From positions 30,138 to 94,137 of the forward strand of contig JAADHR010000017.1 of NCBI GenBank assembly GCA_013151735.1: a stretch of 64,000 nt of DNA. The letters run 5' to 3'. The translations under genes were made by a program, and so were the position numbers. This document shows positions 1 through 64,000 of this stretch, one piece after another (position 1 is the stretch's first letter; each line of letters opens with the position of its first letter). The notes beneath the pieces are model-generated. The model was not told the DNA's origin. It worked only from the letters and a program-made list of their open reading frames with translations, and did no database searches. The DNA is from Calditrichota bacterium (GTDB lineage: Bacteria > Zhuqueibacterota > JdFR-76 > BMS3Abin05).

Positions 1-75
1 CGGCATTTGCGGGAGTACCTTACACTGATGATTGACATCCTGGAAGGAAATCGCGAACGGATTGATTTGAAATAG
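1..75 (+). CDS. 3' end of an unidentified upstream gene, partial (...RHLREYLTLMIDILEGNRERIDLK*)
   Basis: Open frame from the window edge to TAG at 73-75; too short to assign a function. Confidence 0.25.
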   Translation, partial: RHLREYLTLMIDILEGNRERIDLK

Positions 76-232
76 GGTCGCCCTGAAACAGGAAGTGTAT
101 TCAGCCAAAATGAAATGATCCGGACAAACGTGAAACGAACGGGCCGCTTAGCCGAGGGTGTGGGCGGGACTGCCGCCAAAACAGCGCAATATGGGGGTCG
201 ATTCTGAAAGTGTTTCCTTGGGAGGAGAAGAC

Positions 233-1459
233 ATGTTTGGGCAAAATCGCATCTTAAATCGTATCCGACAGATTGCGGCACTTGCAGGTGCAGCCATTTT
301 TATTCTTCCGATTTTTTCCTGTTCTCGCTCTCCAAAAACCCCAAAGCTCACACTGGCCGTTGCCCTGCTTCCGTCGGAACAGGTAGGCTATCGGAAAATT
401 CTGGATGATTTTTCAAAAGAAAGCGGCATTTCTGTAAATTTAGTGGCTCAGCAGTACGATCAGATTCGCTCCGTTATTGAGGCTGAGGCTCAGGCAGGCA
501 GGGGTGAATTGGATCTTGTAGAATTGGACATCTACATGCTGCCGCTGATGAGCCGGTTTATGCAGCCCCTCGATTCACTTGCCGGTCCGCTTGATTCATT
601 AAAAAAACATGTTCAGCCTGCTGCCTGGCAGGCCGGGTTTTTGGGAAATCCGCCTCACATGCTGTATCTTCCTCATCGTCTGAACTGGCAGGCGCTTGTC
701 TACAATCGGGCCAAAATACCCAATCCTCCCTCAAACTGGCAGGAGCTGATGGCCGTTGCCAAAAGCCATCCGGGAAGCATCGGTTTTAAAGCGGCAAAAT
801 ACGAAGGCCTCGTTTGCGATTTGTTTCCGTTCATCTGGCAGGCGGGCGGTGATCCCCTGCACCCGGAGAGCCCGGAGGTTGTGAAAACCTTCGTTTTTCT
901 CAAAAAATTGTCCCGATTTTTTAATCCGGCTGTACAATCGTACAAAGAAAACTCCATTCTTCAGGCGGAAGAACACGATGAAATTCTCCTGCACGAAAAT
1001 TGGCCGTTTGTTGTGCCTTTGTTACGGGAGAAGGGATTGCTGCATCATCCGTTTGAAACGGCTCCGTTGCCAGCCGGGCCGGCCGGGAGTGCGACCATTC
1101 TTGGCGGCGGGTACCTTGGCATCCCCAAAACGGCGCCGCATCCGAAAATGGCCGCCCGCCTGTTGACCTATTTGACATCTCCCGCCGTGCAAAAAAGGAT
1201 GGTGGCCGGGCTGGGCTGGTTCCCGATCCGCGACGAGGGGTGGAAGGCTCTCAGCGAAAAAGATCAAAAGGATTTTGAGGGCTTTTTGGCGATGCGGGAG
1301 TTTGTGCGTGCCCGCCCTCCGGTTTCGTTTTATCCGGAGGTGAGTCAAATCTGGCAGGATGGATTCTATCGGATCATTTTTGAAAACCAGGATATTACAA
1401 CGGTAGTCAAACAGATGCAGGAAAAAATTAACGGACTCAGACAGATGCCATTAAAATGA
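233..1459 (+). CDS. ABC transporter substrate-binding protein, family 1 (sugar/oligosaccharide), probable lipoprotein
   Basis: ORF 158..1459; the internal Met at 233 is followed by a hydrophobic signal and an FSCS lipobox-like Cys. It has the length and composition of family-1 solute-binding proteins. Its stop overlaps the next gene's start by 4 bp. Confidence 0.75.
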   Translation: MFGQNRILNRIRQIAALAGAAIFILPIFSCSRSPKTPKLTLAVALLPSEQVGYRKILDDFSKESGISVNLVAQQYDQIRSVIEAEAQAGRGELDLVELDIYMLPLMSRFMQPLDSLAGPLDSLKKHVQPAAWQAGFLGNPPHMLYLPHRLNWQALVYNRAKIPNPPSNWQELMAVAKSHPGSIGFKAAKYEGLVCDLFPFIWQAGGDPLHPESPEVVKTFVFLKKLSRFFNPAVQSYKENSILQAEEHDEILLHENWPFVVPLLREKGLLHHPFETAPLPAGPAGSATILGGGYLGIPKTAPHPKMAARLLTYLTSPAVQKRMVAGLGWFPIRDEGWKALSEKDQKDFEGFLAMREFVRARPPVSFYPEVSQIWQDGFYRIIFENQDITTVVKQMQEKINGLRQMPLK

Positions 1460-2310
1460 ACTACCTGTCCCGTCGAAAAATAACGTACGGGCTATTTGCA
1501 TGTCCGGCCCTCCTGTTTCTTTTCTTACAAATTTGGCCGTTGGGAGAAGCCCTTCGTTCGTCTCTGACGACGGTTGCCGGACATTTTACCACTCAGAATT
1601 TTCGGACTGTTTTTTCTGATCCCCTCTATCGAAAGGCGCTTCAGAACAACCTTGTGATCCCGGTTTGCAGTGTGCTGCTTGAAACACTCATTGGCGTGGG
1701 AATGGCTCTGGGATTTTACAGGTTGAGGCGAGGAAAAACCCTTTGGCGAACGGTCGCCATCGTTCCTTACGCTGTGCCTGAAATTGTTTACATTCTTACG
1801 ATGAAACTGGTTTTTCGGGAGCACGGTTATTTGAACAGCCTTCTTTTTTCTGTGACAGGCAGCGCCGGTCTGGTTAATTGGTTTCAACCCGGGCGTGTTC
1901 TCACGCTTTTTATGATTATTCTAATCGATGCCTGGCGGGTTACCCCTGTGGTTTTTCTGATTGTTCTGGTGGCCCTTGAACAATTGCCCGAGAGTTTTCT
2001 GGATGCCGCAAAAGTGGACGGCGCAACGGGATGGCAGGTAGCACGTTTCATTCAGCTTCCGCTGATTATTCCGGCTCTCCTGATCGCTGTTGCCTTGCGT
2101 GCTATCGACGCCTTTCGAATATTTGCTACGCCCCTTATTTTGGTGGGGGTTGAGGGATTGCCGGTCGTTACGTCTGTTGCCTACCATTACAAGGTCGATG
2201 TTAACAATCCCGCTCAGGCCAATGCCGCTGCGCTAAGCCTGGCCTTTTTTCTGGTGCTGGCCACAGGGGCCGCCTTTCTGTTTGCCGGAAGGAGGGTGAA
2301 TCGCAAATGA
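1456..2310 (+). CDS. ABC transporter permease, MalF/UgpA-like
   Basis: 284 aa with six predicted TM segments. The LPESFLDAAKVDGA region is an EAA-like motif. Start and stop overlap the neighbouring genes (translational coupling). Confidence 0.85.
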   Translation: MNYLSRRKITYGLFACPALLFLFLQIWPLGEALRSSLTTVAGHFTTQNFRTVFSDPLYRKALQNNLVIPVCSVLLETLIGVGMALGFYRLRRGKTLWRTVAIVPYAVPEIVYILTMKLVFREHGYLNSLLFSVTGSAGLVNWFQPGRVLTLFMIILIDAWRVTPVVFLIVLVALEQLPESFLDAAKVDGATGWQVARFIQLPLIIPALLIAVALRAIDAFRIFATPLILVGVEGLPVVTSVAYHYKVDVNNPAQANAAALSLAFFLVLATGAAFLFAGRRVNRK

Positions 2311-3146
2311 ACCAGACGACTCACCATCGAAGGTTTAAGTTTTCATACGTCTTTTCCGGCCTGGGATTGCTTTCTCTGTTTGCAATCAATATCTTCCCGA
2401 TTCTTCTGGTTATTCGTCAGGCGATAACACCGGAGCGCGAGTCTGTTTTGTGGCCTTTGCGGGTACTGCCACAAAAGCTGACGCTTCTGAATTTTCACAT
2501 CCTGTGGCAAACACAGGCGCTGTTTTCGCACCTTGCTCTCAGCTTTTGGGTGGCATTGGGGACAACCCTCCTTTCCCTTGCACTGGGTTTCCCGGCGGGC
2601 TGGGCGGCTGCCCGGTCCCAAAAAATTGGCGGCATAGCCACCCGCTCGGCGCTGATCAGCCGTGTACTGCCTCCTATTGCCATTGCCATTCCCCTGACGG
2701 CTATTCTCATTCCCCTTCAACTCTACAATCACCCGATGGGTTTGGGCCTTATTTTGGCGCATCTGACATTGGGACTCCCCTTTGCCATTCTGATTGCATT
2801 TGCTTCCTTTTCGGATGTTCCCCGGGAGTTGGAAGAAGCAGCGTACGTGGATGGCTGTTCAACGGCCCGTGTATTTTTCAGGATTTCCCTTCCCGTGGCC
2901 AAAGGCGCACTCAGCGCCGCTTTTATTTTGATTTTCTTACTGTCCTGGGATGAATTTACTTATGCCCTGCTCATCCAGTTAACCCACCGAACCATGCCCC
3001 CGCTGATTTATTATTACACCGAATACGGGCAAATTGGTTCGGCAAGTGTACTGGCAACCTTGATGCTTGTTCCCGCTGTTTTTGTTATTGCCTTTTTGCA
3101 GCGATTTATGATGAAAGGAATGATCTCTGGAGTGCTGAAAGAATGA
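2307..3146 (+). CDS. ABC transporter permease, MalG/UgpE-like
   Basis: 279 aa polytopic protein. The ELEEAAYVDGCS motif is an EAA loop. Coupled to the flanking genes by 4-bp overlaps. Confidence 0.85.
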   Translation: MNQTTHHRRFKFSYVFSGLGLLSLFAINIFPILLVIRQAITPERESVLWPLRVLPQKLTLLNFHILWQTQALFSHLALSFWVALGTTLLSLALGFPAGWAAARSQKIGGIATRSALISRVLPPIAIAIPLTAILIPLQLYNHPMGLGLILAHLTLGLPFAILIAFASFSDVPRELEEAAYVDGCSTARVFFRISLPVAKGALSAAFILIFLLSWDEFTYALLIQLTHRTMPPLIYYYTEYGQIGSASVLATLMLVPAVFVIAFLQRFMMKGMISGVLKE

Positions 3147-3955
3147 CGGATTTCGAAAAAAAATTGGCGAACACCCCGATTTTGATGGATTTGTTTCGGG
3201 CTCTGGAAAAAACTCCACCGGAAAAGCGGCTTCTCATGCTCGATTACGATGGAACCCTGGCGCCTTTTCGGGTGGAGCGCGACCAGGCTGTGCCGTATCC
3301 CGGAGTTTCTGAAATTTTAGATCATTTAATAGCTGCCGGAACCTCACGTGTGGTCATTGTCAGCGGCCGTGCCGTAACCGATTTGCTCCCCCTGCTGGGG
3401 CTTTCCTCGTTGCCCGAAATCTGGGGCTCCCACGGACTTGAGCACCAGCTTCCTGACGGAACGTATCGCCTGCATTCGGTTGGATTGGCTGTACAACAGT
3501 TTTTTTCGGATGTGCAAAAGTGGGCACACAAAAAGGGTTGGGATGAGGCCTGTGAGGTGAAACCCGGCGGGGTGGCTTTCCACTGGCGGAGCTTGAACGA
3601 AGCCGAGCGGGAAAGGATGAAAACGGAGATTTTGGACGCGTGGAGTGAACCTGCCCGACAGCATCATCTGGAACTTCTCCTGTTTGACGGCGGGGTGGAA
3701 TTTCGGCTGCCGGGTGTGAATAAAGGCAAAGTGGTCAGGCAATTGCTGGATGAATCGGATGGCGGGGTGGCCGTTTATCTGGGAGATGATTTAACGGACG
3801 AGGATGCCTTTCGGGCCCTTCGGGGACGAGGCGTGGGGATTCTGGTCCGCAGAGATTTTCGCCCCACAGCAGCCGATGTGCATCTGGTTCCCCCGGAAGA
3901 GCTTTTGGAGTTTCTGCACAAATGGGAAAATACCTGTAAAATTTTTACTGGATAA
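3143..3955 (+). CDS. otsB: Trehalose-6-phosphate phosphatase (HAD-IIB)
   Basis: LMLDYDGTLAPF (the DYDGTL HAD motif I typical of trehalose-6-phosphate phosphatases) and a C-terminal GDDLTDEDAF motif. Sits in the same operon as otsA. Confidence 0.8.
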   Translation: MTDFEKKLANTPILMDLFRALEKTPPEKRLLMLDYDGTLAPFRVERDQAVPYPGVSEILDHLIAAGTSRVVIVSGRAVTDLLPLLGLSSLPEIWGSHGLEHQLPDGTYRLHSVGLAVQQFFSDVQKWAHKKGWDEACEVKPGGVAFHWRSLNEAERERMKTEILDAWSEPARQHHLELLLFDGGVEFRLPGVNKGKVVRQLLDESDGGVAVYLGDDLTDEDAFRALRGRGVGILVRRDFRPTAADVHLVPPEELLEFLHKWENTCKIFTG

Positions 3956-4153
3956 AATGGTTCTAAATGAGTATATTTAATATTTATAATAAGTAATGCG
4001 CAGGTTTACTGCAATTACACAAACGGTGTTCAGTTCCAATTGCAATGGATGGGTGTTTGTCATGCGGTAAGTTGGCCGTGGCGCGTTGACTAATAAACAG
4101 CCTGAACAATTGCCGCAATGGATTGTGGTAAAATCTTCAACGGAGGACTGTGA

Positions 4154-5230
4154 ATGAAATTTTTGGATTGGATGGTTTACAATAACAGTGTAAAAACCTG
4201 GATCATTGCCGTCTTGATTTTCCTGGTCAGTTTGGTGGCTTTCAAGATTATCAAGAAATTTGTTATTCGTAAATTGGGCGTATTGGCAAAACGCACCAAA
4301 AGTTCCGCAGACGACATCATTTTATTGTTCCTCGAAAAAACCACCTTCCTGATGCTTGTATTCATGGCCATTTTTTTGGGGTCGCTTGTATTGAGCCTCC
4401 CGCTGACCACCCGGCATATTATTCAGAGCATCGTCATTATTGTTCTTCTCTTTCAGGTGGCTGTTTGGGGGAATGCACTCATTTCATTTGGGCTCGATTT
4501 GTACAAAAAAAAGAGCACTGAAAAGGATCCGTCCGAAGCCACAACCATGGTCGCCATTGCATTTGTGGGGCGGCTCATCCTTTATTCGATCATCATTCTG
4601 CTCTCACTGGATAATCTGGGAATTAACATTACGGCCCTTATTACCGGTTTGGGAATCGGTGGAATTGCTGTGGCTCTGGCTGTTCAAAATGTTTTGAGTG
4701 ATTTGTTTGCTTCACTTTCAATTGTACTGGACAAGCCCTTTGTTTTGGGGGATTTTATTATTATTGACAACTATCTCGGGACCGTGGAGCATATCGGTTT
4801 GAAAACGACCCGGGTTCGCAGTCTTTCCGGCGAACAGCTTATTTTTGCTAATAATGATTTATTAAAAAGCCGTATTCGAAATTACAAGCGAATGTACGAA
4901 AGACGGGTCGTTTTTTCAATCGGGGTGACCTACAACACCCCCTACGAGAAGTTGGCGGCCATTCCGGGAATGATCCGGGAAATTGTTGAATCGAAAGAGC
5001 AGGTCCGTTTTGACCGGGCTCATTTTAAATCCTATGGTGATTATTCTCTCAACTTCGAGACGGTGTACTGGGTAAAAAATCCCGATTACAACGTTTATAT
5101 GGACATTCATCAGGCGATCAATCTGGAAATCTTTCGGAAATTTACGAAAGAAGGAATTGAGTTCGCATTTCCGACGCAGACCGTTTATCTGGAAAAAGAA
5201 AATCAAACAGACCAAAATAAACAGGAATAG
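4154..5230 (+). CDS. Mechanosensitive ion channel, MscS family
   Basis: N-terminal TM helices followed by the MscS beta-domain pattern (GTVEHIGLKTTRVRSLSGEQLIFANNDL). 358 aa. Confidence 0.8.
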   Translation: MKFLDWMVYNNSVKTWIIAVLIFLVSLVAFKIIKKFVIRKLGVLAKRTKSSADDIILLFLEKTTFLMLVFMAIFLGSLVLSLPLTTRHIIQSIVIIVLLFQVAVWGNALISFGLDLYKKKSTEKDPSEATTMVAIAFVGRLILYSIIILLSLDNLGINITALITGLGIGGIAVALAVQNVLSDLFASLSIVLDKPFVLGDFIIIDNYLGTVEHIGLKTTRVRSLSGEQLIFANNDLLKSRIRNYKRMYERRVVFSIGVTYNTPYEKLAAIPGMIREIVESKEQVRFDRAHFKSYGDYSLNFETVYWVKNPDYNVYMDIHQAINLEIFRKFTKEGIEFAFPTQTVYLEKENQTDQNKQE

Positions 5231-5238
5231 GAAACGAC

Positions 5239-6759
5239 ATGTTTGAACAGAAGGATGATCATCCGAGAAGCAAAGTAATTATTGTTTCCAATCGGTTGCC
5301 TATTGCGGTTACAAAAGATGAATCCGGAAATTGGCACGTGGAATCGGGCTCCGGTGGACTCGTAACGGCCCTGGCGCCTGTATTAAAAAATCGCGGCGGT
5401 TTATGGATTGGCTGGCCGGGAATACATGCCGAAGAAGGTCTCAACCTGGATGCCCTTCTAAAAAGTGCAACCCGGGACTCCGGCTATCGGCTTAAACCCG
5501 TTCTGCTTACAGAGGAAGAAATCAAAAAATACTACATGGGTTTTTCGAATGAAGTGCTTTGGCCCCTATTTCACGATTTTGTCCCCTTTTGTAATTTTCG
5601 ACCCGAATACTGGAAATTCTACACGCGGGTGAATAAGAAATTTGCTGAGGTTGTTCAGGCGAACAGCAGCGGCCGGGATTTTATCTGGATTCACGACTAT
5701 CATCTAATTGGTGTCGCAAAAGAGCTTCGCGAAATGGGAGACAAGTCAAAATTGGGCTTCTTTTTGCATATTCCGTTTCCCCCTCTGGACATTTTTTTGA
5801 AACTGCCCTGGCGGTTTCAGATTTTGCGTCTCCTGTTTCAATATGATTTGGTCGGATTTCAAACCCTCAGAGACCGCCGCAACTTCATTCAATGCGTTCG
5901 AACCCTCATGCATGATATGTCTATTCAGGGCAAGGGACAGGTTATTCGAATTAAAACGGAGAATCGTGAGATTCGGGTTGGGGTTTTCCCCATCAGTATT
6001 GATTATCATGAATTTGCAAACCTGGCCAAAACGGAAAGGGTTTCCAAAGAAGCCTGGTACATTCACGAAAATCTGCCGGAAGTTAAAATTATTTTGGGTA
6101 TAGACCGGCTGGATTATTCAAAAGGAATTATTGAAAAATTAAATGCTTATCGGAATGCCCTGCTTCGTTACCCGGAGCTGCAGGGCAATGTTATTTTGGC
6201 TCAGATTCTAGTTCCAAGCCGGCGCAGTATTCCCATGTATGCTGCACTAAAGGAAGAGATCGAACAACTGGTGGGCGAGATTAACGGCCAGTTTACGCGT
6301 TCAGGGTGGATCCCGATTTATTACCGCTTCCAGAGCCTGGGACGTGTGGAATTGGTGGCCCACTATCGCACAGCCGAAATACTGCTGGTTACGCCTCCCA
6401 AGGATGGAATGAATCTGGTTTCCAAGGAATATTGTGCCTCAAATATTGAGGAAAATGGCGTGGTTGTGGTCAGCGAATTCGCAGGTGTGGCGGCTCAGTT
6501 TCAAAAAAGCGCCATATTGATTAATCCTTACGATATTGAAGGTGTGGCCGATGCGATTTATCGTGCCTATTCTATGACTCCAGAAGAGCGTCGAATGCGC
6601 ATGCACAAACTCCGCCAATCCATCCGAAAAACAGATATTTACTGGTGGGTCAATTCCTTTCTATTGGCCGCCATTGCCAAACGTTTGGACAATTTTCCAA
6701 TCGTTGAAGATTATATCCCAATATATGACGACGAAGAAAGTTTTTCCGAAAATGGTTAG
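5239..6759 (+). CDS. otsA: Alpha,alpha-trehalose-phosphate synthase (GT20)
   Basis: IIVSNRLPI...GGLVTAL...LWIGWPG and IWIHDYHL are hallmarks of OtsA/TPS. 506 aa. Confidence 0.9.
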
Positions 6760-7353
6760 AATCCGTATTTCTCAAAGCAAACAAATAGTTGTGGTTTGGC
6801 TTTCTGCCGGACTGAAGAATAAACGGGTAGGGCAACCGGGCCCCCATTTTCATTTCCCCATGCAGAACCATTCGAATTCTCCCCCATTTTTCACTCACGC
6901 TTAAATTCTCAATTTCAAATAAGATGTTTCATAGAGAGACACGGCACATCAAATGTGACAATTCTTTCTAAACGAATTGAACATAAATAAGAATAATTAA
7001 CTAATGAAGAAATAACTCATTAAATTATAAGACATTATATTAATAACAAGTTAATATAATATCCCACAAAATAGGGATTTAAAAAAATTATTAATGTGTT
7101 CTGGTATGAATTTTGTGGTGATTTAGCGAAGAAAATACGAACATTTTTTTGGCGGAAAGTTCCGGATGCTCTTCGACAATTAGACACCTAAAACGAAAGA
7201 AAGCCTAAAAGAATGAGGTGTGGTTCTTGTTCTTGATTATCTTTTTAGGGCTTTCTTCCGATAATAATCAGGTAGTTAGAAAAAAGACATGAATCGGCAG
7301 GTAGTATTAAACTGCAAATTAGCTGATTTTATTAAAAAAGGGATTCAAATAAA

Positions 7354-10300
7354 ATGGATAGTTCATTTGCAAACCGGCGTGTTTTCATTTTATTGGCAGC
7401 CATTGTCTTGCTGTTTCAAATGAATGGAATGGCTGCTCCTTTGGGAGTCGAATCTCAGTCAAAAAATTGGCCACAAATGAGTAAAACCGCACAAAATGTG
7501 TTCGAGAATCAATCAAGCGAGTCTGTGACCGGCACCATTGATACCATTGAGGTGACCGGTGATACAACCGCGTTTCCCCGCGATCCGTCCAAAATTTATG
7601 TTATTGCAGATTATCTACCCAAGATTTCAAAAGAAGTCGCGAATATTAAAGTGCAAAGTTCCGGCTTTTTTAGGATTTTTACCCAGGTTTTAAATGATAA
7701 GGATCAGCATAACGAAAGCTTTTTTCTGCAAATTCGTTATCCGGATAGTTCCCTTATTAATGCATGCGATGCCAACCTGGGACCGTACAAGGTCGTTATT
7801 GATACGACCGCTCCGGATTCAGAAGATTCCCAAATCCGGTACGCAGGTACATTTTATTTCAAAAAGGGAATCAACACAATTATCCTGAATCATTATGCCA
7901 AAATTGCCGTTCGTTTTCCAATATTCTGGAATGGGAATACGGACAGTGTCTCGATTCATTCGAATCCTGAAAGCGTCCATTTTAAACAGGTCATTCTAAT
8001 AAAAGTAACCAATCCCTTTGATGCAGCGTTAACCTATTCCGCAAGTGCAGATACACTCATCGATGTGGGGGGGCAAATGGTGAAAGCCGTGAAAGAGGGC
8101 AGACCGTATTCCTATGTATTAAGGGTGAAAAATGTTGGAAAGGGCAGACTCATTCGGTTTAAAATAAAAGCGCTCATTCCCGATTCCACCACCTTTTTTA
8201 ATATTCGGCCTGCACCGGACACAACCCGAAACGATACCGTATTCTGGCAAATTGATTCTCTTTCTCCCGGGGCGGAGCAAACCATTTTGATTGATGCCAA
8301 GTCTTTTACGAATCTGGTTGTAACCCCTCATCGCCTTTTTAGCCGCGCCTGGGTTGAATCCAAATGCGACACCAATCTTGTCAATAATGAAGATTCCACG
8401 ATTGTTTATGCGTATAGTCCGTGTGATTTTTTTACCCCGGAAGCCCCGCAAATTCAAGCAAGTTCACAGTCCGTTTTTGAGAATCAAAGCCTTTTCATCC
8501 GGGTTCGACTTCCCAAACGGGTGATGGCCTGGGATTTACGGGTCCATTATGCGGACGGAACCGTCGATTCAAGTTACGGGGACGCGTTTATCCAGTCAAC
8601 CGGCAATGTGGCCGACCAGTGGTTGACTGTTCACCCTCGTTTCACGAATACGAAACTGTTAACGGCGGCGGATCACGAACAAATCGTGTTTGAGCTTTTT
8701 TCAACAGATTCATGCGGATATTCGAATGTGGCATACGATACGGTAACCGTAAATCGGGAGAAGTGCGATTTGGCCCTGAACTACACGGCTCAAACGGATA
8801 CGATCGTTCATTATCAGGGGGCGGATGTTCCTGCCGTGATGGAAGGAGAAAGCTATTCCTACAAAATTGATCTCACCAATACCGGGCCGGATACCGCCCG
8901 GAGTGTTCGGCTTTGGGTTATCCGGCCGGATTCTGTAACCTGGAGCAGTTTTGTGCCTTCTCCTCAGGTTTTAAAGTCGGATACGGCTTTCTGGACATTT
9001 GATAAAATGTCTCCCGGAAGTGACAGAGAAATTACATTTCAAGCAACGGTAGCGGACTCTATTCCTGTTTCCCCTATTCAATTGCTGAGCAAAGCCGGAA
9101 TACAGGCCAAAGCGGATACGAATCAGGCGAATAATATCGACAGTACACGGGTTCTGGCGTTTGATCGGTGTACATTTTTTACCCCGGAAGCGCCGCAAAT
9201 CCAGCTTGTGCCGAATTCGGTATTTGAAGGAGACAGCGCAGTGGTCCGCGTGCGCCTTCCCAAACGCGTCACCTGGTGGGACATTCGTGTGTACACGGTG
9301 GACGGCCGCGTCGATTCAAGCTACGGGGATGCGTTTATCCAGTCAACCGGCAATGTGGCCGACCAGTGGTTGACCATCCGGCCGAGTTTCACCAACACAC
9401 AGCTTTTGACAGAGGCAAATCAGGAACCCATTGTTTTTGAATTGCGCACGCAGGATGCTTGCGGACATGCGGGATTGGTGCGCGATACGCTTTTTGTAAA
9501 GAGAATTATTGAAAAATGTGATGTGAGCCTGAAATATACGGTTCATACCGATACCTCTGTGGTCTACCAGGGGAAAACGGTTCCTGCTGTATTGGAGGGC
9601 ACATCCTATTCCTACGAAATTATGGTTAGAAATGCAGGCCCGGACACGGCCCGACATGTCCGGATTTGGGCCACCCAACCCGACTCGGCTACGTTTAACC
9701 ATTTTTCCCCTGCTATTCAATATGTAAATGGCGATACAGTCTTTTGGGCTTTTGATAAACTGGCTCCATCGGAAACCGTTAATCTCACATTTTCCGCTCG
9801 CGTTTCAGATAAACTTCCGGCTGCTCCGGTTGAGCTTTTTAGCAAGGCCATGGTACAGGCGGATGACGATACGAACCAGGCAAACAATGCGGATAGCACC
9901 CAGGTGTTTGGATTCAATTCTTGTGCATTTTTCTCTCCGGAATCTCCTAAAATAGAGGTTTCACCGGCTTTTGTGGAAGTAGGGGATAGCGTTCAGGTAC
10001 GTGTCTGGCTTCCCAAGGGCGTGGTATCCTGGGATGTTGATGTCCGGTTTGTAAATGGAAAAATAGATTCCAGTTACGCCGATGCCTTTATCCGTCGTAC
10101 CGGAAATGTTCCGGATCAATGGATCACGCTCCAGCCGGTATTTACCGAAACACGGCTTATTACACGGGCGCTTCAGGAGGCCATTATTTTTGAGCTTCAC
10201 ACGCAAGATCGTTGCGGGAATCGTCAAACAGCTCAGGCTCGGGTTTTAGTGAAGAGCAGTAATGATTGTCTGTTGGATCGAAATGTTTTCAAGGCAGAAG

Positions 10301-10542
10301 TAGGGACTCCACTCGGAATACGATTTAAATTGAGTTCCAACCGCCGGGCAAGAATTGATCTGTACGATATTTCCGGATACCATATTATGAAAATTGTTGA
10401 AGGCGATTTTTCCGCCGGATGGAACACCTATCGGTGGAATGGCCAAATGCCAGATGGCAAGAAAGTTGGCAGCGGCGTGTATATTATTACGATTAAATCC
10501 GGCAATTTGAACTGTTGGAAAAAAGTAATTCTGGTGAGGTAA
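7354..10542 (+). CDS. Large secreted repeat protein with DUF11-type repeats and a C-terminal T9SS/FlgD-Ig-like sorting domain
   Basis: Signal peptide. Three tandem ~249-aa modules, each carrying a DUF11-like segment (EGESYSYKIDLTNTGPDTARSVRLW; EGTSYSYEIMVRNAGPDTARHVRIW). The C-terminal ~80 aa (RIDLYDISGYHIMKIVEGDFSAGWNTYRWNGQMPDGKKVGSGVYIITIKSGNLNCWKKVILVR) fits the type-A CTD pattern of Por/T9SS cargo. Confidence 0.7.
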   Translation: MDSSFANRRVFILLAAIVLLFQMNGMAAPLGVESQSKNWPQMSKTAQNVFENQSSESVTGTIDTIEVTGDTTAFPRDPSKIYVIADYLPKISKEVANIKVQSSGFFRIFTQVLNDKDQHNESFFLQIRYPDSSLINACDANLGPYKVVIDTTAPDSEDSQIRYAGTFYFKKGINTIILNHYAKIAVRFPIFWNGNTDSVSIHSNPESVHFKQVILIKVTNPFDAALTYSASADTLIDVGGQMVKAVKEGRPYSYVLRVKNVGKGRLIRFKIKALIPDSTTFFNIRPAPDTTRNDTVFWQIDSLSPGAEQTILIDAKSFTNLVVTPHRLFSRAWVESKCDTNLVNNEDSTIVYAYSPCDFFTPEAPQIQASSQSVFENQSLFIRVRLPKRVMAWDLRVHYADGTVDSSYGDAFIQSTGNVADQWLTVHPRFTNTKLLTAADHEQIVFELFSTDSCGYSNVAYDTVTVNREKCDLALNYTAQTDTIVHYQGADVPAVMEGESYSYKIDLTNTGPDTARSVRLWVIRPDSVTWSSFVPSPQVLKSDTAFWTFDKMSPGSDREITFQATVADSIPVSPIQLLSKAGIQAKADTNQANNIDSTRVLAFDRCTFFTPEAPQIQLVPNSVFEGDSAVVRVRLPKRVTWWDIRVYTVDGRVDSSYGDAFIQSTGNVADQWLTIRPSFTNTQLLTEANQEPIVFELRTQDACGHAGLVRDTLFVKRIIEKCDVSLKYTVHTDTSVVYQGKTVPAVLEGTSYSYEIMVRNAGPDTARHVRIWATQPDSATFNHFSPAIQYVNGDTVFWAFDKLAPSETVNLTFSARVSDKLPAAPVELFSKAMVQADDDTNQANNADSTQVFGFNSCAFFSPESPKIEVSPAFVEVGDSVQVRVWLPKGVVSWDVDVRFVNGKIDSSYADAFIRRTGNVPDQWITLQPVFTETRLITRALQEAIIFELHTQDRCGNRQTAQARVLVKSSNDCLLDRNVFKAEVGTPLGIRFKLSSNRRARIDLYDISGYHIMKIVEGDFSAGWNTYRWNGQMPDGKKVGSGVYIITIKSGNLNCWKKVILVR
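8563..8627 (+). repeat. Intragenic near-identical 65-bp segment, copy 1 (encodes DSSYGDAFIQSTGNVADQWLT)
   Basis: 63/65 nt identical to 9310..9374, exactly 747 bp (249 codons) downstream. The flanking sequence is much more diverged. Confidence 0.85.
9310..9374 (+). repeat. Intragenic near-identical 65-bp segment, copy 2
   Basis: See copy 1. A third, more diverged copy lies at about 10057-10120. Confidence 0.85.
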
Positions 10543-10543
10543 C

Positions 10544-13141
10544 ATGAAACGAGTGAATAGAATTACCAACGAGAAAACATCTGTTTTCAAAATTGCTTTA
10601 GCGATCGTTTTTGCGCTTGTGGTCAGTGCGATTGGAGGAAATTCCGTTGCACAGGTTCGTTCCGGTGTGGCCTTTTTAAAGATATTGCCAGGTGCTCGGC
10701 AGCAATCCATGTCCGGGAGTCTGACGGGGCTTTTGGATGAAGATTATGCCTATTATGCCAATCCGGCGGCCACAGGATTTGCGCGTGAGTGGCAGTATTC
10801 TTTAACCTACACGAAATGGATTACGGATATCTACAACATTTCATTAAATTATGGGCGGGGTTTGTCGCTTCCTTGGAACAACAGATCGCGCATCATGTTC
10901 GGGGTGAATTACCAGGGCGTAAAAGAATTTGACAGTTCCCGAGGCGCAACTCCACCGGCATCTGCCAGTGATTTGCTGGCCCTGGTCAGTGTGGGGTCGT
11001 CCTTTCCAAGATTCTCAAGGAATGTTTCATTTGGTATTAACGCGAAATACTTTCGTAGCAATTTGGCGCAGTACACCGCTAATGCCGTGATTTTGGACAT
11101 GGGGGTTTTGTACCGGACGCACCGATTTCATTTCCTGAATTGGAAAAATGGTTTGTTTAAATATGGTATTTTTTCTGCAGGATTGGCCGTGACCCAGTTG
11201 GGAAATTCCATGCGGTTTATCGATGTAGCCACACCGCTGCCGCGGACGTACCGTGGCGGTGTGGCCTTTTACACCGGGACTCATAACGGATTCCAGATTC
11301 AACTTTCGCTGGATGTTCGGAAAATCCGCGATGAAAAAACATCATTGAGCCTGGGTTCTGAAATTTCCCTTGGTAAGAGAATTTCCATCCGCGGCGGTTA
11401 CAATTTTCAAAATGCCCTTCTTAGTAAATATTCTTTCGGAATGGGAATTCGGCTGGACGATTACAGCACGGCTTTGAAAGATTTTCTGCCGGGGCGCAAA
11501 CACGCACTCAAATTTGATATTGCCGCCCTTCAAAATATGGATTTCTTCTCGAATGCTTCTCGGATCAGTGTAACCGATTATCCGATTGGTCCCGAAAAAT
11601 TTGAGTATCAAACACCCGGGAAGATTGAAACCTACACCACCGAAGACAGCGTTACCCTTCGCTGGCAAGTAACTCGCGACCCCGATCTTTTTGATGAGGT
11701 GCAGTACGGATTTTATCTGACAAAAGACAGCCTGAGTCTGGCTAATTATCTGAAAAAATTGGATCAAAAAAAGGTTGATCTCTCCCAAAAACCAGAAGAC
11801 GCCGTTGTGTTTGCGCTGACGCCCTCTGTGAAAATTCATGAAGGTAAGGAGCGGCGCAAATTTCGTGTGGAGTTGTCACCCCTGCCAATCGGAAATTATT
11901 TTTGGTCGGTTTGGGCAAGAGATGACGATGATCACATTCGGTTTGCAGTAAAATCGGGACAAAAAATTCAACATTTTAGAGTGATAGCCAAAGAGATTCC
12001 CGTTCCTCCGGACACAACCGCTGACCTGATGCTGGCCAAAACGGCTGCTCTTCCTCCGCTGGATGTAAATATTCATTTTCCGTTTGATTCGGCTCGATTG
12101 ACTCCCCGCGCAAAAGAAATGCTAAACATTCTTGGGATGGCTCTCAATTCCAAGGAGCTCCGATCCACGCACGTGGAACTGGGGGGACACACCGACAAAC
12201 GCGGATCTGCCGCCTACAATTTAAGGCTGTCTCAGCGGCGTGTCGATCGTGCAAAGGATTATTTGATTGCCGTACCGGCTGTGGATTCGTCCCGGTTAAC
12301 GGCCATCGGATACGGCGAAAGCCGGCCTCTTATAAAGAATGCCACAACGGAGGCAGAATTTGCGATTAACCGCAGGGTGGAAATTAAGCTGTCCCGTCAA
12401 CAGGGATCCGAAAATAGCGAAAAAGTGACCCGTCTTCCGGTTCCCAAAACGATTATGGCCGGAAAAGAATTTTCCTATAAAATTAATGTGAAGAATAAGG
12501 GGCCCCGGCCAGCCCGATCCATTTCGATCAAAGATAAGCTGCCCTCAGGGATAAAAATTGTAAGCACCTCTATTCAACCGGACTCTCTTTCGGGTAATCT
12601 GCTGTTCTGGAAGTTTGATTCCCTGGCTACGGGAGATTCTCTCGTTATCGTACTCAAGGCCAAAGCACCGGATTTCGTAGATAGAAATCCCAAACCATTC
12701 TTAAACAAGAGCAATGTGACGGCCATCAACGATACCTCCTTTTTTAATAATGTGGACAGCGTCTCTGTTCTTGTAATCGGAACACCCGACACAGCCGTGT
12801 ATTTCGGATTTGACAGTTCCAATGTCAGGCCGCAGGCCCGGAAGCTCTTGGAACAGTGGGCCAATTTTATTGAAGCCTCTCCCCGGATCCCAATCTGCAT
12901 TGAGGGACATACCGACAGCATCGGTTCCGACGCCTATAACATGCGTCTCTCCATTCGGCGGGCTAAGTCAGTGAAAAAATGGCTCATAACCTGGCTCAGA
13001 CAACACGCGGCTTCAGAAGTAAAAGAGGTCCATATTTACACCATTGGATATGGGGAAAGACGGCCCATTGCTACGAATAAAACAGAAGAAGGCCGGCAAA
13101 AAAATCGGAGAATTGTGATTCATCCGAGGCCGTGTAAATAG
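10544..13141 (+). CDS. Outer-membrane protein: PorV/FadL-like beta-barrel N-terminus fused to two OmpA-like peptidoglycan-binding domains and a DUF11 repeat
   Basis: N-terminus LPGARQQSMSGSLTGLLDEDYAYYANPAATGF resembles the GAR..MGGA...D.SA..NPAGL box of PorV/FadL-type barrels. Two OmpA_C domains (FDSARLTP...GHTDKRGSAAYNLRLSQRRV and FDSSNVRP...GHTDSIGSDAYNMRLSIRRA) are separated by a DUF11-like segment (KEFSYKINVKNKGPRPARSIS). Starts 1 bp after the upstream cargo gene. Confidence 0.7.
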   Translation: MKRVNRITNEKTSVFKIALAIVFALVVSAIGGNSVAQVRSGVAFLKILPGARQQSMSGSLTGLLDEDYAYYANPAATGFAREWQYSLTYTKWITDIYNISLNYGRGLSLPWNNRSRIMFGVNYQGVKEFDSSRGATPPASASDLLALVSVGSSFPRFSRNVSFGINAKYFRSNLAQYTANAVILDMGVLYRTHRFHFLNWKNGLFKYGIFSAGLAVTQLGNSMRFIDVATPLPRTYRGGVAFYTGTHNGFQIQLSLDVRKIRDEKTSLSLGSEISLGKRISIRGGYNFQNALLSKYSFGMGIRLDDYSTALKDFLPGRKHALKFDIAALQNMDFFSNASRISVTDYPIGPEKFEYQTPGKIETYTTEDSVTLRWQVTRDPDLFDEVQYGFYLTKDSLSLANYLKKLDQKKVDLSQKPEDAVVFALTPSVKIHEGKERRKFRVELSPLPIGNYFWSVWARDDDDHIRFAVKSGQKIQHFRVIAKEIPVPPDTTADLMLAKTAALPPLDVNIHFPFDSARLTPRAKEMLNILGMALNSKELRSTHVELGGHTDKRGSAAYNLRLSQRRVDRAKDYLIAVPAVDSSRLTAIGYGESRPLIKNATTEAEFAINRRVEIKLSRQQGSENSEKVTRLPVPKTIMAGKEFSYKINVKNKGPRPARSISIKDKLPSGIKIVSTSIQPDSLSGNLLFWKFDSLATGDSLVIVLKAKAPDFVDRNPKPFLNKSNVTAINDTSFFNNVDSVSVLVIGTPDTAVYFGFDSSNVRPQARKLLEQWANFIEASPRIPICIEGHTDSIGSDAYNMRLSIRRAKSVKKWLITWLRQHAASEVKEVHIYTIGYGERRPIATNKTEEGRQKNRRIVIHPRPCK

Positions 13142-13224
13142 AGGCTCGAGTTCAATCTTTTTCAGTAATAAACAGTGTTTTGCACCTTTTGAATTAAGAA
13201 CCAATTTAGGGGAACGATTAAAAA

Positions 13225-13252
13225 GGTCATCCCATCCGGGATGGCCTTTTTT
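13225..13252 (+). terminator. Rho-independent terminator
   Basis: GGTCATCCC-atcc-GGGATGGCC forms a 9-bp stem (one G-U pair) followed by TTTTTT. Lies 85 bp downstream of the OmpA-fusion gene. Confidence 0.7.
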
Positions 13253-13464
13253 GTGTTCATAGTACGTGCCGGGGACGTCTTGCCACACCAACCCAAATTT
13301 TACTTGAATTTTCCCCAAATATGTTGCAATTTAATATAAGTGTTTGGTTAAAAAACGAAATTCCGCAAACGGCATTTTGTTTTGATAGATTAATTTATGA
13401 GATTTTGCGTGGGGGCAAGAAGAATTTTTATCGAACCCGCTAAAGAACTCAGGGAGGAACGAAT

Positions 13465-14436
13465 ATGGAGTACACACATCTCGGACGCAGTGGCATAAAA
13501 GTGAGCCGTCTTTGTTTGGGTACGATGAATTTTGGTCCGCTAACGGAAGAATCGGACAGTTTTGCTATTATGGACCGGGCCCTGGAGCTGGGAATCAATT
13601 TTTTTGATACCGCCAATGTGTATGGCTGGAAAATAGGGGAGGGTGTAACCGAGCAAATCATCGGACGATGGTTGGCCCAGGGAAATGGCAGGCGTGAACG
13701 TATCGTGTTGGCCACAAAGGTGTATGGCAAGATGGGGGAGGGTCCAAATGACCGGGGGCTTTCCGCTTACCATATCAAACGGGCATGTGAGGACAGTTTA
13801 AAACGGCTGCGAACCGATCATATCGATTTATATCAGATGCACCACATCGACCGTGAGACCCCCTGGGAAGAAATCTGGCAGGCAATGGAACAATTACATC
13901 GGGAGGGGAAAGTCCTGTATTTTGGAAGCAGTAATTTTGCCGGTTGGCAGATCGCCCATGCGCAATGCGAAGCTAAAAAGAGAAATTTTATGGGCTTGAT
14001 TTCCGAACAGAGTCTTTACAATTTGACGGCCAGGACAATTGAGCTGGAGGTGGTACCTGTCTGCCGTGAACTTGGGCTTGGAATTATTCCCTGGAGCCCG
14101 CTTGGCGGAGGACTTCTGGGGGGTGTTTTGAACAAACTCTCTCAGGGTCGAAGAGCTGAGAAACTTGTTTTGGAAAAAGTGAAAAAATACCACTCCAAAC
14201 TTGAGGCGTACGAAACCCTCTGCGCTGACATGGGAGAACGTCCGGCCAACGTGGCTCTGGCCTGGCTGTTGAACCGGCCGGGGGTTACAGCTCCCATCAT
14301 TGGTCCACGAACGCGTGAGCAATTGGAAGAGGCGCAGCGGTCGCTTGAAATTCGGTTGTCGGATGAGGTGCTTCAGAAACTGGATGAAATCTGGCCGGGC
14401 CCCGGCGGTGAGGCACCGGAGGCGTATGCCTGGTAA
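13465..14436 (+). CDS. Aldo/keto reductase (Tas/YajO-like)
   Basis: MEYTHLGRSGIKVSRLCLGTMNFG N-terminus and a GSSNF active-site region. 323 aa. RBS GGGAGG upstream. Confidence 0.85.
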   Translation: MEYTHLGRSGIKVSRLCLGTMNFGPLTEESDSFAIMDRALELGINFFDTANVYGWKIGEGVTEQIIGRWLAQGNGRRERIVLATKVYGKMGEGPNDRGLSAYHIKRACEDSLKRLRTDHIDLYQMHHIDRETPWEEIWQAMEQLHREGKVLYFGSSNFAGWQIAHAQCEAKKRNFMGLISEQSLYNLTARTIELEVVPVCRELGLGIIPWSPLGGGLLGGVLNKLSQGRRAEKLVLEKVKKYHSKLEAYETLCADMGERPANVALAWLLNRPGVTAPIIGPRTREQLEEAQRSLEIRLSDEVLQKLDEIWPGPGGEAPEAYAW

Positions 14437-14619
14437 AAAGTGATTATACTTTTTTTGCAAAACGGATTGTAAAAGTTGGTTTCATTCTTGAATTCGCTCT
14501 AAAAACCACGAATGACAAAACAGCACGAATTTAGTTCCAACAGAACCCATTCGTGAAAATTCGTGAGCAAAGGCTTTTTAGAGCAGACTCATTCTTTAAA
14601 ACTAAAGGGGTTGGTTCCA

Positions 14620-14937
14620 ATGAAACTTTTCTGGGTAGCAGTGGCTATTTTTATCTTGAATCTGCCATTTGGGTACTGGCGGGCCCACGTGAAAAAATTT
14701 TCTTTACAGTGGGCGTTGGCTGTTCATATTCCAGTGCCGTTTGTTATTGCGCTGCGCATCTTCAGCGGACTGGGATTTCAGCTGATTTCCTACCCTGTTT
14801 TAGTGGGAGCGTTTTTTACCGGTCAATATCTGGGCGGGATACTCAACCGAAACTGGGAAAACTTCGCAAAAACTCCCGTATCTTCCTGTCTGGTGTGGAA
14901 TGTGGTTCAGGAGGTTCGCTCTTTACCCAAAAGATAG
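14620..14937 (+). CDS. Small membrane protein, unknown function
   Basis: Internal ATG (MKLFWVAVAIF...) with an AAGGGG RBS. Three predicted TM helices. The longer ORF beginning at 14563 probably starts too early. Confidence 0.4.
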   Translation: MKLFWVAVAIFILNLPFGYWRAHVKKFSLQWALAVHIPVPFVIALRIFSGLGFQLISYPVLVGAFFTGQYLGGILNRNWENFAKTPVSSCLVWNVVQEVRSLPKR

Positions 14938-14994
14938 TATCATTTAATCGGTCGCTATCTTGGGTTTCTTATTCCCAAACAAAGGACTTTTTTT

Positions 14995-16842
14995 ATGCCC
15001 CGCATCTCAGGAAAAAGTATTCGAAGAATTGCTATTCTTGTCACGATTCTTCTCTTTTCCCTCATGTTTCAGAATGGGCGGCTTCTGGCAGGAAACAAAA
15101 CGTATGCTATCACCCGTGTGGCCATTCAGGCCCGGCTGCAATCCGATGGCAGTATGAGCGTAACAGAGACGCGCGCATTCAAATTTAGAGGCCGTTTCCA
15201 CTTTGCCTACCGCACGTTTCCCTTAAATGGACAGGTGAAATTTGCAGATTTTTTGATATCCGAGGGAAGTCAGTCCTACCGTTTCTCTCAATCGAAAAAA
15301 CCGGGCACCTACCAGATTATTCAGAAAAAAAATCAAACGGAAATTCGATGGTTTTTTAAAGCCAAAAATCAAACGCGGACTTTTACGATTCACTATCGGG
15401 TTGAGAATGCGGTTCGACGGTATGAGGATGCGGCCGTTTTGTATTATCAATTTATCAGTAAAGATTGGGGAATCCCCCAGCACCGCATTGAGATTTCTCT
15501 GATTCCACCCGTTACATTAACCCGATCGGAAATAAAAGAATGGGTGCACGGGCCGCTTTGGGCCTCGTCTCACATTGGCGTCGACGGGACGATTGATATC
15601 CAATGTGTCCGGCTGCCCAAAAAGTCGTATCTGGAAGTGCGAGCCTTGTACCCGCCGGAAATATTTCCTGAATTGCCGCTAATTCACAAGCGGGTGAAAG
15701 ACGAGATTCTGCAAGAAGAAGCAAAATGGGCAGCGCAGGCCAACCAGGCACGGCAGGAGGTCATCCGGAAAGAGAAAAATCGACGCCAGAGAAAAGCGTC
15801 CGGAAGATGGGTGATCATCGGTCTGAGTTTGTTCGGATTGCTGCTGTGGTGGCGTATCTACCAAAAATATGGAAAGCGTCCCGGGGTTATCCACAAAAAC
15901 TACATGTCCTCCGATATCCCGGAGCGGTTGCCCCCGGCTTTTGTGGGCTATCTGATGAACAATCGGCAAATTTACGGGAATGCCCTGATGGGAACCATTC
16001 TGAGGTTTGCCCAAATGGGTATTTTGACTTTTTACGAGGATGAAGACGAAAAAAAATCCATCTGGGGAAAGACCCGGAAAAAACCACACTATCGTCTGGA
16101 ATTGAACCGAAAGGCTTTCGAAGAGCAAAAGGACACGTTATTGGATTTTGAGAGGCATCTGATTTCCTTCCTGTTTGATGAGTTGGCGGGCGGAAATTCA
16201 TCAATCGATCTGGAATCCATCCGAAAGAATCGAAATAAATTCTTAAAATTTTTCCGAAACTGGAAAAAAGATGTTCAAAACGCTGCAAAAGCCAAAAACT
16301 GGTTCGACGAAACCAGCAGACGCGGAATGATCCTTTCTGTTGTGCTTGCTGTCGGATTCTTTGCTTTGACGGTTCCCGCTGCATTTCTTGTGGAGGAGTG
16401 GGCTGTTGTTTTGGGAGTGACGGGTCTTCTTATTCTTATTTTGTCTTTTTTCATTCCTCACCGGACAAAAGAGGGCGAAGCTCTGGCACAGCAGTGGAAA
16501 GCACTGAAAAAATACCTTCAAAAGACACAATTCTTGCAAGGCGATCACTCCCAGCTGCTCGATACAATAAACGATTATTTGATTTATTCCGTTACGCTGA
16601 GCGTGCCCCGAAAATCCATTCAAAAATTAGTGGAACAAATTCCGGAAGAAACCTATCAGAATTATATTGGATGGTATATTTACACCGGCCGCGGAACCTT
16701 TTCCTCGGAGGCGTTTAGTCACTCATTTTTAACTGCTATTTCGGCAACCACCTCTGCATTAAGTTCGGCTTCGGGAGCAGGCGGAGGAGCTTCTGCCGGA
16801 GGAGGCGGCGGTGCAGCCAGCGGCGGCGGGGGAGCGGGATAG
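14995..16842 (+). CDS. DUF2207 family membrane protein
   Basis: N-terminal signal/TM, an extracytoplasmic domain, a TM pair, and a C-terminal Gly-rich tail (SASGAGGGASAGGGGGAASGGGGAG) typical of DUF2207 proteins. Confidence 0.6.
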   Translation: MPRISGKSIRRIAILVTILLFSLMFQNGRLLAGNKTYAITRVAIQARLQSDGSMSVTETRAFKFRGRFHFAYRTFPLNGQVKFADFLISEGSQSYRFSQSKKPGTYQIIQKKNQTEIRWFFKAKNQTRTFTIHYRVENAVRRYEDAAVLYYQFISKDWGIPQHRIEISLIPPVTLTRSEIKEWVHGPLWASSHIGVDGTIDIQCVRLPKKSYLEVRALYPPEIFPELPLIHKRVKDEILQEEAKWAAQANQARQEVIRKEKNRRQRKASGRWVIIGLSLFGLLLWWRIYQKYGKRPGVIHKNYMSSDIPERLPPAFVGYLMNNRQIYGNALMGTILRFAQMGILTFYEDEDEKKSIWGKTRKKPHYRLELNRKAFEEQKDTLLDFERHLISFLFDELAGGNSSIDLESIRKNRNKFLKFFRNWKKDVQNAAKAKNWFDETSRRGMILSVVLAVGFFALTVPAAFLVEEWAVVLGVTGLLILILSFFIPHRTKEGEALAQQWKALKKYLQKTQFLQGDHSQLLDTINDYLIYSVTLSVPRKSIQKLVEQIPEETYQNYIGWYIYTGRGTFSSEAFSHSFLTAISATTSALSSASGAGGGASAGGGGGAASGGGGAG

Positions 16843-16927
16843 CCGGTTGATTCGATTCGGATGGGATGATTTATAAAATGGAATGATTCCGTTTGGAATC
16901 GAGCAAAAAGATTGGAGATTCTGCCTA

Positions 16928-17905
16928 ATGATTGGTTTGGTCGGTCTTGGAAATATGGGATCAGCCATTGCACATGTAATGGCTTCAAACGGACACGCTG
17001 TGCTTGGATGGGAACACAACGCCCGTGTGGTTGAGGAAATCAACCGTAACCACACGAACACCCCATTTTTACCTGGTATTACATTGGATCCCAACTTAAA
17101 AGCGACCGGTGATCTGAAGCGGGTGTTTGAGACGTGTCCGGTTATTTTTGTGGCCATTCCATCGATCTTTTTTCAATCGGTGCTAAAACCCTTTTCAAAC
17201 AAGACCACCGGAAAGGTGTTTGTAGATTTGACCAAAGGGATTGACCGGGAGACGCTCTTAACCTCATTTCAAATGCTGCAGATTCTTTTTCCCGGCAACC
17301 AACATGTGATGCTGTCCGGCCCGTCTATTGCCAATGAGTTTTCCCGCGGTCTGCCAACCCTGGTTATGCTTGCCGGCGAAGACAAAAGCGGTCTTTTACA
17401 AATTGCCCGAATTTTGGAAAATGATTATTTTCGGGTTCGTTTTTCGGACGACACCATTGGCGTCGAATTGGGTGGAATCCTGAAGAATATTTATGCCATT
17501 GGTCTGGGAATTTTTGACGGACTGGCCATTGACAGTGTGAATTTCCGATCCTCTTACTTGACGGTTGCTCTGGAGGAAATTTCTCAAATAGGGGTGGCTC
17601 TGGGGGCTCGAAAGGAAACCTTCCTGTATCTTGCAGGGATGGGCGATCTGCTGGCGACATCCTTGAGCCAGCACAGCCACAATCGACGGATGGGCGAATT
17701 TCTGGCGCAGGGGCTTTCTCTCAAGAAAATCGAACAGAAAATGGGAGTTTTGCCTGAGGGATTTAATACGCTCAAGATGACGCTGTATCTTGCAGAAAAG
17801 CACCATTGTTCGATGCCCCTGGCGAGAGGGTTGTGGGATGTTATTCACGAGCGCCTGAGCGCCGAAACCTTTGTTCAGATGTTTATTAAGGACTTTGTCG
17901 AATAG
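16928..17905 (+). CDS. gpsA: NAD(P)H-dependent glycerol-3-phosphate dehydrogenase
   Basis: Rossmann motif GLGNMGSAIAHVMASNGH and a GpsA-like C-terminal domain. Start placed at the internal Met, which has a GGAGA RBS. Confidence 0.85.
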   Translation: MIGLVGLGNMGSAIAHVMASNGHAVLGWEHNARVVEEINRNHTNTPFLPGITLDPNLKATGDLKRVFETCPVIFVAIPSIFFQSVLKPFSNKTTGKVFVDLTKGIDRETLLTSFQMLQILFPGNQHVMLSGPSIANEFSRGLPTLVMLAGEDKSGLLQIARILENDYFRVRFSDDTIGVELGGILKNIYAIGLGIFDGLAIDSVNFRSSYLTVALEEISQIGVALGARKETFLYLAGMGDLLATSLSQHSHNRRMGEFLAQGLSLKKIEQKMGVLPEGFNTLKMTLYLAEKHHCSMPLARGLWDVIHERLSAETFVQMFIKDFVE

Positions 17906-17919
17906 ATTAAGGAGCGGAT

Positions 17920-19431
17920 ATGAAGAAAAAGGTGGTGTTGGCCATAGATTTGGGGACGACCGGGAATCGGGTAATTGCCTTTTCAAAAGAGGGGGACATT
18001 CTGGCCAAGTCCTATTATGAGTTTCCTCAGATTTTTCCGAAGCCCGGCTGGGTTGAGCACAATCCGATGGACATCTGGATGACCACTCACAAGGCTCTTC
18101 TGGATGTGGTGAGCTTGGTTGGATCAGAAAATATCGAGGCTATTGGCATTACGAATCAACGAGAGACAACCATTTTGTGGGATAGGAAAACCGGCAAGCC
18201 GATTTACAACGCCATTGTGTGGCAGTGCCGGCGGACGGCGTCGATGTGCGACGCCTTGCAGGAGCACGCAGAGTCGATCAAACAAAAAACGGGTTTGTTT
18301 CTGGACCCGTATTTTTCCGCAACCAAAATTAAATGGATTCTGGAAAATGTTCCGGGCGCCCGGGGAAAGGCGGTTTCCGGCGACCTGGCTTTTGGAACGG
18401 TCGACACCTGGATCCTCTGGAATCTGACGGGCGGAAAACAGCACGCCACCGAACCCTCAAATGCCTCCCGAACCCTGTGCTACAACATTCATTCACTTGA
18501 ATTTGATGAAGATTTGCTCCGCATTTTTGATATTCCGGCAGCGATTCTGCCAGAGGTGAAGGAAAGCGGGGCGATTTTTGGCCACACCACAAAAGAACTT
18601 TTGGGGCGAGAGATTCCCGTTGCCGGAATTCTGGGTGACCAGCAGGCGGCGTTTTTTGCCCACGGAGGCTGGCAGGAGGGCATCATTAAAAACACCTACG
18701 GCACGGGGCTTTTTGTGGTGACGTCCACGGGAAGCGACATCCCCAATTCCGGGAAATTGGTGAACACCATTGCCTGGCGAATCAATGGGAAAACAACCTA
18801 CGCGCTGGAGGGGAGTGTTTTCATCGGAGGAGCGGCCATTCAATGGCTGCGGGACGGCCTGGGACTTCTGAAATCAGCAGCGGAGTCCGAACCACTGGCG
18901 ACGTCTGTATCCGACACCGGAGGGGTGTATTTTGTACCGGCCCTGGCGGGATTGGGTGCGCCCTACTGGGATCCATCCGCCCGAGGAACCCTTCTGGGAA
19001 TTACCCGCGGAACGGGACCCGCCCATATTGTGCGGGCAGCATTGGAGGCACTTGCGTATCAGACCCGGGATGTGATTGAGGAAATGCAGCACGTGGTTGG
19101 CGGCCGGCCCTTTAAAAAGCTGGCTGTGGATGGAGGCGCGGCCAAAAATAATTTTCTCATGCAATTTCAGGCAGATATTTTGCCCATGCAGGTGGAACGG
19201 CCGGTCGTGACCGAAACCACAGCTTTTGGTGCGGCAGGCCTGGCGGGAATGACCCTCGGTTTTTGGTCGCAAGAGGAATTTCTGACGGTTCGTAAAATTG
19301 ACCGGACGTTCGATCCGGCCATGGACCGCCAAACCCGGGAAGCCTTTTATCGCAAATGGAAGGAGGCTGTCCGGCGGGCCTTGAATTGGGCCAATGCAGC
19401 GGAGGACCGTGCCTCCGGAAATGAAGGGTGA
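17920..19431 (+). CDS. glpK: Glycerol kinase
   Basis: VLAIDLGTTGNRVIAF, GTGLFVV and the FGGY sugar-kinase architecture. 503 aa. Confidence 0.9.
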   Translation: MKKKVVLAIDLGTTGNRVIAFSKEGDILAKSYYEFPQIFPKPGWVEHNPMDIWMTTHKALLDVVSLVGSENIEAIGITNQRETTILWDRKTGKPIYNAIVWQCRRTASMCDALQEHAESIKQKTGLFLDPYFSATKIKWILENVPGARGKAVSGDLAFGTVDTWILWNLTGGKQHATEPSNASRTLCYNIHSLEFDEDLLRIFDIPAAILPEVKESGAIFGHTTKELLGREIPVAGILGDQQAAFFAHGGWQEGIIKNTYGTGLFVVTSTGSDIPNSGKLVNTIAWRINGKTTYALEGSVFIGGAAIQWLRDGLGLLKSAAESEPLATSVSDTGGVYFVPALAGLGAPYWDPSARGTLLGITRGTGPAHIVRAALEALAYQTRDVIEEMQHVVGGRPFKKLAVDGGAAKNNFLMQFQADILPMQVERPVVTETTAFGAAGLAGMTLGFWSQEEFLTVRKIDRTFDPAMDRQTREAFYRKWKEAVRRALNWANAAEDRASGNEG

Positions 19432-19666
19432 CCCAAATCGATTTTGACAGGATAACAGGCCCTGGCTTGGGGGTTGTATCAAAAGTCCTTTTTTGAGAAT
19501 AAAATGAGTATTTGTTATTGCGAACCAAACGGACTAAAATTGCCCAAAATGTTTTCACTCCGATTTTTTATTGCAACTTTTCCTTAAAATTCTTAAATTG
19601 ACATCCGTTTTATTGGGACAGATCAAACAAATCCATCTGCGTGAGATCAAATCTGAAGGTATTTTT

Positions 19667-20431
19667 ATGAAGCTGCGACTGAAGATTTTTATCGGATTTT
19701 TAATTCTTGCGGTTGTTCTGACCATGGCCGAAATATGGTCCATTTACCAGGTAAACTCCATGCGCCTGTCGGTTCAGGAAACACTGGACGCAAATTACAA
19801 GGGGATTCAGGCGGCCCAACGCATGCTCCTTTCATTGAGAAACGAAAACGAGGCTATTTTGCAGCTCTTGCAGGGGAAATGGAAAGAAGGGCGCCGGCGC
19901 TTAAGCCTGGCCGATTCGGCTTTTCAGATCGATCTGAGGCGGGTTGAGAAACATAACCAGACAGACGCTAAAAGGACGCTTGTAAATTCCATCAAAAAAA
20001 ACTACGGTGATTTTCGGTTGCTCTGGGAAAAACCAATTGTTGGTACAAAAAGAGAAAGAAATTTGGACTGGTACGCCCGTCAGGTGATGCCAAAAGAAAT
20101 AAGGATCGAAGAATCGCTTCATCAAATCATTCGGATCAGCAACCGGGACATGTACAAAACGGGTATAAACTTAAAGAACAATGTTCATCATATCATTATG
20201 CCGGGTGTGGTGGCCATGCTGGCTGCCATCATCTATTTGGTTCTCTTCAATTTTTTTATTGATCATTATCTGCTTTCTCCCATTGTCAAAATTACGAAGG
20301 GGTTAAAAAATCTCCTGGATCAAAGACGACCCTTTGAGGTTGAAATTGAAACGGATGATGAGGTGGCGGAACTGGCATCGACCATTACGACTCTGGTCTC
20401 AAAAATGAACTACGGCGAGATTGAAGAATGA
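19667..20431 (+). CDS. Membrane sensor: TM, periplasmic four-helix-bundle-like domain, TM, HAMP domain, no output domain
   Basis: Start at internal ATG with a GAAGG RBS. Two TM segments flank a ~165-aa helical domain. The C-terminal ~50 aa (PIVKITKGLKNLLDQRRPFEVEIETDDEVAELASTITTLVSKM) has the HAMP heptad pattern. The stop overlaps the trkH start (ATGA). Confidence 0.55.
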   Translation: MKLRLKIFIGFLILAVVLTMAEIWSIYQVNSMRLSVQETLDANYKGIQAAQRMLLSLRNENEAILQLLQGKWKEGRRRLSLADSAFQIDLRRVEKHNQTDAKRTLVNSIKKNYGDFRLLWEKPIVGTKRERNLDWYARQVMPKEIRIEESLHQIIRISNRDMYKTGINLKNNVHHIIMPGVVAMLAAIIYLVLFNFFIDHYLLSPIVKITKGLKNLLDQRRPFEVEIETDDEVAELASTITTLVSKMNYGEIEE

Positions 20432-21873
20432 GACTTCACGTCATCTTTCGCTACAACGGGTATGTCCTTCTGTTAAATGCGGCTTTTTTATTTATTTCTG
20501 CGGGAATTTCGGCCGCAAACGGCGATGCTGCTCTGATCCCGTTAACCTACAGCGCCCTGTTGGTACTCCTTTTCGGCTTGTTCCCGCTTCTGTTTGTTCC
20601 CCCCATTAAGGACATCTCCAATAATGAGGGACTGGCGATTGTGGTGTCCGGCTGGCTGCTCTCATGTCTGGTAGGAACCATCCCCTACATTATTTGGGGA
20701 GGGGAATTCAGTTTCATTAACGCCTGGTTTGAAAGCGTTTCGGGCTACACGACGACGGGTTCCTCTATTTTGAATAATATCGAGGCCCTTCCTTTGGGGC
20801 TCTTGTTTTGGCGAAATGCCACCCACTGGATCGGTGGAATGGGAATTATTGTGTTTGTACTTTCCGTGTTGCCGTCAATGGGAGCCGCCAGTCGAATACT
20901 GTACCGCTCGGAAATGTCACCGGTGGCCATGGAGAATTTTCAGTATCGTACCAAACAAGCACTGAGAATTCTCTTGAGTGTTTACGTAGGGCTAACCGTT
21001 CTGGAAACGATCTTCCTCCTCCTGTTTGGGATGAATCTCTTCGATGCCGTAACGCACGCTTTTGCTACCATCGCAACCGGTGGATTTTCTCCCAAAAATA
21101 CCAGTATCGCTTTTTATCACAGTGTTTCCATTGAGCTGACGATTATTGTTTTTATGGTTCTTTCGGGAACCCACTTTGGATTGCTTTACATGGCCTTTTC
21201 GGCTCATCCCAAACCCCTGTGGAAATCGCCTGTTGTTCGGTACTACATAAGTGCCCTTGGCGTGGGTGTTCTGCTTTCCGCCATAAATATTCACGGATCG
21301 CATTTTCAGTCCTGGTGGCAGTCTCTGCGATATGCCGCCTTCCAAATCGTGTCAATTGGAACCTCCACAGGATTTGCAACTACCAACACGGCTATCTGGC
21401 CGCCTCTTTCCCAGTTGCTGCTGCTTTTTTTCATGATGCAATGTGCCTGTGCCGGATCCACATCCGGTGGAATCAAGGTAGATCGGATCGTGATTTTCAG
21501 TAAGGCATTTGTTCGAAGAATCAGGCAATTCCAGCATCCCAAAGCCATTCTCCCCATTCGAATGGGGGAGAAAAAAATCGGGGACGATGCCGTCGCCATG
21601 AGTGTTCTTTATATCGCGGTTTATCTGGGCATTCTCTTTGTGGCTACTTTGATTTTAACCGCCCTCGGAATGGATATTATTTCCGCATTCTCAGCATCGG
21701 CAACCACAATGGGAGGCGTCGGGCCGGGCCTGGGAACGGTGGGGTCAACATCCAATTTCGCCGCTTTGCCTGCTCTTGGAAAATTAACCCTCACATTAAC
21801 GATGTTATTGGGGCGTTTGGAGATTTTTGGTTTGATTATTTTCTTTATTCCGAAAACCTGGCGCCACGCGTGA
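20428..21873 (+). CDS. trkH: TrkH/KtrB family potassium uptake protein
   Basis: 481 aa polytopic protein with repeated M1-P-M2 units and selectivity-filter-like Gly motifs (SGYTTTGSS, ATGGFSP, TSTGFATT, SGGIKV). Confidence 0.85.
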   Translation: MRLHVIFRYNGYVLLLNAAFLFISAGISAANGDAALIPLTYSALLVLLFGLFPLLFVPPIKDISNNEGLAIVVSGWLLSCLVGTIPYIIWGGEFSFINAWFESVSGYTTTGSSILNNIEALPLGLLFWRNATHWIGGMGIIVFVLSVLPSMGAASRILYRSEMSPVAMENFQYRTKQALRILLSVYVGLTVLETIFLLLFGMNLFDAVTHAFATIATGGFSPKNTSIAFYHSVSIELTIIVFMVLSGTHFGLLYMAFSAHPKPLWKSPVVRYYISALGVGVLLSAINIHGSHFQSWWQSLRYAAFQIVSIGTSTGFATTNTAIWPPLSQLLLLFFMMQCACAGSTSGGIKVDRIVIFSKAFVRRIRQFQHPKAILPIRMGEKKIGDDAVAMSVLYIAVYLGILFVATLILTALGMDIISAFSASATTMGGVGPGLGTVGSTSNFAALPALGKLTLTLTMLLGRLEIFGLIIFFIPKTWRHA

Positions 21874-21955
21874 GAATTCGGTTCCTCCCGCAGCCCGATT
21901 AAGGAATTGCGGGGGGAATGGCTTTGCAGCAAACAGGTGTGTTCGGGAGGTAAAA

Positions 21956-22501
21956 ATGAATGCTTTTAGCGATCGCATGTGGCTCAGCCTGGAACGAACG
22001 GCCCGGTATGTGTTTTGGGCAATTGTGCTGCTGTTACTGTGGCAAATTCTTTCTGCCTATTCCCATTTGCCGGACAAAGTGGTCTCTCATTTTGACATCA
22101 CCGGAAAACCCAATGGGTGGATGAGTAAACAGGCCTTCCTTCGGCTTGATGTCTTTCTCGTGGGATTTCTGGCGCTTCTTTTTTATTTTTCCGGATTTAT
22201 TATGAACAAAATTCCAAACACGTTCATCAATCTGCCCAACAAGGCATATTGGCTGGCTCCTGAGAGGCGGGATAAAAGTCTGCGGGTCATCAACAGCTTT
22301 CTTTTGTGGTTTGGAAACGCCACCCTGATTTTTATCTTTGTCCTGCTGCAGGATGTGATTGACTACAATTTGAATCCTCAAAACTATTCTGCAGGCATGA
22401 ACGCCTGGACGCCGGCCCTTCTCTACCTCCTCTTCATTTTTCTCTGGACGGCGGGTTTATTTTTGAGATTTCGACGTCCCCAAAACAAAAAAGGTCTGTA
22501 G
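21956..22501 (+). CDS. DUF1648 (SdpI-like N-terminal domain) membrane protein
   Basis: PDKVVSHFDITGKPNGWMSKQAF matches the DUF1648 signature. Four predicted TM helices. Confidence 0.5.
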   Translation: MNAFSDRMWLSLERTARYVFWAIVLLLLWQILSAYSHLPDKVVSHFDITGKPNGWMSKQAFLRLDVFLVGFLALLFYFSGFIMNKIPNTFINLPNKAYWLAPERRDKSLRVINSFLLWFGNATLIFIFVLLQDVIDYNLNPQNYSAGMNAWTPALLYLLFIFLWTAGLFLRFRRPQNKKGL

Positions 22502-22610
22502 GAAATTCAGGATGGTATTGCTGTGCAGTTTAAACGTGGGTCTTAAAACACAATGTTCAGGTTCTGTGGAACGTGCCGGGGGCGTATGAACCGAAAATCG
22601 GGAGGAAAAG

Positions 22611-23393
22611 ATGAGTGAAACTATTCGTGTAATGCGCAAGGATGAAATCTGCTGGCTCACCCTGAACCGCCCGGAAGTAAAGAATGCGGTGGATGCCCAG
22701 ACTATGATTCGGCTGCGTGAAGAAATTGAAGCCTCCGAAAAAGACGGGTCCCGCGTGATTGTAATCTCTGGTAGTGAGGGGGCCTTTTCCAGCGGCGCCG
22801 ATATTAAGGCCGCATTCGCTGCAAACGTATCCCCGGAAGATGCCTACCGGATTATGATGGACGCCTACTCCCCCGCGCTTCTGGCGATTAAAAACAGCCC
22901 GCTGCCCGTTCTTGCGGCAATTGACGGCATTGCCGCCGGAATTGGGCTGAATTTGGCACTGATGTGCGATTTACGTGTGGCCTCGGAACGGGCACAATTT
23001 TCCGAAATATTCATTCACGTGGGGCTCATTCCGGATGGTGGCGGGACCTACACCCTGCCGCGGATTGTGGGGCTGGGCCGCGCAATGGAATTGGCCATGC
23101 TCGGCGAAACCCTGAATGCTGCCAGAGCGCTTGAAATGGGGCTTATCAACCGGATTTATCCCAATGCCCAGTTCCAAGAATCCGTGGAAGAATTGGCCAG
23201 ACAGCTAACCCGACAGGCCCCTCTGGCGCTCGCCCGGATGAAACGTGCCTTTTGGTCGGGATGGGAGGGTTCCTTTGAAGATGCCCTTGTGCGGGAGGCA
23301 GAGCTGCAGCGGGAGATTTTTTTGAGCGAAGACGGTTTTGAGGGATTCCGGGCCTTTCTGGAAAAGCGCCCGCCCAAATGGAAAACCCGGTAG
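22611..23393 (+). CDS. Enoyl-CoA hydratase/isomerase family protein
   Basis: Crotonase fold motifs (ICWLTLNRPEVKNAVD; GIAAGIGLNLALMCDLRVA). Confidence 0.85.
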   Translation: MSETIRVMRKDEICWLTLNRPEVKNAVDAQTMIRLREEIEASEKDGSRVIVISGSEGAFSSGADIKAAFAANVSPEDAYRIMMDAYSPALLAIKNSPLPVLAAIDGIAAGIGLNLALMCDLRVASERAQFSEIFIHVGLIPDGGGTYTLPRIVGLGRAMELAMLGETLNAARALEMGLINRIYPNAQFQESVEELARQLTRQAPLALARMKRAFWSGWEGSFEDALVREAELQREIFLSEDGFEGFRAFLEKRPPKWKTR

Positions 23394-23491
23394 GCGGGAA
23401 GAATTGGTAAATTATTAAAGCGATTCCCAATTTGCCGGAGGGTCTTTCTGTTGTTGTGGAAAAATAAGGTTTCATAGAAAGGGAGGATACC

Positions 23492-24340
23492 ATGTTTACA
23501 AAAGACACGTTGAAAGGAAAATCCATTCTGATTACCGGTGGCGGCAGCGGCCTGGGATTGTCGATGGCCAGGCGATTTGCAGAGCTGGGCGCGAATGTGG
23601 CCATTTGCGGACGCACCGAACAGAAGCTGCTGGATGCGGCCGTAGAACTGAAGAAATTTGGGACAAAAATTCTCACGCACGTGGTGGATGTTCGGGATTA
23701 CAAGGCCGTGGGTGAGATGGTTGAGCGGCTGGTGGGCGAATTTGGCGTTCTCAACGGTTTGGTAAACAATGCTGCGGGCAATTTTTACGCGCCTTCGGAA
23801 GACCTCTCGCCTCAGGGGTTTAAAGCTGTGGTGGATATTGTACTGCACGGAACGTTCAATTGCAGCCAGCATTTTGGCCGTCATTTAATCGGTGCCAAAG
23901 AAAAGGGGACCATTTTGAACATCGTCACAACCTACACGCAGTTTGGTTCGGCCTTTGTCCTGCCTTCAGCCGCAGCAAAAGCAGGTGTGGAAGCCATGAC
24001 CAAAACCCTGGCTTTTGAATGGGCCACGTACGGTATTCGTGTAAATGCGATTGCCCCCGGGCCGTTTCCCACCAAAGGGGCCTGGGCGCGCCTTATGCCC
24101 GATCCGAAATTGGAAGAAATTTATCTGAAGCGAATCCCAACGGGCCGGTACGGTGAGCATATTGAACTGGCCAATTTGGCTGTTTTTTTGATGTCCGATT
24201 TGGCGCCGTATCTTACCGGTGAAACGGTAACTATTGACGGAGGGGAACATTTGCAGGCGGGACAGTTTAATTTTCTGGCACAACTGATGCCAAGAGACGA
24301 GTTGAAGAAGATGTTTGCCGCCTTGCGAAAGAAGCGCTAA
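23492..24340 (+). CDS. Short-chain dehydrogenase/reductase, 2,4-dienoyl-CoA-reductase-like
   Basis: ITGGGSGLG Rossmann motif. Adjacent to the enoyl-CoA hydratase gene. Confidence 0.8.
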   Translation: MFTKDTLKGKSILITGGGSGLGLSMARRFAELGANVAICGRTEQKLLDAAVELKKFGTKILTHVVDVRDYKAVGEMVERLVGEFGVLNGLVNNAAGNFYAPSEDLSPQGFKAVVDIVLHGTFNCSQHFGRHLIGAKEKGTILNIVTTYTQFGSAFVLPSAAAKAGVEAMTKTLAFEWATYGIRVNAIAPGPFPTKGAWARLMPDPKLEEIYLKRIPTGRYGEHIELANLAVFLMSDLAPYLTGETVTIDGGEHLQAGQFNFLAQLMPRDELKKMFAALRKKR

Positions 24341-25251
24341 CGGATATTGATCAGCCAGCGGATGAGTCCGAAGAGGATGAGAAACGCTCCCTCCCAGCGG
24401 GAAAGCTTCCAGCGGGTGCGCATAAAGAATAAGAGCAGAACGATCATCCCAAGCATCAGATAGAGGTTGAAGGTGATCTCCTGATCGGCCCGCATGGGGC
24501 GCAGAAAAGCCGCCAGGCCCAGAACGCCGGAGATGTTGAAGATGTCGCTTCCGATCAAATTCCCGATGGACAGGCCGGGTTTTCGCTTGTAGGTGGCCAC
24601 AATGGATGTGGCCAGCTCCGGGGTAGAGGTGCCGGCTGCGACAATGGTCACGCCAATGAGCCATTCCGAAACACCGAAATGCCGGGCGATGGATGTGGCG
24701 CCTTCCACCAGAAGGTGTGCTCCTCCCAAAATGAATGCAAGGCCGATGATCAGCATGGGGTAAGCCTTCCACCCCAGGTGTTTCATTGGGACCTCTTCAA
24801 TGATTTCTTCTTTTGAAAAATAGAGGTAAAGCAAATATGCGATAAAAAGTACAAGAAAAATCCCTCCGTCCAGGCGGGAAAATCGCCCGTTTAACGAGAA
24901 AACCAGCAACAAAACGGAAAGCAGGAGAAGAAAAGAGCCGTCGCGCCAGAGCACCTTTTTTTCAAGAAAAATGGGACGAAACAGAACCACGCCCCCCAAA
25001 ATAAAGCCCAGATTAAAAATATCGGAACCCACCACATTGGCCACGGAAATAGCGGCGTGTCCCTTTAAAGCCGCTCCAATGGTAACCGCAAATTCCGGGG
25101 CAGAGGTACCAAATGCCACAACCGTTAATCCAATGACCAGTTCGGAGATGTTGAGTTTTTTGGCGATGTAAGAGGCACTTTCGACGAGCCAATCGGCACC
25201 CATCCAGAGCAGGAAAACGGAAATCAAAAGCAGTAGCACATTTAACAGCAT
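24337..25251 (-). CDS. Ca2+/Na+ antiporter (CaCA/YrbG family)
   Basis: Two internally repeated alpha-repeat regions (GTSAPE...; GTSTPELATS). 304 aa, about ten TM helices. Its stop converges on and overlaps the dehydrogenase gene stop. Confidence 0.85.
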   Translation of the reverse strand: MLLNVLLLLISVFLLWMGADWLVESASYIAKKLNISELVIGLTVVAFGTSAPEFAVTIGAALKGHAAISVANVVGSDIFNLGFILGGVVLFRPIFLEKKVLWRDGSFLLLLSVLLLVFSLNGRFSRLDGGIFLVLFIAYLLYLYFSKEEIIEEVPMKHLGWKAYPMLIIGLAFILGGAHLLVEGATSIARHFGVSEWLIGVTIVAAGTSTPELATSIVATYKRKPGLSIGNLIGSDIFNISGVLGLAAFLRPMRADQEITFNLYLMLGMIVLLLFFMRTRWKLSRWEGAFLILFGLIRWLINIR

Positions 25252-25318
25252 GAAACGAATAAATCCTTACATAAGAGTTTATTGCGCCTGTTCATAAATG
25301 TCGCGACAGATTATTTTT

Positions 25319-26230
25319 TCAACCACCGATCCGCTTTCGTTTCACCAGATAATCAAACAAGGCCTTGTCGAAGGGTTCAGACGTGTCGATAAGCACGTAG
25401 TCAATTCTGTTCTCCAGACAGTGGCGCTTGTATGTTTCAATGAAATTCTGCATCTGTTCGCGGTAGTCCTTTCGGATGTGCCAGGCCTGGGTCGAGATTT
25501 CTTCCCCTGTCTCCAGGTCTTTAAAAATGGTTTCACCCTTAAAGGTGAACGTTCGCTCCATGGGATCCAGAATGTGGAAAACAATGACCTCATGTTTTTT
25601 ATGGCGAAAATGTTTCAGCCCCGAGAGCACACGATGAGGATCGTCGAACAGATCGGACAGCACGATAATGAGCCCCCGGCGCTTGATTCGCTCGGCCAGT
25701 TCGTGAAAGGTTTCGCTCACATCTGTCTCGTGGCCGCTTCGGATTTTGTCCAGCTCACCCAAAATAACGTGCAGGTAGTTGGACACGGCCCGAGGAGGAA
25801 TGTACTTTCGGATTTTTTGATCGAAGGTTACCAGCCCGACGGAATCCTGCTGCCGGAGCATCAGATACGTGAGCGAGGCGGCCAGATAGCTGGCGTATGT
25901 CAGTTTCGAAATACGTCCCGATTTGTATCCCATCGAGGCGGAGGCATCCAGAAGGATGTACGATTTTAGGTTGGTTTCTTCCTCAAACTGCTTCACGTAA
26001 AATCGGTTGGTTTTTCCGTAAACCTTCCAGTCAATGCGTTTGGGCTCGTCGCCCGGCATGTACTGGCGGTGCTCGGAAAATTCCACACTGAAACCGTGGT
26101 AGGGACTTCGGTGAAGGCCAATAATAAATCCCTCCACCACCAAACGTGCCCGAAGATTCATATTTGACAATCTGGAAACAACATCCGGGTGAAGAAATTT
26201 GCGATAGGTTTTTCGTTTGTCTGCCGTCAT
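25319..26230 (-). CDS. DUF58 domain protein (MoxR-associated, VWA-like)
   Basis: Typical DUF58 size (303 aa) and position immediately downstream of a MoxR ATPase. Confidence 0.8.
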   Translation of the reverse strand: MTADKRKTYRKFLHPDVVSRLSNMNLRARLVVEGFIIGLHRSPYHGFSVEFSEHRQYMPGDEPKRIDWKVYGKTNRFYVKQFEEETNLKSYILLDASASMGYKSGRISKLTYASYLAASLTYLMLRQQDSVGLVTFDQKIRKYIPPRAVSNYLHVILGELDKIRSGHETDVSETFHELAERIKRRGLIIVLSDLFDDPHRVLSGLKHFRHKKHEVIVFHILDPMERTFTFKGETIFKDLETGEEISTQAWHIRKDYREQMQNFIETYKRHCLENRIDYVLIDTSEPFDKALFDYLVKRKRIGG

Positions 26231-26250
26231 GAGTTTGTTTTTTGGAATCC

Positions 26251-27249
26251 CTACACTTTTTCCAGCAATTTTTGAATAATGGTCACGGGAGAAACGCCAT
26301 CGGCTTCGGCGTTAAAATTAGTGACGAGCCGGTGCCGAAGCACGGGAACAGCCACTGCCTTAACGTCCTCGATTTCCGGTGTGGGGCGTCCCTCCAGAAT
26401 GCACCGCGTCTTTGCTCCCAGAATTAGATACTGAGACGCGCGCGGCCCCGCTCCCCATTCAATCCAGTCTTTTACAAATTTCGGGGCATCGTCCTGATTG
26501 GGCCGGGTCAATCGAACCAGTTTTACCGCAAACTGAACCACATTTGTGGCCACCGGTACCCGTCTTACGAGGTTTTGAAAATCAATGATTTCCTCCGCAC
26601 TCATCACTTTTTTGGGTTTCTCAAAGTAAGCAGAGGTTGTGTATTTGATGATTTGAACCTCCTCGTCTTCCGAAGGATAATCCACCCAGAGATTAAACAT
26701 AAAACGATCCAATTGGGCTTCCGGCAGTGGGTAGGTTCCTTCCTGTTCGATGGGGTTCTGTGTGGCCAAGACGAAAAAGGGCTCGGAAAGTTTGTACGTC
26801 TCTCCGGCGGCGGTAACTTCGTGTTCCTGCATGGCCTGCAAAAGGGCCGCCTGCGTTTTGGGCGGCGTTCGGTTAATTTCGTCGGCAAGCACAATGTTGG
26901 CAAACACGGGTCCCTTAACAAACTTGAAGACCTTTTTGCCCGTGGAAATATCATCCTCAATCACTTCTGTCCCCGTGATGTCCGAAGGCATGAGATCAGG
27001 AGTAAACTGAATGCGGTTAAATTTGAGGTCAAGCGCCTCGGCCAGCGTGCTGATGAGCAGTGTTTTAGCCAGACCCGGTACCCCCACAAGCAGGGAATGA
27101 CCCCTGGAAAGCAGGGCTATCAAAATTTCGTTGATGACCTGATTCTGCCCGATGATGACCTTGGCAATTTCCTGCAAAATGTCCTGATAAGCGGATTTCA
27201 GTTTTTCTAATTTTTCAATATCACTTAATTCTTTGACTTTAACGGCCAT
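26251..27249 (-). CDS. MoxR family AAA+ ATPase
   Basis: Walker A (GVPGLAKT), Walker B (LADEINR) and the MoxR C-terminal region. Start placed at MAVKVKEL, which has a GGAGG RBS; the long ORF's earlier Met is unlikely. Confidence 0.85.
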   Translation of the reverse strand: MAVKVKELSDIEKLEKLKSAYQDILQEIAKVIIGQNQVINEILIALLSRGHSLLVGVPGLAKTLLISTLAEALDLKFNRIQFTPDLMPSDITGTEVIEDDISTGKKVFKFVKGPVFANIVLADEINRTPPKTQAALLQAMQEHEVTAAGETYKLSEPFFVLATQNPIEQEGTYPLPEAQLDRFMFNLWVDYPSEDEEVQIIKYTTSAYFEKPKKVMSAEEIIDFQNLVRRVPVATNVVQFAVKLVRLTRPNQDDAPKFVKDWIEWGAGPRASQYLILGAKTRCILEGRPTPEIEDVKAVAVPVLRHRLVTNFNAEADGVSPVTIIQKLLEKV

Positions 27250-27463
27250 AAATCCTCCAAAGCTGAAAAAAAGAGTCTCGTTTTTACAGAGACCTGTTTT
27301 ATGAAAACGAGATATTTTAATCAGATCAATCAGGCGCGGAGATGCGTCTGACGCCTTAATCGTGGCTAAAAAGTACAATATTTTTTTCAGAAAATCAATT
27401 CTTTTTCCTTGCATTACGGAAGCGAAATCCCTAAATTAAAAAATAAATTTGGAATGAACGGGA

Positions 27464-28513
27464 ATGGCGATGGAAAAAATGAACCTAAAGGGGATGACGC
27501 TCTCTGAGCTTGAGCATTTTGTGAACGCGACCGGGATTGAGCCGTATCGGGCGCGCCAGATTTTTCAATGGATTTACAATAAGAATGCGACCTCATTTGA
27601 GGAAATGACCAATCTCAGCAAAAGTCTTCGGCAAAAACTATCTGAAAAAGCGGATATCCCCACACTTAAAATCCTTCGGTTAAATCGCTCAACCCAGAGC
27701 GGAACCGTTAAATTTCTTTTTCAATTACCCGATGGCGAAGCCATAGAAAGTGTTTACATGCCCGACGGCGGCCGCCGCACGGTGTGCGTGTCGTCCCAAG
27801 TGGGGTGTGCCCTGCGGTGCCGCTTTTGCCGAACCGGCCAAATGGGACTCAAACGCAACCTGCAGGTCTGGGAAATCGTGGATCAGGTATTGGCTGTGGA
27901 ACGGGAGTTGGGCGTCCGGGTGACAAACATTGTGTTAATGGGAATGGGAGAGCCCTTTCACAATTATGAAAACGTCCTTCGTGCAGCCGAATTGTTTTCA
28001 CACCCTGAAGGATTGTCCATCGGGCAGCGAAAAATTACCCTTTCTACCAGCGGGGTGGTCCCGGCCATCCGGCGCTTCACGCGTGAAAATCGACGCTTTA
28101 AGCTGGCTGTTTCCCTGAATGCCACAACCGATTCGGTGCGAAGCGACCTGATGCCCATTAATAAAAAATATCCGCTTTCCGACGTGCTGGACGCGGTGCG
28201 CGACTATTCCCGCGCGTCCCGCCATCGCGTGACCTTCGAATATGTGCTGATTGCGGGGAAAAATGATTCCGTGGACGATGCCCGCCGGCTCCGACGGCTG
28301 CTCAACGGTATCCGCTGCAAGATTAATCTGATTCCTTACAATCCCGCACTTCCGGAATTCCGCGCACCCGATGAAGAAACCATGAATCGTTTTATCCGGG
28401 AATTGCTGGATTTTCCGGCTCCGGTGACCGTACGCAGAAGCAATGGAGAGGATATTGACGCCGCTTGCGGGCAATTGCTCGTAAAAAATGAAGATTTTGT
28501 AAAAATTACTTGA
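27464..28513 (+). CDS. rlmN: 23S rRNA/tRNA adenosine-C2 methyltransferase (radical SAM)
   Basis: CALRCRFCRTG radical-SAM cysteine motif with RlmN/Cfr family length and pattern. 349 aa. Confidence 0.9.
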   Translation: MAMEKMNLKGMTLSELEHFVNATGIEPYRARQIFQWIYNKNATSFEEMTNLSKSLRQKLSEKADIPTLKILRLNRSTQSGTVKFLFQLPDGEAIESVYMPDGGRRTVCVSSQVGCALRCRFCRTGQMGLKRNLQVWEIVDQVLAVERELGVRVTNIVLMGMGEPFHNYENVLRAAELFSHPEGLSIGQRKITLSTSGVVPAIRRFTRENRRFKLAVSLNATTDSVRSDLMPINKKYPLSDVLDAVRDYSRASRHRVTFEYVLIAGKNDSVDDARRLRRLLNGIRCKINLIPYNPALPEFRAPDEETMNRFIRELLDFPAPVTVRRSNGEDIDAACGQLLVKNEDFVKIT

Positions 28514-28657
28514 TTTTTTTAGATAAAGTTCTTAAGTTGCCCTGTAAAGCAGCTATTGCTAAGGTGTTTTTGGAATATTTTGTACCCGGGTTGGGGATGG
28601 GGAGTTGAAAATTGTGATACAACGGATCGATTTGTATTTTTGAAAAGGATGATTGGA

Positions 28658-29641
28658 ATGAATGACTTCCTGCAAAATTTCCGAATGGCAAAATACAGAT
28701 TCCTCTTACGGCCGCGAGATTATCTAAAGCTCTCCCATTACGCCGGAAGCTCGCTTCGCAGAGATTTTATTGATGTGTTCAAGGAAATCAGTTGCACGGA
28801 AAATGAAGTCTCCTGTAAATCCTGTCCCAAAAAGGGTGAATGTGCCTACTATCACGTGATAGAAGGCGGGGTTAAAAAGGACTACGGTGATCTGGCCAAA
28901 CGCTTCCAAACGCCACCCAAACCCTTTGTTTTTGAACCTCCCCTGAGCCGAAAGACCTTCTACAGCATGAATGAGGATATTGCATTCGATCTTATTTTGA
29001 TCGGGAAGGCCCTTGAGTATTTTCCCTATTTTGTGGCCACCATGCGCAAAATCGGTGAGATGGGGATGGGACGAAACCGCGGAAAATTTACCATTCGAAA
29101 AATCTTGGGTATAAATCTGAAAACGAATTATGTGGTCAGTGAGTATTCGTTTGCGCCATCAGAGGAATCGTTCGACCGGGATATTTCTGTTTCTTTGGAG
29201 GATATCTACAAAAAGAATATCTGGAAAAACAACGACCCGCTGGGAGGCGTGGAAGTTACATTTTTGACCCCCTTGCGGATGAAGCGCGTGGGATACACCA
29301 ATTGGCATTTGTATTTTCGGACGCTGATTAAGAATATTCTGTCGCGTGTCTCAATCTTAAATTATTTCCACAATAATTATCCGGATTTGGTTGAATTCCC
29401 GGAGCTTGTTGAAAATGCCCGCAGTATTCGGATTTCAGAGGATAATTTGATCTGGGACGATTGGCGGAATCCCCGCAAGCGGGATGACTCAAACCACAAA
29501 TTGGGCGGCTACCTGGGCGACATTTCTTACACCGGGAATTTGGAAGAGTACTGGCCCCTGCTCAAAATTGCAGAAATCTTGCACGTGGGAAAAAATTGCG
29601 GGTTTGGAATGGGACGAATTCTGGTGGAAGCCAATAAATAG
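28658..29641 (+). CDS. Hypothetical protein with a Cys4 knuckle and two Gly-rich loops; possible orphan RAMP/Cas6-like RNA-binding protein
   Basis: Start at the ATG with an AAGGA RBS 8 nt upstream. The N-terminus (KYRFLLRP..LKLSHYAGSSLRRDFIDVF) resembles the Cas6 N-terminal pattern. Contains C-x6-C-x2-C-x5-C. Two glycine-rich segments (IGEMGMGRNRGKF and a C-terminal VGKNCGFGMGRIL) resemble the RAMP G-rich loop. Confidence 0.5.
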   Translation: MNDFLQNFRMAKYRFLLRPRDYLKLSHYAGSSLRRDFIDVFKEISCTENEVSCKSCPKKGECAYYHVIEGGVKKDYGDLAKRFQTPPKPFVFEPPLSRKTFYSMNEDIAFDLILIGKALEYFPYFVATMRKIGEMGMGRNRGKFTIRKILGINLKTNYVVSEYSFAPSEESFDRDISVSLEDIYKKNIWKNNDPLGGVEVTFLTPLRMKRVGYTNWHLYFRTLIKNILSRVSILNYFHNNYPDLVEFPELVENARSIRISEDNLIWDDWRNPRKRDDSNHKLGGYLGDISYTGNLEEYWPLLKIAEILHVGKNCGFGMGRILVEANK

Positions 29642-29793
29642 ACTCCGGACAAAGTCCGCGTGGGTTCATACGAACAGAATTGAGTTAGAGATTACGGGTT
29701 TTCGTTCGAACAGAACGCGGCTGTTTTTCGGCTGAAGCACGCGGGGGAGTCTTATTGCTAAAAGTTCGGAATGAGCGGCTCTTGAGCCGGAAT

Positions 29794-30480
29794 TTATAAA
29801 AATGTGCCCAAACCGTTCTGTTTTGTTTTTCGCCACATGCCTGCAATATCCCGCTGGTACGGGTGATTGAAAGTACCCGGCCAGGACTCAATGACCAGCG
29901 AAATTTTTTGAAAGTCACCCAATTCAAATAAACTTTCCAACAGGCCCAGAACGGCCCCCCAGTGGGTCGGGTGCAAATGAAGAATTTTCCTGAAATCCGA
30001 AATGGCACCGCGGAAATCTCCCATTTCCTTCCTGACCCATCCCCTGTAATAGAAATATCTTGTTTTGGGCTGGACCAGTCGGATGAGCTGATTGAGAAGT
30101 TTGCTTGCCTGCGTGAGAAAATAGGTGCGGTTCTCAGGAACATGGGGCCAGATTTGCGAATAGCGTAAAAACACAACGGCCAGGGCCAGCTGGTACCCCG
30201 GATAATCGGGTTCCCGACGCATTTTTTGGCGAATTTTGTAGATTCGTTTTCGAAACTGGACATCCAGTGTGTCCAATTCACCCTTTGCCGCAATTTTAAA
30301 TGTCAGATTGGAATGTCTGGAGAGCCGATGCAATTCCTGGATCGCCAGCGCATAAAAGGGCCGCCGCAATTGATGAATACCCTGAACCCTTTGCTCAGAA
30401 TTTTTGCTGAGAAGCAGATCCGTAGTTACGCCGATTGGATCCGAAAGATTAGCTTGAGTAAACGGTTTTTCCTGGGGCAT
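29794..30480 (-). CDS. Hypothetical protein, helical repeat (TPR-like)
   Basis: 228-aa ORF at the end of the minus-strand operon, overlapping the upstream gene's 3' end. No recognisable catalytic motifs. Confidence 0.45.
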   Translation of the reverse strand: MPQEKPFTQANLSDPIGVTTDLLLSKNSEQRVQGIHQLRRPFYALAIQELHRLSRHSNLTFKIAAKGELDTLDVQFRKRIYKIRQKMRREPDYPGYQLALAVVFLRYSQIWPHVPENRTYFLTQASKLLNQLIRLVQPKTRYFYYRGWVRKEMGDFRGAISDFRKILHLHPTHWGAVLGLLESLFELGDFQKISLVIESWPGTFNHPYQRDIAGMWRKTKQNGLGTFL

Positions 30481-31888
30481 GGCGGCGACTCATTTTTTCA
30501 AGAATTTTTGCATGGATTTGCAAAACCTCCAAAACCTGCTTCATCATGACCTTGGAGGATTCGTAATCGGGTTCGAATACGCTGAACCCGTAATCAAATT
30601 TTCGTTTTTCATTGTCTGGGCCGGCAAGATAATTCAGTCTCTTGTTTAAACGATTTAAAATACCGGACATCTCGTAAAAGCCCGTAAAGGGAAGAATTAT
30701 CCAGATCAGGCTGCGCGGCTTGTCCACATAAATCTGATCCAGTTCCCGGATTTCAGTCTGAATCGATTGGGTTAATTCGGCAACGGAAAGGTCAGGCACG
30801 CCCGTCTGTGTCCGAATGGCGATGAGTGAGAAGGATGACTGGAAACGCCTGGCTCGCCGAAACTCGCTTTCGACAAGTGAGAGAAAATCGTAGGGAGACT
30901 GAATAATCTGCTGCCAGAGGGGTCGTTTCCTGTCTCTGGATTCCTGCACCTCCCGGGTAACAGCCAGGGCCAGTTCAGCCATTTTTCTAATGTAATTCAG
31001 GGCCTGTAAGGTCCGCTGGTGCAGAAGCGCAAAAGGCATTTTATCCACGCTGATCAGGTACTTTGCTTGACCCGCCTCGCGGATCGGAATGTAAATGAGC
31101 CCCCGGTGTGACGCCTTTTTCCACTCGGAAAAAAGGGCGTCATTTTTGGATATGTCGGCTATGGAAAAGATTCTCTCCCCTTCTGAAATTCTTTTTAGAA
31201 AGGGGTTGGATTCCAGGGAAATAGCCTTCTTCTGGCCCGCCTCTTTTGCTTTTTCCGGAATCAGGGTGTGATCCTCTACCCGAAAGATTACCAATTCCTG
31301 CGCCCGGGTGATTCGGCTTACACTCTGGTAAAGGGCCCGGGTAAAATCCGGGCGTGATGTCAGAAACGATCGAAATATCTTGTACACCAGCGAAAAGGTG
31401 TATTCCTGGTTTCGAATCAACCGTTCCAGATTTTCAGATTTGATCCGCTGCTTTTGCAGTTCGCGGTGAAGCACCTCGGAACGTTTTTCTGACCGGGTCT
31501 GTTTAGTCTTCAGTGAAATTTGTTTGTCTTTTGTCTGGGTGTAATAAATGAAGAGGAGACCGAAAATGGCCAACATATCCAGAGTTGGCGGAACGGCATA
31601 CCGCAGCCAGCTGGTAAGCGGACCGTTTGGAAAATAAAAGAAAAAATAGTGAGAAATCAAAAAGGCTGGAACTGCGGCCAATGCCGCCCAGAAAAATTTG
31701 TCCCTTTTAAGAAAAAGCGCTCCATAGACCATCCAAACCATGTAGAGATGATAAGAACCCAAAACCCTCCAGAAATGATCCGGTGTTCTAATGAGTGAAA
31801 TCAACACAACGGACAGAGAGAATCCCGTGAGGAGAATCAAAATCTCCATCTGTGTGACAGATTTTTTTGGGGGTGCACTTGTTTTCAT
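30449..31888 (-). CDS. Membrane protein with a cytoplasmic GAF-like region and a degenerate (non-catalytic) GGDEF-like domain
   Basis: N-terminal TM helices. The C-terminal region (RFQSSFSLIAIRTQ...RSLIWIILPFTG) aligns to the GGDEF fold but lacks the GG[DE]EF motif. Confidence 0.5.
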   Translation of the reverse strand: MKTSAPPKKSVTQMEILILLTGFSLSVVLISLIRTPDHFWRVLGSYHLYMVWMVYGALFLKRDKFFWAALAAVPAFLISHYFFFYFPNGPLTSWLRYAVPPTLDMLAIFGLLFIYYTQTKDKQISLKTKQTRSEKRSEVLHRELQKQRIKSENLERLIRNQEYTFSLVYKIFRSFLTSRPDFTRALYQSVSRITRAQELVIFRVEDHTLIPEKAKEAGQKKAISLESNPFLKRISEGERIFSIADISKNDALFSEWKKASHRGLIYIPIREAGQAKYLISVDKMPFALLHQRTLQALNYIRKMAELALAVTREVQESRDRKRPLWQQIIQSPYDFLSLVESEFRRARRFQSSFSLIAIRTQTGVPDLSVAELTQSIQTEIRELDQIYVDKPRSLIWIILPFTGFYEMSGILNRLNKRLNYLAGPDNEKRKFDYGFSVFEPDYESSKVMMKQVLEVLQIHAKILEKMSRRHAPGKTVYSS

Positions 31889-31925
31889 TCACATATTCGC
31901 ACGTTTTAAGTCTTCTTTCAATCGG

Positions 31926-32405
31926 TCAGAATTGCGTTTCAATTCTTTGAATAAAATCCAAATCCGAGAAGGACTGGTTTGCGTCATCCGGATTATTTAA
32001 TTCTTCAGCCGAATGAAACTCGTTTTCCAGGGATGAATCCAATGAATAAATCGGAATTAATTCATCAATTTGTGTAATTCTGAAAATTCTGAGAAGGGAG
32101 GGCTTCAATCCCAAAAGATAGAATGGACGGTTTTCACTATCCAGACGATCGTGCAGGGTAATAATAAAGGCAAGCCCCCTGCTGTCGATGCTTTCCACAT
32201 TGGACAGATCAAAAATAAGGGTGCCCGAATGCGGAAGAACGGCCATCAGACTGCGGTAAACCAGTGGAACGGTTTTTTCGGTGAGACGAAGAAGATGCGG
32301 AAAGCCAATAATAACCCCGTCGGCGGATTCCCGAATGCGTGCTTCGAGCAATTTGGAATGAGGGGATTGTTTTTCATTGGTGTAGTAAATGGTTCGTGAT
32401 GCCAT
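31926..32405 (-). CDS. STAS domain protein (anti-sigma-factor antagonist-like)
   Basis: TLIFDLSNVESIDSRGLAFIITLHDRL is a typical STAS (SpoIIAA-like) core. 159 aa. First gene of the minus-strand operon. Confidence 0.6.
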   Translation of the reverse strand: MASRTIYYTNEKQSPHSKLLEARIRESADGVIIGFPHLLRLTEKTVPLVYRSLMAVLPHSGTLIFDLSNVESIDSRGLAFIITLHDRLDSENRPFYLLGLKPSLLRIFRITQIDELIPIYSLDSSLENEFHSAEELNNPDDANQSFSDLDFIQRIETQF

Positions 32406-32635
32406 AATTGCCTCTTTTTTACCCCGCTAATTTTATGAAATTTTCAGTACTTATTTGTTGCCGAAGTTGCTTTTTGCGCGTTTTAAAGAAATTGACCCAG
32501 AGGGTGGATTCAGCATGTGCTGTGCCCATATTTATTATCGGCAAAAAGAAAATGGACTTTAAAATTAATTGAAAATAATAAGTTATGGACAAAGATGTCG
32601 AATGACTAACCGCTGTAAAAAGGAGGGTGTAAATG

Positions 32636-32674
32636 AAAAGTCCCCGGTACGCCCAAAGCACCGGGGACTTTTGA
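32636..32674 (-). terminator. Rho-independent terminator, best read on the minus strand downstream of the NhaD-family gene
   Basis: AGTCCCCGGT-11 nt-ACCGGGGACT is a perfect 10-bp stem. The minus-strand reading is followed by TTTTCATTT. Lies 20 bp past the gene's stop. Confidence 0.7.
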
Positions 32675-32692
32675 AATATCAAACAGATGCGG

Positions 32693-34240
32693 TTATCGCA
32701 GGAAAACAAGTGTGCTGAGAATGAAAACAGGGATGAGAATGGCGATTGACCACAGCATGTAGCCAAAAAAACTGGGCATTTTGACGCCGTTTTCTTCGGA
32801 AATGGATTTGACCATAAAATTAGGGGCATTTCCAATGTACGTCATCGCGCCCATAAACACGGCGCCGGTCGCAATGGCTTGCAGGTACTCGTGATGTTCC
32901 GCAATGAGGCGTCCGACGGCGATGCTTTCAGGGATGCCCGCGTAGAACTTACCCAGCGCTGTACTGAAAAAGGTCAGATACGTTGGAGTGTTGTCCAGGA
33001 AGCTGGAAAGGGAGCCGGTGGCCCAGAAATAATGCCAGGGTTCCTTAACGGCCCGGATGAGGAAGCCGAGGTTTCCGCTTTCACCGGCACGCAGTAAAAT
33101 GAGTGCCGGAACAATCGTGATGAAAATACCGGCGAATAAATAGGCCACCTCTTTGATGGGAAACCAGGTGAATCCGTTGTCCTTGTGTATTTGATGGGGT
33201 GTAAACCGAAAAGAAATCAATCCCATTAAAATCAGAAAGGCGTCGCGAATCAGGTCCTGTCCCTTGACCGGGATGCCGAGAATAGAAACCTCCCCCATGT
33301 GAACAAGCCCGCTAAACAGGACGCCTCCAATAATTCCGAGAAGCAGAAACCCGTTTGGCAAACCCCGAATTCGGAAGCGCTCTTTTATGCGCTCTTCTTT
33401 GTGTTCAGCCTTATTGTAACGGGTGATCACTTCATCAATTTCAATGTCTCCCTTTTCTTTGGTTCGATCGGTCAGGATAATCTCTTTGATGTGGACATCC
33501 AATTTTGAAAGCCCTTCTTTGCGATAGAAATAGGAATCGATAAGATAATATAGAATCAGCAAAATTGCTGAGACAAAGAACATGTCGGGAAAAATCTTAA
33601 ATGTCCAAAAAAACGGGACCCCGTGTAAAAATCCAATAAAAAGCGGCGGGTCGCCAAGAGGAGTCAGTGATCCCCCAATATTGCTGACCAGGAAAATAAA
33701 GAAAATGATGGTGTGCATTTTTGCCTTTCGGATTCGATTAATTCGCAACAGGGGGCGAATTAACAAAACAGATGCTCCCGTTGTGCCAATCCATGAGGCA
33801 AGAAAGGTACCAACAAAGAGAAGCAGCACATTAAGTCCGGGGCTCCCCCAAAGAGCGCCCTGGATGAGAATTCCACCGGTCACCGTAAACAGGGACCAAA
33901 GCAAAATAATAAAAGGGATATAATCGCGGATAATGGTGTGAAGCAGCTCATGCCAGGCCTCTCCCTTAAAAAATATTAGAAAAGGAACCGCCAAAATAAT
34001 TGCCCAGAGTGCCGAAATTTTTCCGAAATTGTGATGCCAGAAATCCGGGGCAAAGAGTGGAAAAAGTGCAATGGAAAGCAAAATGCCGGCAAACGGAATA
34101 ATACTCCAGATGGGCAATTCGCTCCCCAATTTTTCTATTTCCTGTGCTTCCGATTCCTGTCCAAACGAAATGCCTGCCGTGCTTAAAACAACCAAAATGG
34201 CTATGAAAAACACCTGAAAAAAAATAGTTGAACGCTTCAC
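32693..34240 (-). CDS. ArsB/NhaD superfamily permease (Na+/H+ antiporter NhaD-like)
   Basis: 515 aa with about 12-13 TM helices. Matches the ion-transporter superfamily pattern with duplicated halves. Confidence 0.75.
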   Translation of the reverse strand: MKRSTIFFQVFFIAILVVLSTAGISFGQESEAQEIEKLGSELPIWSIIPFAGILLSIALFPLFAPDFWHHNFGKISALWAIILAVPFLIFFKGEAWHELLHTIIRDYIPFIILLWSLFTVTGGILIQGALWGSPGLNVLLLFVGTFLASWIGTTGASVLLIRPLLRINRIRKAKMHTIIFFIFLVSNIGGSLTPLGDPPLFIGFLHGVPFFWTFKIFPDMFFVSAILLILYYLIDSYFYRKEGLSKLDVHIKEIILTDRTKEKGDIEIDEVITRYNKAEHKEERIKERFRIRGLPNGFLLLGIIGGVLFSGLVHMGEVSILGIPVKGQDLIRDAFLILMGLISFRFTPHQIHKDNGFTWFPIKEVAYLFAGIFITIVPALILLRAGESGNLGFLIRAVKEPWHYFWATGSLSSFLDNTPTYLTFFSTALGKFYAGIPESIAVGRLIAEHHEYLQAIATGAVFMGAMTYIGNAPNFMVKSISEENGVKMPSFFGYMLWSIAILIPVFILSTLVFLR

Positions 34241-34625
34241 CTGTTTTCCCTTTTGTTTGGTTCGGATTGCTTTGTTTTAAAAGTAAATTAAAATCACAAA
34301 AAATAAAAAGTTAGATTTACAAAGAAATTTCTAACCAATATAATTTTTTCAATTGAAAAAATCAATAGATTTTGTTGAGTTTATCGGCAGAAATTAAATT
34401 TTTTAATAGAGAAAAAACAATTAATGAGAAAATAGGAGTGTGTTCGGGGGGAGATTCCAATGAATTGGAGTGATTTTACAGGGGCTGACCTGCTCGTTGG
34501 ACGTTTAATATCAACGCTTTTTGGTGGGCGGCAGACGCATTCAATAAAAAAATTTTTTCTTGAAGTGACGGAAAAAAATTCATATATTTCAGACAACGGA
34601 GTCTTAAAACTTGAATGGAGAAAAC

Positions 34626-35093
34626 ATGTTGTTTTCCAAAACATCATCCTACGGCATTCGAGCCGTTCTCTATTTAACTCTGCATGTGAATCGCCCCTTT
34701 GTTCTGATTCGGGAAATCGCCAGCGAGCTGGATATTTCATATCATTTTTTGGGTAAAATATTTCAGACACTCATTCAGGCCGGATTAATTATTTCATACA
34801 AAGGGCCAAACGGCGGCGTAAAACTTGCCCGAAAACCAACGGACCTTTTTTTGATTGATGTTATCCGGGCCATTGACGGGGCGGATTTGTTCAAAAAATG
34901 TGTCATTGGTTTAAATGAATGTTCCGATAGTCATCCCTGTCCGCTGCACCAACAATGGTCGGCAATCCGTTCGAAAATTTATGAAATGCTGAGCAAAACG
35001 AATTTTTCACAATTGGCACAAAACACAGCGACCTTTAATTTTCGCATTAAAAATGAAAAAGCAGAAGAAAACAGAGCAGATCGAAAAAGATAG
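34626..35093 (+). CDS. Rrf2 family transcriptional regulator with an Fe-S ligand set (IscR/NsrR-like)
   Basis: N-terminal wHTH (SSYGIRAVLYL). C-x6-C-x5-C-x2-H (CVIGLNECSDSHPCPLH) matches the IscR-type cluster ligands. Confidence 0.8.
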   Translation: MLFSKTSSYGIRAVLYLTLHVNRPFVLIREIASELDISYHFLGKIFQTLIQAGLIISYKGPNGGVKLARKPTDLFLIDVIRAIDGADLFKKCVIGLNECSDSHPCPLHQQWSAIRSKIYEMLSKTNFSQLAQNTATFNFRIKNEKAEENRADRKR

Positions 35094-35101
35094 AGAGAAC
35101 T

Positions 35102-36184
35102 ATGGAGAAAGAATCTCAATCGGACGCACGGGAAAAAAAGGACGGGGGGAAAATTACAAAAAGGGGGTTGAGGGGGCGGCTGGATGCTTTGGATGGTCAA
35201 AAATTAAGGCTGTCCGTACAAATAATTTTTATGCTGGCCACACTTTACACCGGTTGGCGGTTTGTAGAATTTGTTCACTATTTGCGTTTCGGGGGGACGC
35301 CCGTCACACGCCCGCCCGGCGTTGAAGCTTTTTTGCCCCTGAGTTCGCTGATCAGCCTGAAATATTGGATTCTGACTGGCATCTACAATTCCATTCATCC
35401 GGCCGGACTGGCCATTTTTATTGCCATTTTGTTGATGGGAATTTTGCTGAAACGCAGCTTTTGCACGTGGGTGTGTCCTATCGGTTTTTTGTCGGAATAC
35501 CTGTGGAAGACCGGCCGCAAACTTTTCGGCCGGAATGTGATGCTTCCCAAAATTCTGGACTATCCCCTGCGCAGCATCAAGTATCTGTTGCTCATTTTTT
35601 TCGCCTGGGGGATTCTGGTCAAAATGAGTGTGTTTGTTCTTCGCTCGTTTATTTACAGCCCCTACAACAAAATTGCAGATATCAAAATGCTCATGTTTTT
35701 TGAACATCTCTCGAGTTTTTCATTCTGGGTGCTTGTTGGGCTGGTGGTGCTTTCGATCCCCATCAAAAATTTCTGGTGCCGGTACCTTTGTCCCTACGGG
35801 GCACTGCTCGGTTTTTTAAGCCTTTTCAGTCCCGTAAGGATCACGCGCAATCCCGAAACCTGTATCGATTGCGGCCTGTGTACAGAAGCCTGTCCGGCCA
35901 ACATTCAGGTGCACCGGCTGAAGCGTGTGCGTTCGGATGAATGTACAACCTGTCTGCGGTGTACGGCGGTGTGTCCGGTGGAAAACACGCTTGATTTGCG
36001 ATTGCCGGCTAAAAGAAAGCCAATCCGGCCGTGGGTCTACGCGCTGGCCATCGTACTGACCTTTGTGGTTGTAACCGGCCTAGCGCGTCTGACCGGGCAC
36101 TGGAAAAATAAAATCTCCACGCAGGAATACCGTGCGCGGCTGCAAGAAATTAATCAGCCCATTTACAATCACACGGGAGAATAA
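35102..36184 (+). CDS. Membrane-bound polyferredoxin, NapH/MauN/RdxA-like
   Basis: TM helices with two CxxxCP motifs (CTWVCPIG, CRYLCPYG) and two C-terminal CxxCxxCxxxCP 4Fe-4S motifs (CIDCGLCTEACP, CTTCLRCTAVCP). Confidence 0.75.
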   Translation: MEKESQSDAREKKDGGKITKRGLRGRLDALDGQKLRLSVQIIFMLATLYTGWRFVEFVHYLRFGGTPVTRPPGVEAFLPLSSLISLKYWILTGIYNSIHPAGLAIFIAILLMGILLKRSFCTWVCPIGFLSEYLWKTGRKLFGRNVMLPKILDYPLRSIKYLLLIFFAWGILVKMSVFVLRSFIYSPYNKIADIKMLMFFEHLSSFSFWVLVGLVVLSIPIKNFWCRYLCPYGALLGFLSLFSPVRITRNPETCIDCGLCTEACPANIQVHRLKRVRSDECTTCLRCTAVCPVENTLDLRLPAKRKPIRPWVYALAIVLTFVVVTGLARLTGHWKNKISTQEYRARLQEINQPIYNHTGE

Positions 36185-36215
36185 ACCAATCATCCAAAAA
36201 ACCGAGGAAAAGAAA

Positions 36216-46837: not shown

Positions 46838-47077
46838 ATGAACCTGAAACAGGAAAAACACATCGACGACACATTGTTGGAATTGTTCATTTTGGATGAA
46901 AAAGGATTTAGCCCGGAAAAACGAAGCGAAATAGAAGCCCATCTTCAGCATTGCCAGCAATGCCGGGAAAAAATGGCCAAATTGAAAATGTTTTATGATA
47001 TTCTGGAAGAGGAATTACAGAATCCGATTTCGGAAAATGCCTACAAAATATTGAAGAGGATGGATTTGAAAAAATAG
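46838..47077 (+). CDS. Small putative zinc-finger protein (anti-sigma zf-HC2-like)
   Basis: Start at the ATG with an AGAGGTGA RBS. HLQHCQQCREK is an H-x3-C-x2-C motif. Confidence 0.4.
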   Translation: MNLKQEKHIDDTLLELFILDEKGFSPEKRSEIEAHLQHCQQCREKMAKLKMFYDILEEELQNPISENAYKILKRMDLKK

Positions 47078-47078
47078 T

Positions 47079-47107
47079 TGACAAAATCAAAATATTGCAC
47101 TATATTT
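47079..47107 (+). promoter_or_regulatory. Sigma-70-like TTGACA-N17-TATATT hexamer pair (candidate promoter)
   Basis: Perfect -35 with a near-consensus -10 at optimal spacing, but it directly abuts the terminator at 47113. Confidence 0.25.
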
Positions 47108-47112
47108 AGCAG

Positions 47113-47141
47113 TCCAGTTGAAAATCAACTGGATTTTTTTT
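47113..47141 (+). terminator. Rho-independent terminator
   Basis: TCCAGTTGA-aaa-TCAACTGGA is a perfect 9-bp inverted repeat followed by T8. Confidence 0.75.
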
Positions 47142-47344
47142 GTCTTTAAAATGTGACAATGACCTAACTTCTATTATAACAATTAGTTAGGGAATGTTTT
47201 GCAGCAAACAAGAAGAAAAAAGGGAACCGTTTGGAACTAAATAGGTACAATTTACGTAATTCATTAAAAAACAATCTGGGGTTTTCGAATTTGCGTCTAT
47301 TGATAGTTAAATAAAACAAATGTTACGGGAGGTGACACATAACA

Positions 47345-48049
47345 ATGGAAAAGAAACAGAAATTTTTTATGTCCAGATACAAGACATTGTTTTTAGCAAC
47401 GACGATATTTATTTTTTCGGTGTCGATGTTGGGGTTTACGGCGAAGTATTTGTATATGACCCGCTACGACCAGCAAATCCAGTCGCTGGAAAGGTCGTTA
47501 ATGGATTTGAAGGCGGCCATGAATGTGGATTCAATCCGGCAATTCAATATTGAGAAGGTTATGAAAATTATTGACAAGCATAACAAAAATCTGCCGTCAA
47601 ATTTAAAATACGAAATTGCCAATGAGATCTACAATATGAGCATAAAATACCCCAATCTTTCCGTGGATTTGATTTGCGCGGTCATTTCACAGGAAACCGG
47701 CAACACCTGGGATCCCGGGGCCACGTCCAAAGCAGGTGCGCTTGGGTTGATGCAGATTATGCCCATGACGGGTATGTTCCTGGCGTCATACGAACGTATT
47801 AACTGGACAACGCCAGAGGATGTTCTTTACAACCCGATCGACAATATTCGGCTGGGTTGCCGGTATCTGTCAGCCTTAATTGACACGTACGGGCTGGAGG
47901 GCGGTATTGCGGCCTACAACGGGGGAGAGCGCAAGGCGGCCGAATGGCTGGCAGCCAACAAGGCCAAAGGCATCCTGTACAAGGAAACAGAGGATTATGT
48001 GCCTTCGGTGCTAAAATACAGCGAGCTGTATAAAAAATCCCAGATGTAA
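47345..48049 (+). CDS. Lytic transglycosylase (SLT domain) protein
   Basis: N-terminal TM. ISQETGNTWDPGATSKAGALGLMQIMP contains the catalytic Glu box of SLT/lysozyme-like folds. Confidence 0.75.
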   Translation: MEKKQKFFMSRYKTLFLATTIFIFSVSMLGFTAKYLYMTRYDQQIQSLERSLMDLKAAMNVDSIRQFNIEKVMKIIDKHNKNLPSNLKYEIANEIYNMSIKYPNLSVDLICAVISQETGNTWDPGATSKAGALGLMQIMPMTGMFLASYERINWTTPEDVLYNPIDNIRLGCRYLSALIDTYGLEGGIAAYNGGERKAAEWLAANKAKGILYKETEDYVPSVLKYSELYKKSQM

Positions 48050-48077
48050 TAGGCTTTTACACATTTTGCAATTGCGA

Positions 48078-48110
48078 AAAAGCTCCGATCCATTTATCGG
48101 AGCTTTTTTC
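48078..48110 (+). terminator. Rho-independent terminator
   Basis: AAAGCTCCGAT-ccattt-ATCGGAGCTTT stem followed by TTTT. Lies 29 bp after the transglycosylase gene. Confidence 0.75.
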
Positions 48111-48290
48111 TATCTGGAAAGAAATGGACGGGTTCATAGCAGGCTGAAAGTCGTTCTATTAAAAAATGAATAAAATTTCATTGTTTTTTTAAGAAAATAG
48201 GGCTATATTTGTTTCTTATGATGAAATTGTCCGACGGAAAGAAACCCACACGTGTCTTTGCAATGATATGAGCAGAGTGAAAATTGCTTT

Positions 48291-49067
48291 ATGAGTGCAA
48301 AAAAACAGAAAAAGAAAACCGATTCCAATGGGAAAGAAATGCCATTTTTGGCCCATCTGGAAGAATTGCGGTGGCGTCTTCTTAAAAGCGTTATAGCCGT
48401 TTTTGTAATGGTCCTCATTGCTTTTCCTTTTTCGAACCAGCTTCTGGAAATATTAACCTACCCGAACAACCGAATGCCGAATCCGCCCAAACTCATCTTT
48501 TTGCATCCAACCGGAATGCTCATGGTTCGGTTCGGAATTGCCATAGCCGCTGGCATCATCATGGCGCTTCCTGTGATTTTTTACCAATTTTGGAAATTCG
48601 TGGCGCCCGGGCTGCTTCCGCGGGAGAAAAAATTTGTCTGGCCGATAATTATTTTTTCAACGATTTGTTTCCTTCTTGGAATTGTATTTGCCTATTTTGT
48701 GATGCTCCCGTTTATTCTGCCCTTTTTATACGGATTGGGTACCGAGTCGATCCGGCCCACAATCAATATAAATGATTACATTGGTTTTGTTTCGAGGATT
48801 ATTTTGGTGGCCGGAATTATTTTTGAGTTACCGGCCCTTTCTTACTTTCTGACGAAAATTGGCATTTTGCGACCTCATTATCTAAAAAAATACAGACGAT
48901 ATGCCGTGGTTATTGTGTTTGTGGCGGCCGCTATTTTAACACCGCCAGACCCGGGAAGCCAAATATTGATGGCCGTTCCCTTGCTCCTTTTATATGAGGT
49001 CAGTGTGTGGATTTCGGTTGTGGTTTATAAAAATAAGGCCAAAAAGGCGGCATTAAAAAAGAATTAA
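48291..49067 (+). CDS. tatC: Twin-arginine translocase subunit TatC
   Basis: AHLEELRWRLLKS N-terminus and six TM helices with the TatC pattern. 258 aa. Confidence 0.9.
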   Translation: MSAKKQKKKTDSNGKEMPFLAHLEELRWRLLKSVIAVFVMVLIAFPFSNQLLEILTYPNNRMPNPPKLIFLHPTGMLMVRFGIAIAAGIIMALPVIFYQFWKFVAPGLLPREKKFVWPIIIFSTICFLLGIVFAYFVMLPFILPFLYGLGTESIRPTININDYIGFVSRIILVAGIIFELPALSYFLTKIGILRPHYLKKYRRYAVVIVFVAAAILTPPDPGSQILMAVPLLLLYEVSVWISVVVYKNKAKKAALKKN

Positions 49068-49184
49068 ATCGGGGGAAAACCCTTCCGGGTTGCTTTGAAC
49101 ATTTGGAATGCATCAGGAGAATCCCGGGGGGACGATTGAAATAGAAAATATTATATCGTATTGAGAGATGTTCGGAGGAAAACA

Positions 49185-49742
49185 ATGGCAATAAAGCCCG
49201 ATCGATGGATCAGAAAAATGGCTCTTGAAAACGGAATGATTGAGCCCTTTGCCGACCGACAGGTAAGAAAAGGCGTGATTTCTTATGGTGTTTCGTCCTA
49301 TGGCTATGACGTACGCATCGCAAATGAGTTTCGTATTTTTACGAATATTAATACGACAATCGTCGACCCCAAGGATTTTGATTCCCGGTCGCTGGTGGAA
49401 TATACCGGAGATGTGTGCGTTATTCCCCCCAATTCATTTGCCCTGGGCCGATCGGTTGAATATTTCCGAATTCCACGAAATGTTATGACCATTTGCCTGG
49501 GAAAATCCACGTATGCACGGTGCGGCATTATTACAAATGTAACCCCCCTGGAACCCGGCTGGGAAGGCTTTGTGACGCTTGAAATTTCCAACACAACGCC
49601 TCTTCCTGCAAAAATTTACGCAAATGAAGGCATTGCACAGGTTCTGTTTTTTGAAAGCGATGAGAACTGCGAAATTTCATACGCGGATAAAAAGGGGAAA
49701 TATCAAGCACAAACAGGCGTAACCTTACCAAGGGTTTCCTGA
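49185..49742 (+). CDS. dcd: dCTP deaminase
   Basis: Start at the second Met (MAIKPDRWI). [13 protein letters not shown] and a dUTPase-like fold. 185 aa. Confidence 0.8.
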
Positions 49743-49800
49743 GCAGTTTCGAACAGGAATAGCGGGGAATTGATAGCCTTAAGCATGGGATGTTCAGTTT

Positions 49801-50667
49801 ATGAAGGAAGACAGTCAAGATAACGGATGGGCAGATCTTCACATACACACCACGTGGTCCGATGGGGTCTTCTCACCCGAATACATGGTTCAAAAAGCCG
49901 GAGAAATTGGGTTGCGGGCCATTGCCATAACGGATCATGATGCCTTGCGGGGTATTGATGAAGCGACAAAAGTTGGCAACGAAATGGGTATCGAAATTAT
50001 TCCGGGGATTGAACTCAGTACGACAAACGGTATTCATGATGTTCATATTCTGGGGTATTTTTTTGATCCCCACAACGAAGATATATTGGAGTATGTGCGC
50101 TTTTTTCAGGAAGAAAGAATTAAGCGTGCCAAAAAAATACTCGACAAGCTTTGGAAAATGGGCATTCGATTAAATGCAGAGGTTGTTATTTCGAGCGCGG
50201 GCCATGGAGCAGTAGGACGTCCCCACATTGCCGATGCCCTAATGGAAGAGGGATTCGTCCTTTCGTATGATGAAGCATTCTACAAATACATTGGGGACGG
50301 GAAACCGGCCTTTGTGGAAAAACCAAAAATATCGCCCGTCGAAGGAATTGATCTCATTCACAAGGCGGGGGGGCTCACCTTTCTGGCCCATCCGGGAATG
50401 GACTTGACGGATACCGAAATCTTTCAGGTGATGAAGCAGGGCCTCGACGGTCTGGAAATTCTTCACCCCAAACATTCTGACGAGAAGGTCAATTATTTTT
50501 ATAAATTTGCCAGCGACCATCGGCTGCTGGTATCGGGAGGCTCCGATTGCCATGGAAACCGGAAAGGAGAGATGATGATGGGAAAGTTCAATGTCCCTTA
50601 TAAATTTGTTGCAGAGATGAAAAAGGCTCTTCAGTTATTGCGCGCAGCGGGCTCCAACTTGAGTTGA
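49801..50667 (+). CDS. PHP-domain phosphoesterase (TrpH/YciV, RNase AM-like)
   Basis: ADLHIHTTWSDG...AIAITDHD is the PHP metal-binding pattern. 288 aa. Confidence 0.8.
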   Translation: MKEDSQDNGWADLHIHTTWSDGVFSPEYMVQKAGEIGLRAIAITDHDALRGIDEATKVGNEMGIEIIPGIELSTTNGIHDVHILGYFFDPHNEDILEYVRFFQEERIKRAKKILDKLWKMGIRLNAEVVISSAGHGAVGRPHIADALMEEGFVLSYDEAFYKYIGDGKPAFVEKPKISPVEGIDLIHKAGGLTFLAHPGMDLTDTEIFQVMKQGLDGLEILHPKHSDEKVNYFYKFASDHRLLVSGGSDCHGNRKGEMMMGKFNVPYKFVAEMKKALQLLRAAGSNLS

Positions 50668-51326
50668 ATAAATACAGAATGATTCAATCCGGCAAATTGC
50701 AAATACATACGGTAGTCGTCGGTCCGTTTTCCGTGAATTGTTATCTGGTTCATCCCCAAAACAGACCGGAGACGGCCATCATTGACCCCGGTGGTGACGA
50801 AGATCTTATTTTTATGGAGATTCAAAATCTTCGATTAACTCCCCGGCTTATTCTGCTTACGCACGGGCATATCGATCATTTGTTGGCGGTACAGGCACTG
50901 AAGCATCGGTTTCAAATTCCTGTTCTGGCCAATGAGAATGAAAAGGAGTTTCTGGCAAACCTGGCTCTGCAGGGTCAACTTCTTGGCCTTTCGAGTCCAC
51001 CGGGGTTTGAGGTGGATCGCTGGGTTTCTGAGCCCGAAGAAATTGCGCTGGGACCGATCCATTTGAAAGTGATTGACACTCCCGGACACACACCGGGAAG
51101 CTGCAGTTATGTGGGACCGGGGGAGGTATTCGTCGGCGACACCCTTTTTGCGGGGTCTATTGGTCGCACGGATCTGCCGGGCGGCGATTATCAAACTCTT
51201 ATTGATTCGGTTAAAAATAAATTATTTGTTTTACCGGATGATTTTGATGTGTTTCCGGGTCACGGTCCCCGAACCACTATCAGAAACGAAAAGCGATTTA
51301 ACCCGTTTGTTAGAGGCAACTCATGA
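50664..51326 (+). CDS. MBL-fold metallo-hydrolase (glyoxalase II-like)
   Basis: THGHIDH and DTPGHTPGS motifs. 220 aa. Confidence 0.8.
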   Translation: MNKYRMIQSGKLQIHTVVVGPFSVNCYLVHPQNRPETAIIDPGGDEDLIFMEIQNLRLTPRLILLTHGHIDHLLAVQALKHRFQIPVLANENEKEFLANLALQGQLLGLSSPPGFEVDRWVSEPEEIALGPIHLKVIDTPGHTPGSCSYVGPGEVFVGDTLFAGSIGRTDLPGGDYQTLIDSVKNKLFVLPDDFDVFPGHGPRTTIRNEKRFNPFVRGNS

Positions 51327-52042
51327 AAGAATTTTTTAGCTCCCTGATCGATCGGAAAAAAACAATTCACACTTCAGAAAAAGTACTCACCGTCGAGGAC
51401 ATACGAAGCAATGTCCTTGTGGATGCGTATCTGAACGGGGCTGACTCACACATGGAGGGCTGTTCCTGCATCGAACACGGACGACGGCATGCCAATTTGG
51501 TTTCAAATATTTCGTACAATATCGTTAAGCGCGTGGGGCGTTCCGATCGTGAAGCGGAACTCGCGGCCATTGCGGGTTATTTGCACGATATCGGATATGT
51601 TATTAACCGGGCCCAGCACGCACAAATGGGAGCCTTGCTGTCGCATACCATTCTTTTACACATGGGAATGAAACCCCGTGAAATTATCGAAGTGGTTGCA
51701 GCCATTGGAAATCATGACGAAGCCAATTTCGACACCGTAAATCCGATTGCAGCCGCTCTTATGCTGGCCGATAAATCGGATGTTCACCGGTCGCGCGTCC
51801 GTTCATCAACTGTTGAAACATTGCAGCCGGAAGAGCGTATTTACTTTGCCGTAGAAAATTCCTTTTTGCGTGTCGATGGCGATGGCAAGGAAATTACTCT
51901 GGAATTGTCTATTGATACTCAAATCTCCAAAATCATGGATTATTTTGGTATTTTTCTGGGACACATGCGGGCCTGCGAAAAGGCGGCCTCCTATTTATCG
52001 TGTAAATTTCGTTTGGAAATTAACGGAACAAAGGTTATGTAG
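51323..52042 (+). CDS. HD-domain phosphohydrolase
   Basis: YLHDIGY and GNHDEA (HD motif). 239 aa. Confidence 0.65.
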   Translation: MKEFFSSLIDRKKTIHTSEKVLTVEDIRSNVLVDAYLNGADSHMEGCSCIEHGRRHANLVSNISYNIVKRVGRSDREAELAAIAGYLHDIGYVINRAQHAQMGALLSHTILLHMGMKPREIIEVVAAIGNHDEANFDTVNPIAAALMLADKSDVHRSRVRSSTVETLQPEERIYFAVENSFLRVDGDGKEITLELSIDTQISKIMDYFGIFLGHMRACEKAASYLSCKFRLEINGTKVM

Positions 52043-52053
52043 CTCGGGGAACT

Positions 52054-53043
52054 ATGGATTCAACACGAATTGAACGTTTGCGGCAGTTAATCGCCACCCA
52101 TCACCATTTTGTGTTAACCACCCACGTTAACCCCGATGGAGACGGGCTGGGCAGCGAAATGGCATTTTACTACTATTTAAAAGGTCTTGGTAAGACGGTT
52201 TTCATCTGGAATCATAACCCTCTGCCGAAAAACTACACCTTTCTGGATCCCAATGGGGTTATGGAAGTTTTTAGCGCCAAGCGGCATCGAGAGCGGCTCA
52301 AGGAAATTGAGGTTGTTTTTATTCTGGATATCAGCGACTGGTACCGGCTGAAGGAATTCGGAAAATGGTTGAGCAGACACCCCCTTCCGATTGTTTGCGT
52401 GGATCATCATCCCGATGGTGAACGGTTCTCCGCGCTGGATTTTATTATGACGGAGGCTTCGTCCACGGGTGAAATTGTTTACGATATTTTAAAAGCACTG
52501 CGCGCCCCTGTTACAAAACCCATGGCAGAGGCACTTTATACAGCCGTTCTAACCGATACAGGGTCATTCCGGTTTAATAATACAACGCCAAAAGCTCACC
52601 AAATGGCTGCCGAATTTCTGAAACAGGGGGTGAATTTCCGCTCCATTTATGAAAATGTTTATGAAAAAGAAAGTCCCGAAAAGATCAAACTGCTTGGCAT
52701 GGCACTTCAGCAGCTGAATTTTGAATATGGAAGAAAATTGGCCTGGTTCAAGATTACCCGTGAGATGCTTCGGAAAGTGGGTCTCAATCCGGAAGAGACC
52801 GATGGGTTTTCCGATTTCCCCCGCCGAATTGATGGGGTTGAAGTCAGTCTGATGTTTGTGGAGGTTTCAGAAAAACGAACCAAAGTGAGTTTTCGTTCAA
52901 AAGGTAATATTGTGATCAATGGGTTAGCTCAGGATGTGGGGGGCGGCGGACACCAATTTGCATCGGGAGCCATTGTAAAAAAACCCATTGACGAAACCAT
53001 TCCCCTGATTCTGGAAAAAGCCGGAAAGCTTTTTGCCTCGTGA
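52054..53043 (+). CDS. nrnA: Bifunctional oligoribonuclease/pAp phosphatase NrnA (DHH/DHHA1)
   Basis: LTTHVNPDGDGLGS, DHH, and a DHHA1 region ending GGGHQFASGA. Confidence 0.8.
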   Translation: MDSTRIERLRQLIATHHHFVLTTHVNPDGDGLGSEMAFYYYLKGLGKTVFIWNHNPLPKNYTFLDPNGVMEVFSAKRHRERLKEIEVVFILDISDWYRLKEFGKWLSRHPLPIVCVDHHPDGERFSALDFIMTEASSTGEIVYDILKALRAPVTKPMAEALYTAVLTDTGSFRFNNTTPKAHQMAAEFLKQGVNFRSIYENVYEKESPEKIKLLGMALQQLNFEYGRKLAWFKITREMLRKVGLNPEETDGFSDFPRRIDGVEVSLMFVEVSEKRTKVSFRSKGNIVINGLAQDVGGGGHQFASGAIVKKPIDETIPLILEKAGKLFAS

Positions 53044-53178
53044 AGAATTATTAAAAATGAGTAACATTTCGATTTCTCCTTGATTTTATTCCCTAAAATG
53101 AGTATGTTTATTTGTGAGGATCATCCCCTTAAAATTATTAATAAATAAGAAATTACGCCGAAATATATTGGCATATTG

Positions 53179-53194
53179 CGGAATAGCCCTTGCG
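53179..53194 (+). promoter_or_regulatory. Candidate sigma-54 (-24/-12) promoter
   Basis: cGGaat-N5-TTGCg has the GG-N10-GC spacing and a good -12 element, about 35 bp upstream of the ATG at 53227. The -24 half is weak. Confidence 0.3.
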
Positions 53195-53226
53195 TTTCAG
53201 TCGGGAAACAATGCGGGGAGTTCAAA

Positions 53227-54801
53227 ATGAATCCAGATCGGATTGGCGAAAGAAAGTTGCAGACGGAGAGAATGCTTGATTTGGCTGAAATCGCGCGACA
53301 CTTCGATTTCCAGTATCAGGCAAAAACTTATTTCCCGGAGATTCTTAAAACAATTTGCGATGCCACAAAGGCCGTGTCGTGTTGTTTAAAATGGTTTGAC
53401 GGCTCATTGACTGGGTTTGAACTGGAAAGCACTCACTCTCGCAGGGGATTCTGCAAAATTCTCAATTTCCCGGAGTGGGGGGAAAGTCTGAAACGTCAAA
53501 ATTCTGCCGTTGTTATGGATGTTCAGACAAAAGGCACCCTGCCGGATGCCGTACGGGAGAAGCTCCTGAAAAATGGAATTCGAAGCCTCAAACGCATTCC
53601 GATTATGAGCAATAAGCGGGTCAGCGGGATACTTTTTCTGGCATTTTCCCGATCGGATTTGCCCCGCGGAGATTCCGGCATCCTGGACTCTCAACTTCGC
53701 TTGATTCGAAAAATGAGTGAAAATTTTTGCACCCCGTCGGCCCCATGCATGACCGATGAACTCATCCATTTCCTTGAACGGGAAACGGCCGCAGGCGTGC
53801 TCATTACATCCGGCGATTTTCGCATAGTTTATGCAAATCGCCCGGTGGAAAAACTGTTTCATAAGAAAGCAGAGCAGTTTATCGGTCTGCCTTTAAAAAA
53901 GGCCAATTTAAGATACGGGGAAATCTTGCAAACGGAATTGGAATCGCTTAAAAAACATCCATTCAGAACAAAACAGGTTCAACTGGTGCCCCGCAAGGGG
54001 AAAGAGATCGTTTTGGAAATTAAGGGGACACCCCTGAAAACCTCTCAGGATGAAGGGTATTTTTTGTGGCTTCTGAATGATCGTACGAAAAAGGTTCGGG
54101 AACAAATAGCCCTTGAAAAATGGCGCAAAAACACGGAAGAATTTACCTATACTGTTTCTCACGATTTGAAAGCGCCGATCATCTCCATTGAGGGTTATAT
54201 TTCGCTGCTGATGGCGGAAAATATTGATGAATTGTCGGGAGATGGAAAATTTTATATCGAAAAGGTGCTGAAGAATATTCGGGTCATGAAAAACATGATT
54301 CAGGACCTTTTGGAATTATCGCGAATTCAACAGGATAAGGATGAATTTCGAATCGCATCACTGGGTTCAATTCTCCGCAATGTACTGGATGAGTTTCAGT
54401 TCCAAATCGAAAAAAAGCGAATCGATCTGGTACTGCCCAATCGGTTTCCCCGTTTAAAATGTAATCCGAGTCTGGTTCAGGTACTTTTTTCAAATCTGAT
54501 TAGCAATGCCATCAAATTCATGGGGGATCAGCAACATCCCCGAATTGAAATCTGCTGGAAACGGAACGGGTCGTCGTTAACATTGTTCTTTAAAGATAAT
54601 GGAATCGGAATTAATCCCAAAAGCAAAGATCGTATTTTTGATGTCTTTTTCCGCTTGCAGCCTTCTCGGGGAATTGAAGGCTCCGGTGTCGGGCTTGCGA
54701 TTGTTAAAAAGATTGTGGAGGCCCATAACGGAACCATTGATGTGGAATCGGAGGTGGGAAAGGGATCCACATTTATTGTCTCTTTTCCTGTACAAAATTA
54801 A
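53227..54801 (+). CDS. Sensor histidine kinase (GAF + PAS + HisKA + HATPase_c)
   Basis: Start at the ATG with a GGGGAG RBS. H-box (FTYTVSHDLKAPIISI) and N/G boxes (ISNAIKF; DNGIGI; GSGVGLAIV). Confidence 0.8.
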   Translation: MNPDRIGERKLQTERMLDLAEIARHFDFQYQAKTYFPEILKTICDATKAVSCCLKWFDGSLTGFELESTHSRRGFCKILNFPEWGESLKRQNSAVVMDVQTKGTLPDAVREKLLKNGIRSLKRIPIMSNKRVSGILFLAFSRSDLPRGDSGILDSQLRLIRKMSENFCTPSAPCMTDELIHFLERETAAGVLITSGDFRIVYANRPVEKLFHKKAEQFIGLPLKKANLRYGEILQTELESLKKHPFRTKQVQLVPRKGKEIVLEIKGTPLKTSQDEGYFLWLLNDRTKKVREQIALEKWRKNTEEFTYTVSHDLKAPIISIEGYISLLMAENIDELSGDGKFYIEKVLKNIRVMKNMIQDLLELSRIQQDKDEFRIASLGSILRNVLDEFQFQIEKKRIDLVLPNRFPRLKCNPSLVQVLFSNLISNAIKFMGDQQHPRIEICWKRNGSSLTLFFKDNGIGINPKSKDRIFDVFFRLQPSRGIEGSGVGLAIVKKIVEAHNGTIDVESEVGKGSTFIVSFPVQN

Positions 54802-54848
54802 GTGGGATGAATTAAAAGATAAGGGAAAAATCCCTTCAAAGGAGCCGT

Positions 54849-57800
54849 GTGCCGGTTGGCTCTGCCGCTGAAAGGGGTTTTGTGCAAAATAGGGCAAAAG
54901 GAATGATTGAGAAGATTCCTCACACAAATGGCGAAACAAATTTAAGCAAAGATGTCTTATCTTCGTGGGACACCATTCTTCGAATCACCAACCTGGTGCA
55001 TCATGGTTTTTTTATGATTCAGGCAAAAAACCTGCGAATTTTGCAGGCAAATGCCTATTCTGCCAAGCTTACCGGATATCCTGTTCAAGAGCTTATCGGG
55101 AAAAGCCTTGAATCGCTTCATCTCTCGGATGAAATTCCTCTGATTCAGCTCGAAATTCAACGGCTGGAATTTGAGGGAAAAACAGAAATTGAAGGAATTC
55201 ACGTCTGCCAAAAAAATGGATTTCAAATTCCGGTGGACATCGTCTTTTCGCGTCTTCCCGGAACCGGAGAAGAGGGGCCGATTGATTATTTTTTGGCTGT
55301 TTATCGGGAAGCCGTTTCAGGGGGGTGGCAGGATGCGTATACCCGCCGAAATCAGGAATTAATTACCCTGATGGAAATGGGGCAAACCATGGCATCGGCT
55401 CTTGACCTTGAGGAAATAATCGATCTTTCGCTGATCAAGATCGGAACGATCAGCCACGCCGTTTACGCCTCTCTGTTCTTAAAAGCGACTGATGGAAATT
55501 CGGAGCTTTTTCGGGCTCAAAAAATTCCACCGGAAGAAATTGTTCTTTTCGATCAACCCTGGAAAGTGGGTCTGGAAGAAGGCCCGTACCGGGATGTTCT
55601 GGATTCAAAAGAAACCCTCATTGTGGAAAATGTTCTGGAAGAATCCCGTTACGAAAGGTGGCAGCCCATTGCTCAGCGGATTGGCTACAGTGCCACCATC
55701 TCTATTCCTCTCATCCCCAAAGACGATGCAATTGGTGTGCTGAGTTTGTATTACGAGTCACCCAGACAATTCCTCCAGGACGAAATCAATTTTTTAAAGA
55801 CGGCCGGAACGTACCTGGCCATTTCCATCGAAAATTCAAGGCTTTACAAACAATATCAGCAGAAAACAGATCAGATTGCAGCCCTCAATAAGATTATAAA
55901 CTCCGTTAATTCCTCTCTGGATGTGGAAGAGGTCATACGGATAATCGCACTTGAGGTGCAAAAGATTGTGGATTTTGATTTTATATCGATTATGCTTTTT
56001 CATGACAATACCGAGCATATTCAGTATTTTCCGCTGGGAACGGCCCCGCTTGCCAAACGGCTCGGCGATAAAAACTGGGTTCCTATTGAAAATTCAAATC
56101 TGGGATGGATCAATTTTTGGGGCGAAAGCCAGGAGGCAACGGACAGCGGTCTGGAATATGGCATCCACGACCGTCGCAGCCAGATTGAACGGGAGCTGCA
56201 TTCACAAATTCGGGCTCTGCTGATGTCAAAGGGGAAGTACATCGGCACCTTCAGTGTCGGCAAACTGGACAAAAATGCGTATTCCCCGGCTCACAAGCGT
56301 TTACTCAAACAAATTGCAAATCAGGTTTCCACCGCGATCGAAAATGCCCTTTTGTACCAGGAAGTTAAACGAAGCATGATGGAATATTCTGCCCTGGTCG
56401 ATGTGAGCAATTCCCTGGGACTCAGTTTGAATAGCAATGTAGTGGTCGATTCGATTGTGAAGGCTGCTGCCGTGGCCATGGGAGCAAAATTAAGTACCAT
56501 TTGGTTTGTCGGAAGTTCGGGTTCCGGAAGGAGTGTACCGGAGAACAATGTCTTTGATTTAATGCTGAAAACGCCTCTGGCAAAAAAGCTGAAACAGATG
56601 ATTGTTGAAAAAGAGCCCCTTTCCATCAGTGATCTTCATAAGGAGGGGTTTACCCCGCCGGAAATTTCGGACCATCCGTTAAGCGGCAATCTGAAGTCCT
56701 ATCTGGGTGTTCCGATTCTTTCGAATGGAGAAACAATTGCCATTTTAAGCGTTTACTGGGATCAATTCCATGAGATTGAATCCCGGGAAATTCGGCTGCT
56801 CAGTGCCATTGCCAGTCAGGCCACGATGGCTCTGGAGAATGCCAGACTTTTTGAGCGGGAGAGAAAGCGGTCGGCCCAGTTGGCAATGGTTAACGAGGTG
56901 GGCAAACGAATTGCATCTACCCTGAATTTGAATCATCTGCTGGATAATGTGGTTCGGGCGATTTACGAAATATTTCGTTACCGGAATGTTTCTATCTATC
57001 TCTCGGAAAATGCACATGAAAGACTGGTTCTGAAGTCCCAAAAGGGACAGCTTTCGGACATCCTGAAAATAGGCTCGGAAAACACGGAAACAGAAGGCCC
57101 CATCTGGAAGGCCTATCGAAGCGGACACACCGTTCTCATAAACAATCTGACCCGAAATGAGCGTATTGATGAAGGATATCCTGAAAGCGGTTCGCTGCTG
57201 AGCATTCCACTCAAAATTGCCGGCCGGCCCATGGGCGTATTGGCCCTGCTGGCGGGCGATCGAAATGCCTTTGACGAACGGGATGTGAATGCCTTTGAAG
57301 CGCTTTCGGGACAGCTTTCAAGCGCCATTCAGAATTCCCGGCTGTATGAGGAAACCCGTCAAAATACGGAAAAACTGAGCCGTGCCAATGAAGAACTGGA
57401 GGATTTTGTTTTTACGGTATCGCACGACTTGAAGGCACCCATCGTATCCATTAGCGGATTTACCACAATTCTGATGACGGAATACGGCGACCGGATTGAT
57501 GAAGAGGGCCATCACTATTTGGAACGCATTCAGGGTAACGTCAAACAAATGGAAAACCTGATTCGCGATTTGCTGGAACTCTCTCGGATCGGCCGGGTTG
57601 TGAATCCGTTTGAACGGGTTGCCATTGCCGATATCGTCAAAACAGCCATCGACGATCTTCTTTTGCAAATTAAACAAAAGAACGTAAATGTAATCGTTCA
57701 GGAAAAGATGCCGGAAGTGGTTTGCGATAAGGCCCGGATTCTGCAGGTATTCACAAACCTGATTAGTAATGCCGTGAAATACATCGGCAACACGCCCGAA

Positions 57801-58082
57801 CCCAAAATCGAAATCGGGTTCAAGGAGCTGGATGAATCGTATCAATTCTATGTAAAAGATAATGGAATTGGGATTGATCCGAAATATCACAAAAAAATAT
57901 TTGAATTATTTCATATGCTAAAAGAACTAAAAAGTGTTGAAGGAACAGGCGTTGGTTTAACCATTGTTCGGCGAATTGTGGAAAATCACAGGGGACGTGT
58001 TTGGGTGGAATCCGAAAAAGGAAAGGGTTCAACGTTTTATTTTACTTTGCCCAAAACACAGGGCGAGAAGACGTCTGATTGA
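54849..58082 (+). CDS. Multi-domain sensor histidine kinase (PAS, several GAF domains, HisKA, HATPase_c)
   Basis: GTG start with an AAAGGAG RBS. 1077 aa. H-box (FVFTVSHDLKAPIVSI) and a C-terminal ATPase (GTGVGLTIV). Confidence 0.85.
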   Translation: MPVGSAAERGFVQNRAKGMIEKIPHTNGETNLSKDVLSSWDTILRITNLVHHGFFMIQAKNLRILQANAYSAKLTGYPVQELIGKSLESLHLSDEIPLIQLEIQRLEFEGKTEIEGIHVCQKNGFQIPVDIVFSRLPGTGEEGPIDYFLAVYREAVSGGWQDAYTRRNQELITLMEMGQTMASALDLEEIIDLSLIKIGTISHAVYASLFLKATDGNSELFRAQKIPPEEIVLFDQPWKVGLEEGPYRDVLDSKETLIVENVLEESRYERWQPIAQRIGYSATISIPLIPKDDAIGVLSLYYESPRQFLQDEINFLKTAGTYLAISIENSRLYKQYQQKTDQIAALNKIINSVNSSLDVEEVIRIIALEVQKIVDFDFISIMLFHDNTEHIQYFPLGTAPLAKRLGDKNWVPIENSNLGWINFWGESQEATDSGLEYGIHDRRSQIERELHSQIRALLMSKGKYIGTFSVGKLDKNAYSPAHKRLLKQIANQVSTAIENALLYQEVKRSMMEYSALVDVSNSLGLSLNSNVVVDSIVKAAAVAMGAKLSTIWFVGSSGSGRSVPENNVFDLMLKTPLAKKLKQMIVEKEPLSISDLHKEGFTPPEISDHPLSGNLKSYLGVPILSNGETIAILSVYWDQFHEIESREIRLLSAIASQATMALENARLFERERKRSAQLAMVNEVGKRIASTLNLNHLLDNVVRAIYEIFRYRNVSIYLSENAHERLVLKSQKGQLSDILKIGSENTETEGPIWKAYRSGHTVLINNLTRNERIDEGYPESGSLLSIPLKIAGRPMGVLALLAGDRNAFDERDVNAFEALSGQLSSAIQNSRLYEETRQNTEKLSRANEELEDFVFTVSHDLKAPIVSISGFTTILMTEYGDRIDEEGHHYLERIQGNVKQMENLIRDLLELSRIGRVVNPFERVAIADIVKTAIDDLLLQIKQKNVNVIVQEKMPEVVCDKARILQVFTNLISNAVKYIGNTPEPKIEIGFKELDESYQFYVKDNGIGIDPKYHKKIFELFHMLKELKSVEGTGVGLTIVRRIVENHRGRVWVESEKGKGSTFYFTLPKTQGEKTSD

Positions 58083-58385
58083 AAACACGCGCCAGGGCGT
58101 GCACTCTTTAACTCCCTGTAACGCAATGAGGGCTTTTCGTCGTCCGCCGGTGGGCGGATTCCTTACAATGGCAGAAAGGCAATTGTGTTACGTGAGAATC
58201 GCCCGGCGCAGGTGTGTTCTCTTTTGAATACGGACGAAAGATTTCGGGAAAACAGTCTCATATTCGGAACGGATTCCGAACTAAAAAGCAAGGCGAGGGG
58301 AAAAATACGAATCCCTTGGGAGGAATCGCAACGGGCCGGGGACTGGGATGAAGCGAGTGTGCGAGGATAAATTAAAGGGAAAGCA

Positions 58386-58859
58386 ATGGATGATCTGTTA
58401 AAAGGGATACGTATGTCTCAGCCGTCTGTTTTGCTGGTCGAGGACAATCCGGATCACGCGGAAATTATTACCCGTGTACTGCATAAGATGATGAAGACGA
58501 TTCAAGTTTTCCATGCTTCAGATGGACAACAGGCTCTGGACATGCTCGGTCTGGGCCGAGAGACAAAGCCTTCCGCCACAATTCCCATCCCAAAACTGAT
58601 CCTGTTAGACATTCGTCTGCCTAAGCTCGATGGTACCGAAGTGCTTAAGGCAATTAAGGCCTCCCGCATCCTGAAAAAAATTCCTGTTATTGTCCTGACC
58701 ACTTCTGAACGAAAAGAAGAGGTCAAAAAAATGTACGCATTGGGTGCAAACAGCTATATTGTAAAACCCGGCAAATTTGAAGATTTTATGGGACAACTCA
58801 AAAAACTTCATGCGTATTTGGAGGACTATTCAATTCTAAAAGATTCAAAGGTTTCATAA
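58386..58859 (+). CDS. Single-domain response regulator
   Basis: VLLVEDNPDH...LILLDIRLPKLDG...YIVKP are receiver motifs. Confidence 0.8.
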   Translation: MDDLLKGIRMSQPSVLLVEDNPDHAEIITRVLHKMMKTIQVFHASDGQQALDMLGLGRETKPSATIPIPKLILLDIRLPKLDGTEVLKAIKASRILKKIPVIVLTTSERKEEVKKMYALGANSYIVKPGKFEDFMGQLKKLHAYLEDYSILKDSKVS

Positions 58860-58873
58860 AAAGGATCGTATCG

Positions 58874-60706
58874 ATGTCTGAGAGAATTCTTGTGGTCGAA
58901 GATTATCCGGATCAGATCGAATTAATCGACAGGGCATTTCGCGCCCAAAAATCCTTTGGTTTTGATGTGGAATTTACGTCAACCGGAGAAGACTGTATTC
59001 GGAAATTTACGGAAAGCACCTACGATGCCCTTCTGTTGGATTACAAGTTGCCGGATTATTCCGGTCTGGAAGTGCTGCAAATTCTAAAGAACATGGGCGT
59101 ATCCGTTCCGGTTATTATCATTACGGGACAGGGAGATGAACGTGTGGCCGTTCAGGCCATGAAAGAAGGCGCAGCCGATTATATTGTTAAAGATGTTGGG
59201 TATATGAAAACGCTCCCCAAAATCGTGAAAAATACAATCAATACCTACCGCCTTCGAGAGAAACTGCACGAAAAAGAGGAGTTTTTGGAAAAACTGGTTG
59301 ACAATGTCGATGATATCATTTTCTCAATTGATATGGACTACCGGTTTACATTCGTTAACCAGACCATTCGAGATCTCGGATATGATCCGGATGAGTTTAT
59401 CGGAAAATCGTTTCTGACACTGCTGCCCGAGTTTACCGATACGCAAAAGGTCAATGAAATTCTTCAAAATCCGGTTGAAAAAAACTACGAATTGCAGTTT
59501 AAAACGAAAAACGGCTCCATTCAGTACATGCTGATTTCCTTTTCTCATTTGACCGATAAAAAGGGAAAACTCATTTTGGGAATCGCAAAAAATATTACAG
59601 AGAAGAAAAAATTAGAGGAGATGATTCAGGAAAGTAAGAATAAACTCCAGACCCTTTTTGACAGCATTACCGATTATATCACGGTAGTTGACAAAAACTA
59701 TGGAATTGTGATGGCAAACTGGATGGTAGCCAAAAAGGTGGGGGAAACGCCCGAAAACATCATTGGACGAAAATGTTATGAGGTGTATTCTGAAGATAGA
59801 GAACCCTGTTTGAATTGTGTGCTTCAAAAAACCATGAAATCCAATAAAGCGGAGTTCATGGAAAAACGAATGGGGGACAAGGTGTTCCAATTCTGGAGTT
59901 ACCCCATGCTGGATCTAAAAGGCCGGCTCAAATATGTGATTGAATATGTGAAGGACGTTACAGAGCAAAAGAATCTGGAAAAGAAGCTCATTCAATCGGA
60001 AAAACTGGCCACAATCGGATTGCTGGCTTCCGGTGTGGCCCACGAGTTGCGGAATCCCCTGAATATTATTGAAACGGCGCGCTATTATTTAAGTGAAATT
60101 TTACCCGAAGAAAACGATGATGCCCAGAATAAACTCATGATTATCAAAAAAAGTGTTACGCGCGCCTCCAATATTATCAATAATCTACTGGAATTTTCAC
60201 GTCATTCCGGTAAAGATAAGGAAAAGATTGATGTCAACCTTTTAATTGACCGGACGTTGTCTTTGATCGAAAAAGATCTTTATGCGAACAATATTTCGGT
60301 TGTCAAAAGCTATCAGAAAATTCCGCAGGCCTATTTTAACAGCGATTCCTTAAAGCAGGTTTTTTTGAATATTATCATCAATGCCATTCAGGCCATGCCC
60401 GGGGGAGGACAGCTTTTTATTGAAACCAGTGCGACGGGGGATGACAAGCTGAGGATCACTTTCACCGACACGGGGCAGGGGATTCCCGATGAAAATATGT
60501 CACACATTTTTACGCCATTTTTCACCACCAAGGAGGTCGGAAAAGGCACCGGGCTCGGCATGTATGTTTCGCATTCAATTATTCAGCGTGAAGGCGGTGA
60601 AATATCGGTAAAAAGTCGATTGGGAGAAGGAACCACATTTATAATTGAATTACCCATTGCGGAAAAGATGCTGATCCGCGAAAAATCAGTAGGAGCGGGC
60701 CAATGA
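58874..60706 (+). CDS. Hybrid sensor kinase: N-terminal receiver + 2 PAS + HisKA + HATPase_c
   Basis: ILVVEDYPDQ...LLDYKLPDYSG receiver. H-box (LASGVAHELRNPL) and a G-box (GTGLGMYVS). Confidence 0.85.
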   Translation: MSERILVVEDYPDQIELIDRAFRAQKSFGFDVEFTSTGEDCIRKFTESTYDALLLDYKLPDYSGLEVLQILKNMGVSVPVIIITGQGDERVAVQAMKEGAADYIVKDVGYMKTLPKIVKNTINTYRLREKLHEKEEFLEKLVDNVDDIIFSIDMDYRFTFVNQTIRDLGYDPDEFIGKSFLTLLPEFTDTQKVNEILQNPVEKNYELQFKTKNGSIQYMLISFSHLTDKKGKLILGIAKNITEKKKLEEMIQESKNKLQTLFDSITDYITVVDKNYGIVMANWMVAKKVGETPENIIGRKCYEVYSEDREPCLNCVLQKTMKSNKAEFMEKRMGDKVFQFWSYPMLDLKGRLKYVIEYVKDVTEQKNLEKKLIQSEKLATIGLLASGVAHELRNPLNIIETARYYLSEILPEENDDAQNKLMIIKKSVTRASNIINNLLEFSRHSGKDKEKIDVNLLIDRTLSLIEKDLYANNISVVKSYQKIPQAYFNSDSLKQVFLNIIINAIQAMPGGGQLFIETSATGDDKLRITFTDTGQGIPDENMSHIFTPFFTTKEVGKGTGLGMYVSHSIIQREGGEISVKSRLGEGTTFIIELPIAEKMLIREKSVGAGQ

Positions 60707-61113
60707 AGGATCGCTATGATGTGCTGGTTGTCGATGACGAAATGGATATTCTTCAGCTGTTGGAGATTCTCTTGACCCGGAAGGGATTCAAGGTGAAAAC
60801 AGCAGAAAACGGCATGGATGCCCTGATGAAATTAAATCAATATGACTTTAATGTGCTCTTAACGGATATTAAAATGCCGGCCATGGACGGGATGCGCCTT
60901 ATTGAGGTAGCCAGGCGCGATTTCCCGGACGTTCAAATTCTGGTTTTTACCGGATTCGGTTCAATGGACACCGAAAGGAAAGTGTTACAAATGGGGGCCA
61001 GCAAATATTTTATGAAACCCCTTCCTATGGAAGACCTGCTAAAAGAGCTGAAAGATGCCTGCAAATTAAAAGAGAAAAACACACCCTCCGATCAAAATTT
61101 AATGGGTAATTGA
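60703..61113 (+). CDS. Single-domain response regulator
   Basis: ATGA overlap with the upstream kinase gene. VLVVDDEMD...LLTDIKMPAMDG are receiver motifs. Confidence 0.8.
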   Translation: MKDRYDVLVVDDEMDILQLLEILLTRKGFKVKTAENGMDALMKLNQYDFNVLLTDIKMPAMDGMRLIEVARRDFPDVQILVFTGFGSMDTERKVLQMGASKYFMKPLPMEDLLKELKDACKLKEKNTPSDQNLMGN

Positions 61114-61198
61114 AATTTTTAATTGACAATATTCATTAAAATTATTACATTTATTATCAAGTCAAAAATGAGTAAATCTAAAATGCAGGTATCACCGA

Positions 61199-62185
61199 GT
61201 GGCTGAAATTGCAGAAATTCAAGAAATAAAATCGCCTGTTGCTCAAGAGCTGCAGGCTTTTGAGGAAGAGTTTTTAAAAGCATTAAGAACAGATGTTGAT
61301 CTTATAAACAGCGTTATTTCCTACCTGGCGGCACACAAGGGAAAACGGCTTCGTCCCCTATTAATTTTTTTGATTTCCAATTTGGAGGGCGGCAGCACCC
61401 GAAAATCCATCGAATCAGCTGTTATTGTGGAACTTATTCATACAGCCACCCTGATTCATGATGACATTGTTGATGAAGCAGATATTAGAAGAGGGGGGGC
61501 AAGCGTAAATGCCCTGTGGAATAATCAGGTTTCCGTTTTGGTTGGAGATTTTTTATTCTCCCAGGCATTGCATAAAATGGTGGAGCTGAATGACAGGGAC
61601 ATTAACGGAGTGATCTCGAAGGTTACCATCCAGATGAGCGAGGGGGAGCTGCTTCAAATCGAGCGTGCACAGGGGTATGAGCTGGATGAATCCACCTATT
61701 TCCGAATGATTTCCAATAAGACAGCATCGCTCATTTCCGCATCCTGCCAGCTTGGGGCCCTCACCTCTTCGGGGAAGGAGGCTTATCCGATCAAAAGATT
61801 CTGGGATTTTGGCGAATATCTCGGACGGGCCTTTCAGATTCAGGATGATCTTCTGGATTATCTGGGCAATGAAGAAATTGTCGGAAAGCCGGTTGGAAAT
61901 GATTTGAAGGAGAGCAAAATCACACTGCCTCTTTTATATGCACTGAATCATTCCAAAAACGGAAAGGGTGAAATCATTAAAAAGCTCCTGGAAAAAGGAG
62001 ATGCGGGCGATAATTTTGACGAAATACGCGATTTTGTGATTCAGAACGGGGGGGTCGATTATTCGCGGGCGAAGGCCGCCGGTTACATTCAAAAAGCGCT
62101 CTCACTTTTGGACCCCTTTAAACCCAGCCCCTACAAAGATGCACTCGTTCAGTTGGTGGAGTTTGCAGCCAATCGTGAAAAATAA
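61199..62185 (+). CDS. Polyprenyl diphosphate synthase (IspB-like, trans-isoprenyl diphosphate synthase)
   Basis: GTG start. First (LIHDDIVDEADIRRG) and second (FQIQDDLLD) aspartate-rich motifs. Confidence 0.85.
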   Translation: MAEIAEIQEIKSPVAQELQAFEEEFLKALRTDVDLINSVISYLAAHKGKRLRPLLIFLISNLEGGSTRKSIESAVIVELIHTATLIHDDIVDEADIRRGGASVNALWNNQVSVLVGDFLFSQALHKMVELNDRDINGVISKVTIQMSEGELLQIERAQGYELDESTYFRMISNKTASLISASCQLGALTSSGKEAYPIKRFWDFGEYLGRAFQIQDDLLDYLGNEEIVGKPVGNDLKESKITLPLLYALNHSKNGKGEIIKKLLEKGDAGDNFDEIRDFVIQNGGVDYSRAKAAGYIQKALSLLDPFKPSPYKDALVQLVEFAANREK

Positions 62186-63206
62186 ACGGTTCATTTTTCT
62201 TTTACTCGTTGTTATTTTTCTCTCCTCTTGTTCTCGGAAACAGCCGTTCCCGTACTTTAAGAAAACACAGCTCATGATGGGGACGTTTGTAACCATTTCT
62301 GTCTACGATCAGAACAAATCAGAAAAAGCGATTGAAGAAGCTGTGAATCGTGCGTTTCAGCGTATTCACGAACTGGAAGAGGAAACATCCAGTTTTATTC
62401 CCAATAATGCCATCTGGAAATTGAATCATTCTTCCGGGAAACATCCGGTTGAAGCCGATTCAAATCTGGTTCGTCTGTTTCAGGAAGCGGAAAGAATCTC
62501 CGACTGGACAGACGGCGGGTTTGATGTGACGGTTGGTCCCTTGCGGCGGCTCTGGAATTTTGATTCCACCCGAACGACCCTGCCGGATTCCGGGGCCATT
62601 GCCCGGCTGGTGCCGTTGGTTGATTACCGAAATATGGATATGACAGCCCATTCCCTCTATTTAAAAAAAAGCAGAATGCAGGTGGATCTGGGCGGCATTG
62701 CCAAAGGCTTTGCCGTGGATGAGGGAATGGATGTGCTCAGGTCATTTCAGGTGACCGATGCCATGGTGGATGCCGGCGGGGATTTCAGTGCCATTGCCAG
62801 TTCGTTAACGGCCGGGAAGCGGAAGGTCTGGATTCGACATCCGAGAAAATTGGATGCCTTTTTCGGCTGGTTTCCGATGGATTCCGGATGTGTGGCCACG
62901 TCGGGTGATTATGAGCAGTATTTCATCATAAAGGGTGTTCGATACCATCATATTCTGGATCCCAAGACCGGCTGGCCTGCACGGAAATGTGTTAGTGTGA
63001 CCATTGTAGCCCCCACCACGATGGAGGCCGATGCCCTCGCTACCGGGATTTTTGTTCTGGGTCCTCAGGCCGGAATGAAGGTGATTGAAGCGCATCCGGG
63101 GATTGAGGGGGTTATTTTATTTCAAAAAAATGCCCGTGAGCTGGGATATCTTGTTTCATCGGGACTTCAGAAAAAGCTGACGGTTGTCGACACATCTATT
63201 GAATAG
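62175..63206 (+). CDS. apbE: FAD:protein FMN transferase (ApbE), lipoprotein
   Basis: GTG start overlapping the polyprenyl synthase gene. LSSC lipobox. ApbE family pattern ([11 protein letters not shown]; GDYEQYF). Confidence 0.75.
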
Positions 63207-63349
63207 GGTCTGAACATAATCCAGTTGGAAGGCGCGGGCGTAAAGAGCCCCGCGGGTGCGTAGTGTTTGGGTGCCGTAGCCTTCCGGCAGAAAATAGAAA
63301 CCCATTGATTTTTACTCAGGGAACCCATTTTTCTAACAAGGAGGCAAAA

Positions 63350-64000
63350 ATGCCGCGGACATTGGTTACCGGCGGAGCCGGGTTTTTGGGATCGCATCTG
63401 TGCGAATATTTGCTTAAAAAAGGACACGACGTGATTGCGATGGACAATCTGGCAACGGGCAATATTGAAAATATTGAACATCTGCAAAGTGAAAATTTTA
63501 AATTCATTAAATACGATGTAACCGAATATATTTACGTAGCCGGCAAGATTGACTATATATTGCACTTTGCCTCCCCGGCCAGCCCAATCGATTATTTGAA
63601 AATGCCCATCCAGACCCTAAAAGTGGGCTCTCTTGGAACGCACAAGGCCCTGGGACTGGCCAAAGAAAAAAATGCCACCTTTTTGCTGGCATCGACCTCC
63701 GAGGTTTATGGCGATCCGCTAATTCATCCGCAAAAAGAAAGCTATTGGGGAAATGTGAATCCGGTAGGGCCGCGGGGCGTGTACGATGAGGCCAAACGAT
63801 TTGCCGAAGCCCTGACGATGGCCTATCACCGCTACCACGGCGTGGATACGAAAATTGTACGAATCTTTAATACGTACGGGCCGCGGATGCGCCTGGGAGA
63901 CGGCCGCGCCATCCCCACGTTTATCCCGCAAGCCCTGATGAATAAACCGGTTTCCGTTTTTGGAGATGGGTCTCAAACCCGAAGCTTTACCTACGTGAAT
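63350..64000 (+). CDS. UDP-glucuronate decarboxylase / NAD-dependent sugar-nucleotide dehydratase (UXS-like), 5' partial that runs off the window
   Basis: [21 protein letters not shown] Rossmann motif, YDEAKR catalytic motif. No stop codon before the window end. Confidence 0.85.

Follow-up and report, generated by a model that had tools for sequence, protein, structure and literature searches.

A recurrent intergenic 10-mer in a Calditrichaeota contig is probably a piece of ordinary Bacteroidetes-style promoter regions

The sigma-A promoters of Bacteroidetes and Chlorobi are described by the motifs TTG-N17-23-TAnnTTTG in Flavobacterium and TA[ATC][ATC][AT]T in Chlorobaculum (10.1101/172254; PMC9723704). 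The organism studied here can be placed in the same FCB group, as it belongs to the Calditrichaeota and the next-nearest homologues of its polyprenyl synthase come from Bacteroidota and Ignavibacteria; a literature search turned up no studies of Calditrichaeota promoters. The promoters of the 64-kb window (the whole stretch of DNA that was analysed) resemble the sigma-A promoters of Bacteroidetes and the FCB group (-33 TTG / -7 TAnnTTTG) in carrying a TA..TT(T/G) box instead of TATAAT, in the TTG that lies ~20 nt upstream of this box, and in the strong strand and spacing specificity of the arrangement in upstream regions. In contrast to those of Bacteroidetes, their -35 element often comes closer to a full TTGACA-like hexamer, with the two hexamers tightly spaced at 17 nt, TAnnTTTG has a weak final G, and an A-tract is marked at positions -20..-17. 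A further difference is that, unlike those of Bacteroidetes (PMC6847099), the genes of the window keep Shine-Dalgarno sequences, which about half of them carry, often as GGAGG.

This promoter grammar is visible in simple counts. TTG-N20-TAnnTT occurs 23 times in the window against 11.3 expected, and in upstream regions it is found 13 times in sense and 4 times in antisense orientation, with a sharp preference for this spacing (N18, N19, N21 and N22 give 1, 0, 1 and 3 occurrences there). TAnnAT is found once at the same N20 spacing, though overall it is nearly as common as TAnnTT (41 versus 52), and A occupies the spacer positions -20..-17 in 8-11 of the 13 sense promoters. Relatives show the same bias, with 9 sense versus 2 antisense occurrences of TTG-N20-TAnnTT. 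Both the -35 and the -10 elements are conserved in orthologues at 3949-3977, 19571-19599, 53080-53108 and 61123-61151. De novo motif search with a Gibbs sampler over 60 upstream regions was of no help, as it settled on T-tracts and the tails of terminators.

It is against this background that we examined a word to which the initial annotation had drawn attention. AAAATGAGTA is present in four exact copies, at 19501, 53054, 53095 and 61165, all on the + strand, and the variant TAAATGAGTA, which occurs once in the window, makes a fifth at 3964 (+). Our counts bear out these positions and the intergenic location of all five copies, and where the initial annotation had estimated ~0.1 chance copies, dinucleotide-preserving shuffles give an expectation of 0.14 exact copies, with none of 100 shuffles containing at least four. 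The 9-mer AAAATGAGT occurs 10 times in the window, about as often as its own sub-words predict, so that the excess of the word is partly compositional. Of the 10 occurrences of AAAATGAGT, 6 are in coding DNA. AAATGAGTA, the form ending in TA, is intergenic in five of six cases in a sequence that is 7.7% intergenic; intergenic specificity is confined to this TA-ending form. When the choice of word is corrected for (any intergenic 9-mer at five copies or any 10-mer at four, in Markov models of orders 1 to 4 for the window's intergenic DNA), p is ~0.01-0.03, a genuine significance, though a modest one for a scan at genome scale.

The copies lie 190 (3964), 166 (19501), 173 (53054), 132 (53095) and 34 nt (61165) from the start codons; this range of 34-190 nt agrees with the 30-190 bp given previously, with 19501 measured to ATG 19667 and not to TTG 19571. 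The T-rich tail ascribed to every copy follows directly at 3964, 19501 and 53095, comes only past ACA at 53054 and is absent at 61165. Since the + strand carries 45 of the 54 called genes, the common orientation of the copies with their downstream genes is weak evidence. Starting from the TA of the word, a TAnnTT(T/G) box is present at 3964 (TATATTTA) and 53095 (TATGTTTA) and absent at 53054 (TAACATTT), 19501 (TATTTGTT) and 61165 (TAAATCTA). A TTG ~20 nt before this TA is found at 53095 alone (TTGATT); the -35 position is taken by TGGATA at 3964 and by GTGAAG, with a 16-nt spacer, at 53054, and no such element is seen at 19501 and 61165. The window has no matches to Rfam families at gathering score and none to tRNAs. 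Relatives contain one exact AAAATGAGTA in ~150 kb, in the orthologue of 53095, which amounts to one in ~12 kb of intergenic DNA versus four in the 4.9 kb of the window. A metagenome scan that used the OmpA/DUF11 protein did not turn up any relatives, and look-ups of the exact TrkH, MscS (P0121, P0122) and ApbE products, aimed at further sequence of this genome, gave no hits.

Two of the copies fall into conserved promoter-like elements at the same position. The copy upstream of mscS-otsA (3964..3973, +) covers ~-20..-11 of TGGATA-17-TATATT(T) (3949..3977, +), an element recognised by consensus scan and conservation, with a predicted transcription start at ~3984 and the mscS start codon at 4154. 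The element is kept across relatives with 70-92% protein identity, and the TA at 3972-3973 forms the first bases of TATATTTAA, which L089, L091 and L093 all keep unchanged; GAG has become GAA, GAA and ACT there, respectively, and L091 and L093 no longer have the ATG. The promoter-like element opens at the otsB stop codon, which its -35 overlaps, so that the conservation of the latter is confounded by coding constraint. A generic sigma-70 consensus scan independently reports both 3949-3977 and 61123-61151. CAAATGAGTA at 7474 was considered as a gene start and rejected, because ATG 7354 is the start that is conserved, and 7474 lies in frame within coding DNA that is not conserved in L089.

Upstream of the kinase operon, the copy at 53095..53104 (+) occupies -20..-11 of the conserved promoter P2, TTGATT-17-TATGTT(T) (53080..53108, +; predicted start ~53115), which precedes the start of the PAS histidine kinase at ATG 53227. 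L001 has the copy unaltered, and L003 has AAAATAAGTA in its place (GAG to AAG); TTGATTTTATT and TAT.TT of P2 are conserved in both, and the leader downstream of P2 is not alignable in L003. The conserved promoters at 3964 and 53095 are probably functional. The second copy of this region (53054..53063, +) begins 11 nt past the stop codon of the DHH gene and 41 bp upstream of the first, at ~-61..-52 relative to the P2 start and within a block that is A/T-rich and conserved. L001 and L003 keep AATTATTAAAAAT and TAACA of this P1 region and have AGT and AAT instead of GAG. The copy would be either UP-element-like DNA or part of a weak tandem promoter, GTGAAG-16-TAACAT. UP elements and the A-tract spacers of sigma-70 promoters likewise place A/T-rich, A-tract DNA upstream of or in the promoter, and the 53054 copy is where UP elements sit; the putative A-tract element of the window, unlike them, lies within the spacer (-20..-17).

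Relatives with 93-95% protein identity either lack the copies at 19501 and 61165 or have them in decayed form, and a conserved promoter adjoins each copy. The copy at 19501..19510 (+), AAAAT-GAG-TATTTG without a TTG at N20, is ~100 nt upstream of the conserved promoter of the 4HB-sensor/trkH operon, TTGCAA-17-TAAATT (19571..19599, +), whose spacer ends in AAAAT-TCT and whose predicted start at ~19606 puts the copy at ~-105..-96. In L081 (TrkH 95% identical), this block is almost unchanged, the copy has no counterpart, and conservation starts only at TTTTTTATTGCAAC. The TTG at 19571, called as the start codon of the 4HB sensor, would really be the -35 element of this promoter; the true start is ATG 19667, in agreement with the 254-aa product called in relatives. 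The 19501 copy itself, with its poor -10 hexamer TATTTG, is best seen as a lineage-specific promoter look-alike. The copy at 61165..61174 (+) lies at ~+8..+17 in the leader that would start at ~61158 from the conserved promoter of the polyprenyl synthase gene (start codon GTG 61199), TTGACA-17-TACATT(T) (61123..61151, +; scan score 10/12), with a spacer ending in AAAAT-TAT. TTGACA is invariant in L001-L004 (77-93% protein identity); L001, L002 and L004 also share the -10 hexamer TACATT, for which L003 has TAACTT. The copy itself reads AAAATAAGTG in L001 and AAAATGAGTG in L002 and has no counterpart in L003 and L004. Its own -10 would read TAAATC, and the alignments mark it as a putative lineage-specific look-alike in an A/T-rich promoter neighbourhood.

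The explanation we favour, and consider probable, is that AAAATGAGTA is a piece of ordinary Bacteroidetes-style promoter regions whose middle letters are largely coincidental, and not a shared regulatory box. The main promoters would be composed of a TTG, 20 nt with an A-rich last part (typically AAAA(T), ~-20..-16) and a TAnnTT(T) box, and within this grammar the 10-mer would resolve into the spacer A-tract, a T, three unconstrained bases (GAG here) and the TA that opens the -10/-7 box. The copies at 3964 and 53095 would then form the core of the conserved putative promoters for mscS-otsA and the kinase operon, the one at 53054 would lie in the conserved A/T-rich zone just upstream of P2, and those at 19501 and 61165 would be look-alikes, with TTGCAA-17-TAAATT and TTGACA-17-TACATT as the actual promoters. 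In the orthologous alignments (mscS; kinase P1/P2), the A-run and TA(nn)TTT are kept and TGAG is changed; the central TGAG is the least conserved part of the word. We infer binding of these elements by the housekeeping sigma factor, as well as the transcription start positions, and take the common GAG to be a coincidence or a mild purine preference, not a recognition element. The promoter element suggested initially thus survives in kind for two, perhaps three copies, and not as a discrete element common to all. Against the favoured reading stand the five identical 9-mers, which exceed what the grammar with a free N3 predicts (if AAAAT-N3-TA is common to ~15-40 sites, finding GAG in four or five of them would be unlikely, of the order of 1e-3 to 1e-2 with any triplet allowed), the retention of the exact word by the two non-conserved copies, a rare product of neutral drift, the lack of a TTG at N20 in four of the five copies, and the failure of three of the five copies to show TAnnTT.

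That the word recurs by chance alone, as A/T-rich intergenic DNA with no link to promoters, would fit a look-elsewhere p of only 0.01-0.03, an initial scan that spanned many windows and many words, the general over-representation of AAAAT, AAATG and AATGA and the six coding occurrences of AAAATGAGT; we nevertheless regard it as unlikely, because three copies lie inside conserved blocks amid flanking intergenic DNA that is not conserved, and two of these three are in exact register with a -35/-10 pair, so that promoter-type constraint acts on at least a part of the word. Another reading is an extended -10, as the initial annotation had considered. In E. coli this element reads TGn-TATAAT, and the -16 region of Gram-positive bacteria reads TRTG; the word likewise has a TG just before the -10 hexamer and is accompanied by weak -35 elements. 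If TGAG were a lineage-specific element of this type, AAAATGAGTA(nnTT) would define promoters without a good -35 that are read by the housekeeping or a group-2 sigma factor. The TTG at N20 is missing in four of the five copies, so a TG element compensating for a weak -35 is conceivable, the word is commoner than a free N3 predicts, and the similar AAAATGAATA occurs at 48163, upstream of tatC. Relatives also encode, 8 kb upstream of mscS and outside the window, a 284-aa RpoD/RpoS-like sigma factor with regions 1.2-4, which scores under the curated cut-offs of both the RpoD and the RpoS models; primary sigma factors of the Bacteroidetes type are likewise short (~285 aa). However, the gap between TG and hexamer is two bases (TG-AG-TA) and not the classical one, TG is replaced by A or other bases in L091, L093 and L003 at two conserved promoters, and also in L001, the copies at 19501 and 61165 combine poor -10 hexamers (TATTTG, TAAATC) with lack of conservation, and the word is lacking elsewhere in relatives, all of which makes this reading quite improbable.

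The other proposal made at the outset, an alternative sigma site or transcription-factor box, would have meant that an uncultured phylum has a hitherto unknown regulon or sigma specificity. The word would then define a regulon of genes for signalling and for the homeostasis of osmolarity and potassium (mscS-otsA, trkH, sensor kinases, polyprenyl synthase). In its favour, mscS, otsA and trkH, downstream of the copies, could plausibly be co-regulated under osmotic stress, the kinase operon is preceded by the tandem pair, and every copy is oriented with its downstream gene, an argument weakened by the strand bias of the genes. We found nothing else in its support: the central bases vary at orthologous promoters, no dyad or direct-repeat partner was seen on reading the flanks of the five copies by eye, and in the sister sample ERZ23495180 the upstream regions of mscS (L091) and trkH (L082) have no such word in common. 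Nor is there the fixed distance to transcription starts that the initial annotation had required of a shared element, as the offsets run from ~-105 to ~+17 relative to the predicted starts (~-100 to ~+17 relative to the conserved promoters). The consensus sequences of sigma-28 (TAAA-N15-GCCGATAA), sigma-54 (TGGCAC-N5-TTGC), sigma-B (GTTT-N12-15-GGGWAW) and ECF factors (GAAC...CGT) do not fit any of the five when these are read against them, and a sigma-B-like reading (GAGTAT versus GGGTAT) was discarded, as no copy has GTTT 12-15 nt upstream. The absence of a fixed offset and of symmetry, the unconserved GAG and the few copies in relatives together make a dedicated sigma or factor site unlikely, and the osmotic regulon very unlikely. 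Just as improbable is the idea that AAATGAGTA(T) became a recognition element only recently in this lineage, either as an extended -10-like TGAG element or as the binding site of a regulator specific to the lineage, after point mutations had placed it upstream of mscS-otsA, trkH, the kinase cluster and polyprenyl synthase; this would explain the exact word in the window versus near-misses in sister genomes. Finally, each copy could be read as the start (AAA-ATG-AGT) of a regulatory leader peptide or small upstream ORF that encodes 8-27 residues beginning MS(I/N/M/K)..., and all five do open ORFs, of 9, 27, 8, 16 and 12 codons, three of which start with MSI or MSM. This we hold to be scarcely credible and have set aside: a Shine-Dalgarno sequence, which about every second gene of the window has, precedes none of the five, L003, L091, L093 and L001 have lost the ATG, the peptides are not conserved, and at 3964 and 53095 the ATG would be upstream of the predicted transcription start.

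Elsewhere in the window, a good sigma-28-type site is found at 32564-32535 on the - strand. As a by-product of the analysis, this Calditrichaeota genome appears to combine TTG-N20-TAnnTT promoters that have a spacer A-tract with the use of Shine-Dalgarno sequences, a grammar that helps the annotation of promoters and true start codons in the lineage, as in the case of the 4HB sensor gene.

The 10-mer AAAATGAGTA has four exact matches in the window, all on the forward strand (19501, 53054, 53095 and 61165), against 0.14 expected, and none of 100 dinucleotide-preserving shuffles gave four; the variant TAAATGAGTA is found at 3964, and there are 21 one-mismatch variants (6.1 expected). The recurrence described in the initial annotation is real, and all five copies are intergenic in a window that is 92% coding under a simple gene model. 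Five of the six occurrences of AAATGAGTA are likewise intergenic; the exception, at 7474, lies in frame within the coding sequence of a DUF11 gene, whose conserved start lies at 7354. The same word is the top over-represented 7-mer and 8-mer of upstream regions. Two points qualify this excess: with the choice of word left free, Markov models of order 1-4 give a probability of 0.01-0.03 for any intergenic 9-mer at five copies, or any 10-mer at four, and the 9-mer AAAATGAGT occurs ten times, six of them in coding DNA, a count near the prediction from its own sub-words. Downstream of the copies lie mscS and then otsA (3964), a four-helix-bundle sensor gene and then trkH (19501), a PAS histidine kinase gene, the first of a kinase and receiver-protein cluster (53054 and 53095), and a polyprenyl synthase gene (61165). 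Rfam and tRNA scans of the window gave no matches.

The 10-mer is probably what a Bacteroidetes-like promoter grammar ordinarily yields in A/T-rich DNA upstream of genes, together with some coincidence, rather than one discrete regulatory box common to these genes. The window has 23 occurrences of TTG and TAnnTT separated by 20 nt (N20), where 11.3 would be expected; in upstream regions the pair is found 13 times in sense and 4 times in antisense orientation, and other spacings are scarce there (N18, 1; N19, 0; N21, 1; N22, 3). Position 5 of the hexamer is strongly T: TAnnAT, almost as common overall as TAnnTT, occurs once at N20. Among the 13 sense promoters, 8-11 carry A at each position from -20 to -17 and 7 carry T at -16, and the pattern TTGnnn-9 nt-AAAAT-N3-TAnnTT fits four conserved promoters, with TAT, TCT, TCA and GAG as N3. 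The N20 peak recurs in related genomes (9 sense, 2 antisense), and the grammar agrees with the sigma-A motif published for the Bacteroidetes/Chlorobi group, TTG-N17-23-TAnnTTTG with a -7 box at -12 to -5 (10.1101/172254; PMC9723704). Whereas Bacteroidetes proper lack Shine-Dalgarno sequences, the window combines such promoters, with an A-tract at -20 to -17, with Shine-Dalgarno-like sequences, often GGAGG, at about half of its genes; finding the two together in a Calditrichaeota genome is a useful, if modest, by-product.

Under this grammar the 10-mer would consist of the spacer A-tract (AAAA), a T, three unconstrained bases (GAG) and the TA that opens the -10/-7 box, and comparison with orthologous loci at 70-95% protein identity (L001-L004, L081-L088 and L089-L095) suggests that the copies at 3964 and 53095 are cores of conserved promoters. 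Upstream of mscS, where a promoter scan gave TGGATA-17-TATATT at 3949-3977, TATATTTAA is unchanged in L089, L091 and L093 and the A-run before it is retained, while GAG becomes GAA, GAA and ACT, respectively, and the ATG is missing in two of the three. In a 92%-identical relative (L089:9580-9960, and L090), a ~270-nt insertion separates this promoter from mscS, equivalent to about 4000-4100 of the window; the window, L091 and L093 all lack this insertion. Some 8 kb upstream of mscS, adjoining a trehalose cluster (treT, ABC transporter, otsB-mscS-otsA), relatives have a gene for a sigma-70-family factor of 284 aa that contains regions 1.2-4 (L089:954-1808, L091:1132-1986, L093:1386-2240). This factor is RpoD/RpoS-like yet scores below both curated cut-offs, and could be either a stress sigma factor or a primary sigma factor of the short type typical of FCB bacteria.

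Upstream of the kinase gene, a ~75-nt block is kept as far as L003, and the leader past it is not alignable. Within it, the 53095 copy lies inside the promoter P2, TTGATT-17-TATGTT (53080-53108), and is exact in L001 and AAAATAAGTA in L003. At the 53054 copy, which would fall at about -61 to -52 of P2, AATTATTAAAAAT and TAACA are kept in relatives, with GAG replaced by AGT (L001) and AAT (L003); the conserved A/T-rich zone around it may represent UP-element-like DNA or a tandem promoter of low strength. Nearby, 50628-52046, which takes in an entire HD-domain gene (51323-52042) and most of the gene for an MBL-fold hydrolase (50664-51326), aligns with nothing in L001 or L003; the flanking matches are only ~57 nt apart in L001 and ~730 nt in L003. 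The alignment indicates an indel or replacement between close relatives.

The copies at 19501 and 61165 appear to be look-alikes, not conserved and with defective hexamers (TATTTG and TAAATC), each adjoining a conserved promoter. For the sensor gene, a 254-aa product is called in relatives, placing the true start at ATG 19667; the mechanical ORF start, TTG 19571, is the -35 TTG of its promoter. The block TTTTTTATTGCAACTTTTCCTTAAAATTCTTAAATTGACATC, that is TTGCAA-17-TAAATT at 19571-19599, is kept between the window and L081, where the 19501 copy has no counterpart. The polyprenyl synthase promoter (10/12 in a generic promoter scan) has its TTGACA unchanged in all four relatives (L001-L004) and its TACATT retained in three, L003 having TAACTT. 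The 61165 copy, ~14 nt downstream of TACATT and hence at about +8 to +17 of the leader if transcription starts near 61158, as predicted, is decayed to AAAATAAGTG in L001 and AAAATGAGTG in L002, with nothing comparable in L003 and L004.

The initial annotation had proposed a shared promoter element or transcription-factor box, and had named the lack of a fixed distance to transcription starts as evidence against it. As the copies are placed differently relative to the conserved promoters, their predicted offsets to the start vary; the promoter idea is right in part, for 3964 and 53095 as conserved promoter cores, and fails for a discrete element, given the variable GAG and offsets. Two observations are unaccounted for: five identical central triplets exceed the prediction of a free N3, and the exact word is still present in the two non-conserved copies. 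The choice of exact matches in the window skews the comparison with relatives toward apparent gain in the window; even so, relatives have none of their own, with a single exact 10-mer across ~12 kb of their intergenic sequence, compared with four in the 4.9 kb of the window. We therefore keep two rivals, TGAG as a lineage-specific extended -10-like promoter subclass, with which the missing TTG at N20 in four of five copies agrees, and the 10-mer as the site of a lineage-specific regulator. Against both stand the varying offsets, the lack of conservation of TG and GAG at the two conserved promoters, flanks that show no symmetry when read by eye, and the mscS and trkH upstream regions of one sister sample, which have no common word of such kind. 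A small-ORF reading was rejected, as the ATG is not conserved and none of the five copies has a Shine-Dalgarno sequence, which about half of the genes in the window possess.

Other elements were noted in the window. ACGTGCCGGGG(R)CGT occurs in three intergenic regions (13264-13273, 22571-22580 and 37965-37987), upstream of aldo/keto reductase, enoyl-CoA hydratase and COX1-like genes, with an inverted pair at 37965/37978 (CCCGGCACGT-tcg-ACGTGCCGGG), and may be an operator or small palindromic element. A 361-aa protein has a C-terminal Cas6 domain (28556-29641; Pfam E = 5e-18), yet the window showed neither tandem nor CRISPR-like arrays. On the minus strand, a near-perfect predicted sigma-28/FliA-type promoter, TAAAGTCC-N11-GCCGATAA (32535-32564), is found upstream of a gene for a STAS-domain (anti-sigma antagonist-like) protein (31926-32405), and a weaker GCCGATAA site (34381-34388) upstream of a CitMHS transporter gene.

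Follow-up and report, generated by a model that had tools for sequence, protein, structure and literature searches.

The window analysed here is a stretch of 64,000 nt from a Calditrichota bacterium (GCA_013151735.1, contig JAADHR010000017.1, positions 30,138-94,137) and contains two adjacent genes on the forward strand. The upstream gene (7354-10542; 1062 aa, NOY76391.1, annotated as hypothetical), whose product is referred to as the cargo, ends with a TAA stop codon at 10540-10542. The downstream gene (10544-13141; 865 aa) encodes a barrel-OmpA fusion, with the same limits as in the first-pass annotation. The 1 bp spacing reported there is equally evident from the junction (10540-10546, forward strand), where a single C at 10543 separates the TAA from the ATG at 10544; a purine-rich stretch, GGTGAGG, lies just 5' of it at 10533-10539. 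The promoter and terminator scan of the locus returned nothing above chance. A weak hairpin is present at 13232-13244, on the 3' side of the operon.

The fusion starts with a signal peptide (residues 1-36; 10544-10651), in which a hydrophobic core, modelled as a helix at residues 11-28, is followed by the conserved AQ-[VI]-RSG motif, with cleavage predicted before the conserved Gln37. Next comes a PorV/PorQ-family outer-membrane barrel (residues 37-347; 10652-11584), consisting of a conserved N-terminal segment (residues 40-82) and 14 beta-strands. The C-terminal half comprises an Ig-like beta-sandwich that is specific to the family and contains one inserted helix (residues 350-481; 11591-11986), a first OmpA-like peptidoglycan-binding domain, OmpA1 (residues 495-618; 12026-12397), a DUF11/CLIPPER Ig-like spacer (residues 633-745; 12440-12778) and a second OmpA-like domain (residues 751-860; 12794-13123) carrying the canonical GHTD...YN..LS..RA motif, all on the forward strand. 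The barrel had initially been estimated at ~450 aa; its presence is borne out, and its length is revised to ~310 aa (residues ~37-347), the Ig-like domain at 350-481 being separate from it.

The assignment to the PorV/PorQ family follows from the NF033709 model, which scores 112 bits on the full fusion and 115.6 bits on the barrel alone (residues 40-308), against a curated cutoff of 90. No Pfam model, including PorV PF19572, matches the barrel even at E <= 10, so that the family assignment rests on NCBIfam and on structure. The predicted structure has 14 strands (pLDDT 87.5), and PorV is the top PDB match by structure as well as by sequence, consistent with a 14-strand FadL-type barrel whose fold is nearest to PorV. 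The earlier label "FadL-like" is therefore accurate for the fold and does not extend beyond it, and barrel prediction for the N-terminus points to no unrelated family. Among the equivalog models the best match is PorQ NF033711 (69.4 bits, N-terminal half only, cutoff 220), while PorV NF033710 gives 49.2 bits (cutoff 250), both scores being far under the cutoffs; the PorP/SprF family is absent from the matches (Pfam at E <= 10, NCBIfam at E <= 1). Judged by the equivalog models, the barrel is orthologous to none of PorV, PorQ and PorP. In beta-barrels, an even number of strands places a C-terminal extension in the periplasm. With 14 strands, the C-terminal extension of the fusion is accordingly placed in this compartment.

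The Ig-like domain at 350-481 has no match in Pfam or NCBIfam and, modelled alone, retrieves from the PDB only generic Ig folds (E ~1e-4), with no functional lead; invariant positions within it are W374, the DPDL-x-D motif at 379-384, G450, Y452, W454, D460 and H464. The Pfam OmpA model scores 141 bits over two stretches of the fusion (~495-618 and 751-860), and the conserved Asp and Arg of the GHTD...LS..R motif are present as expected for OmpA_C-like domains (PF00691). Residues G548, D551, R566 and R610 of OmpA1 are invariant across 41 family members; they include the peptidoglycan-binding Asp and Arg of this domain. By Pfam counts, OmpA occurs in 40 of 41 fusions and LysM, an alternative wall-binding module, in three; conservation was taken from these counts and from the alignment invariants, a strict regular expression having missed about half of the family. 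Two OmpA domains, as first described, are present in the window fusion and not universal in the family, the second being degenerate or swapped for LysM in some relatives. The DUF11-like segment noticed between them corresponds to a match of 54.3 bits at 633-742 to DUF11, now named CLIPPER (PF01345, cutoff 24.6).

The cargo consists of a signal-peptide-like N-terminus, an N-terminal region of ~220 aa, three repeats of ~250 aa (8017-10245, approximate boundaries) and a specialised C-terminal sorting domain, or CTD (residues 965-1062; 10246-10539), all encoded on the forward strand. It has no sequence match in the PDB, and the ~220 aa region matches no family. Each repeat combines one DUF11/CLIPPER Ig-like domain with a conserved segment of ~115 aa that has no family match, and PF01345 reaches 114 bits over three stretches (cutoff 24.6). 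The repeats were defined by the spacing of the SSYGDAFI motif, found at residues 406, 655 and 906 with a period of 249-251 aa; self-BLAST of the cargo reported none. By its sequence the cargo is an adhesin-like CLIPPER-repeat protein.

The cargo does end in a CTD of the sorting kind, as first described; the standard models match it marginally. TIGR04183 (T9SS type A) passes narrowly at 24.4-26.4 bits (cutoff 23), Pfam FlgD_ig gives 31.6 bits (cutoff 27), Por_Secre_tail PF18962 fails at 21.8 bits (cutoff 27), and the type B model CHU_C PF13585 gives 13.6 bits (cutoff 27). The paired CTDs share the consensus C-x-LDRNVF-x-P ... LDLYDISGYH ... AGWN ... WNG ... VGSGVYIIT ... CWKKVIIVR, with which the protein terminates, and conservation extends to the final residue across the family. 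A dedicated HMM scores paired CTDs at 85-146 bits (145.7 for the window cargo) and other CTDs of the same contigs at 16-48 bits, some of the latter belonging to enzymes that reach or exceed the TIGR04183 cutoff; four sequences outside the training set score 116-132 bits. These sequence scores indicate that the paired CTDs are a distinct subclass.

The association of the two genes is strictly maintained. At 49 of 49 fusion loci (~45 distinct), a same-strand ORF with the subclass CTD lies directly upstream, and reciprocally, in 11 of 11 metagenome loci found from the CTD by itself, the fusion follows immediately downstream, so that the pairing anticipated from the window recurs in other genomes. 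Together these are roughly 55 distinct loci. The distance from the upstream stop to the fusion start ranges from -31 to +15 nt in nearly all loci, with fourteen 4-nt ATGA overlaps among the junctions, and the genes flanking the pair are unrelated. Complete upstream ORFs span 530-1914 aa; the longest, of 2317 aa, overruns the contig end. Pfam detects DUF11/CLIPPER in every one of 29 cargos drawn from these loci, subsets of which also hold CARDB, CLIPPER_2, VWA or cadherin domains; cargo types were counted from these 29, the CTD profile search of a 5.8-billion-protein set having returned only nine short fragments. The identity matrices of barrels and CTDs are correlated (Mantel r 0.69, with 0 of 2000 permutations as high), a value that is confounded by shared phylogeny. 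In the KSB1 MAG GCA_029261995.1, which carries two modules, both partners have diverged, the barrels being 38% and the CTDs 36% identical.

The architecture had not been recognised as a described one, and our literature search likewise found no paper on the barrel-OmpA fusion family; it is not unique, the family comprising ~100 clusters at 50% identity in Calditrichota and KSB1, with the automatic NCBI name "PorV/PorQ family protein". Carriers of the module include a Caldithrix MAG (L021) and, among complete genomes, OZ245730.1 (a Calditrichia chromosome) and OY843751.1. The search for T9SS combined with Calditrichaeota, Caldithrix or KSB1 retrieved nothing. Neither SprA/Sov nor PorKLMN was detected among the scanned ORFs of the 64-kb window; indirect hints of such a system come from related contigs, in which there are enzymes with type A CTDs and a PorQ-like barrel that stands alone.

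The direct evidence covers the architecture, the strict pairing, the pair-specific CTD subclass, the parallel divergence of barrels and CTDs, and the invariant binding residues of OmpA1. The reading that we favour, with a probability of roughly 60%, is that the fusion is a dedicated surface anchor, uniting the role of PorP/SprF or PorQ (holding of the CTD) with that of PorE (wall binding). The gene pair would thus form a self-contained surface-display module, its cargo being a long stalk of CLIPPER-type Ig domains similar to a fibrillar adhesin and presumably adhesive. The cargo would enter the periplasm by its signal peptide and probably take the type IX route across the outer membrane by means of its CTD, which, bypassing the general PorV shuttle and the sortase, would be bound directly, and retained uncleaved, by its cognate PorV/PorQ-family barrel, the product of the adjoining downstream gene. 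PorQ retains PorZ in this manner, as PorV does PorU and PorP/SprF do type B CTD proteins. The barrel extension (Ig-like, OmpA, CLIPPER, OmpA) would reach into the periplasm and bind peptidoglycan, as PorE does in trans for PorP, resulting in a continuous, immobile and load-bearing chain of external fibre, CTD, barrel, Ig spacers and cell wall. The role of dedicated cell-surface attachment partner, proposed for the fusion in the first-pass annotation, is supported by the barrel family, the conserved pairing and the distinct CTD subclass, and we infer from this sequence and model evidence that the fusion probably binds and anchors its neighbour. Weighing against the favoured reading are the narrow type A score of the CTD with its failure on Por_Secre_tail, the lack of orthology between the barrel and PorV, PorQ or PorP, and the absence of T9SS core genes among the scanned ORFs of the window.

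The closest parallels are the PorP-PorE-PG1035 complex of Porphyromonas gingivalis and the porP-like/porE-like pairs of Flavobacterium johnsoniae, which likewise combine a 14-strand FadL-type barrel, a CTD protein and an OmpA_C wall link, with clustered genes for cargo, barrel and wall anchor; from the PorE-PorP-PG1035 and SprF-SprB complexes, it was proposed that non-mobile cargo is wall-anchored via PorP-PorE-like pairs (PMC9143113). Unlike in those systems, a single polypeptide here comprises both barrel and wall anchor, the barrel is a member of the PorV/PorQ and not of the PorP/SprF family, the CTD is closer to type A/FlgD_ig than to type B (CHU_C 13.6 bits), the TPR and beta-propeller domains of PorE are missing, and the hosts are Calditrichota and KSB1. 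The fusion looks like a single-polypeptide variant of the known barrel-plus-wall-anchor complexes. PorQ-PorZ and PorV-PorU are similar in that a PorV/PorQ-family barrel permanently holds one surface protein by an uncleaved CTD, the PorQ-PorZ complex forming independently of PorU and PorV (PMC10947112). In contrast to the fusion, PorQ and PorV are far from it by equivalog score (69 vs 220 and 49 vs 250 bits) and have no periplasmic OmpA extension, and their partners are a beta-propeller LPS carrier and a sortase, in place of the variable CLIPPER-repeat stalk found here. In F. johnsoniae, the gene for the huge repetitive adhesin SprB adjoins that of its cognate barrel SprF, which is required for secretion and surface attachment (PMC9143113). 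SprF, a PorP-like barrel, lacks a wall anchor, and SprB moves on the cell surface, whereas the adhesin is predicted to be immobile where the barrel is fixed to peptidoglycan.

A cargo-specific export accessory would account equally well for the strict cognate pairing and for the CTD subclass: the barrel would dock at the translocon to draw out its own cargo, which would then be released or passed to a sortase and lipopolysaccharide, the OmpA domains merely fixing the docking site. SprF is needed for the secretion of SprB, and PorV-family barrels are proposed to collect the substrates of SprA/Sov, with PorQ or PorP at the same site (PMC9143113, PMC10947112). Once stapled to peptidoglycan, however, a barrel cannot shuttle, the invariant wall-binding residues and the adhesin-like stalk cargos suit a load-bearing tether better, and conservation of the CTD to its last residue suggests a retained functional domain and not a discarded signal; an accessory function is therefore considered unlikely.

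Core T9SS machinery of these phyla is quite an unlikely identity for the pair: it would serve either as an attachment sub-complex of the PorQ-PorZ kind or, like PorP-PorE, as a tether of the PorK/N ring, with the upstream protein as a CTD-bearing machine part. The passengers vary in length (at least 530-1914 aa) and in content (CLIPPER, VWA, cadherin), and apart from the CTD they show no match to PorZ or PorU, even though the barrel scores highest with PorQ among the equivalog models (69.4 bits), the cargo CTD gives faint matches to the PorZ and PorU CTDs, PorV and PorQ hold machine components, PorU and PorZ, that themselves bear CTDs (PMC10947112), and PorP-PorE has been proposed as a ring-to-wall tether (PMC9143113). 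Most of the genomes scanned (by only two peptide patterns) hold one module, which also speaks for core machinery, and a single-copy housekeeping role is conceivable; against it, one MAG carries two diverged modules, porKLMN-like neighbours are absent from the six loci examined gene by gene, and in one locus (L004) a PorQ-like barrel that stands alone (187.7 bits, cutoff 220) is encoded separately, 5 kb away from the fusion. Finally, the fusion might be a general OmpA/Pal-like envelope tether on a FadL-type barrel, possibly a small-molecule channel, its adjacency to the repeat protein reflecting shared envelope function only; this last explanation appears very improbable. The outer membrane-peptidoglycan tethers OmpA, Pal and OprF share with the fusion C-terminal OmpA-like domains with the canonical GHTD...R motif; in the fusion, there are two such domains parted by Ig spacers, together with a cognate CTD partner, and the barrel is a 14-strand PorV-type one, unlike the 8-strand barrel of OmpA.

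A surface anchor of the favoured kind would be relevant to the surface retention of T9SS cargo not linked to lipopolysaccharide, which is only partly understood. The current retention model derives from two Bacteroidota species and has the CTD held by a PorP-like barrel, which PorE in turn fastens to the wall; a natural single-chain version with a PorV/PorQ-type barrel and a private CTD subclass would give it independent evolutionary support and widen it past type B CTDs. The many co-diverging barrel-CTD pairs would be usable for predicting the recognition interface, and a subclass CTD adjoining a barrel-OmpA fusion provides an annotation rule for proteins now named "hypothetical" or "FlgD". 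More tentatively, and with considerable doubt on our part, the modules may represent a third way in which T9SS cargo is attached to the surface, with a CTD class of its own (neither classical type A nor B) and a CLIPPER-repeat fibre held non-covalently by a private, peptidoglycan-fastened PorV-like barrel. If so, they would be a Gram-negative counterpart of the wall-anchored adhesins of Gram-positive bacteria, the fusion would be a "Rosetta stone" by which to read interactions of the PorP-PorE type, and ~100 co-varying pairs could be used to locate the surface by which PorV-family barrels bind the CTD.

The findings also suggest that these bacteria of sediments and hydrothermal sites, which have been little studied, display wall-anchored fibrillar adhesins. 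Stalks of fibrillar adhesins are described as containing CLIPPER domains, and the Acinetobacter silvestris protein B9T28_05395 combines a CLIPPER stalk and an OmpA-like anchor in one chain (PMC12617251, PDB 9ifr). It has no PorV-like barrel or T9SS CTD, whereas here the stalk is in a secreted protein and the OmpA domains are part of a membrane barrel. Counting against the favoured reading, CLIPPER, described as extracellular, also occurs in the part of the fusion assigned to the periplasm, which is an unusual placement.

The fusion gene (10544..13141, + strand; 865 aa; NCBI NOY76392.1, 'PorV/PorQ family protein') lies directly downstream of the gene for its putative cargo, a protein with a sorting-type C-terminal domain (CTD) (7354..10542, + strand; 1062 aa; NOY76391.1, 'hypothetical protein'), both entries deriving from a Calditrichota metagenome-assembled genome (MAG). 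Because the cargo stop codon TAA ends at 10542 (10540-10542) and the fusion ATG begins at 10544, the two genes are spaced by one base, as the first-pass annotation had described. A weak terminator-like hairpin with a T-run at 13232-13244, ~90 nt past the fusion stop, is placed where a two-gene operon should end; the terminator scan overall was not above chance. The flanks (4154-6759 and 14995-19431) are unrelated to secretion, encoding an MscS channel, trehalose-6-phosphate synthase, an aldo-keto reductase, a DUF2207 membrane protein, GpsA and GlpK.

The fusion starts with a signal-peptide-like stretch (residues 1-36), after which comes a conserved A-Q-[VI]-R-S-G. In the fusion and its relatives, the A-Q falls at the predicted cleavage site (window 10646-10660) and would leave an N-terminal Gln, which recalls the 'Q-rule' that has been reported in Bacteroidetes (PMC5837995). 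The fusion belongs to the broad PorV/PorQ family: residues 40-308 match NCBIfam NF033709 with 115.6 bits (cutoff 90), the AlphaFold2 model (58 homologues, mean pLDDT 87.5) places 14 strands in residues 83-347, and its top Foldseek matches among solved structures are to PorV in the F. johnsoniae translocon (chains 8gl6_F, E 1e-14, and 6h3i_F, E 7e-13). By sequence, PorV is also the sole significant match in the PDB (E 2.8e-5). The PorV-type 14-strand barrel proposed earlier is thus borne out in type, not in its length of ~450 aa, as the strands end at 347 and residues 350-481 form a separate beta-sandwich. Pfam has no match to the barrel region. The models do not support orthology to PorV, PorQ or PorP: the equivalog scores fall far under cutoff (PorQ 69.4 vs 220; PorV 49.2 vs 250) and the NCBIfam search gave no match to any PorP/SprF model.

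The window cargo combines a signal-peptide-like N-terminus with three ~250-aa repeats, each carrying one DUF11 (now CLIPPER) domain. Its C-terminal 98 aa score 26.4 bits against TIGR04183 (type A; cutoff 23), 31.6 against FlgD_ig (cutoff 27), 21.8 against Por_Secre_tail (cutoff 27) and 13.6 against CHU_C (type B; cutoff 27); judged by these profiles, the tail is a sorting-type CTD, yet an atypical one.

The pairing of the two genes, whose conservation the first-pass annotation had named as a check, is strictly conserved. In the gene tables of six relatives, the gene directly upstream encodes a large repeat protein whose tail is of FlgD_ig type in all six, and the flanks are unrelated. Among 49 fusion-selected loci (the window and 48 others, about 45 of them distinct), 49 carry a same-strand ORF directly upstream whose CTD scores 85-146 bits. 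The distance from its end to the fusion start is -31 to +15 nt in nearly all of them, with larger apparent gaps in L011 and L046 and no usable start-codon call in three loci; fourteen junctions are 4-nt ATGA overlaps. Reciprocally, scanning metagenomes with only the CTD as query recovered 11 loci, with the fusion right after the CTD stop in 11/11. The barrel and CTD identity matrices are correlated (Mantel r 0.69, reached by 0/2000 permutations), to which shared phylogeny contributes. Standalone PorV/PorQ-family barrels likewise follow same-strand CTD proteins directly at L050:644-3943, L051:3862-7376, L053:4799-7987 and L054:2010-5123; these loci come from MAGs of Ignavibacteria, Melioribacteraceae and Bacteroidota and from an unclassified bin. 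Their partners are 720-973 aa long with weak type IX secretion system (T9SS)-type CTDs, and the barrels scanned (L050, L053, L054) reach 144-188 bits with NF033709. A PorV-like barrel gene following that of a CTD protein may be a general arrangement rather than one specific to OmpA fusions.

All cargos share the 98-aa CTD, which reaches the last residue (...CWKKVIIVR). An HMM of the paired CTDs gives 85-146 bits for paired cargos (116-132 for four left out of model building) and 16-48 bits for all other CTD-bearing proteins of the same contigs, several of which are ordinary TIGR04183-positive enzymes. Of two Cys residues in the CTD (window 10246-10539), the first precedes LDRNVF and the second lies in CWKK. 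Both are present in 20 and both absent in 17 of the window and L001-L048 cargos, with just 5 sequences having a single one; this pattern suggests a disulfide stapling the first and last strands. Cargo length varies greatly, from 530 to 1914 aa in complete proteins; the longest of all is cut short by a contig end at 2317 aa. DUF11/CLIPPER, a fibrillar-adhesin stalk domain stabilised in some cases by an isopeptide bond (PMC12617251), is found in 29/29 complete cargos; many also carry CARDB, VWA or the related Ig families DUF7619, CLIPPER_2 or DUF7927, and cadherin-like repeats occur in one.

A 14-strand barrel terminates on the periplasmic side; therefore, the entire C-terminal extension of the fusion should be periplasmic, a siting consistent with peptidoglycan-binding domains. 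Between the barrel and the first OmpA-like domain lies an Ig-like domain with one helix (residues 350-481; window 11591-11986), the best conserved of the non-barrel parts in the family. It matches nothing in Pfam or NCBIfam and, modelled alone (pLDDT 83.8), only generic Ig folds. Its invariant residues are W374, DPDLxD 379-384, G450, Y452, W454, D460 and H464, and the acidic and His cluster might bind a metal or a ligand. In the first OmpA-like domain, G548, D551, R566 and R610 are invariant. The second (window 12794-13123) is labile and dispensable: among P0005, P0008, P0010, P0020 and P0022 in the alignment of close homologues it varies. Some relatives of 50% identity have a truncated copy with no binding motif, and in others LysM takes its place. 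Its Cys in ...PICIEGHTD... and the Cys in the C-terminal ...RPCK are kept in many close (45-64% identical) homologues. The CLIPPER domain of the fusion (window 12440-12778) sits in the topologically periplasmic part, though its name refers to 'Extracellular Region', and is 28-38% identical to its counterparts in the cargos encoded upstream at related loci.

Taking into account the pairing, the CTD subclass and known precedents, the best-supported reading is that fusion and cargo form a dedicated surface anchor pair, in agreement with the attachment role proposed in the first-pass annotation. The cargo would be exported through a T9SS translocon, the cognate barrel would catch and retain its CTD, and the OmpA domains would fasten the assembly onto peptidoglycan, with the cargo presumably acting in adhesion. 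No T9SS core genes were seen among the scanned ORFs of the window. SprB is held by SprF, and wall-anchoring of non-mobile cargo via PorP-PorE-like pairs has been proposed (PMC9143113); PorZ is held by PorQ via an uncleaved CTD, without need for PorU or PorV (PMC10947112). In contrast to PorP-PorE-like pairs, the present protein would unite CTD-holding and wall-anchoring in a single chain, its barrel is of PorV/PorQ type and the cargo CTD is nearer type A.

An export accessory without anchoring function would be equally compatible with the gene pairing, but it accounts less well for an immobile barrel stapled to the wall and for the full conservation of the cargo tail. A core machine component resembling PorQ-PorZ or PorP-PorE is disfavoured by the variable, adhesin-type passengers, by the presence of two diverged modules (cargo plus fusion gene) in one KSB1 MAG, and by a further, separate PorQ-like barrel that L004 encodes close to its fusion. 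That standalone barrel (L004:11309-17186, 5 kb from the module; 187.7 bits vs cutoff 220) has a DUF3078 protein and a type A CTD protein of 1092 aa nearby, and the region might be part of the host attachment machinery. A generic envelope tether leaves the private CTD subclass without explanation.

A word-indexed search returned 62 relatives of the fusion, and HMMER, run exhaustively with just the barrel, gave 97 representatives of 50%-identity clusters at E < 1e-30, almost all of them 850-1450 aa with an N-terminal barrel; ~300-aa standalone barrels surface solely at far weaker scores. The architecture, which the first-pass annotation did not recognise as described, is consequently not a one-off, while the literature yielded no paper on it, on the paired CTD subclass or on T9SS in Calditrichota or KSB1. 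There is nothing unusual about its OmpA and CLIPPER domains as such. Among the family members taken from genome loci, OmpA occurs in 40/41, CARDB in 23/41, DUF11 in 17/41 and LysM in 3/41. By record title, some bins having legacy or uncertain labels, the carriers are Calditrichota (including one Caldithrix MAG) and candidate division KSB1. Reviews restrict T9SS to the FCB group (PMC12421860). Calditrichota lie outside this group in NCBI taxonomy. The main value of the fusion lies in the support that a natural fusion would lend to the barrel-plus-wall-anchor model, and that of the modules in supplying many co-varying barrel-CTD pairs. Remoter PorV-like barrels (P0159, P0176, P0180, P0188, P0192, P0195, P0150) are fused to C-terminal OmpA, fn3, TPR or CARDB, so periplasmic extensions are a wider theme on this barrel type; some of them also hit the uncharacterised Pfam family UPF0164. 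Elsewhere in the window, a 479-aa ORF at 30449-31888 (- strand) has no Pfam match at E <= 0.001, and large PAS/GAF histidine kinases cluster with a sigma-54 activator at 39789-60706.

Follow-up and report, generated by a model that had tools for sequence, protein, structure and literature searches.

Two plus-strand genes overlap within the window, the 64-kb stretch of DNA that was analysed as a whole. The upstream ORF (19667–20431, 254 amino acids) encodes a receptor-like protein without an output domain, here called the partner; the downstream ORF (20428–21873, 481 amino acids) encodes a TrkH-type K+ channel subunit. The junction sequence, ...GAAGAATGAGAC..., bears out the overlap originally predicted: the partner TGA stop codon (20429–20431) and the TrkH ATG start codon (20428–20430) together form a plus-strand ATGA at 20428–20431, as in translationally coupled genes.

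The partner reading frame begins at an ATG preceded, at a distance of 7 nt, by the Shine-Dalgarno-like sequence GAAGG (19655–19659, plus strand). All homologues share the amino terminus M-K/G-L-R-x-K, which matches this 254-residue form. A longer ORF starting with TTG at 19571 was rejected as unsupported, because the shorter start is common to the homologues and has a ribosome-binding site before it. A spacer of 235 nt separates the partner gene from the glycerol kinase gene. It holds a possible σ70-like promoter, TTGTTA-17-TAAAAT (19512–19540, plus strand), a low-confidence candidate whose sole evidence is a consensus scan (9 of 12 matches). A search for a riboswitch or other leader upstream of the pair returned no Rfam match between positions 18500 and 22700 at E ≤ 1. 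The partner protein is identical to GXO76_00870 at NCBI, annotated as a hypothetical protein from a Calditrichaeota MAG.

Architecture of the partner protein

The partner comprises four elements, all encoded on the plus strand: TM1 (residues ~7–29; 19685–19753); a periplasmic four-helix-bundle sensor domain (residues ~30–177; 19754–20197); TM2 (residues ~178–200; 20198–20266), which opens with the motif M178-P179-G180; and a HAMP-like domain (residues ~201–250; 20267–20416). Both membrane segments are drawn from hydropathy. The original prediction described two such segments and a helical periplasmic domain, as found here; its estimate of ~165 residues for that domain gives way to ~148, since TM1 and TM2 lie where hydropathy places them. 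An AF2 monomer model (pLDDT 84) contains helices at residues 3–68, which include TM1, 72–96, 100–121, 133–219, and 232–253, with a connector at 220–231. The solved structures closest to this model are the sensor-TM-HAMP fragment of NarQ, which is the best match, and the four-helix ligand-binding domains of Tar, Tsr, and PcaY.

Assignment of both domains draws on the family as a whole. The window copy scores 22.3 bits against 4HB_MCP_1 (PF12729), under the cut-off of 27, whereas 37 of 38 family members match (best E 1.3e-13). With the four-helix model and the Tar/Tsr/PcaY/NarQ fold matches, these Pfam matches identify the partner family as four-helix-bundle sensors. The HAMP region follows the same pattern. 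Against Pfam HAMP (PF00672), the window copy has no match at E < 1; 14 of the 38 members do match, the best at E 3.9e-5. The expected layout is present, within ~50 residues after TM2: AS1 with a proline (P205), the connector, and AS2 opening with Asp-Glu (D231-E232). P205, D231, and E232 are invariant in the family, and L236 is 94% conserved. The region aligns column by column with the canonical HAMP domains of related kinases (E 1.8e-14 for the HAMP of the kinase at locus L025), and the partner-family profile matches the TM2 and HAMP region of Tsr (E 0.006) and the Af1503 HAMP (E 0.27). It is these family-level matches, invariant residues, and kinase alignments, not the window copy's own score, that argue for a HAMP domain. 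The HMM scan proposed with the original prediction thus leaves the HAMP-type fold standing at the family level, with the window copy below the Pfam thresholds. The partner AS2 lacks the glycine that usually follows Asp-Glu and the F-N-x-M motif, both of which the kinase relatives keep.

In its amino-terminal architecture and fold, and in its HAMP Pro and Asp-Glu signatures, the partner resembles NarX/NarQ and Tar/Tsr. Unlike those proteins, in which a kinase or MCP signalling domain follows, it stops right after AS2. Pfam and NCBIfam domain scans found no HisKA, HATPase, MCPsignal, or GGDEF domain in the partner, in agreement with the claim that it has no such output. It is not an MCP: the chain ends at residue 254, immediately after HAMP, and an MCPsignal match is absent. 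Nor is it a histidine kinase: HisKA and HATPase_c are missing from the partner and, with few exceptions, from the best 150 family matches, and within the sensor family they occur only in sister proteins of ~600 residues.

At E ≤ 1e-30, a search with the partner profile gave 180 clusters (50% identity). With few exceptions, the best 150 of these 180 are 240–270 residues long (~250), at identities down to 24%. All members end ~5–10 residues past AS2. Fusions between partner and TrkH were absent from the best 150 partner-profile matches and from the best 120 TrkH matches. Judged by its constant length, and with no fusion or output domain seen, the family is evidently stand-alone by design.

Two groups of conserved residues stand out. 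One is specific to stand-alone proteins and lies in the membrane segments: F11, M17, L18, A21, G22, S25, and E28 in TM1, and the motif that opens TM2, where P179 is conserved in 100% and G180 in 98% of 145 stand-alone sequences (0/8 and 1/8, respectively, in kinase relatives). The other is a periplasmic polar core (E58, R59, D61, S62, N96, T98, E102, and N158), conserved at 87% or more across the family and present in the kinase relatives also. The window copy and relatives 72–75% identical to it replace this core (E58R, R59N, D61N, S62E, N96H, T98Q, E102K, N158S), so the signal sensed by this lineage may differ, or sensing may have been lost.

Conservation of the pair and the TrkA question

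The window TrkH matches Pfam PF02386 (E 2.5e-54; 185 bits, cut-off 27) and, over its full length, NCBIfam PRK10750 (residues 1–479 of 483). It aligns end to end (residues 3–481) with V. parahaemolyticus TrkH (3PJZ, E 3.9e-75; 4J9U, also about E 1e-75). Like TrkH of the TrkH-TrkA systems (3PJZ/4J9U; E. coli Trk), it is a full-length family member, with N-terminal extra helices; four pore-loop selectivity-filter glycines (G111, G219, G315, and G432), found in 100% of 119 clade members; and an intramembrane gate loop in D3M2 (G343-S-T-x-G-G-x-K350), 98–100% conserved in the same set. This loop governs gating in V. parahaemolyticus TrkH (PMC6987127). At its hinge, the partner-linked clade carries invariant changes of its own, Q338-C339-A340 replacing I/F-G-G, plus D352, and its sequence identity is 30–38% with TrkA-linked TrkHs, as it is with E. 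coli TrkH. These comparisons set the window TrkH in a separate, partner-linked clade, whose pore and gate are intact.

Examination of related genomes, suggested with the original prediction as a check on co-occurrence, showed that the pair is conserved. Among the 80 closest TrkH relatives (51–93% identity, on one-genome-per-species contigs), a partner homologue lies upstream on the same strand in 78, and directly adjacent in 76. Loci L001–L007 agree with this pairing; L033 has an extra ORF between partner and trkH; and the partner is missing beside two close TrkH relatives (L021 and L043). Among metagenome loci found through the partner, TrkH is directly downstream in all 78 that could be tested. 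The hosts belong to at least six phyla: Calditrichota, Desulfobacterota/Syntrophales, Bacteroidota, Ignavibacteriota, Acidobacteriota, and Glassbacteria. The flanks of these loci are unrelated, and only partner and trkH are conserved: clustering of ~1000 neighbouring ORFs revealed no conserved third gene, the next commonest neighbour family occurring at 20 of 80 loci. Genes for ECF sigma, anti-sigma, and LTXXQ proteins are also found as neighbours, mainly at Bacteroidales loci.

The 4-nt ATGA overlap recurs in 28 of the 80 species-genome loci; elsewhere the spacing is mostly −1 to +25 nt. Stoichiometric subunits typically show translational coupling and short gaps of this kind. Across 115 loci, the pairwise divergence of partners correlates with that of their TrkHs (r = 0.78), although such co-diversification, like linkage, is also expected for any stable operon. 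Overall, conservation of the pair far exceeds expectation, and the pair is near-obligate and translationally coupled.

The pair was predicted to have no trkA or ktrA beside it. This holds within the 64-kb window, where none was found by phmmer with E. coli TrkA against all ORFs or by Pfam analysis of 41 window ORFs. The accompanying premise, that an RCK gene normally adjoins the TrkH gene, holds in part: it is true of the five canonical operons seen, but not of E. coli K-12, in which trkA (3.436 Mb) and trkH (4.033 Mb) are unlinked. Absence of trkA from 64 kb therefore says little. More broadly, trkA is not directly upstream in 104 of the 105 loci whose upstream sequence extends for 1.5 kb or more, and it directly precedes all five canonical TrkHs seen (L025, L041, L090, L092, and L176). 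The partner, immediately upstream of its channel gene, thus sits in the operon slot of trkA. One locus, L107, has the order trkA-partner-trkH, and at two others (L025 and L041) a canonical trkA-trkH operon lies apart from the module, ≤10 kb away, so genomes carrying the module can also encode TrkA.

The TrkA-contacting residues of V. parahaemolyticus TrkH are T175/R177 and H377/R379, of which R379 salt-bridges TrkA (PMC6987127). Among the 119 clade members, the R379 equivalent varies (R in 29, H in 24, A in 21, and N in 15), as does the T175 equivalent. The R177 equivalent is R in 63%, and R or K in 71%. The TrkA-contacting His-Pro of the D3-D4 loop is conserved in the clade (H370, 96%; P371, 99%).

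Sensor kinases at potassium uptake loci

The same sensor and HAMP unit is also fused to HisKA/HATPase modules, in some cases with PAS. Homology to the partner profile extends over ~250 residues (E 1e-35 to 1e-41). Wherever the genomic context of these sensor kinases is informative, it is a K+ uptake locus (6/6). Four loci have the composition kinase-regulator-trkA-trkH (L025, L090, L092, and L176); at two (L091 and L093), the kinase accompanies kdpABC and a KdpD with the N-terminal part only. The sensor family is thus specific to K+ loci. In addition, KdpD-KdpE genes lie directly upstream of the partner-trkH module at L039, and L040 matches L039 in the sizes and order of its genes, the kinase domain scan covering L039 only. 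A limited literature search found no description of the sensor-kinase family at K+ loci.

Partner and sensor kinases have in common the sensor and HAMP unit and an apparent K+ uptake theme. They differ in that the kinases carry HisKA/HATPase, are paired with response regulators, and lack the TM residues of the stand-alone proteins. Kinase output is accordingly phosphotransfer, with transcription the probable target. KdpD/KdpE-kdpFABC likewise has a membrane sensor dedicated to K+ uptake, but KdpD is a kinase acting on transcription, with a different sensor architecture, and the partner has no kinase.

Proposed mechanism and alternatives

On balance, partner and TrkH probably form one membrane complex, in which a periplasm-sensing subunit modulates TrkH gating. 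The components would be a K+ channel of a distinct TrkH clade and a receptor-like accessory subunit, presumably dimeric by analogy to other 4HB-HAMP receptors. The four-helix bundle would read a periplasmic signal tied to K+ supply, ionic strength, or osmolarity, and relay it through TM2 and then HAMP. Without enzymatic output, the partner would have to act laterally on TrkH, through its TM helices, its membrane-proximal HAMP, or both, to alter open probability. Such control would be rapid and post-translational, the counterpart of regulation at the level of transcription by the same-sensor kinases of the trkAH and kdp operons. What we infer here is that the two proteins touch, which way regulation runs, and what kind of signal is read, and direct gating by the sensor is suggested by gene linkage and conservation. 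Stand-alone-specific conservation in TM1 and in M178-P179-G180 fits an intramembrane contact, and the clade's own invariant changes at the hinge of the gate loop also favour this model. TrkH without TrkA is mostly open, with an open probability of ~0.7 (PMC6987127); TrkH would therefore need some partner for closing.

Other systems offer partial precedents. In SRII-HtrII, a two-TM HAMP protein is coupled sideways to a second membrane protein, helix against helix. There, the signal enters the HAMP protein and passes to a kinase; here, with no module downstream of HAMP, the flow would run toward the channel. In AmtB-GlnK, the regulator that gates the channel is encoded by a co-transcribed gene; this regulator, GlnK, is cytoplasmic.

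How far might such control extend? In the strong form of the original prediction, which is doubtful, the partner replaces TrkA altogether, and this TrkH clade is gated solely by a transmembrane sensor, without a cytoplasmic RCK ring. TrkA is such a nucleotide-binding ring, whereas the partner is a two-TM, periplasm-facing protein, and replacement would accommodate the lack of trkA in the window and directly upstream in nearly all loci, the partner's occupancy of the trkA slot, the unconserved equivalent of the salt-bridging R379, and the remodelled gate hinge. It accords poorly with the co-occurrence of TrkA in the L107, L025, and L041 genomes, with retention of the His-Pro contact and, in most members, of a basic residue at the R177 position, and with the unlinked genes of E. 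coli, which deprive local absence of much force. Alternatively, the partner could signal to some other protein (for example, a cytoplasmic kinase, a cyclase, or TrkA), leaving TrkH as a mere operon neighbour or a flux-reporting co-sensor. HAMP domains do normally relay into a downstream module, many loci have histidine kinases and response regulators close to the partner-trkH pair, and co-sensing pairs of transporter and sensor are established in other systems. This explanation is nonetheless improbable: the loci have no conserved third gene, the partner is next to TrkH almost without exception, with nothing comparable seen for any kinase, and the uniformly short end beyond AS2 leaves no conserved docking tail.

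A non-signalling role in assembly, stability, or membrane targeting, with the receptor fold a relic of a histidine-kinase sensor, would explain why the window lineage has lost the polar residues of its sensor core yet keeps its TM and HAMP signatures, and why stand-alone-specific conservation falls in TM helices. We consider it quite improbable for the family, most of whose members retain the periplasmic polar positions common to kinase relatives, together with the invariant HAMP Pro and Asp-Glu; this conservation argues that sensing and relay persist in most members. Hardly credible is the view that the upstream ORF is a pseudogene, a truncated MCP or histidine kinase that lies beside trkH by chance, even though some databases name members "methyl-accepting chemotaxis protein", "CHASE3 domain-containing", or "MCP four helix bundle domain-containing". 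Decay is incompatible with a length constant at ~250 residues over a 180-cluster family diverged to 24% identity, with conserved start and stop positions and many strongly conserved residues, and with strict TrkH pairing; this reading is effectively refuted.

Trk/Ktr channels of bacteria are understood as pores whose gating comes from nucleotide-binding RCK rings on the cytoplasmic side, and HAMP domains as relays into kinases, chemoreceptor tips, cyclases, and phosphatases. An output-less HAMP receptor paired with a TrkH paralogue suggests a third logic, in which K+ flux is controlled by a sensor facing the periplasm. The arrangement was not recognised as described when first noted, and in searches of the literature and of family databases the partner-TrkH pair likewise matched no published account and no curated family. 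Its occurrence across at least six phyla suggests an undescribed way of controlling potassium uptake from outside the cell. One sensor domain has been attached three times to K+ uptake: to TrkH, to kinases of trkAH operons, and to kinases of kdp operons. It is therefore a concrete candidate for a module that senses extracellular K+ or ionic strength. Tentatively, and against our present expectation, the clade might be a receptor-operated K+ channel, in which an output-less 4HB-TM-HAMP dimer senses extracellular K+ or ionic conditions and opens or closes TrkH directly, with no RCK ring. If that were true, an ion channel would be a new class of HAMP output, and a novel type of regulatory subunit would be added to the Trk/Ktr/HKT superfamily.

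Sediment and anaerobic lineages (Desulfobacterota, Bacteroidales, Calditrichota, Ignavibacteriota, and Acidobacteriota) commonly carry the module, as do Desulfobacterales bin60 (CP070694.1) and the 2.7-Mb contig CAWGVV010000002.1. Isolates that have it include at least Perlabentimonas gracilis, and a further carrier is a MAG placed in the cultured species Melioribacter roseus, so the module is experimentally tractable.

The gene pair and the fold of the partner

The partner gene (19667-20431, + strand, 254 aa) and the TrkH gene behind it (20428-21873, + strand, 481 aa) share the sequence ATGA (20428-20431, + strand), in which the TGA of the first overlaps the ATG of the second. The channel belongs to the TrkH family: it matches Pfam PF02386 (E 2.5e-54) and, over its full length, NCBIfam PRK10750, and Vibrio parahaemolyticus TrkH (3PJZ) aligns with it end to end (E 3.9e-75). 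The original prediction thus described correctly a sensor-like gene overlapping a TrkH gene by ATGA. The partner is identical to GXO76_00870, a "hypothetical protein" from a Calditrichaeota/Calditrichota MAG. A longer ORF with a TTG start at 19571 was rejected: every homologue starts at M-K/G-L-R-x-K, and a GAAGG lies 7 nt before the ATG, which also argues against the longer reading.

Hydropathy places the partner TM segments at residues ~7-29 and ~178-200. The expected periplasmic domain is indeed present between them, although at ~148 aa it is shorter than the ~165 aa first claimed. The AF2 model (18 homologues, pLDDT 84) has four long helices; one runs unbroken through TM2 to residue 219, followed by a connector (220-231) and a last helix (232-253). 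Among solved structures the model comes closest to the sensor-TM-HAMP fragment of NarQ (5JEF/5IJI) and to the four-helix domains with which Tar, Tsr, and PcaY bind their ligands. The partner has the same fold as NarQ/Tar-type receptors.

Taken alone, the window partner is weak on 4HB_MCP_1 (22.3 bits, versus the Pfam cut-off of 27) and has no match to Pfam HAMP. At the family level the support is stronger: 37 of 38 diverse members match 4HB_MCP_1 (best E 1.3e-13), and 14 of the 38 match HAMP. Moreover, the HAMP hallmarks P205, in helix AS1, and D231-E232, at the start of helix AS2, are invariant in 145 distinct partner sequences, and each column of the region can be matched to the canonical HAMP found in the kinase relatives (PF00672 E 1.8e-14). 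The two domain assignments, as predictions, are firmer for the family than for the window copy. The protein ends a few residues past AS2. Kinase, MCP signalling, and cyclase domains were tested for and are absent, in agreement with the original prediction of a protein without kinase, MCP, or GGDEF output. In this the partner differs from MCPs and sensor kinases, and it is neither, because their defining output domains are absent.

Conservation of the pair and kinases with the same sensor

An alignment of four TrkHs encoded directly downstream of partner genes was used as query against one genome per species (185,579 species). The scan returned 487 relatives, of which the best 80 (51-93% identity) were kept. 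By partner profile search, 78 of these 80 have a partner homologue upstream on the same strand, directly adjacent in 76. At the locus L033 (8399-11440) a 247-aa ORF without Pfam match separates the two genes; at L065 (7736-11440) the partner precedes two tandem TrkH paralogues; and at L021 and L043 TrkH has no partner. When metagenomes were scanned the other way round, with the partner alignment as query, 80 loci were obtained; 78 have room downstream, and TrkH directly follows the partner in all 78. Of the 80 genome loci, 28 show the same 4-nt overlap, and most remaining gaps are at most 25 nt. Partner and TrkH divergences correlate (r = 0.78), the partner evolving ~1.2 times faster. The pair is a conserved module, and its co-occurrence in other genomes, on which the original prediction hinged, is borne out. 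Among the hosts are Calditrichota, Desulfobacterota/Syntrophales, Bacteroidales, Melioribacteraceae, Acidobacteriota, and Glassbacteria; one host, Perlabentimonas gracilis, is an isolate, and another is a MAG attributed to Melioribacter roseus. When 1.84 billion representatives were searched with the partner profile without filters, 180 clusters matched at E<=1e-30.

A few strong partner-profile matches are ~600-aa proteins in which the same sensor and HAMP precede PAS (in some), HisKA, and HATPase domains. All six with informative context lie at K+ uptake loci; two more, on contigs too short to show context, stand outside this count. At L090 (2000-3829), L092 (1519-3414), and L176 (877-2757) the kinase gene is followed by regulator(s), trkA (two genes), and trkH; at L025 (3365-5203) the order is sigma-54 regulator, kinase, split trkA, trkH. 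The remaining two accompany kdp genes: at L091 (7001-8878) the kinase lies between kdpA-kdpB-kdpC and an N-terminal-only KdpD, and at L093 (3771-5582) between a sigma-54 regulator and kdpABC with an N-terminal-only KdpD. A literature search found no description of such kinases at K+ uptake loci.

The stand-alone and kinase forms have in common a conserved periplasmic core: N43, Y44, S46, E58, R59, D61, S62, N96, T98, E102, Y113, Y136, and N158. Residues conserved in the stand-alone form only fall in TM1 (F11, M17, L18, A21, G22, S25, E28) and at the start of TM2 (M178-P179-G180). From these alignments we read a single sensor family apparently devoted to a K+-related signal, its stand-alone form adapted in the membrane helices.

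In the window partner, and in relatives 72-75% identical to it, the TM and HAMP signatures remain, and the polar periplasmic core conserved across the family is replaced (E58R, R59N, D61N, S62E, N96H, T98Q, E102K, N158S; residues 58-62, 96-102, and 158, at 19838-19852, 19952-19972, and 20138-20140). The signal sensed in this lineage may be different or lost, and experiments would be better done on a typical member of the family.

TrkA and the proposed role of the partner

The original prediction also held that trkA/ktrA is missing beside TrkH. A phmmer search of every ORF with E. coli TrkA found none in the 64-kb window, so that much stands; however, in E. coli K-12 trkA and trkH lie ~600 kb apart, and non-adjacency therefore is no evidence of absence. 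Its premise that the RCK gene normally adjoins the channel gene is only partly true: it fails for E. coli K-12 and holds for L025 and L041, the only loci among L001-L087 in which the same search found TrkA. There trkA directly precedes the gene for another TrkH, which shares 30-38% identity with the module TrkH, so that a canonical trkA-trkH operon sits beside the module. Genomes with the module thus can also encode TrkA.

All of the partner-linked clade keeps the four filter glycines and the intramembrane gate loop G-S-T-x-G-G-x-K, so the module TrkHs are working pores. At twenty positions the clade is at least 93% conserved, and none of the five TrkA-linked TrkHs compared has the clade residue. 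The most conspicuous of these positions lie on either side of the gate loop: an invariant Q338-C339-A340 (21439-21447) stands where the TrkA-linked forms have an I/F-G-G hinge, and D352 (21481-21483) takes the place of a residue that is mostly hydrophobic. Gating of V. parahaemolyticus TrkH is under the control of this loop, and the channel without TrkA is mostly open, with an open probability of ~0.7 (PMC6987127). Some closing partner therefore is needed.

We lean, by a little, toward a partner that is a signal-sensing TrkH subunit altering open probability; its architecture, linkage, and sensor-family context are observed, and contact, direction, and ligand are what we infer. Such a receptor-like subunit probably would be a homodimer and would bind the TrkH dimer within the membrane. 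On a signal in the periplasm, for which K+ availability, ionic strength, and osmolarity are candidates, TM2 and the HAMP bundle would move, and the movement would pass laterally to TrkH and change its open probability. The partner would then be the post-translational counterpart of the kinases with the same sensor.

Full replacement of TrkA by the partner is unlikely. The partner's place fits the operon position that trkA has in canonical operons, and trkA lies upstream of the partner in just one of 105 loci with at least 1.5 kb of upstream sequence. In that locus, L107 (2-2480; one of the 80 metagenome loci), trkA (458 aa; E 1e-87 against E. coli TrkA) comes first, followed by the partner and then TrkH. 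V. parahaemolyticus TrkH contacts TrkA through T175/R177 and H377/R379 (PMC6987127). Among 119 module TrkHs these positions are mixed: the His-Pro is 96-99% conserved, Arg occupies the R177 equivalent in 63%, and the R379 equivalent varies.

Signalling to another protein is less likely again; when ~1000 neighbouring ORFs were clustered, the partner and TrkH were the sole genes common across loci, and the next family reached 20 of 80. Slightly less probable still is a role as a non-signalling assembly factor. A decayed receptor remnant is effectively excluded: nearly all of the best 150 partner-profile matches are 240-270 aa long.

Full-text literature searches found no HAMP/4HB partner of TrkH, as the original prediction had supposed; no NCBIfam model claims the family; and databases name its members "hypothetical," "CHASE3 domain-containing," or "MCP four helix bundle domain-containing." Because none of these sources gives an account of it, we class this as a K+ system of the Trk type whose receptor-like accessory subunit has not been described before. 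Should the subunit gate TrkH with no RCK ring involved, HAMP domains would gain a new class of output.

Surroundings of the module

Genes for NAD-dependent glycerol-3-phosphate dehydrogenase and glycerol kinase (16883-19431) lie directly upstream of the window partner, an order kept in L001 and L007. Sugar ABC transporter genes, trehalose-phosphatase, MscS, and trehalose-6-phosphate synthase (158-6759) lie 13 kb away, and a Na+/Ca2+ exchanger is near the pair. The neighbourhood has a flavour of osmoadaptation. These neighbours are common to close relatives only and are not part of the module.

L039 and L040 are Syntrophales-type loci. At L039 (4239-7633), the module is directly preceded by KdpD (897 aa; E 1e-97 to Pfam KdpD) and by an ORF of 234 aa taken to be the response regulator KdpE; L040 (2096-5508) has ORFs of 903 and 234 aa that match those of L039 in size and order. 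Ten Bacteroidales loci (L048, L053, L056, L058, L060-L062, L064, L072, L076) carry a divergent set ~1-3 kb upstream on the opposite strand; read from the sequences, it comprises an ECF sigma factor, an anti-sigma-like membrane protein, and two LTXXQ-motif (Spy/CpxP-like) periplasmic proteins, and looks like an envelope-stress unit.

Downstream of TrkH, the window encodes a 181-aa DUF1648 membrane protein (21956-22501), absent from that position in L001, L004, and L007. A Cas6-like gene (28556-29641; PF10040, E 5e-18) follows rlmN, an order also found in L001; Tandem Repeats Finder, run on the whole window, found no tandem array. Two adjacent ORFs of 228 and 479 aa (29794-31888, - strand) have no Pfam match at E<=1e-5. 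Finally, two large consecutive proteins (7354-13141; 1062 and 865 aa) contain DUF11 repeats, and are likely to be at the cell surface because the second ends in an OmpA domain.

Follow-up and report, generated by a model that had tools for sequence, protein, structure and literature searches.

Why does a gene resembling cas6 stand directly behind rlmN in a Calditrichota bacterium, with no CRISPR locus in view, and what might its product do there? The window (the whole stretch of DNA analysed here, 64 kb of a 100.8-kb parent contig) carries this gene. A first-pass annotation described it as an orphan RAMP/Cas6-like gene whose product has a zinc-knuckle-like insertion and two glycine-rich segments, perhaps domesticated outside CRISPR immunity. 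The features of the locus are as follows.

27464–28513, + strand: rlmN, radical-SAM 23S rRNA/tRNA adenine-C2 methyltransferase (Pfam RlmN_N and Radical_SAM)
28514–28657, + strand: rlmN/cas6-like spacer of 144 nt, with no terminator-like site
28658–29641, + strand: cas6-like gene, AF_1859_N and CRISPR_Cas6 architecture, 327 aa
28793–28843, + strand: Cys4 motif C46-x6-C53-x2-C56-x5-C62, predicted metal site after helix α1 of the N-terminal RRM
29051–29089, + strand: glycine-rich segment 1, IGEMGMGRNRGKF, residues 132–144, placed by secondary structure in the α2–β4 loop of the N-terminal RRM
29255–29620, + strand: C-terminal RRM domain, residues 200–321 (Pfam CRISPR_Cas6 match; aligned to 6fjw, 7kft and 6dd5)
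29468–29476, + strand: residues 271–273 (N-P-R), site of a lost R-x-S motif according to conservation counts
29582–29617, + strand: variant RAMP G-rich loop H309-V-G-K312-N-C-G-F-G-M-G-R320, aligning to the G-rich loop of 6fjw
29703–29717, + strand: terminator-like hairpin 3′ of the cas6-like stop codon, a consensus match only, in a count not above that of shuffled sequences

The gene lies in an open frame that extends from 28556 to 29641 on the + strand. Homologues and the JGI annotation place its start at the ATG at 28658, and the NCBI annotation begins at M10 (318 aa).

Fold and family membership

The gene product truly belongs to the Cas6 family, in its AF_1859/COG5551 subtype. Profile, alignment and fold comparisons to Cas6 reveal two tandem ferredoxin-like (RRM) domains. 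The HMM and fold comparisons proposed in the first-pass annotation all led to Cas6: the protein scores 66.3 bits against Pfam CRISPR_Cas6 (PF10040; cut-off 25), matches the PADLOC Cas6 model PDLC01477 at 2e-77, and aligns in its C-terminal region to Cas6 (6fjw), to Cas6-RT-Cas1 (7kft) and to 6dd5. The NCBIfam equivalog TIGR01877 falls below its cut-off (35.4 versus 58.65). Both PF27225 and PF10040 are found in 41 of 42 homologues; the exception, P0033, is an incomplete sequence of 196 aa that has PF10040 alone. The assignment of the window protein to PF27225 is based on its end-to-end alignment with these homologues, not on direct scoring.

Both glycine-rich segments are real features of the family, and the C-terminal one is the RAMP G-rich loop, as had been proposed. 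In the segment IGEMGMGRNRGKF, G136 is invariant and G133 and G138 are at least 90% conserved in the family alignment. The segment near the C-terminus, residues 309–320 by direct reading of the translation, aligns as H309-V-G-KNCGF-G-M-G-R with G-L-G-MKTSL-G-M-G of 6fjw. It thus follows the GhGxxxxxGhG pattern with the first glycine replaced by a histidine that is invariant across the whole subfamily. H309, G311, K312, G317 and G319 are conserved without, or almost without, exception among CRISPR-linked and rlmN-linked members alike.

Structurally characterized Cas6 proteins (Streptococcus thermophilus 6fjw, Sulfolobus solfataricus 3zfv/4ill, Pyrococcus furiosus 3pkm, Thermus thermophilus TTHA0078 4c8y and TTHB231 4c98) are only 11–19% identical to the window protein, which has ~90 extra residues, the Cys4 loop among them, and histidine for the first glycine of the G-loop. 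CRISPR-linked AF_1859-type Cas6 proteins (PF27225 and PF10040; COG5551) are 25–35% identical and share with it the two-domain architecture, the length, the Cys4 insertion, the HxGK...GxG loop and the invariant residues R34, R230, P87/P89 and G284/G287/G293. These relatives are encoded in Csm, Cmr, I-A/B and I-D loci abutting arrays, whereas the window clade has no such neighbours and lacks G35, G38, F68, R271 and S273. COG1851, a RAMP-like family not linked to CRISPR (Makarova et al. 2006, PMC1462988), is a precedent for the RAMP fold in a non-CRISPR context, but is itself distinct and remote.

Genomic context

The first-pass annotation had seen no cas genes, CRISPR repeats or spacers in the 64 kb, and five types of search of the window bear this out. 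TRF and Rfam gave 0 arrays and 0 matches, respectively, a custom spaced-repeat scan detected no CRISPR array, and custom Cas HMMs had no match in the six-frame translation. When all 52 window proteins were run through PADLOC, the only Cas models matched were those for Cas6, by the cas6-like gene. A PADLOC match to RtcR_PspF2--CARF_AAA_HTH (4e-116) was judged not to represent CARF; it is most likely the window's sole sigma-54 activator, the single Sigma54_activat match in the window, which is probably the response-regulator-like gene at 43736–45088. In a search for solo or degenerate repeats, 18 repeat consensi derived from the arrays of relatives were compared, by their 20 nt at the 3′ end, with the window and nine core loci; the best matches (16–17 of 20) equalled those in shuffled sequence.

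The usual context of the family is quite different. Its members normally belong to type I-A/B, I-D, III-A and III-B loci beside arrays of 36–37-nt repeats, for example ...GGGATTGCGAC and ...GGGGACTGAAAG, which the CRISPR-linked relatives presumably cut to give crRNAs with an 8-nt tag. Among genome loci with relatives of at most 35% identity, ~60 of 67 have cas genes and/or arrays in the flank, as do most of 70 metagenome loci. In contrast, none of the 17 rlmN-linked loci (39–89% identity) has a cas gene or array within 10 kb, and rlmN is directly upstream of the cas6-like gene in every one of them, in conserved housekeeping synteny. All loci came from searches with the window protein, an ascertainment bias that makes these counts silent on the frequency of genomes lacking the gene. 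The term orphan stands for the 64 kb and for the 10-kb flanks of the orthologues, but not as a genome-wide statement.

The window protein and its counterparts from Calditrichota-type MAGs form a core clade that is monophyletic in 198 of 200 neighbour-joining bootstraps. Members of the clade come from the MAG that encodes NCBI protein NOY76405.1 and from GCA_964568545.1 / CAZMRE01, CAZIYL01, BDTM01 (BMS3Bbin03), CAZOHG01, CAJVYQ01, MTOL01 (JdFR-76), JAUXJX01 and CAYXGW01. Its sister clade occupies a second non-CRISPR context, in which the gene follows phoH–HD–ybeY–corC. Neither the sister loci (L017, L090 and L100) nor a paralogue (L014) have a cas gene or array in the flank.

Inheritance and selection

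Strong purifying selection acts on the cas6-like gene, which has been passed on vertically, by itself, in the position directly after rlmN. Its identity to the window protein tracks that of RlmN (89, 78, 68, 52 and 39% versus 83, 76, 73, 57 and 55% for RlmN) and exceeds that of the downstream neighbours. The dN/dS ratio is 0.057–0.069, compared to 0.08–0.10 for rlmN. The co-directional upstream gene had been called rlmN in the first-pass annotation, and Pfam confirms this; the context, whose conservation in relatives was one of the checks proposed, is kept down to 39% identity. Co-transcription of the two genes is possible, since the 144-nt spacer contains no terminator-like site. However, the whole neighbourhood is syntenic, so that the pairing with rlmN alone is not evidence of functional coupling, and the adjacency may be purely positional.

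An isolated gene of a cas family could also be a relic in decay, left over from a CRISPR-Cas locus that has been lost, or could belong to a mobile or defence island, and have no current function. In another Calditrichota MAG (L044) a type III locus indeed adjoins an rlmN gene. We considered this arrangement as an ancestral state and rejected it as a probable coincidence: the two are divergently oriented, the remaining neighbours are not the same, and chance alone would yield about one such arrangement in ~150 loci. The open reading frame is intact at every locus examined, dN/dS is ~0.06, the position is retained down to 39% identity, the GC content of the gene resembles that of its surroundings, and no integrase or transposase genes were found nearby. 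The selection and synteny data effectively refute decay, and we regard it as extremely improbable.

The Cys4 motif

Direct reading of the translation gives C46-x6-C53-x2-C56-x5-C62, as the first-pass annotation had noted, with one CxxC only. The interpretation as a zinc knuckle did not hold up. The same C-x6-C-x2-C-x5-C spacing is found in the [4Fe-4S] cluster loop (FCL) of HhH-GPD glycosylases (Endo III, MutY/MIG, ROS1/DME), and the local sequence CT.....C..CP.KGEC is common to the window protein and ROS1. When a profile of the Cys4 region was compared with the PDB, all eight matches were [4Fe-4S] cluster loops of Endo III, ROS1 and MIG, at marginal E-values of 0.055–1. Since both spacing and profile match only the FCL, the motif is probably not a zinc knuckle, and the loop probably holds a [4Fe-4S] cluster, as judged from its sequence. 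The likeness is at the level of the motif: in the window protein it is inserted in an RRM domain that has no HhH-GPD fold, and the resemblance may be of convergent origin.

Nor is the motif a peculiarity of this gene. All four cysteines are present in 78 of 78 family members examined, bona fide CRISPR-linked Cas6 proteins included, with the exact 6/2/5 spacing in 43 and a shifted spacing in the rest. In the core clade the first of the Cys loops has a more acidic character (mean charge –1.2 versus +0.33; Mann–Whitney p=5e-4, ignoring phylogeny).

Lost and retained residues

CRISPR-linked members keep five residues with at most two exceptions each (G35 in 66/66, G38 in 64/66, F68 in 65/66, R271 in 66/66 and S273 in 65/66), and all five are replaced in the core clade. 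In 10 of 10 core sequences G35 is changed to R or K and G38 to I, L, S, T or V; R271 is replaced by N, H, S, P or K, and position 273 is variable (R, A, E, S or N). The subfamily motifs R34-G35-x-F-G38 and R271-x-S273 are consequently absent from the core clade. The first is in helix α1, and residues 271–273 are placed by secondary structure in a β-hairpin loop between strands 258–268 and 283–292. Both are close to what we take to be the usual location of Cas6 active sites. R34, K42, Y64, R230, H309, K312 and the Gly loop are retained. The retention of the G-loop, the histidine and the lysine is equally expected of a working crRNA nuclease.

The loss of the two motifs would also fit a catalytically dead Cas6-fold protein that binds RNA as a regulator or chaperone. 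Non-cleaving Cas6 paralogues exist, and one of them is among the fold matches (PDB 3ufc/3qjj, 'One RAMP protein binding different RNA substrates'). However, the clade keeps H309, K312, R34, K42 and Y64 without exception, and a loss of catalytic residues cannot be asserted for a subfamily in which these have yet to be mapped. We consider a dead enzyme improbable.

Possible functions of the rlmN-linked Cas6

A more serious contender is that the protein processes crRNA in the ordinary way, from a gene set apart from the CRISPR-cas locus. It would then work in trans, on arrays at other sites in the genome, such as those of a type III system that lacks a cas6 gene. Action of Cas6 in trans is known. 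The Cas6A of T. thermophilus, TTHA0078, is encoded by a chromosomal stand-alone gene and serves arrays elsewhere. In the window protein the fold, the G-rich loop and the conserved R34, H309 and K312 are intact, and NCBI already names it Cas6. At the locus of one relative, L106, a solitary cas6 adjoins an array and the 14 kb covered contain no further cas genes; Cas6 genes away from cas operons have long been known (PMC1462988). On the other hand, the clade has lost the five positions that are conserved across 66 CRISPR-linked members from type I-A/B, I-D, III-A and III-B systems and many phyla. Slow, RlmN-like divergence and a housekeeping synteny fixed over deep divergence contrast with the turnover that cas genes usually show. 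The 64 kb contain neither an array nor other cas genes, and among the 80 best genome matches there is no second CRISPR-type member from the same MAGs, although this last point is weak evidence. We find a role in trans plausible, but lean against it.

The explanation that we put at about an even chance is that the window protein is an exapted Cas6. Its long retention as a lone gene away from a visible CRISPR locus makes a non-immune RNA job possible. The domestication suggested in the first-pass annotation is thus compatible with the data and somewhat favoured by the evidence at the level of the clade, with a role in trans in the same genome as the alternative. In the Calditrichota lineage the gene would have left the CRISPR loci and then descended vertically directly after rlmN. 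The protein would still bind structured RNA through the retained surface of R34, H309, K312 and the G-loop and, as a predicted RNase, would probably cleave it. The substrate would have changed from a CRISPR repeat to a host RNA; the rlmN and ybeY neighbourhoods prompt the guess that this might be a transcript related to rRNA or tRNA, or another cellular one.

A search of the flanking DNA gave no candidate substrate. The rlmN/cas6-like spacer, aligned for nine loci, is conserved in sequence only among close relatives, and neither a conserved structure nor a conserved element emerged from the flanking spacers. The spacers, and likewise the long gaps upstream in L014, L012 and L017, are free of meaningful repeats and hairpins, and Rfam had no match in eight core loci.

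A bolder version of exaptation can be formulated, in which a [4Fe-4S]-bearing Cas6 has been domesticated as a housekeeping RNA-processing or RNA-binding factor with a cellular RNA target, co-expressed with RlmN (in the sister clade, the gene follows the ybeY operon for rRNA maturation) and possibly redox-sensitive. This combination we consider rather unlikely.

Implications

To our knowledge, only a few Cas proteins have clearly been shown to take up cellular roles other than defence. Should the gene serve distant arrays in trans, the finding would be an ordinary one. Since the window clade branched off recently from a bona fide Cas6 subfamily, its departure from CRISPR loci can be located on the tree; together with the defined motif losses this provides a small, directly testable single-protein system. 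A separate prediction follows from the family-wide FCL-like Cys4 loop: the bona fide Cas6 enzymes of a widespread subfamily, from type I and type III systems in many phyla, would be iron-sulfur proteins. We found no report of an Fe-S cluster in this Cas6 subfamily in the searchable literature. If the prediction is true, it would matter for the way crRNAs are made when conditions are oxidative or iron is limiting.

Gene model and local neighbourhood

The open reading frame occupies 28556-29641 (+). We take 28658-29641 (327 aa) as the best gene model, because homologues down to ~40% identity start at the ATG at 28658 (MNDFLQNFRMAKYRF...), with conserved first residues; the NCBI entry for this protein begins at M10 and has 318 aa. 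The Cys4 motif and the two glycine-rich segments noted in the first-pass annotation can be read directly from the translation.

The cas6-like gene, its motifs and its neighbours
Further upstream than rlmN, (-): MoxR-type AAA and DUF58/VWA genes
27464-28513 (+): rlmN, co-directional upstream, with RlmN_N and Radical_SAM domains
28658-29641 (+): cas6-like gene, 327 aa, start as in homologues
C46-x6-C53-x2-C56-x5-C62: Cys4 motif
Residues 132-144: Gly-rich segment IGEMGMGRNRGKF
Residues 309-320: Gly-rich segment HVGKNCGFGMGR
Downstream of the cas6-like gene, (-), convergent: genes for a TPR protein, a 479-aa protein and a STAS protein

No terminator-like site lies between rlmN and the cas6-like gene and one lies 3' of the latter, so co-transcription with rlmN is possible; the spacers between the two genes, 123-215 nt long, leave room equally for a promoter. 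The spacer in the window carries a G-tract, GGGTTGGGGATGGGGAG (28589-28605), kept in part in three related loci (L008, L009, L010), and the corresponding gap in another (L012, 8746-9181) contains an inserted ORF of 96 aa and, three times in tandem, the 19-nt GCCTGCCCGACCGCAGCGG. The 479-aa protein (30449-31888, -) is conserved, has no Pfam match and has predicted N-terminal membrane segments; it lies invariably between the TPR and STAS proteins in this Calditrichota lineage and evolves fast (21-67% identity). Signalling genes of the two-component, PAS and GAF types are abundant in the window, with six response-regulator domains and four histidine kinases. No tRNA, rRNA or other Rfam family was detected across positions 1-64000.

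A Cas6 fold

The first-pass annotation proposed a RAMP/Cas6-like protein, and the comparisons agree with this. Pfam CRISPR_Cas6 (PF10040) matches residues 200-321 (E=4e-18; 66 bits, cut-off 25) and the PADLOC Cas6 model PDLC01477 does so for the protein at 2e-77; a match to NCBIfam TIGR01877 can be recognised but stays under its cut-off (35.4 vs 58.65). With a profile of 24 family members, the top PDB sequence matches are S. thermophilus Cas6 (6fjw) and two Cas6-RT-Cas1 structures, in alignments that run through the G-rich loop. The AlphaFold2 model on the 24-member alignment is confident (pLDDT 87.1, pTM 0.88) and has two beta-alpha-beta-beta-alpha-beta units, and a Foldseek search agrees with a Cas6 fold rather than an unrelated one. 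PF27225 (AF_1859_N) and PF10040 occur together in 41 of 42 homologues from a large protein search; the remaining one, P0033, is a partial sequence of 196 aa that carries PF10040 alone. NCBI already names exactly this protein 'CRISPR system precrRNA processing endoribonuclease RAMP protein Cas6 [Calditrichota ...]', so its assignment to Cas6 is not a new finding.

The wider family belongs to CRISPR loci

Relatives were found in 268 genomes, scanned at one per species, and a metagenome scan gave 288; from these, 79 and 80 loci were kept. ORFs in all loci were called and clustered, and recurrent clusters annotated by PADLOC. The recurrent neighbours are Cas1, Cas2, Cas3, Cas4, Cas10/Csm1, Csm2-5, Cas10/Cmr2, Cmr3, Cmr4, Cas5/7/8 of I-A/I-B type, Cas7d and CARF proteins. 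Of 67 genome loci encoding a relative with no more than 35% identity to the window protein, about 60 have cas genes and/or a CRISPR array in the retrieved flank, and the metagenome loci follow the same pattern. The arrays frequently begin 100-200 nt or less from the family gene. Their repeats, 36-37 nt long, carry a short CCC...GGG hairpin with an 8-nt tail after it (for example ATTGCGAC, ACTGAAAG and ATTAAGAC), the usual layout of Cas6-processed repeats. This cas and array context identifies the family as a bona fide Cas6 subfamily, spread over I-A/B, I-D, III-A and III-B systems in many phyla.

At two loci (L106, 1-4301, and L107) a 33%-identical member directly follows an array of 39-46 repeats; NADH dehydrogenase genes come next, and no other cas gene lies in the 10 kb downstream. 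A lone cas6 with an array, as in L106, speaks for the main alternative for the window protein, a normal Cas6 working in trans, as does the fact that cas6 genes have long been known outside cas operons (Makarova et al., PMC1462988). We regard this alternative as a real possibility that falls somewhat short of an even chance.

A clade outside CRISPR loci

All relatives at least 39% identical to the window protein share one arrangement, DUF58 and MoxR (-), rlmN and the cas6-like gene (+), then TPR, 479-aa and STAS genes (-). It was counted in 17 loci from MAGs and metagenomes (rlmN-linked loci: the window, L002, L008, L009, L010, L012, L013, L015, L016, L089, L092, L094-L098 and the group L003/L004/L005/L011/L093). 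Neither cas genes nor arrays were found within 10 kb of any rlmN-linked locus by six-frame searches with HMMs derived from the cas genes that flank the relatives and a spaced-repeat scan requiring at least three copies. The local orphan status originally proposed also holds: of all 52 predicted window proteins, the cas6-like one alone matched Cas models in PADLOC, and TRF, Rfam and the spaced-repeat scan found no CRISPR array in the 64-kb window. One window protein matched PADLOC 'RtcR_PspF2--CARF_AAA_HTH' (4e-116), but it is probably not a CARF sensor. Pfam finds a single sigma-54 activator among the window proteins; the PADLOC match most likely comes from the AAA+/HTH portion of an NtrC-type regulator, probably gene 43736-45088 (+), which begins like a response-regulator receiver.

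Neighbour-joining of 78 family members groups the ten core sequences as a clade in 198/200 bootstraps. A core-clade paralogue (L014 = L087, 6704-7705; 46% identity) from the same MAG as L012 adjoins selA/selB and chemotaxis genes and no cas genes. The 1.2 kb upstream of it contain no convincing gene, and an imperfect inverted repeat of 34 nt is found at 5929-6116. A sister group with 35-38% identity (L017, 9974-10990; L090, 8333-9322; and, similarly, L100, 2088-3101) sits 3' of phoH - 7TMR-HD - ybeY - corC, with a sigma-54-type response regulator always next downstream and no cas genes at any of the three loci. This is a second non-CRISPR context, beside an RNA-maturation operon. In a Calditrichaeota MAG (L044, 8603-12812), a 32%-identical member has rlmN divergently upstream and Cas10-like and RAMP genes directly downstream; this is probably coincidence, but could mark an ancestral arrangement.

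Across loci, identity to the window protein is 89, 86, 78, 68, 52, 50, 43, 41 and 39% for the Cas6-like protein and, in the same order, 83, 84, 76, 73, 57, 62, 57, 52 and 55% for RlmN; the three downstream genes diverge faster. The cas6-like gene thus changes at about the slow pace of a housekeeping enzyme, and because identity falls in step with that of its neighbours it has been vertically co-inherited with its surroundings. Compared with its two closest orthologues it has dN/dS values of 0.057 and 0.069 (rlmN, 0.077-0.099), at a dS of ~1 that is near saturation. Such strong constraint excludes a decaying remnant or pseudogene, to which we give almost no credence.

Residues changed in the core clade

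The core clade and the 66 CRISPR-linked relatives both keep R34, K/R42, C46, C56, C62, Y64, P87, P89, G116, P123, G136, G138, P205, R230, G284, G287, G293, H309, G311, K312, G317 and G319. Positions 35, 38, 271 and 273 are changed in 10/10 core sequences and position 68 in 8/10.

Positions that differ between CRISPR-linked relatives and the core clade
35: G in 66/66 CRISPR-linked; R or K in the core clade
38: G in 64/66; hydrophobic, Ser or Thr in the core clade
68: F in 65/66; I/M/L/V in 8/10 core sequences, F retained in L089 and L016
271: R in 66/66; N/H/S/P/K in the core clade
273: S in 65/66; variable replacement in the core clade

In the AlphaFold2 model, the R-x-S site (271-273) lies in the loop of a beta-hairpin (strands 258-268/283-292) in the C-terminal RRM, a region that we take to contact repeat RNA in Cas6 enzymes generally. 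The sister clade is intermediate, retaining G35 and R271 but with Q in place of S273. In the core clade the first Cys-motif loop is more acidic, with a mean charge of -1.2 vs +0.33 (p=5e-4, uncorrected for phylogeny). The core clade has lost residues that stay constant in all CRISPR subtypes and phyla, which speaks for a changed RNA partner or mechanism. The retained His/Lys/Gly loop and R34 speak for continued nucleic-acid binding, and probably catalysis too; an inactive RNA-binding variant appears improbable. On the side of the partner RNA, we found no repeat-like sequence above chance, no conserved structure in the rlmN-cas6 spacer, no notable repeats in the spacers and no Rfam family at the searched loci.

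The Cys4 motif

All 78 family sequences have four cysteines at the motif site, with exactly C-x6-C-x2-C-x5-C in 43 and shifted spacings such as C-x3-C-x6-C-x5/6-C in the rest. The motif was initially read as a zinc knuckle, but it has a single CxxC pair, unlike zinc ribbons and knuckles. C-x6-C-x2-C-x5-C is the spacing of Endo III and MutY, and the [4Fe-4S] cluster loop of Endo III, ROS1 and MIG has this same pattern. The window protein alone matches only ROS1 constructs among PDB sequences, aligned exactly on the Cys4 (CTENEVSCKSCPKKGEC vs CTKSKPNCNACPMKGEC). A Cys4-region profile of 34 members matches eight PDB sequences with marginal E-values (0.055-1), all HhH-GPD glycosylases (Endo III, 8a5g/4uob/8a5f/4unf; ROS1; MIG, 1kea) and all aligned on the cluster loop. 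From the single CxxC, the spacing and these matches we predict that the loop holds an Fe-S cluster, with Zn as the alternative. The predicted Fe-S loop characterises the subfamily in general rather than the orphan clade in particular. A full-text literature search for Cas6 with iron-sulfur or 4Fe-4S gave only work on Cas4 and DinG.

Implications for function

We give roughly even credence to an exapted Cas6 that acts outside CRISPR. The window protein would still bind structured RNA via the surface formed by the G-loop, His309, Lys312 and Arg34, and would probably cleave it; the substrate would no longer be a CRISPR repeat. Proximity to rlmN and, in the sister group, to the ybeY operon points to rRNA/tRNA metabolism, a weak hint because the whole region is syntenic. 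What is new for the Cas6 family is the exit of a whole clade from CRISPR loci with loss of motifs, together with the Fe-S loop predicted for the subfamily.
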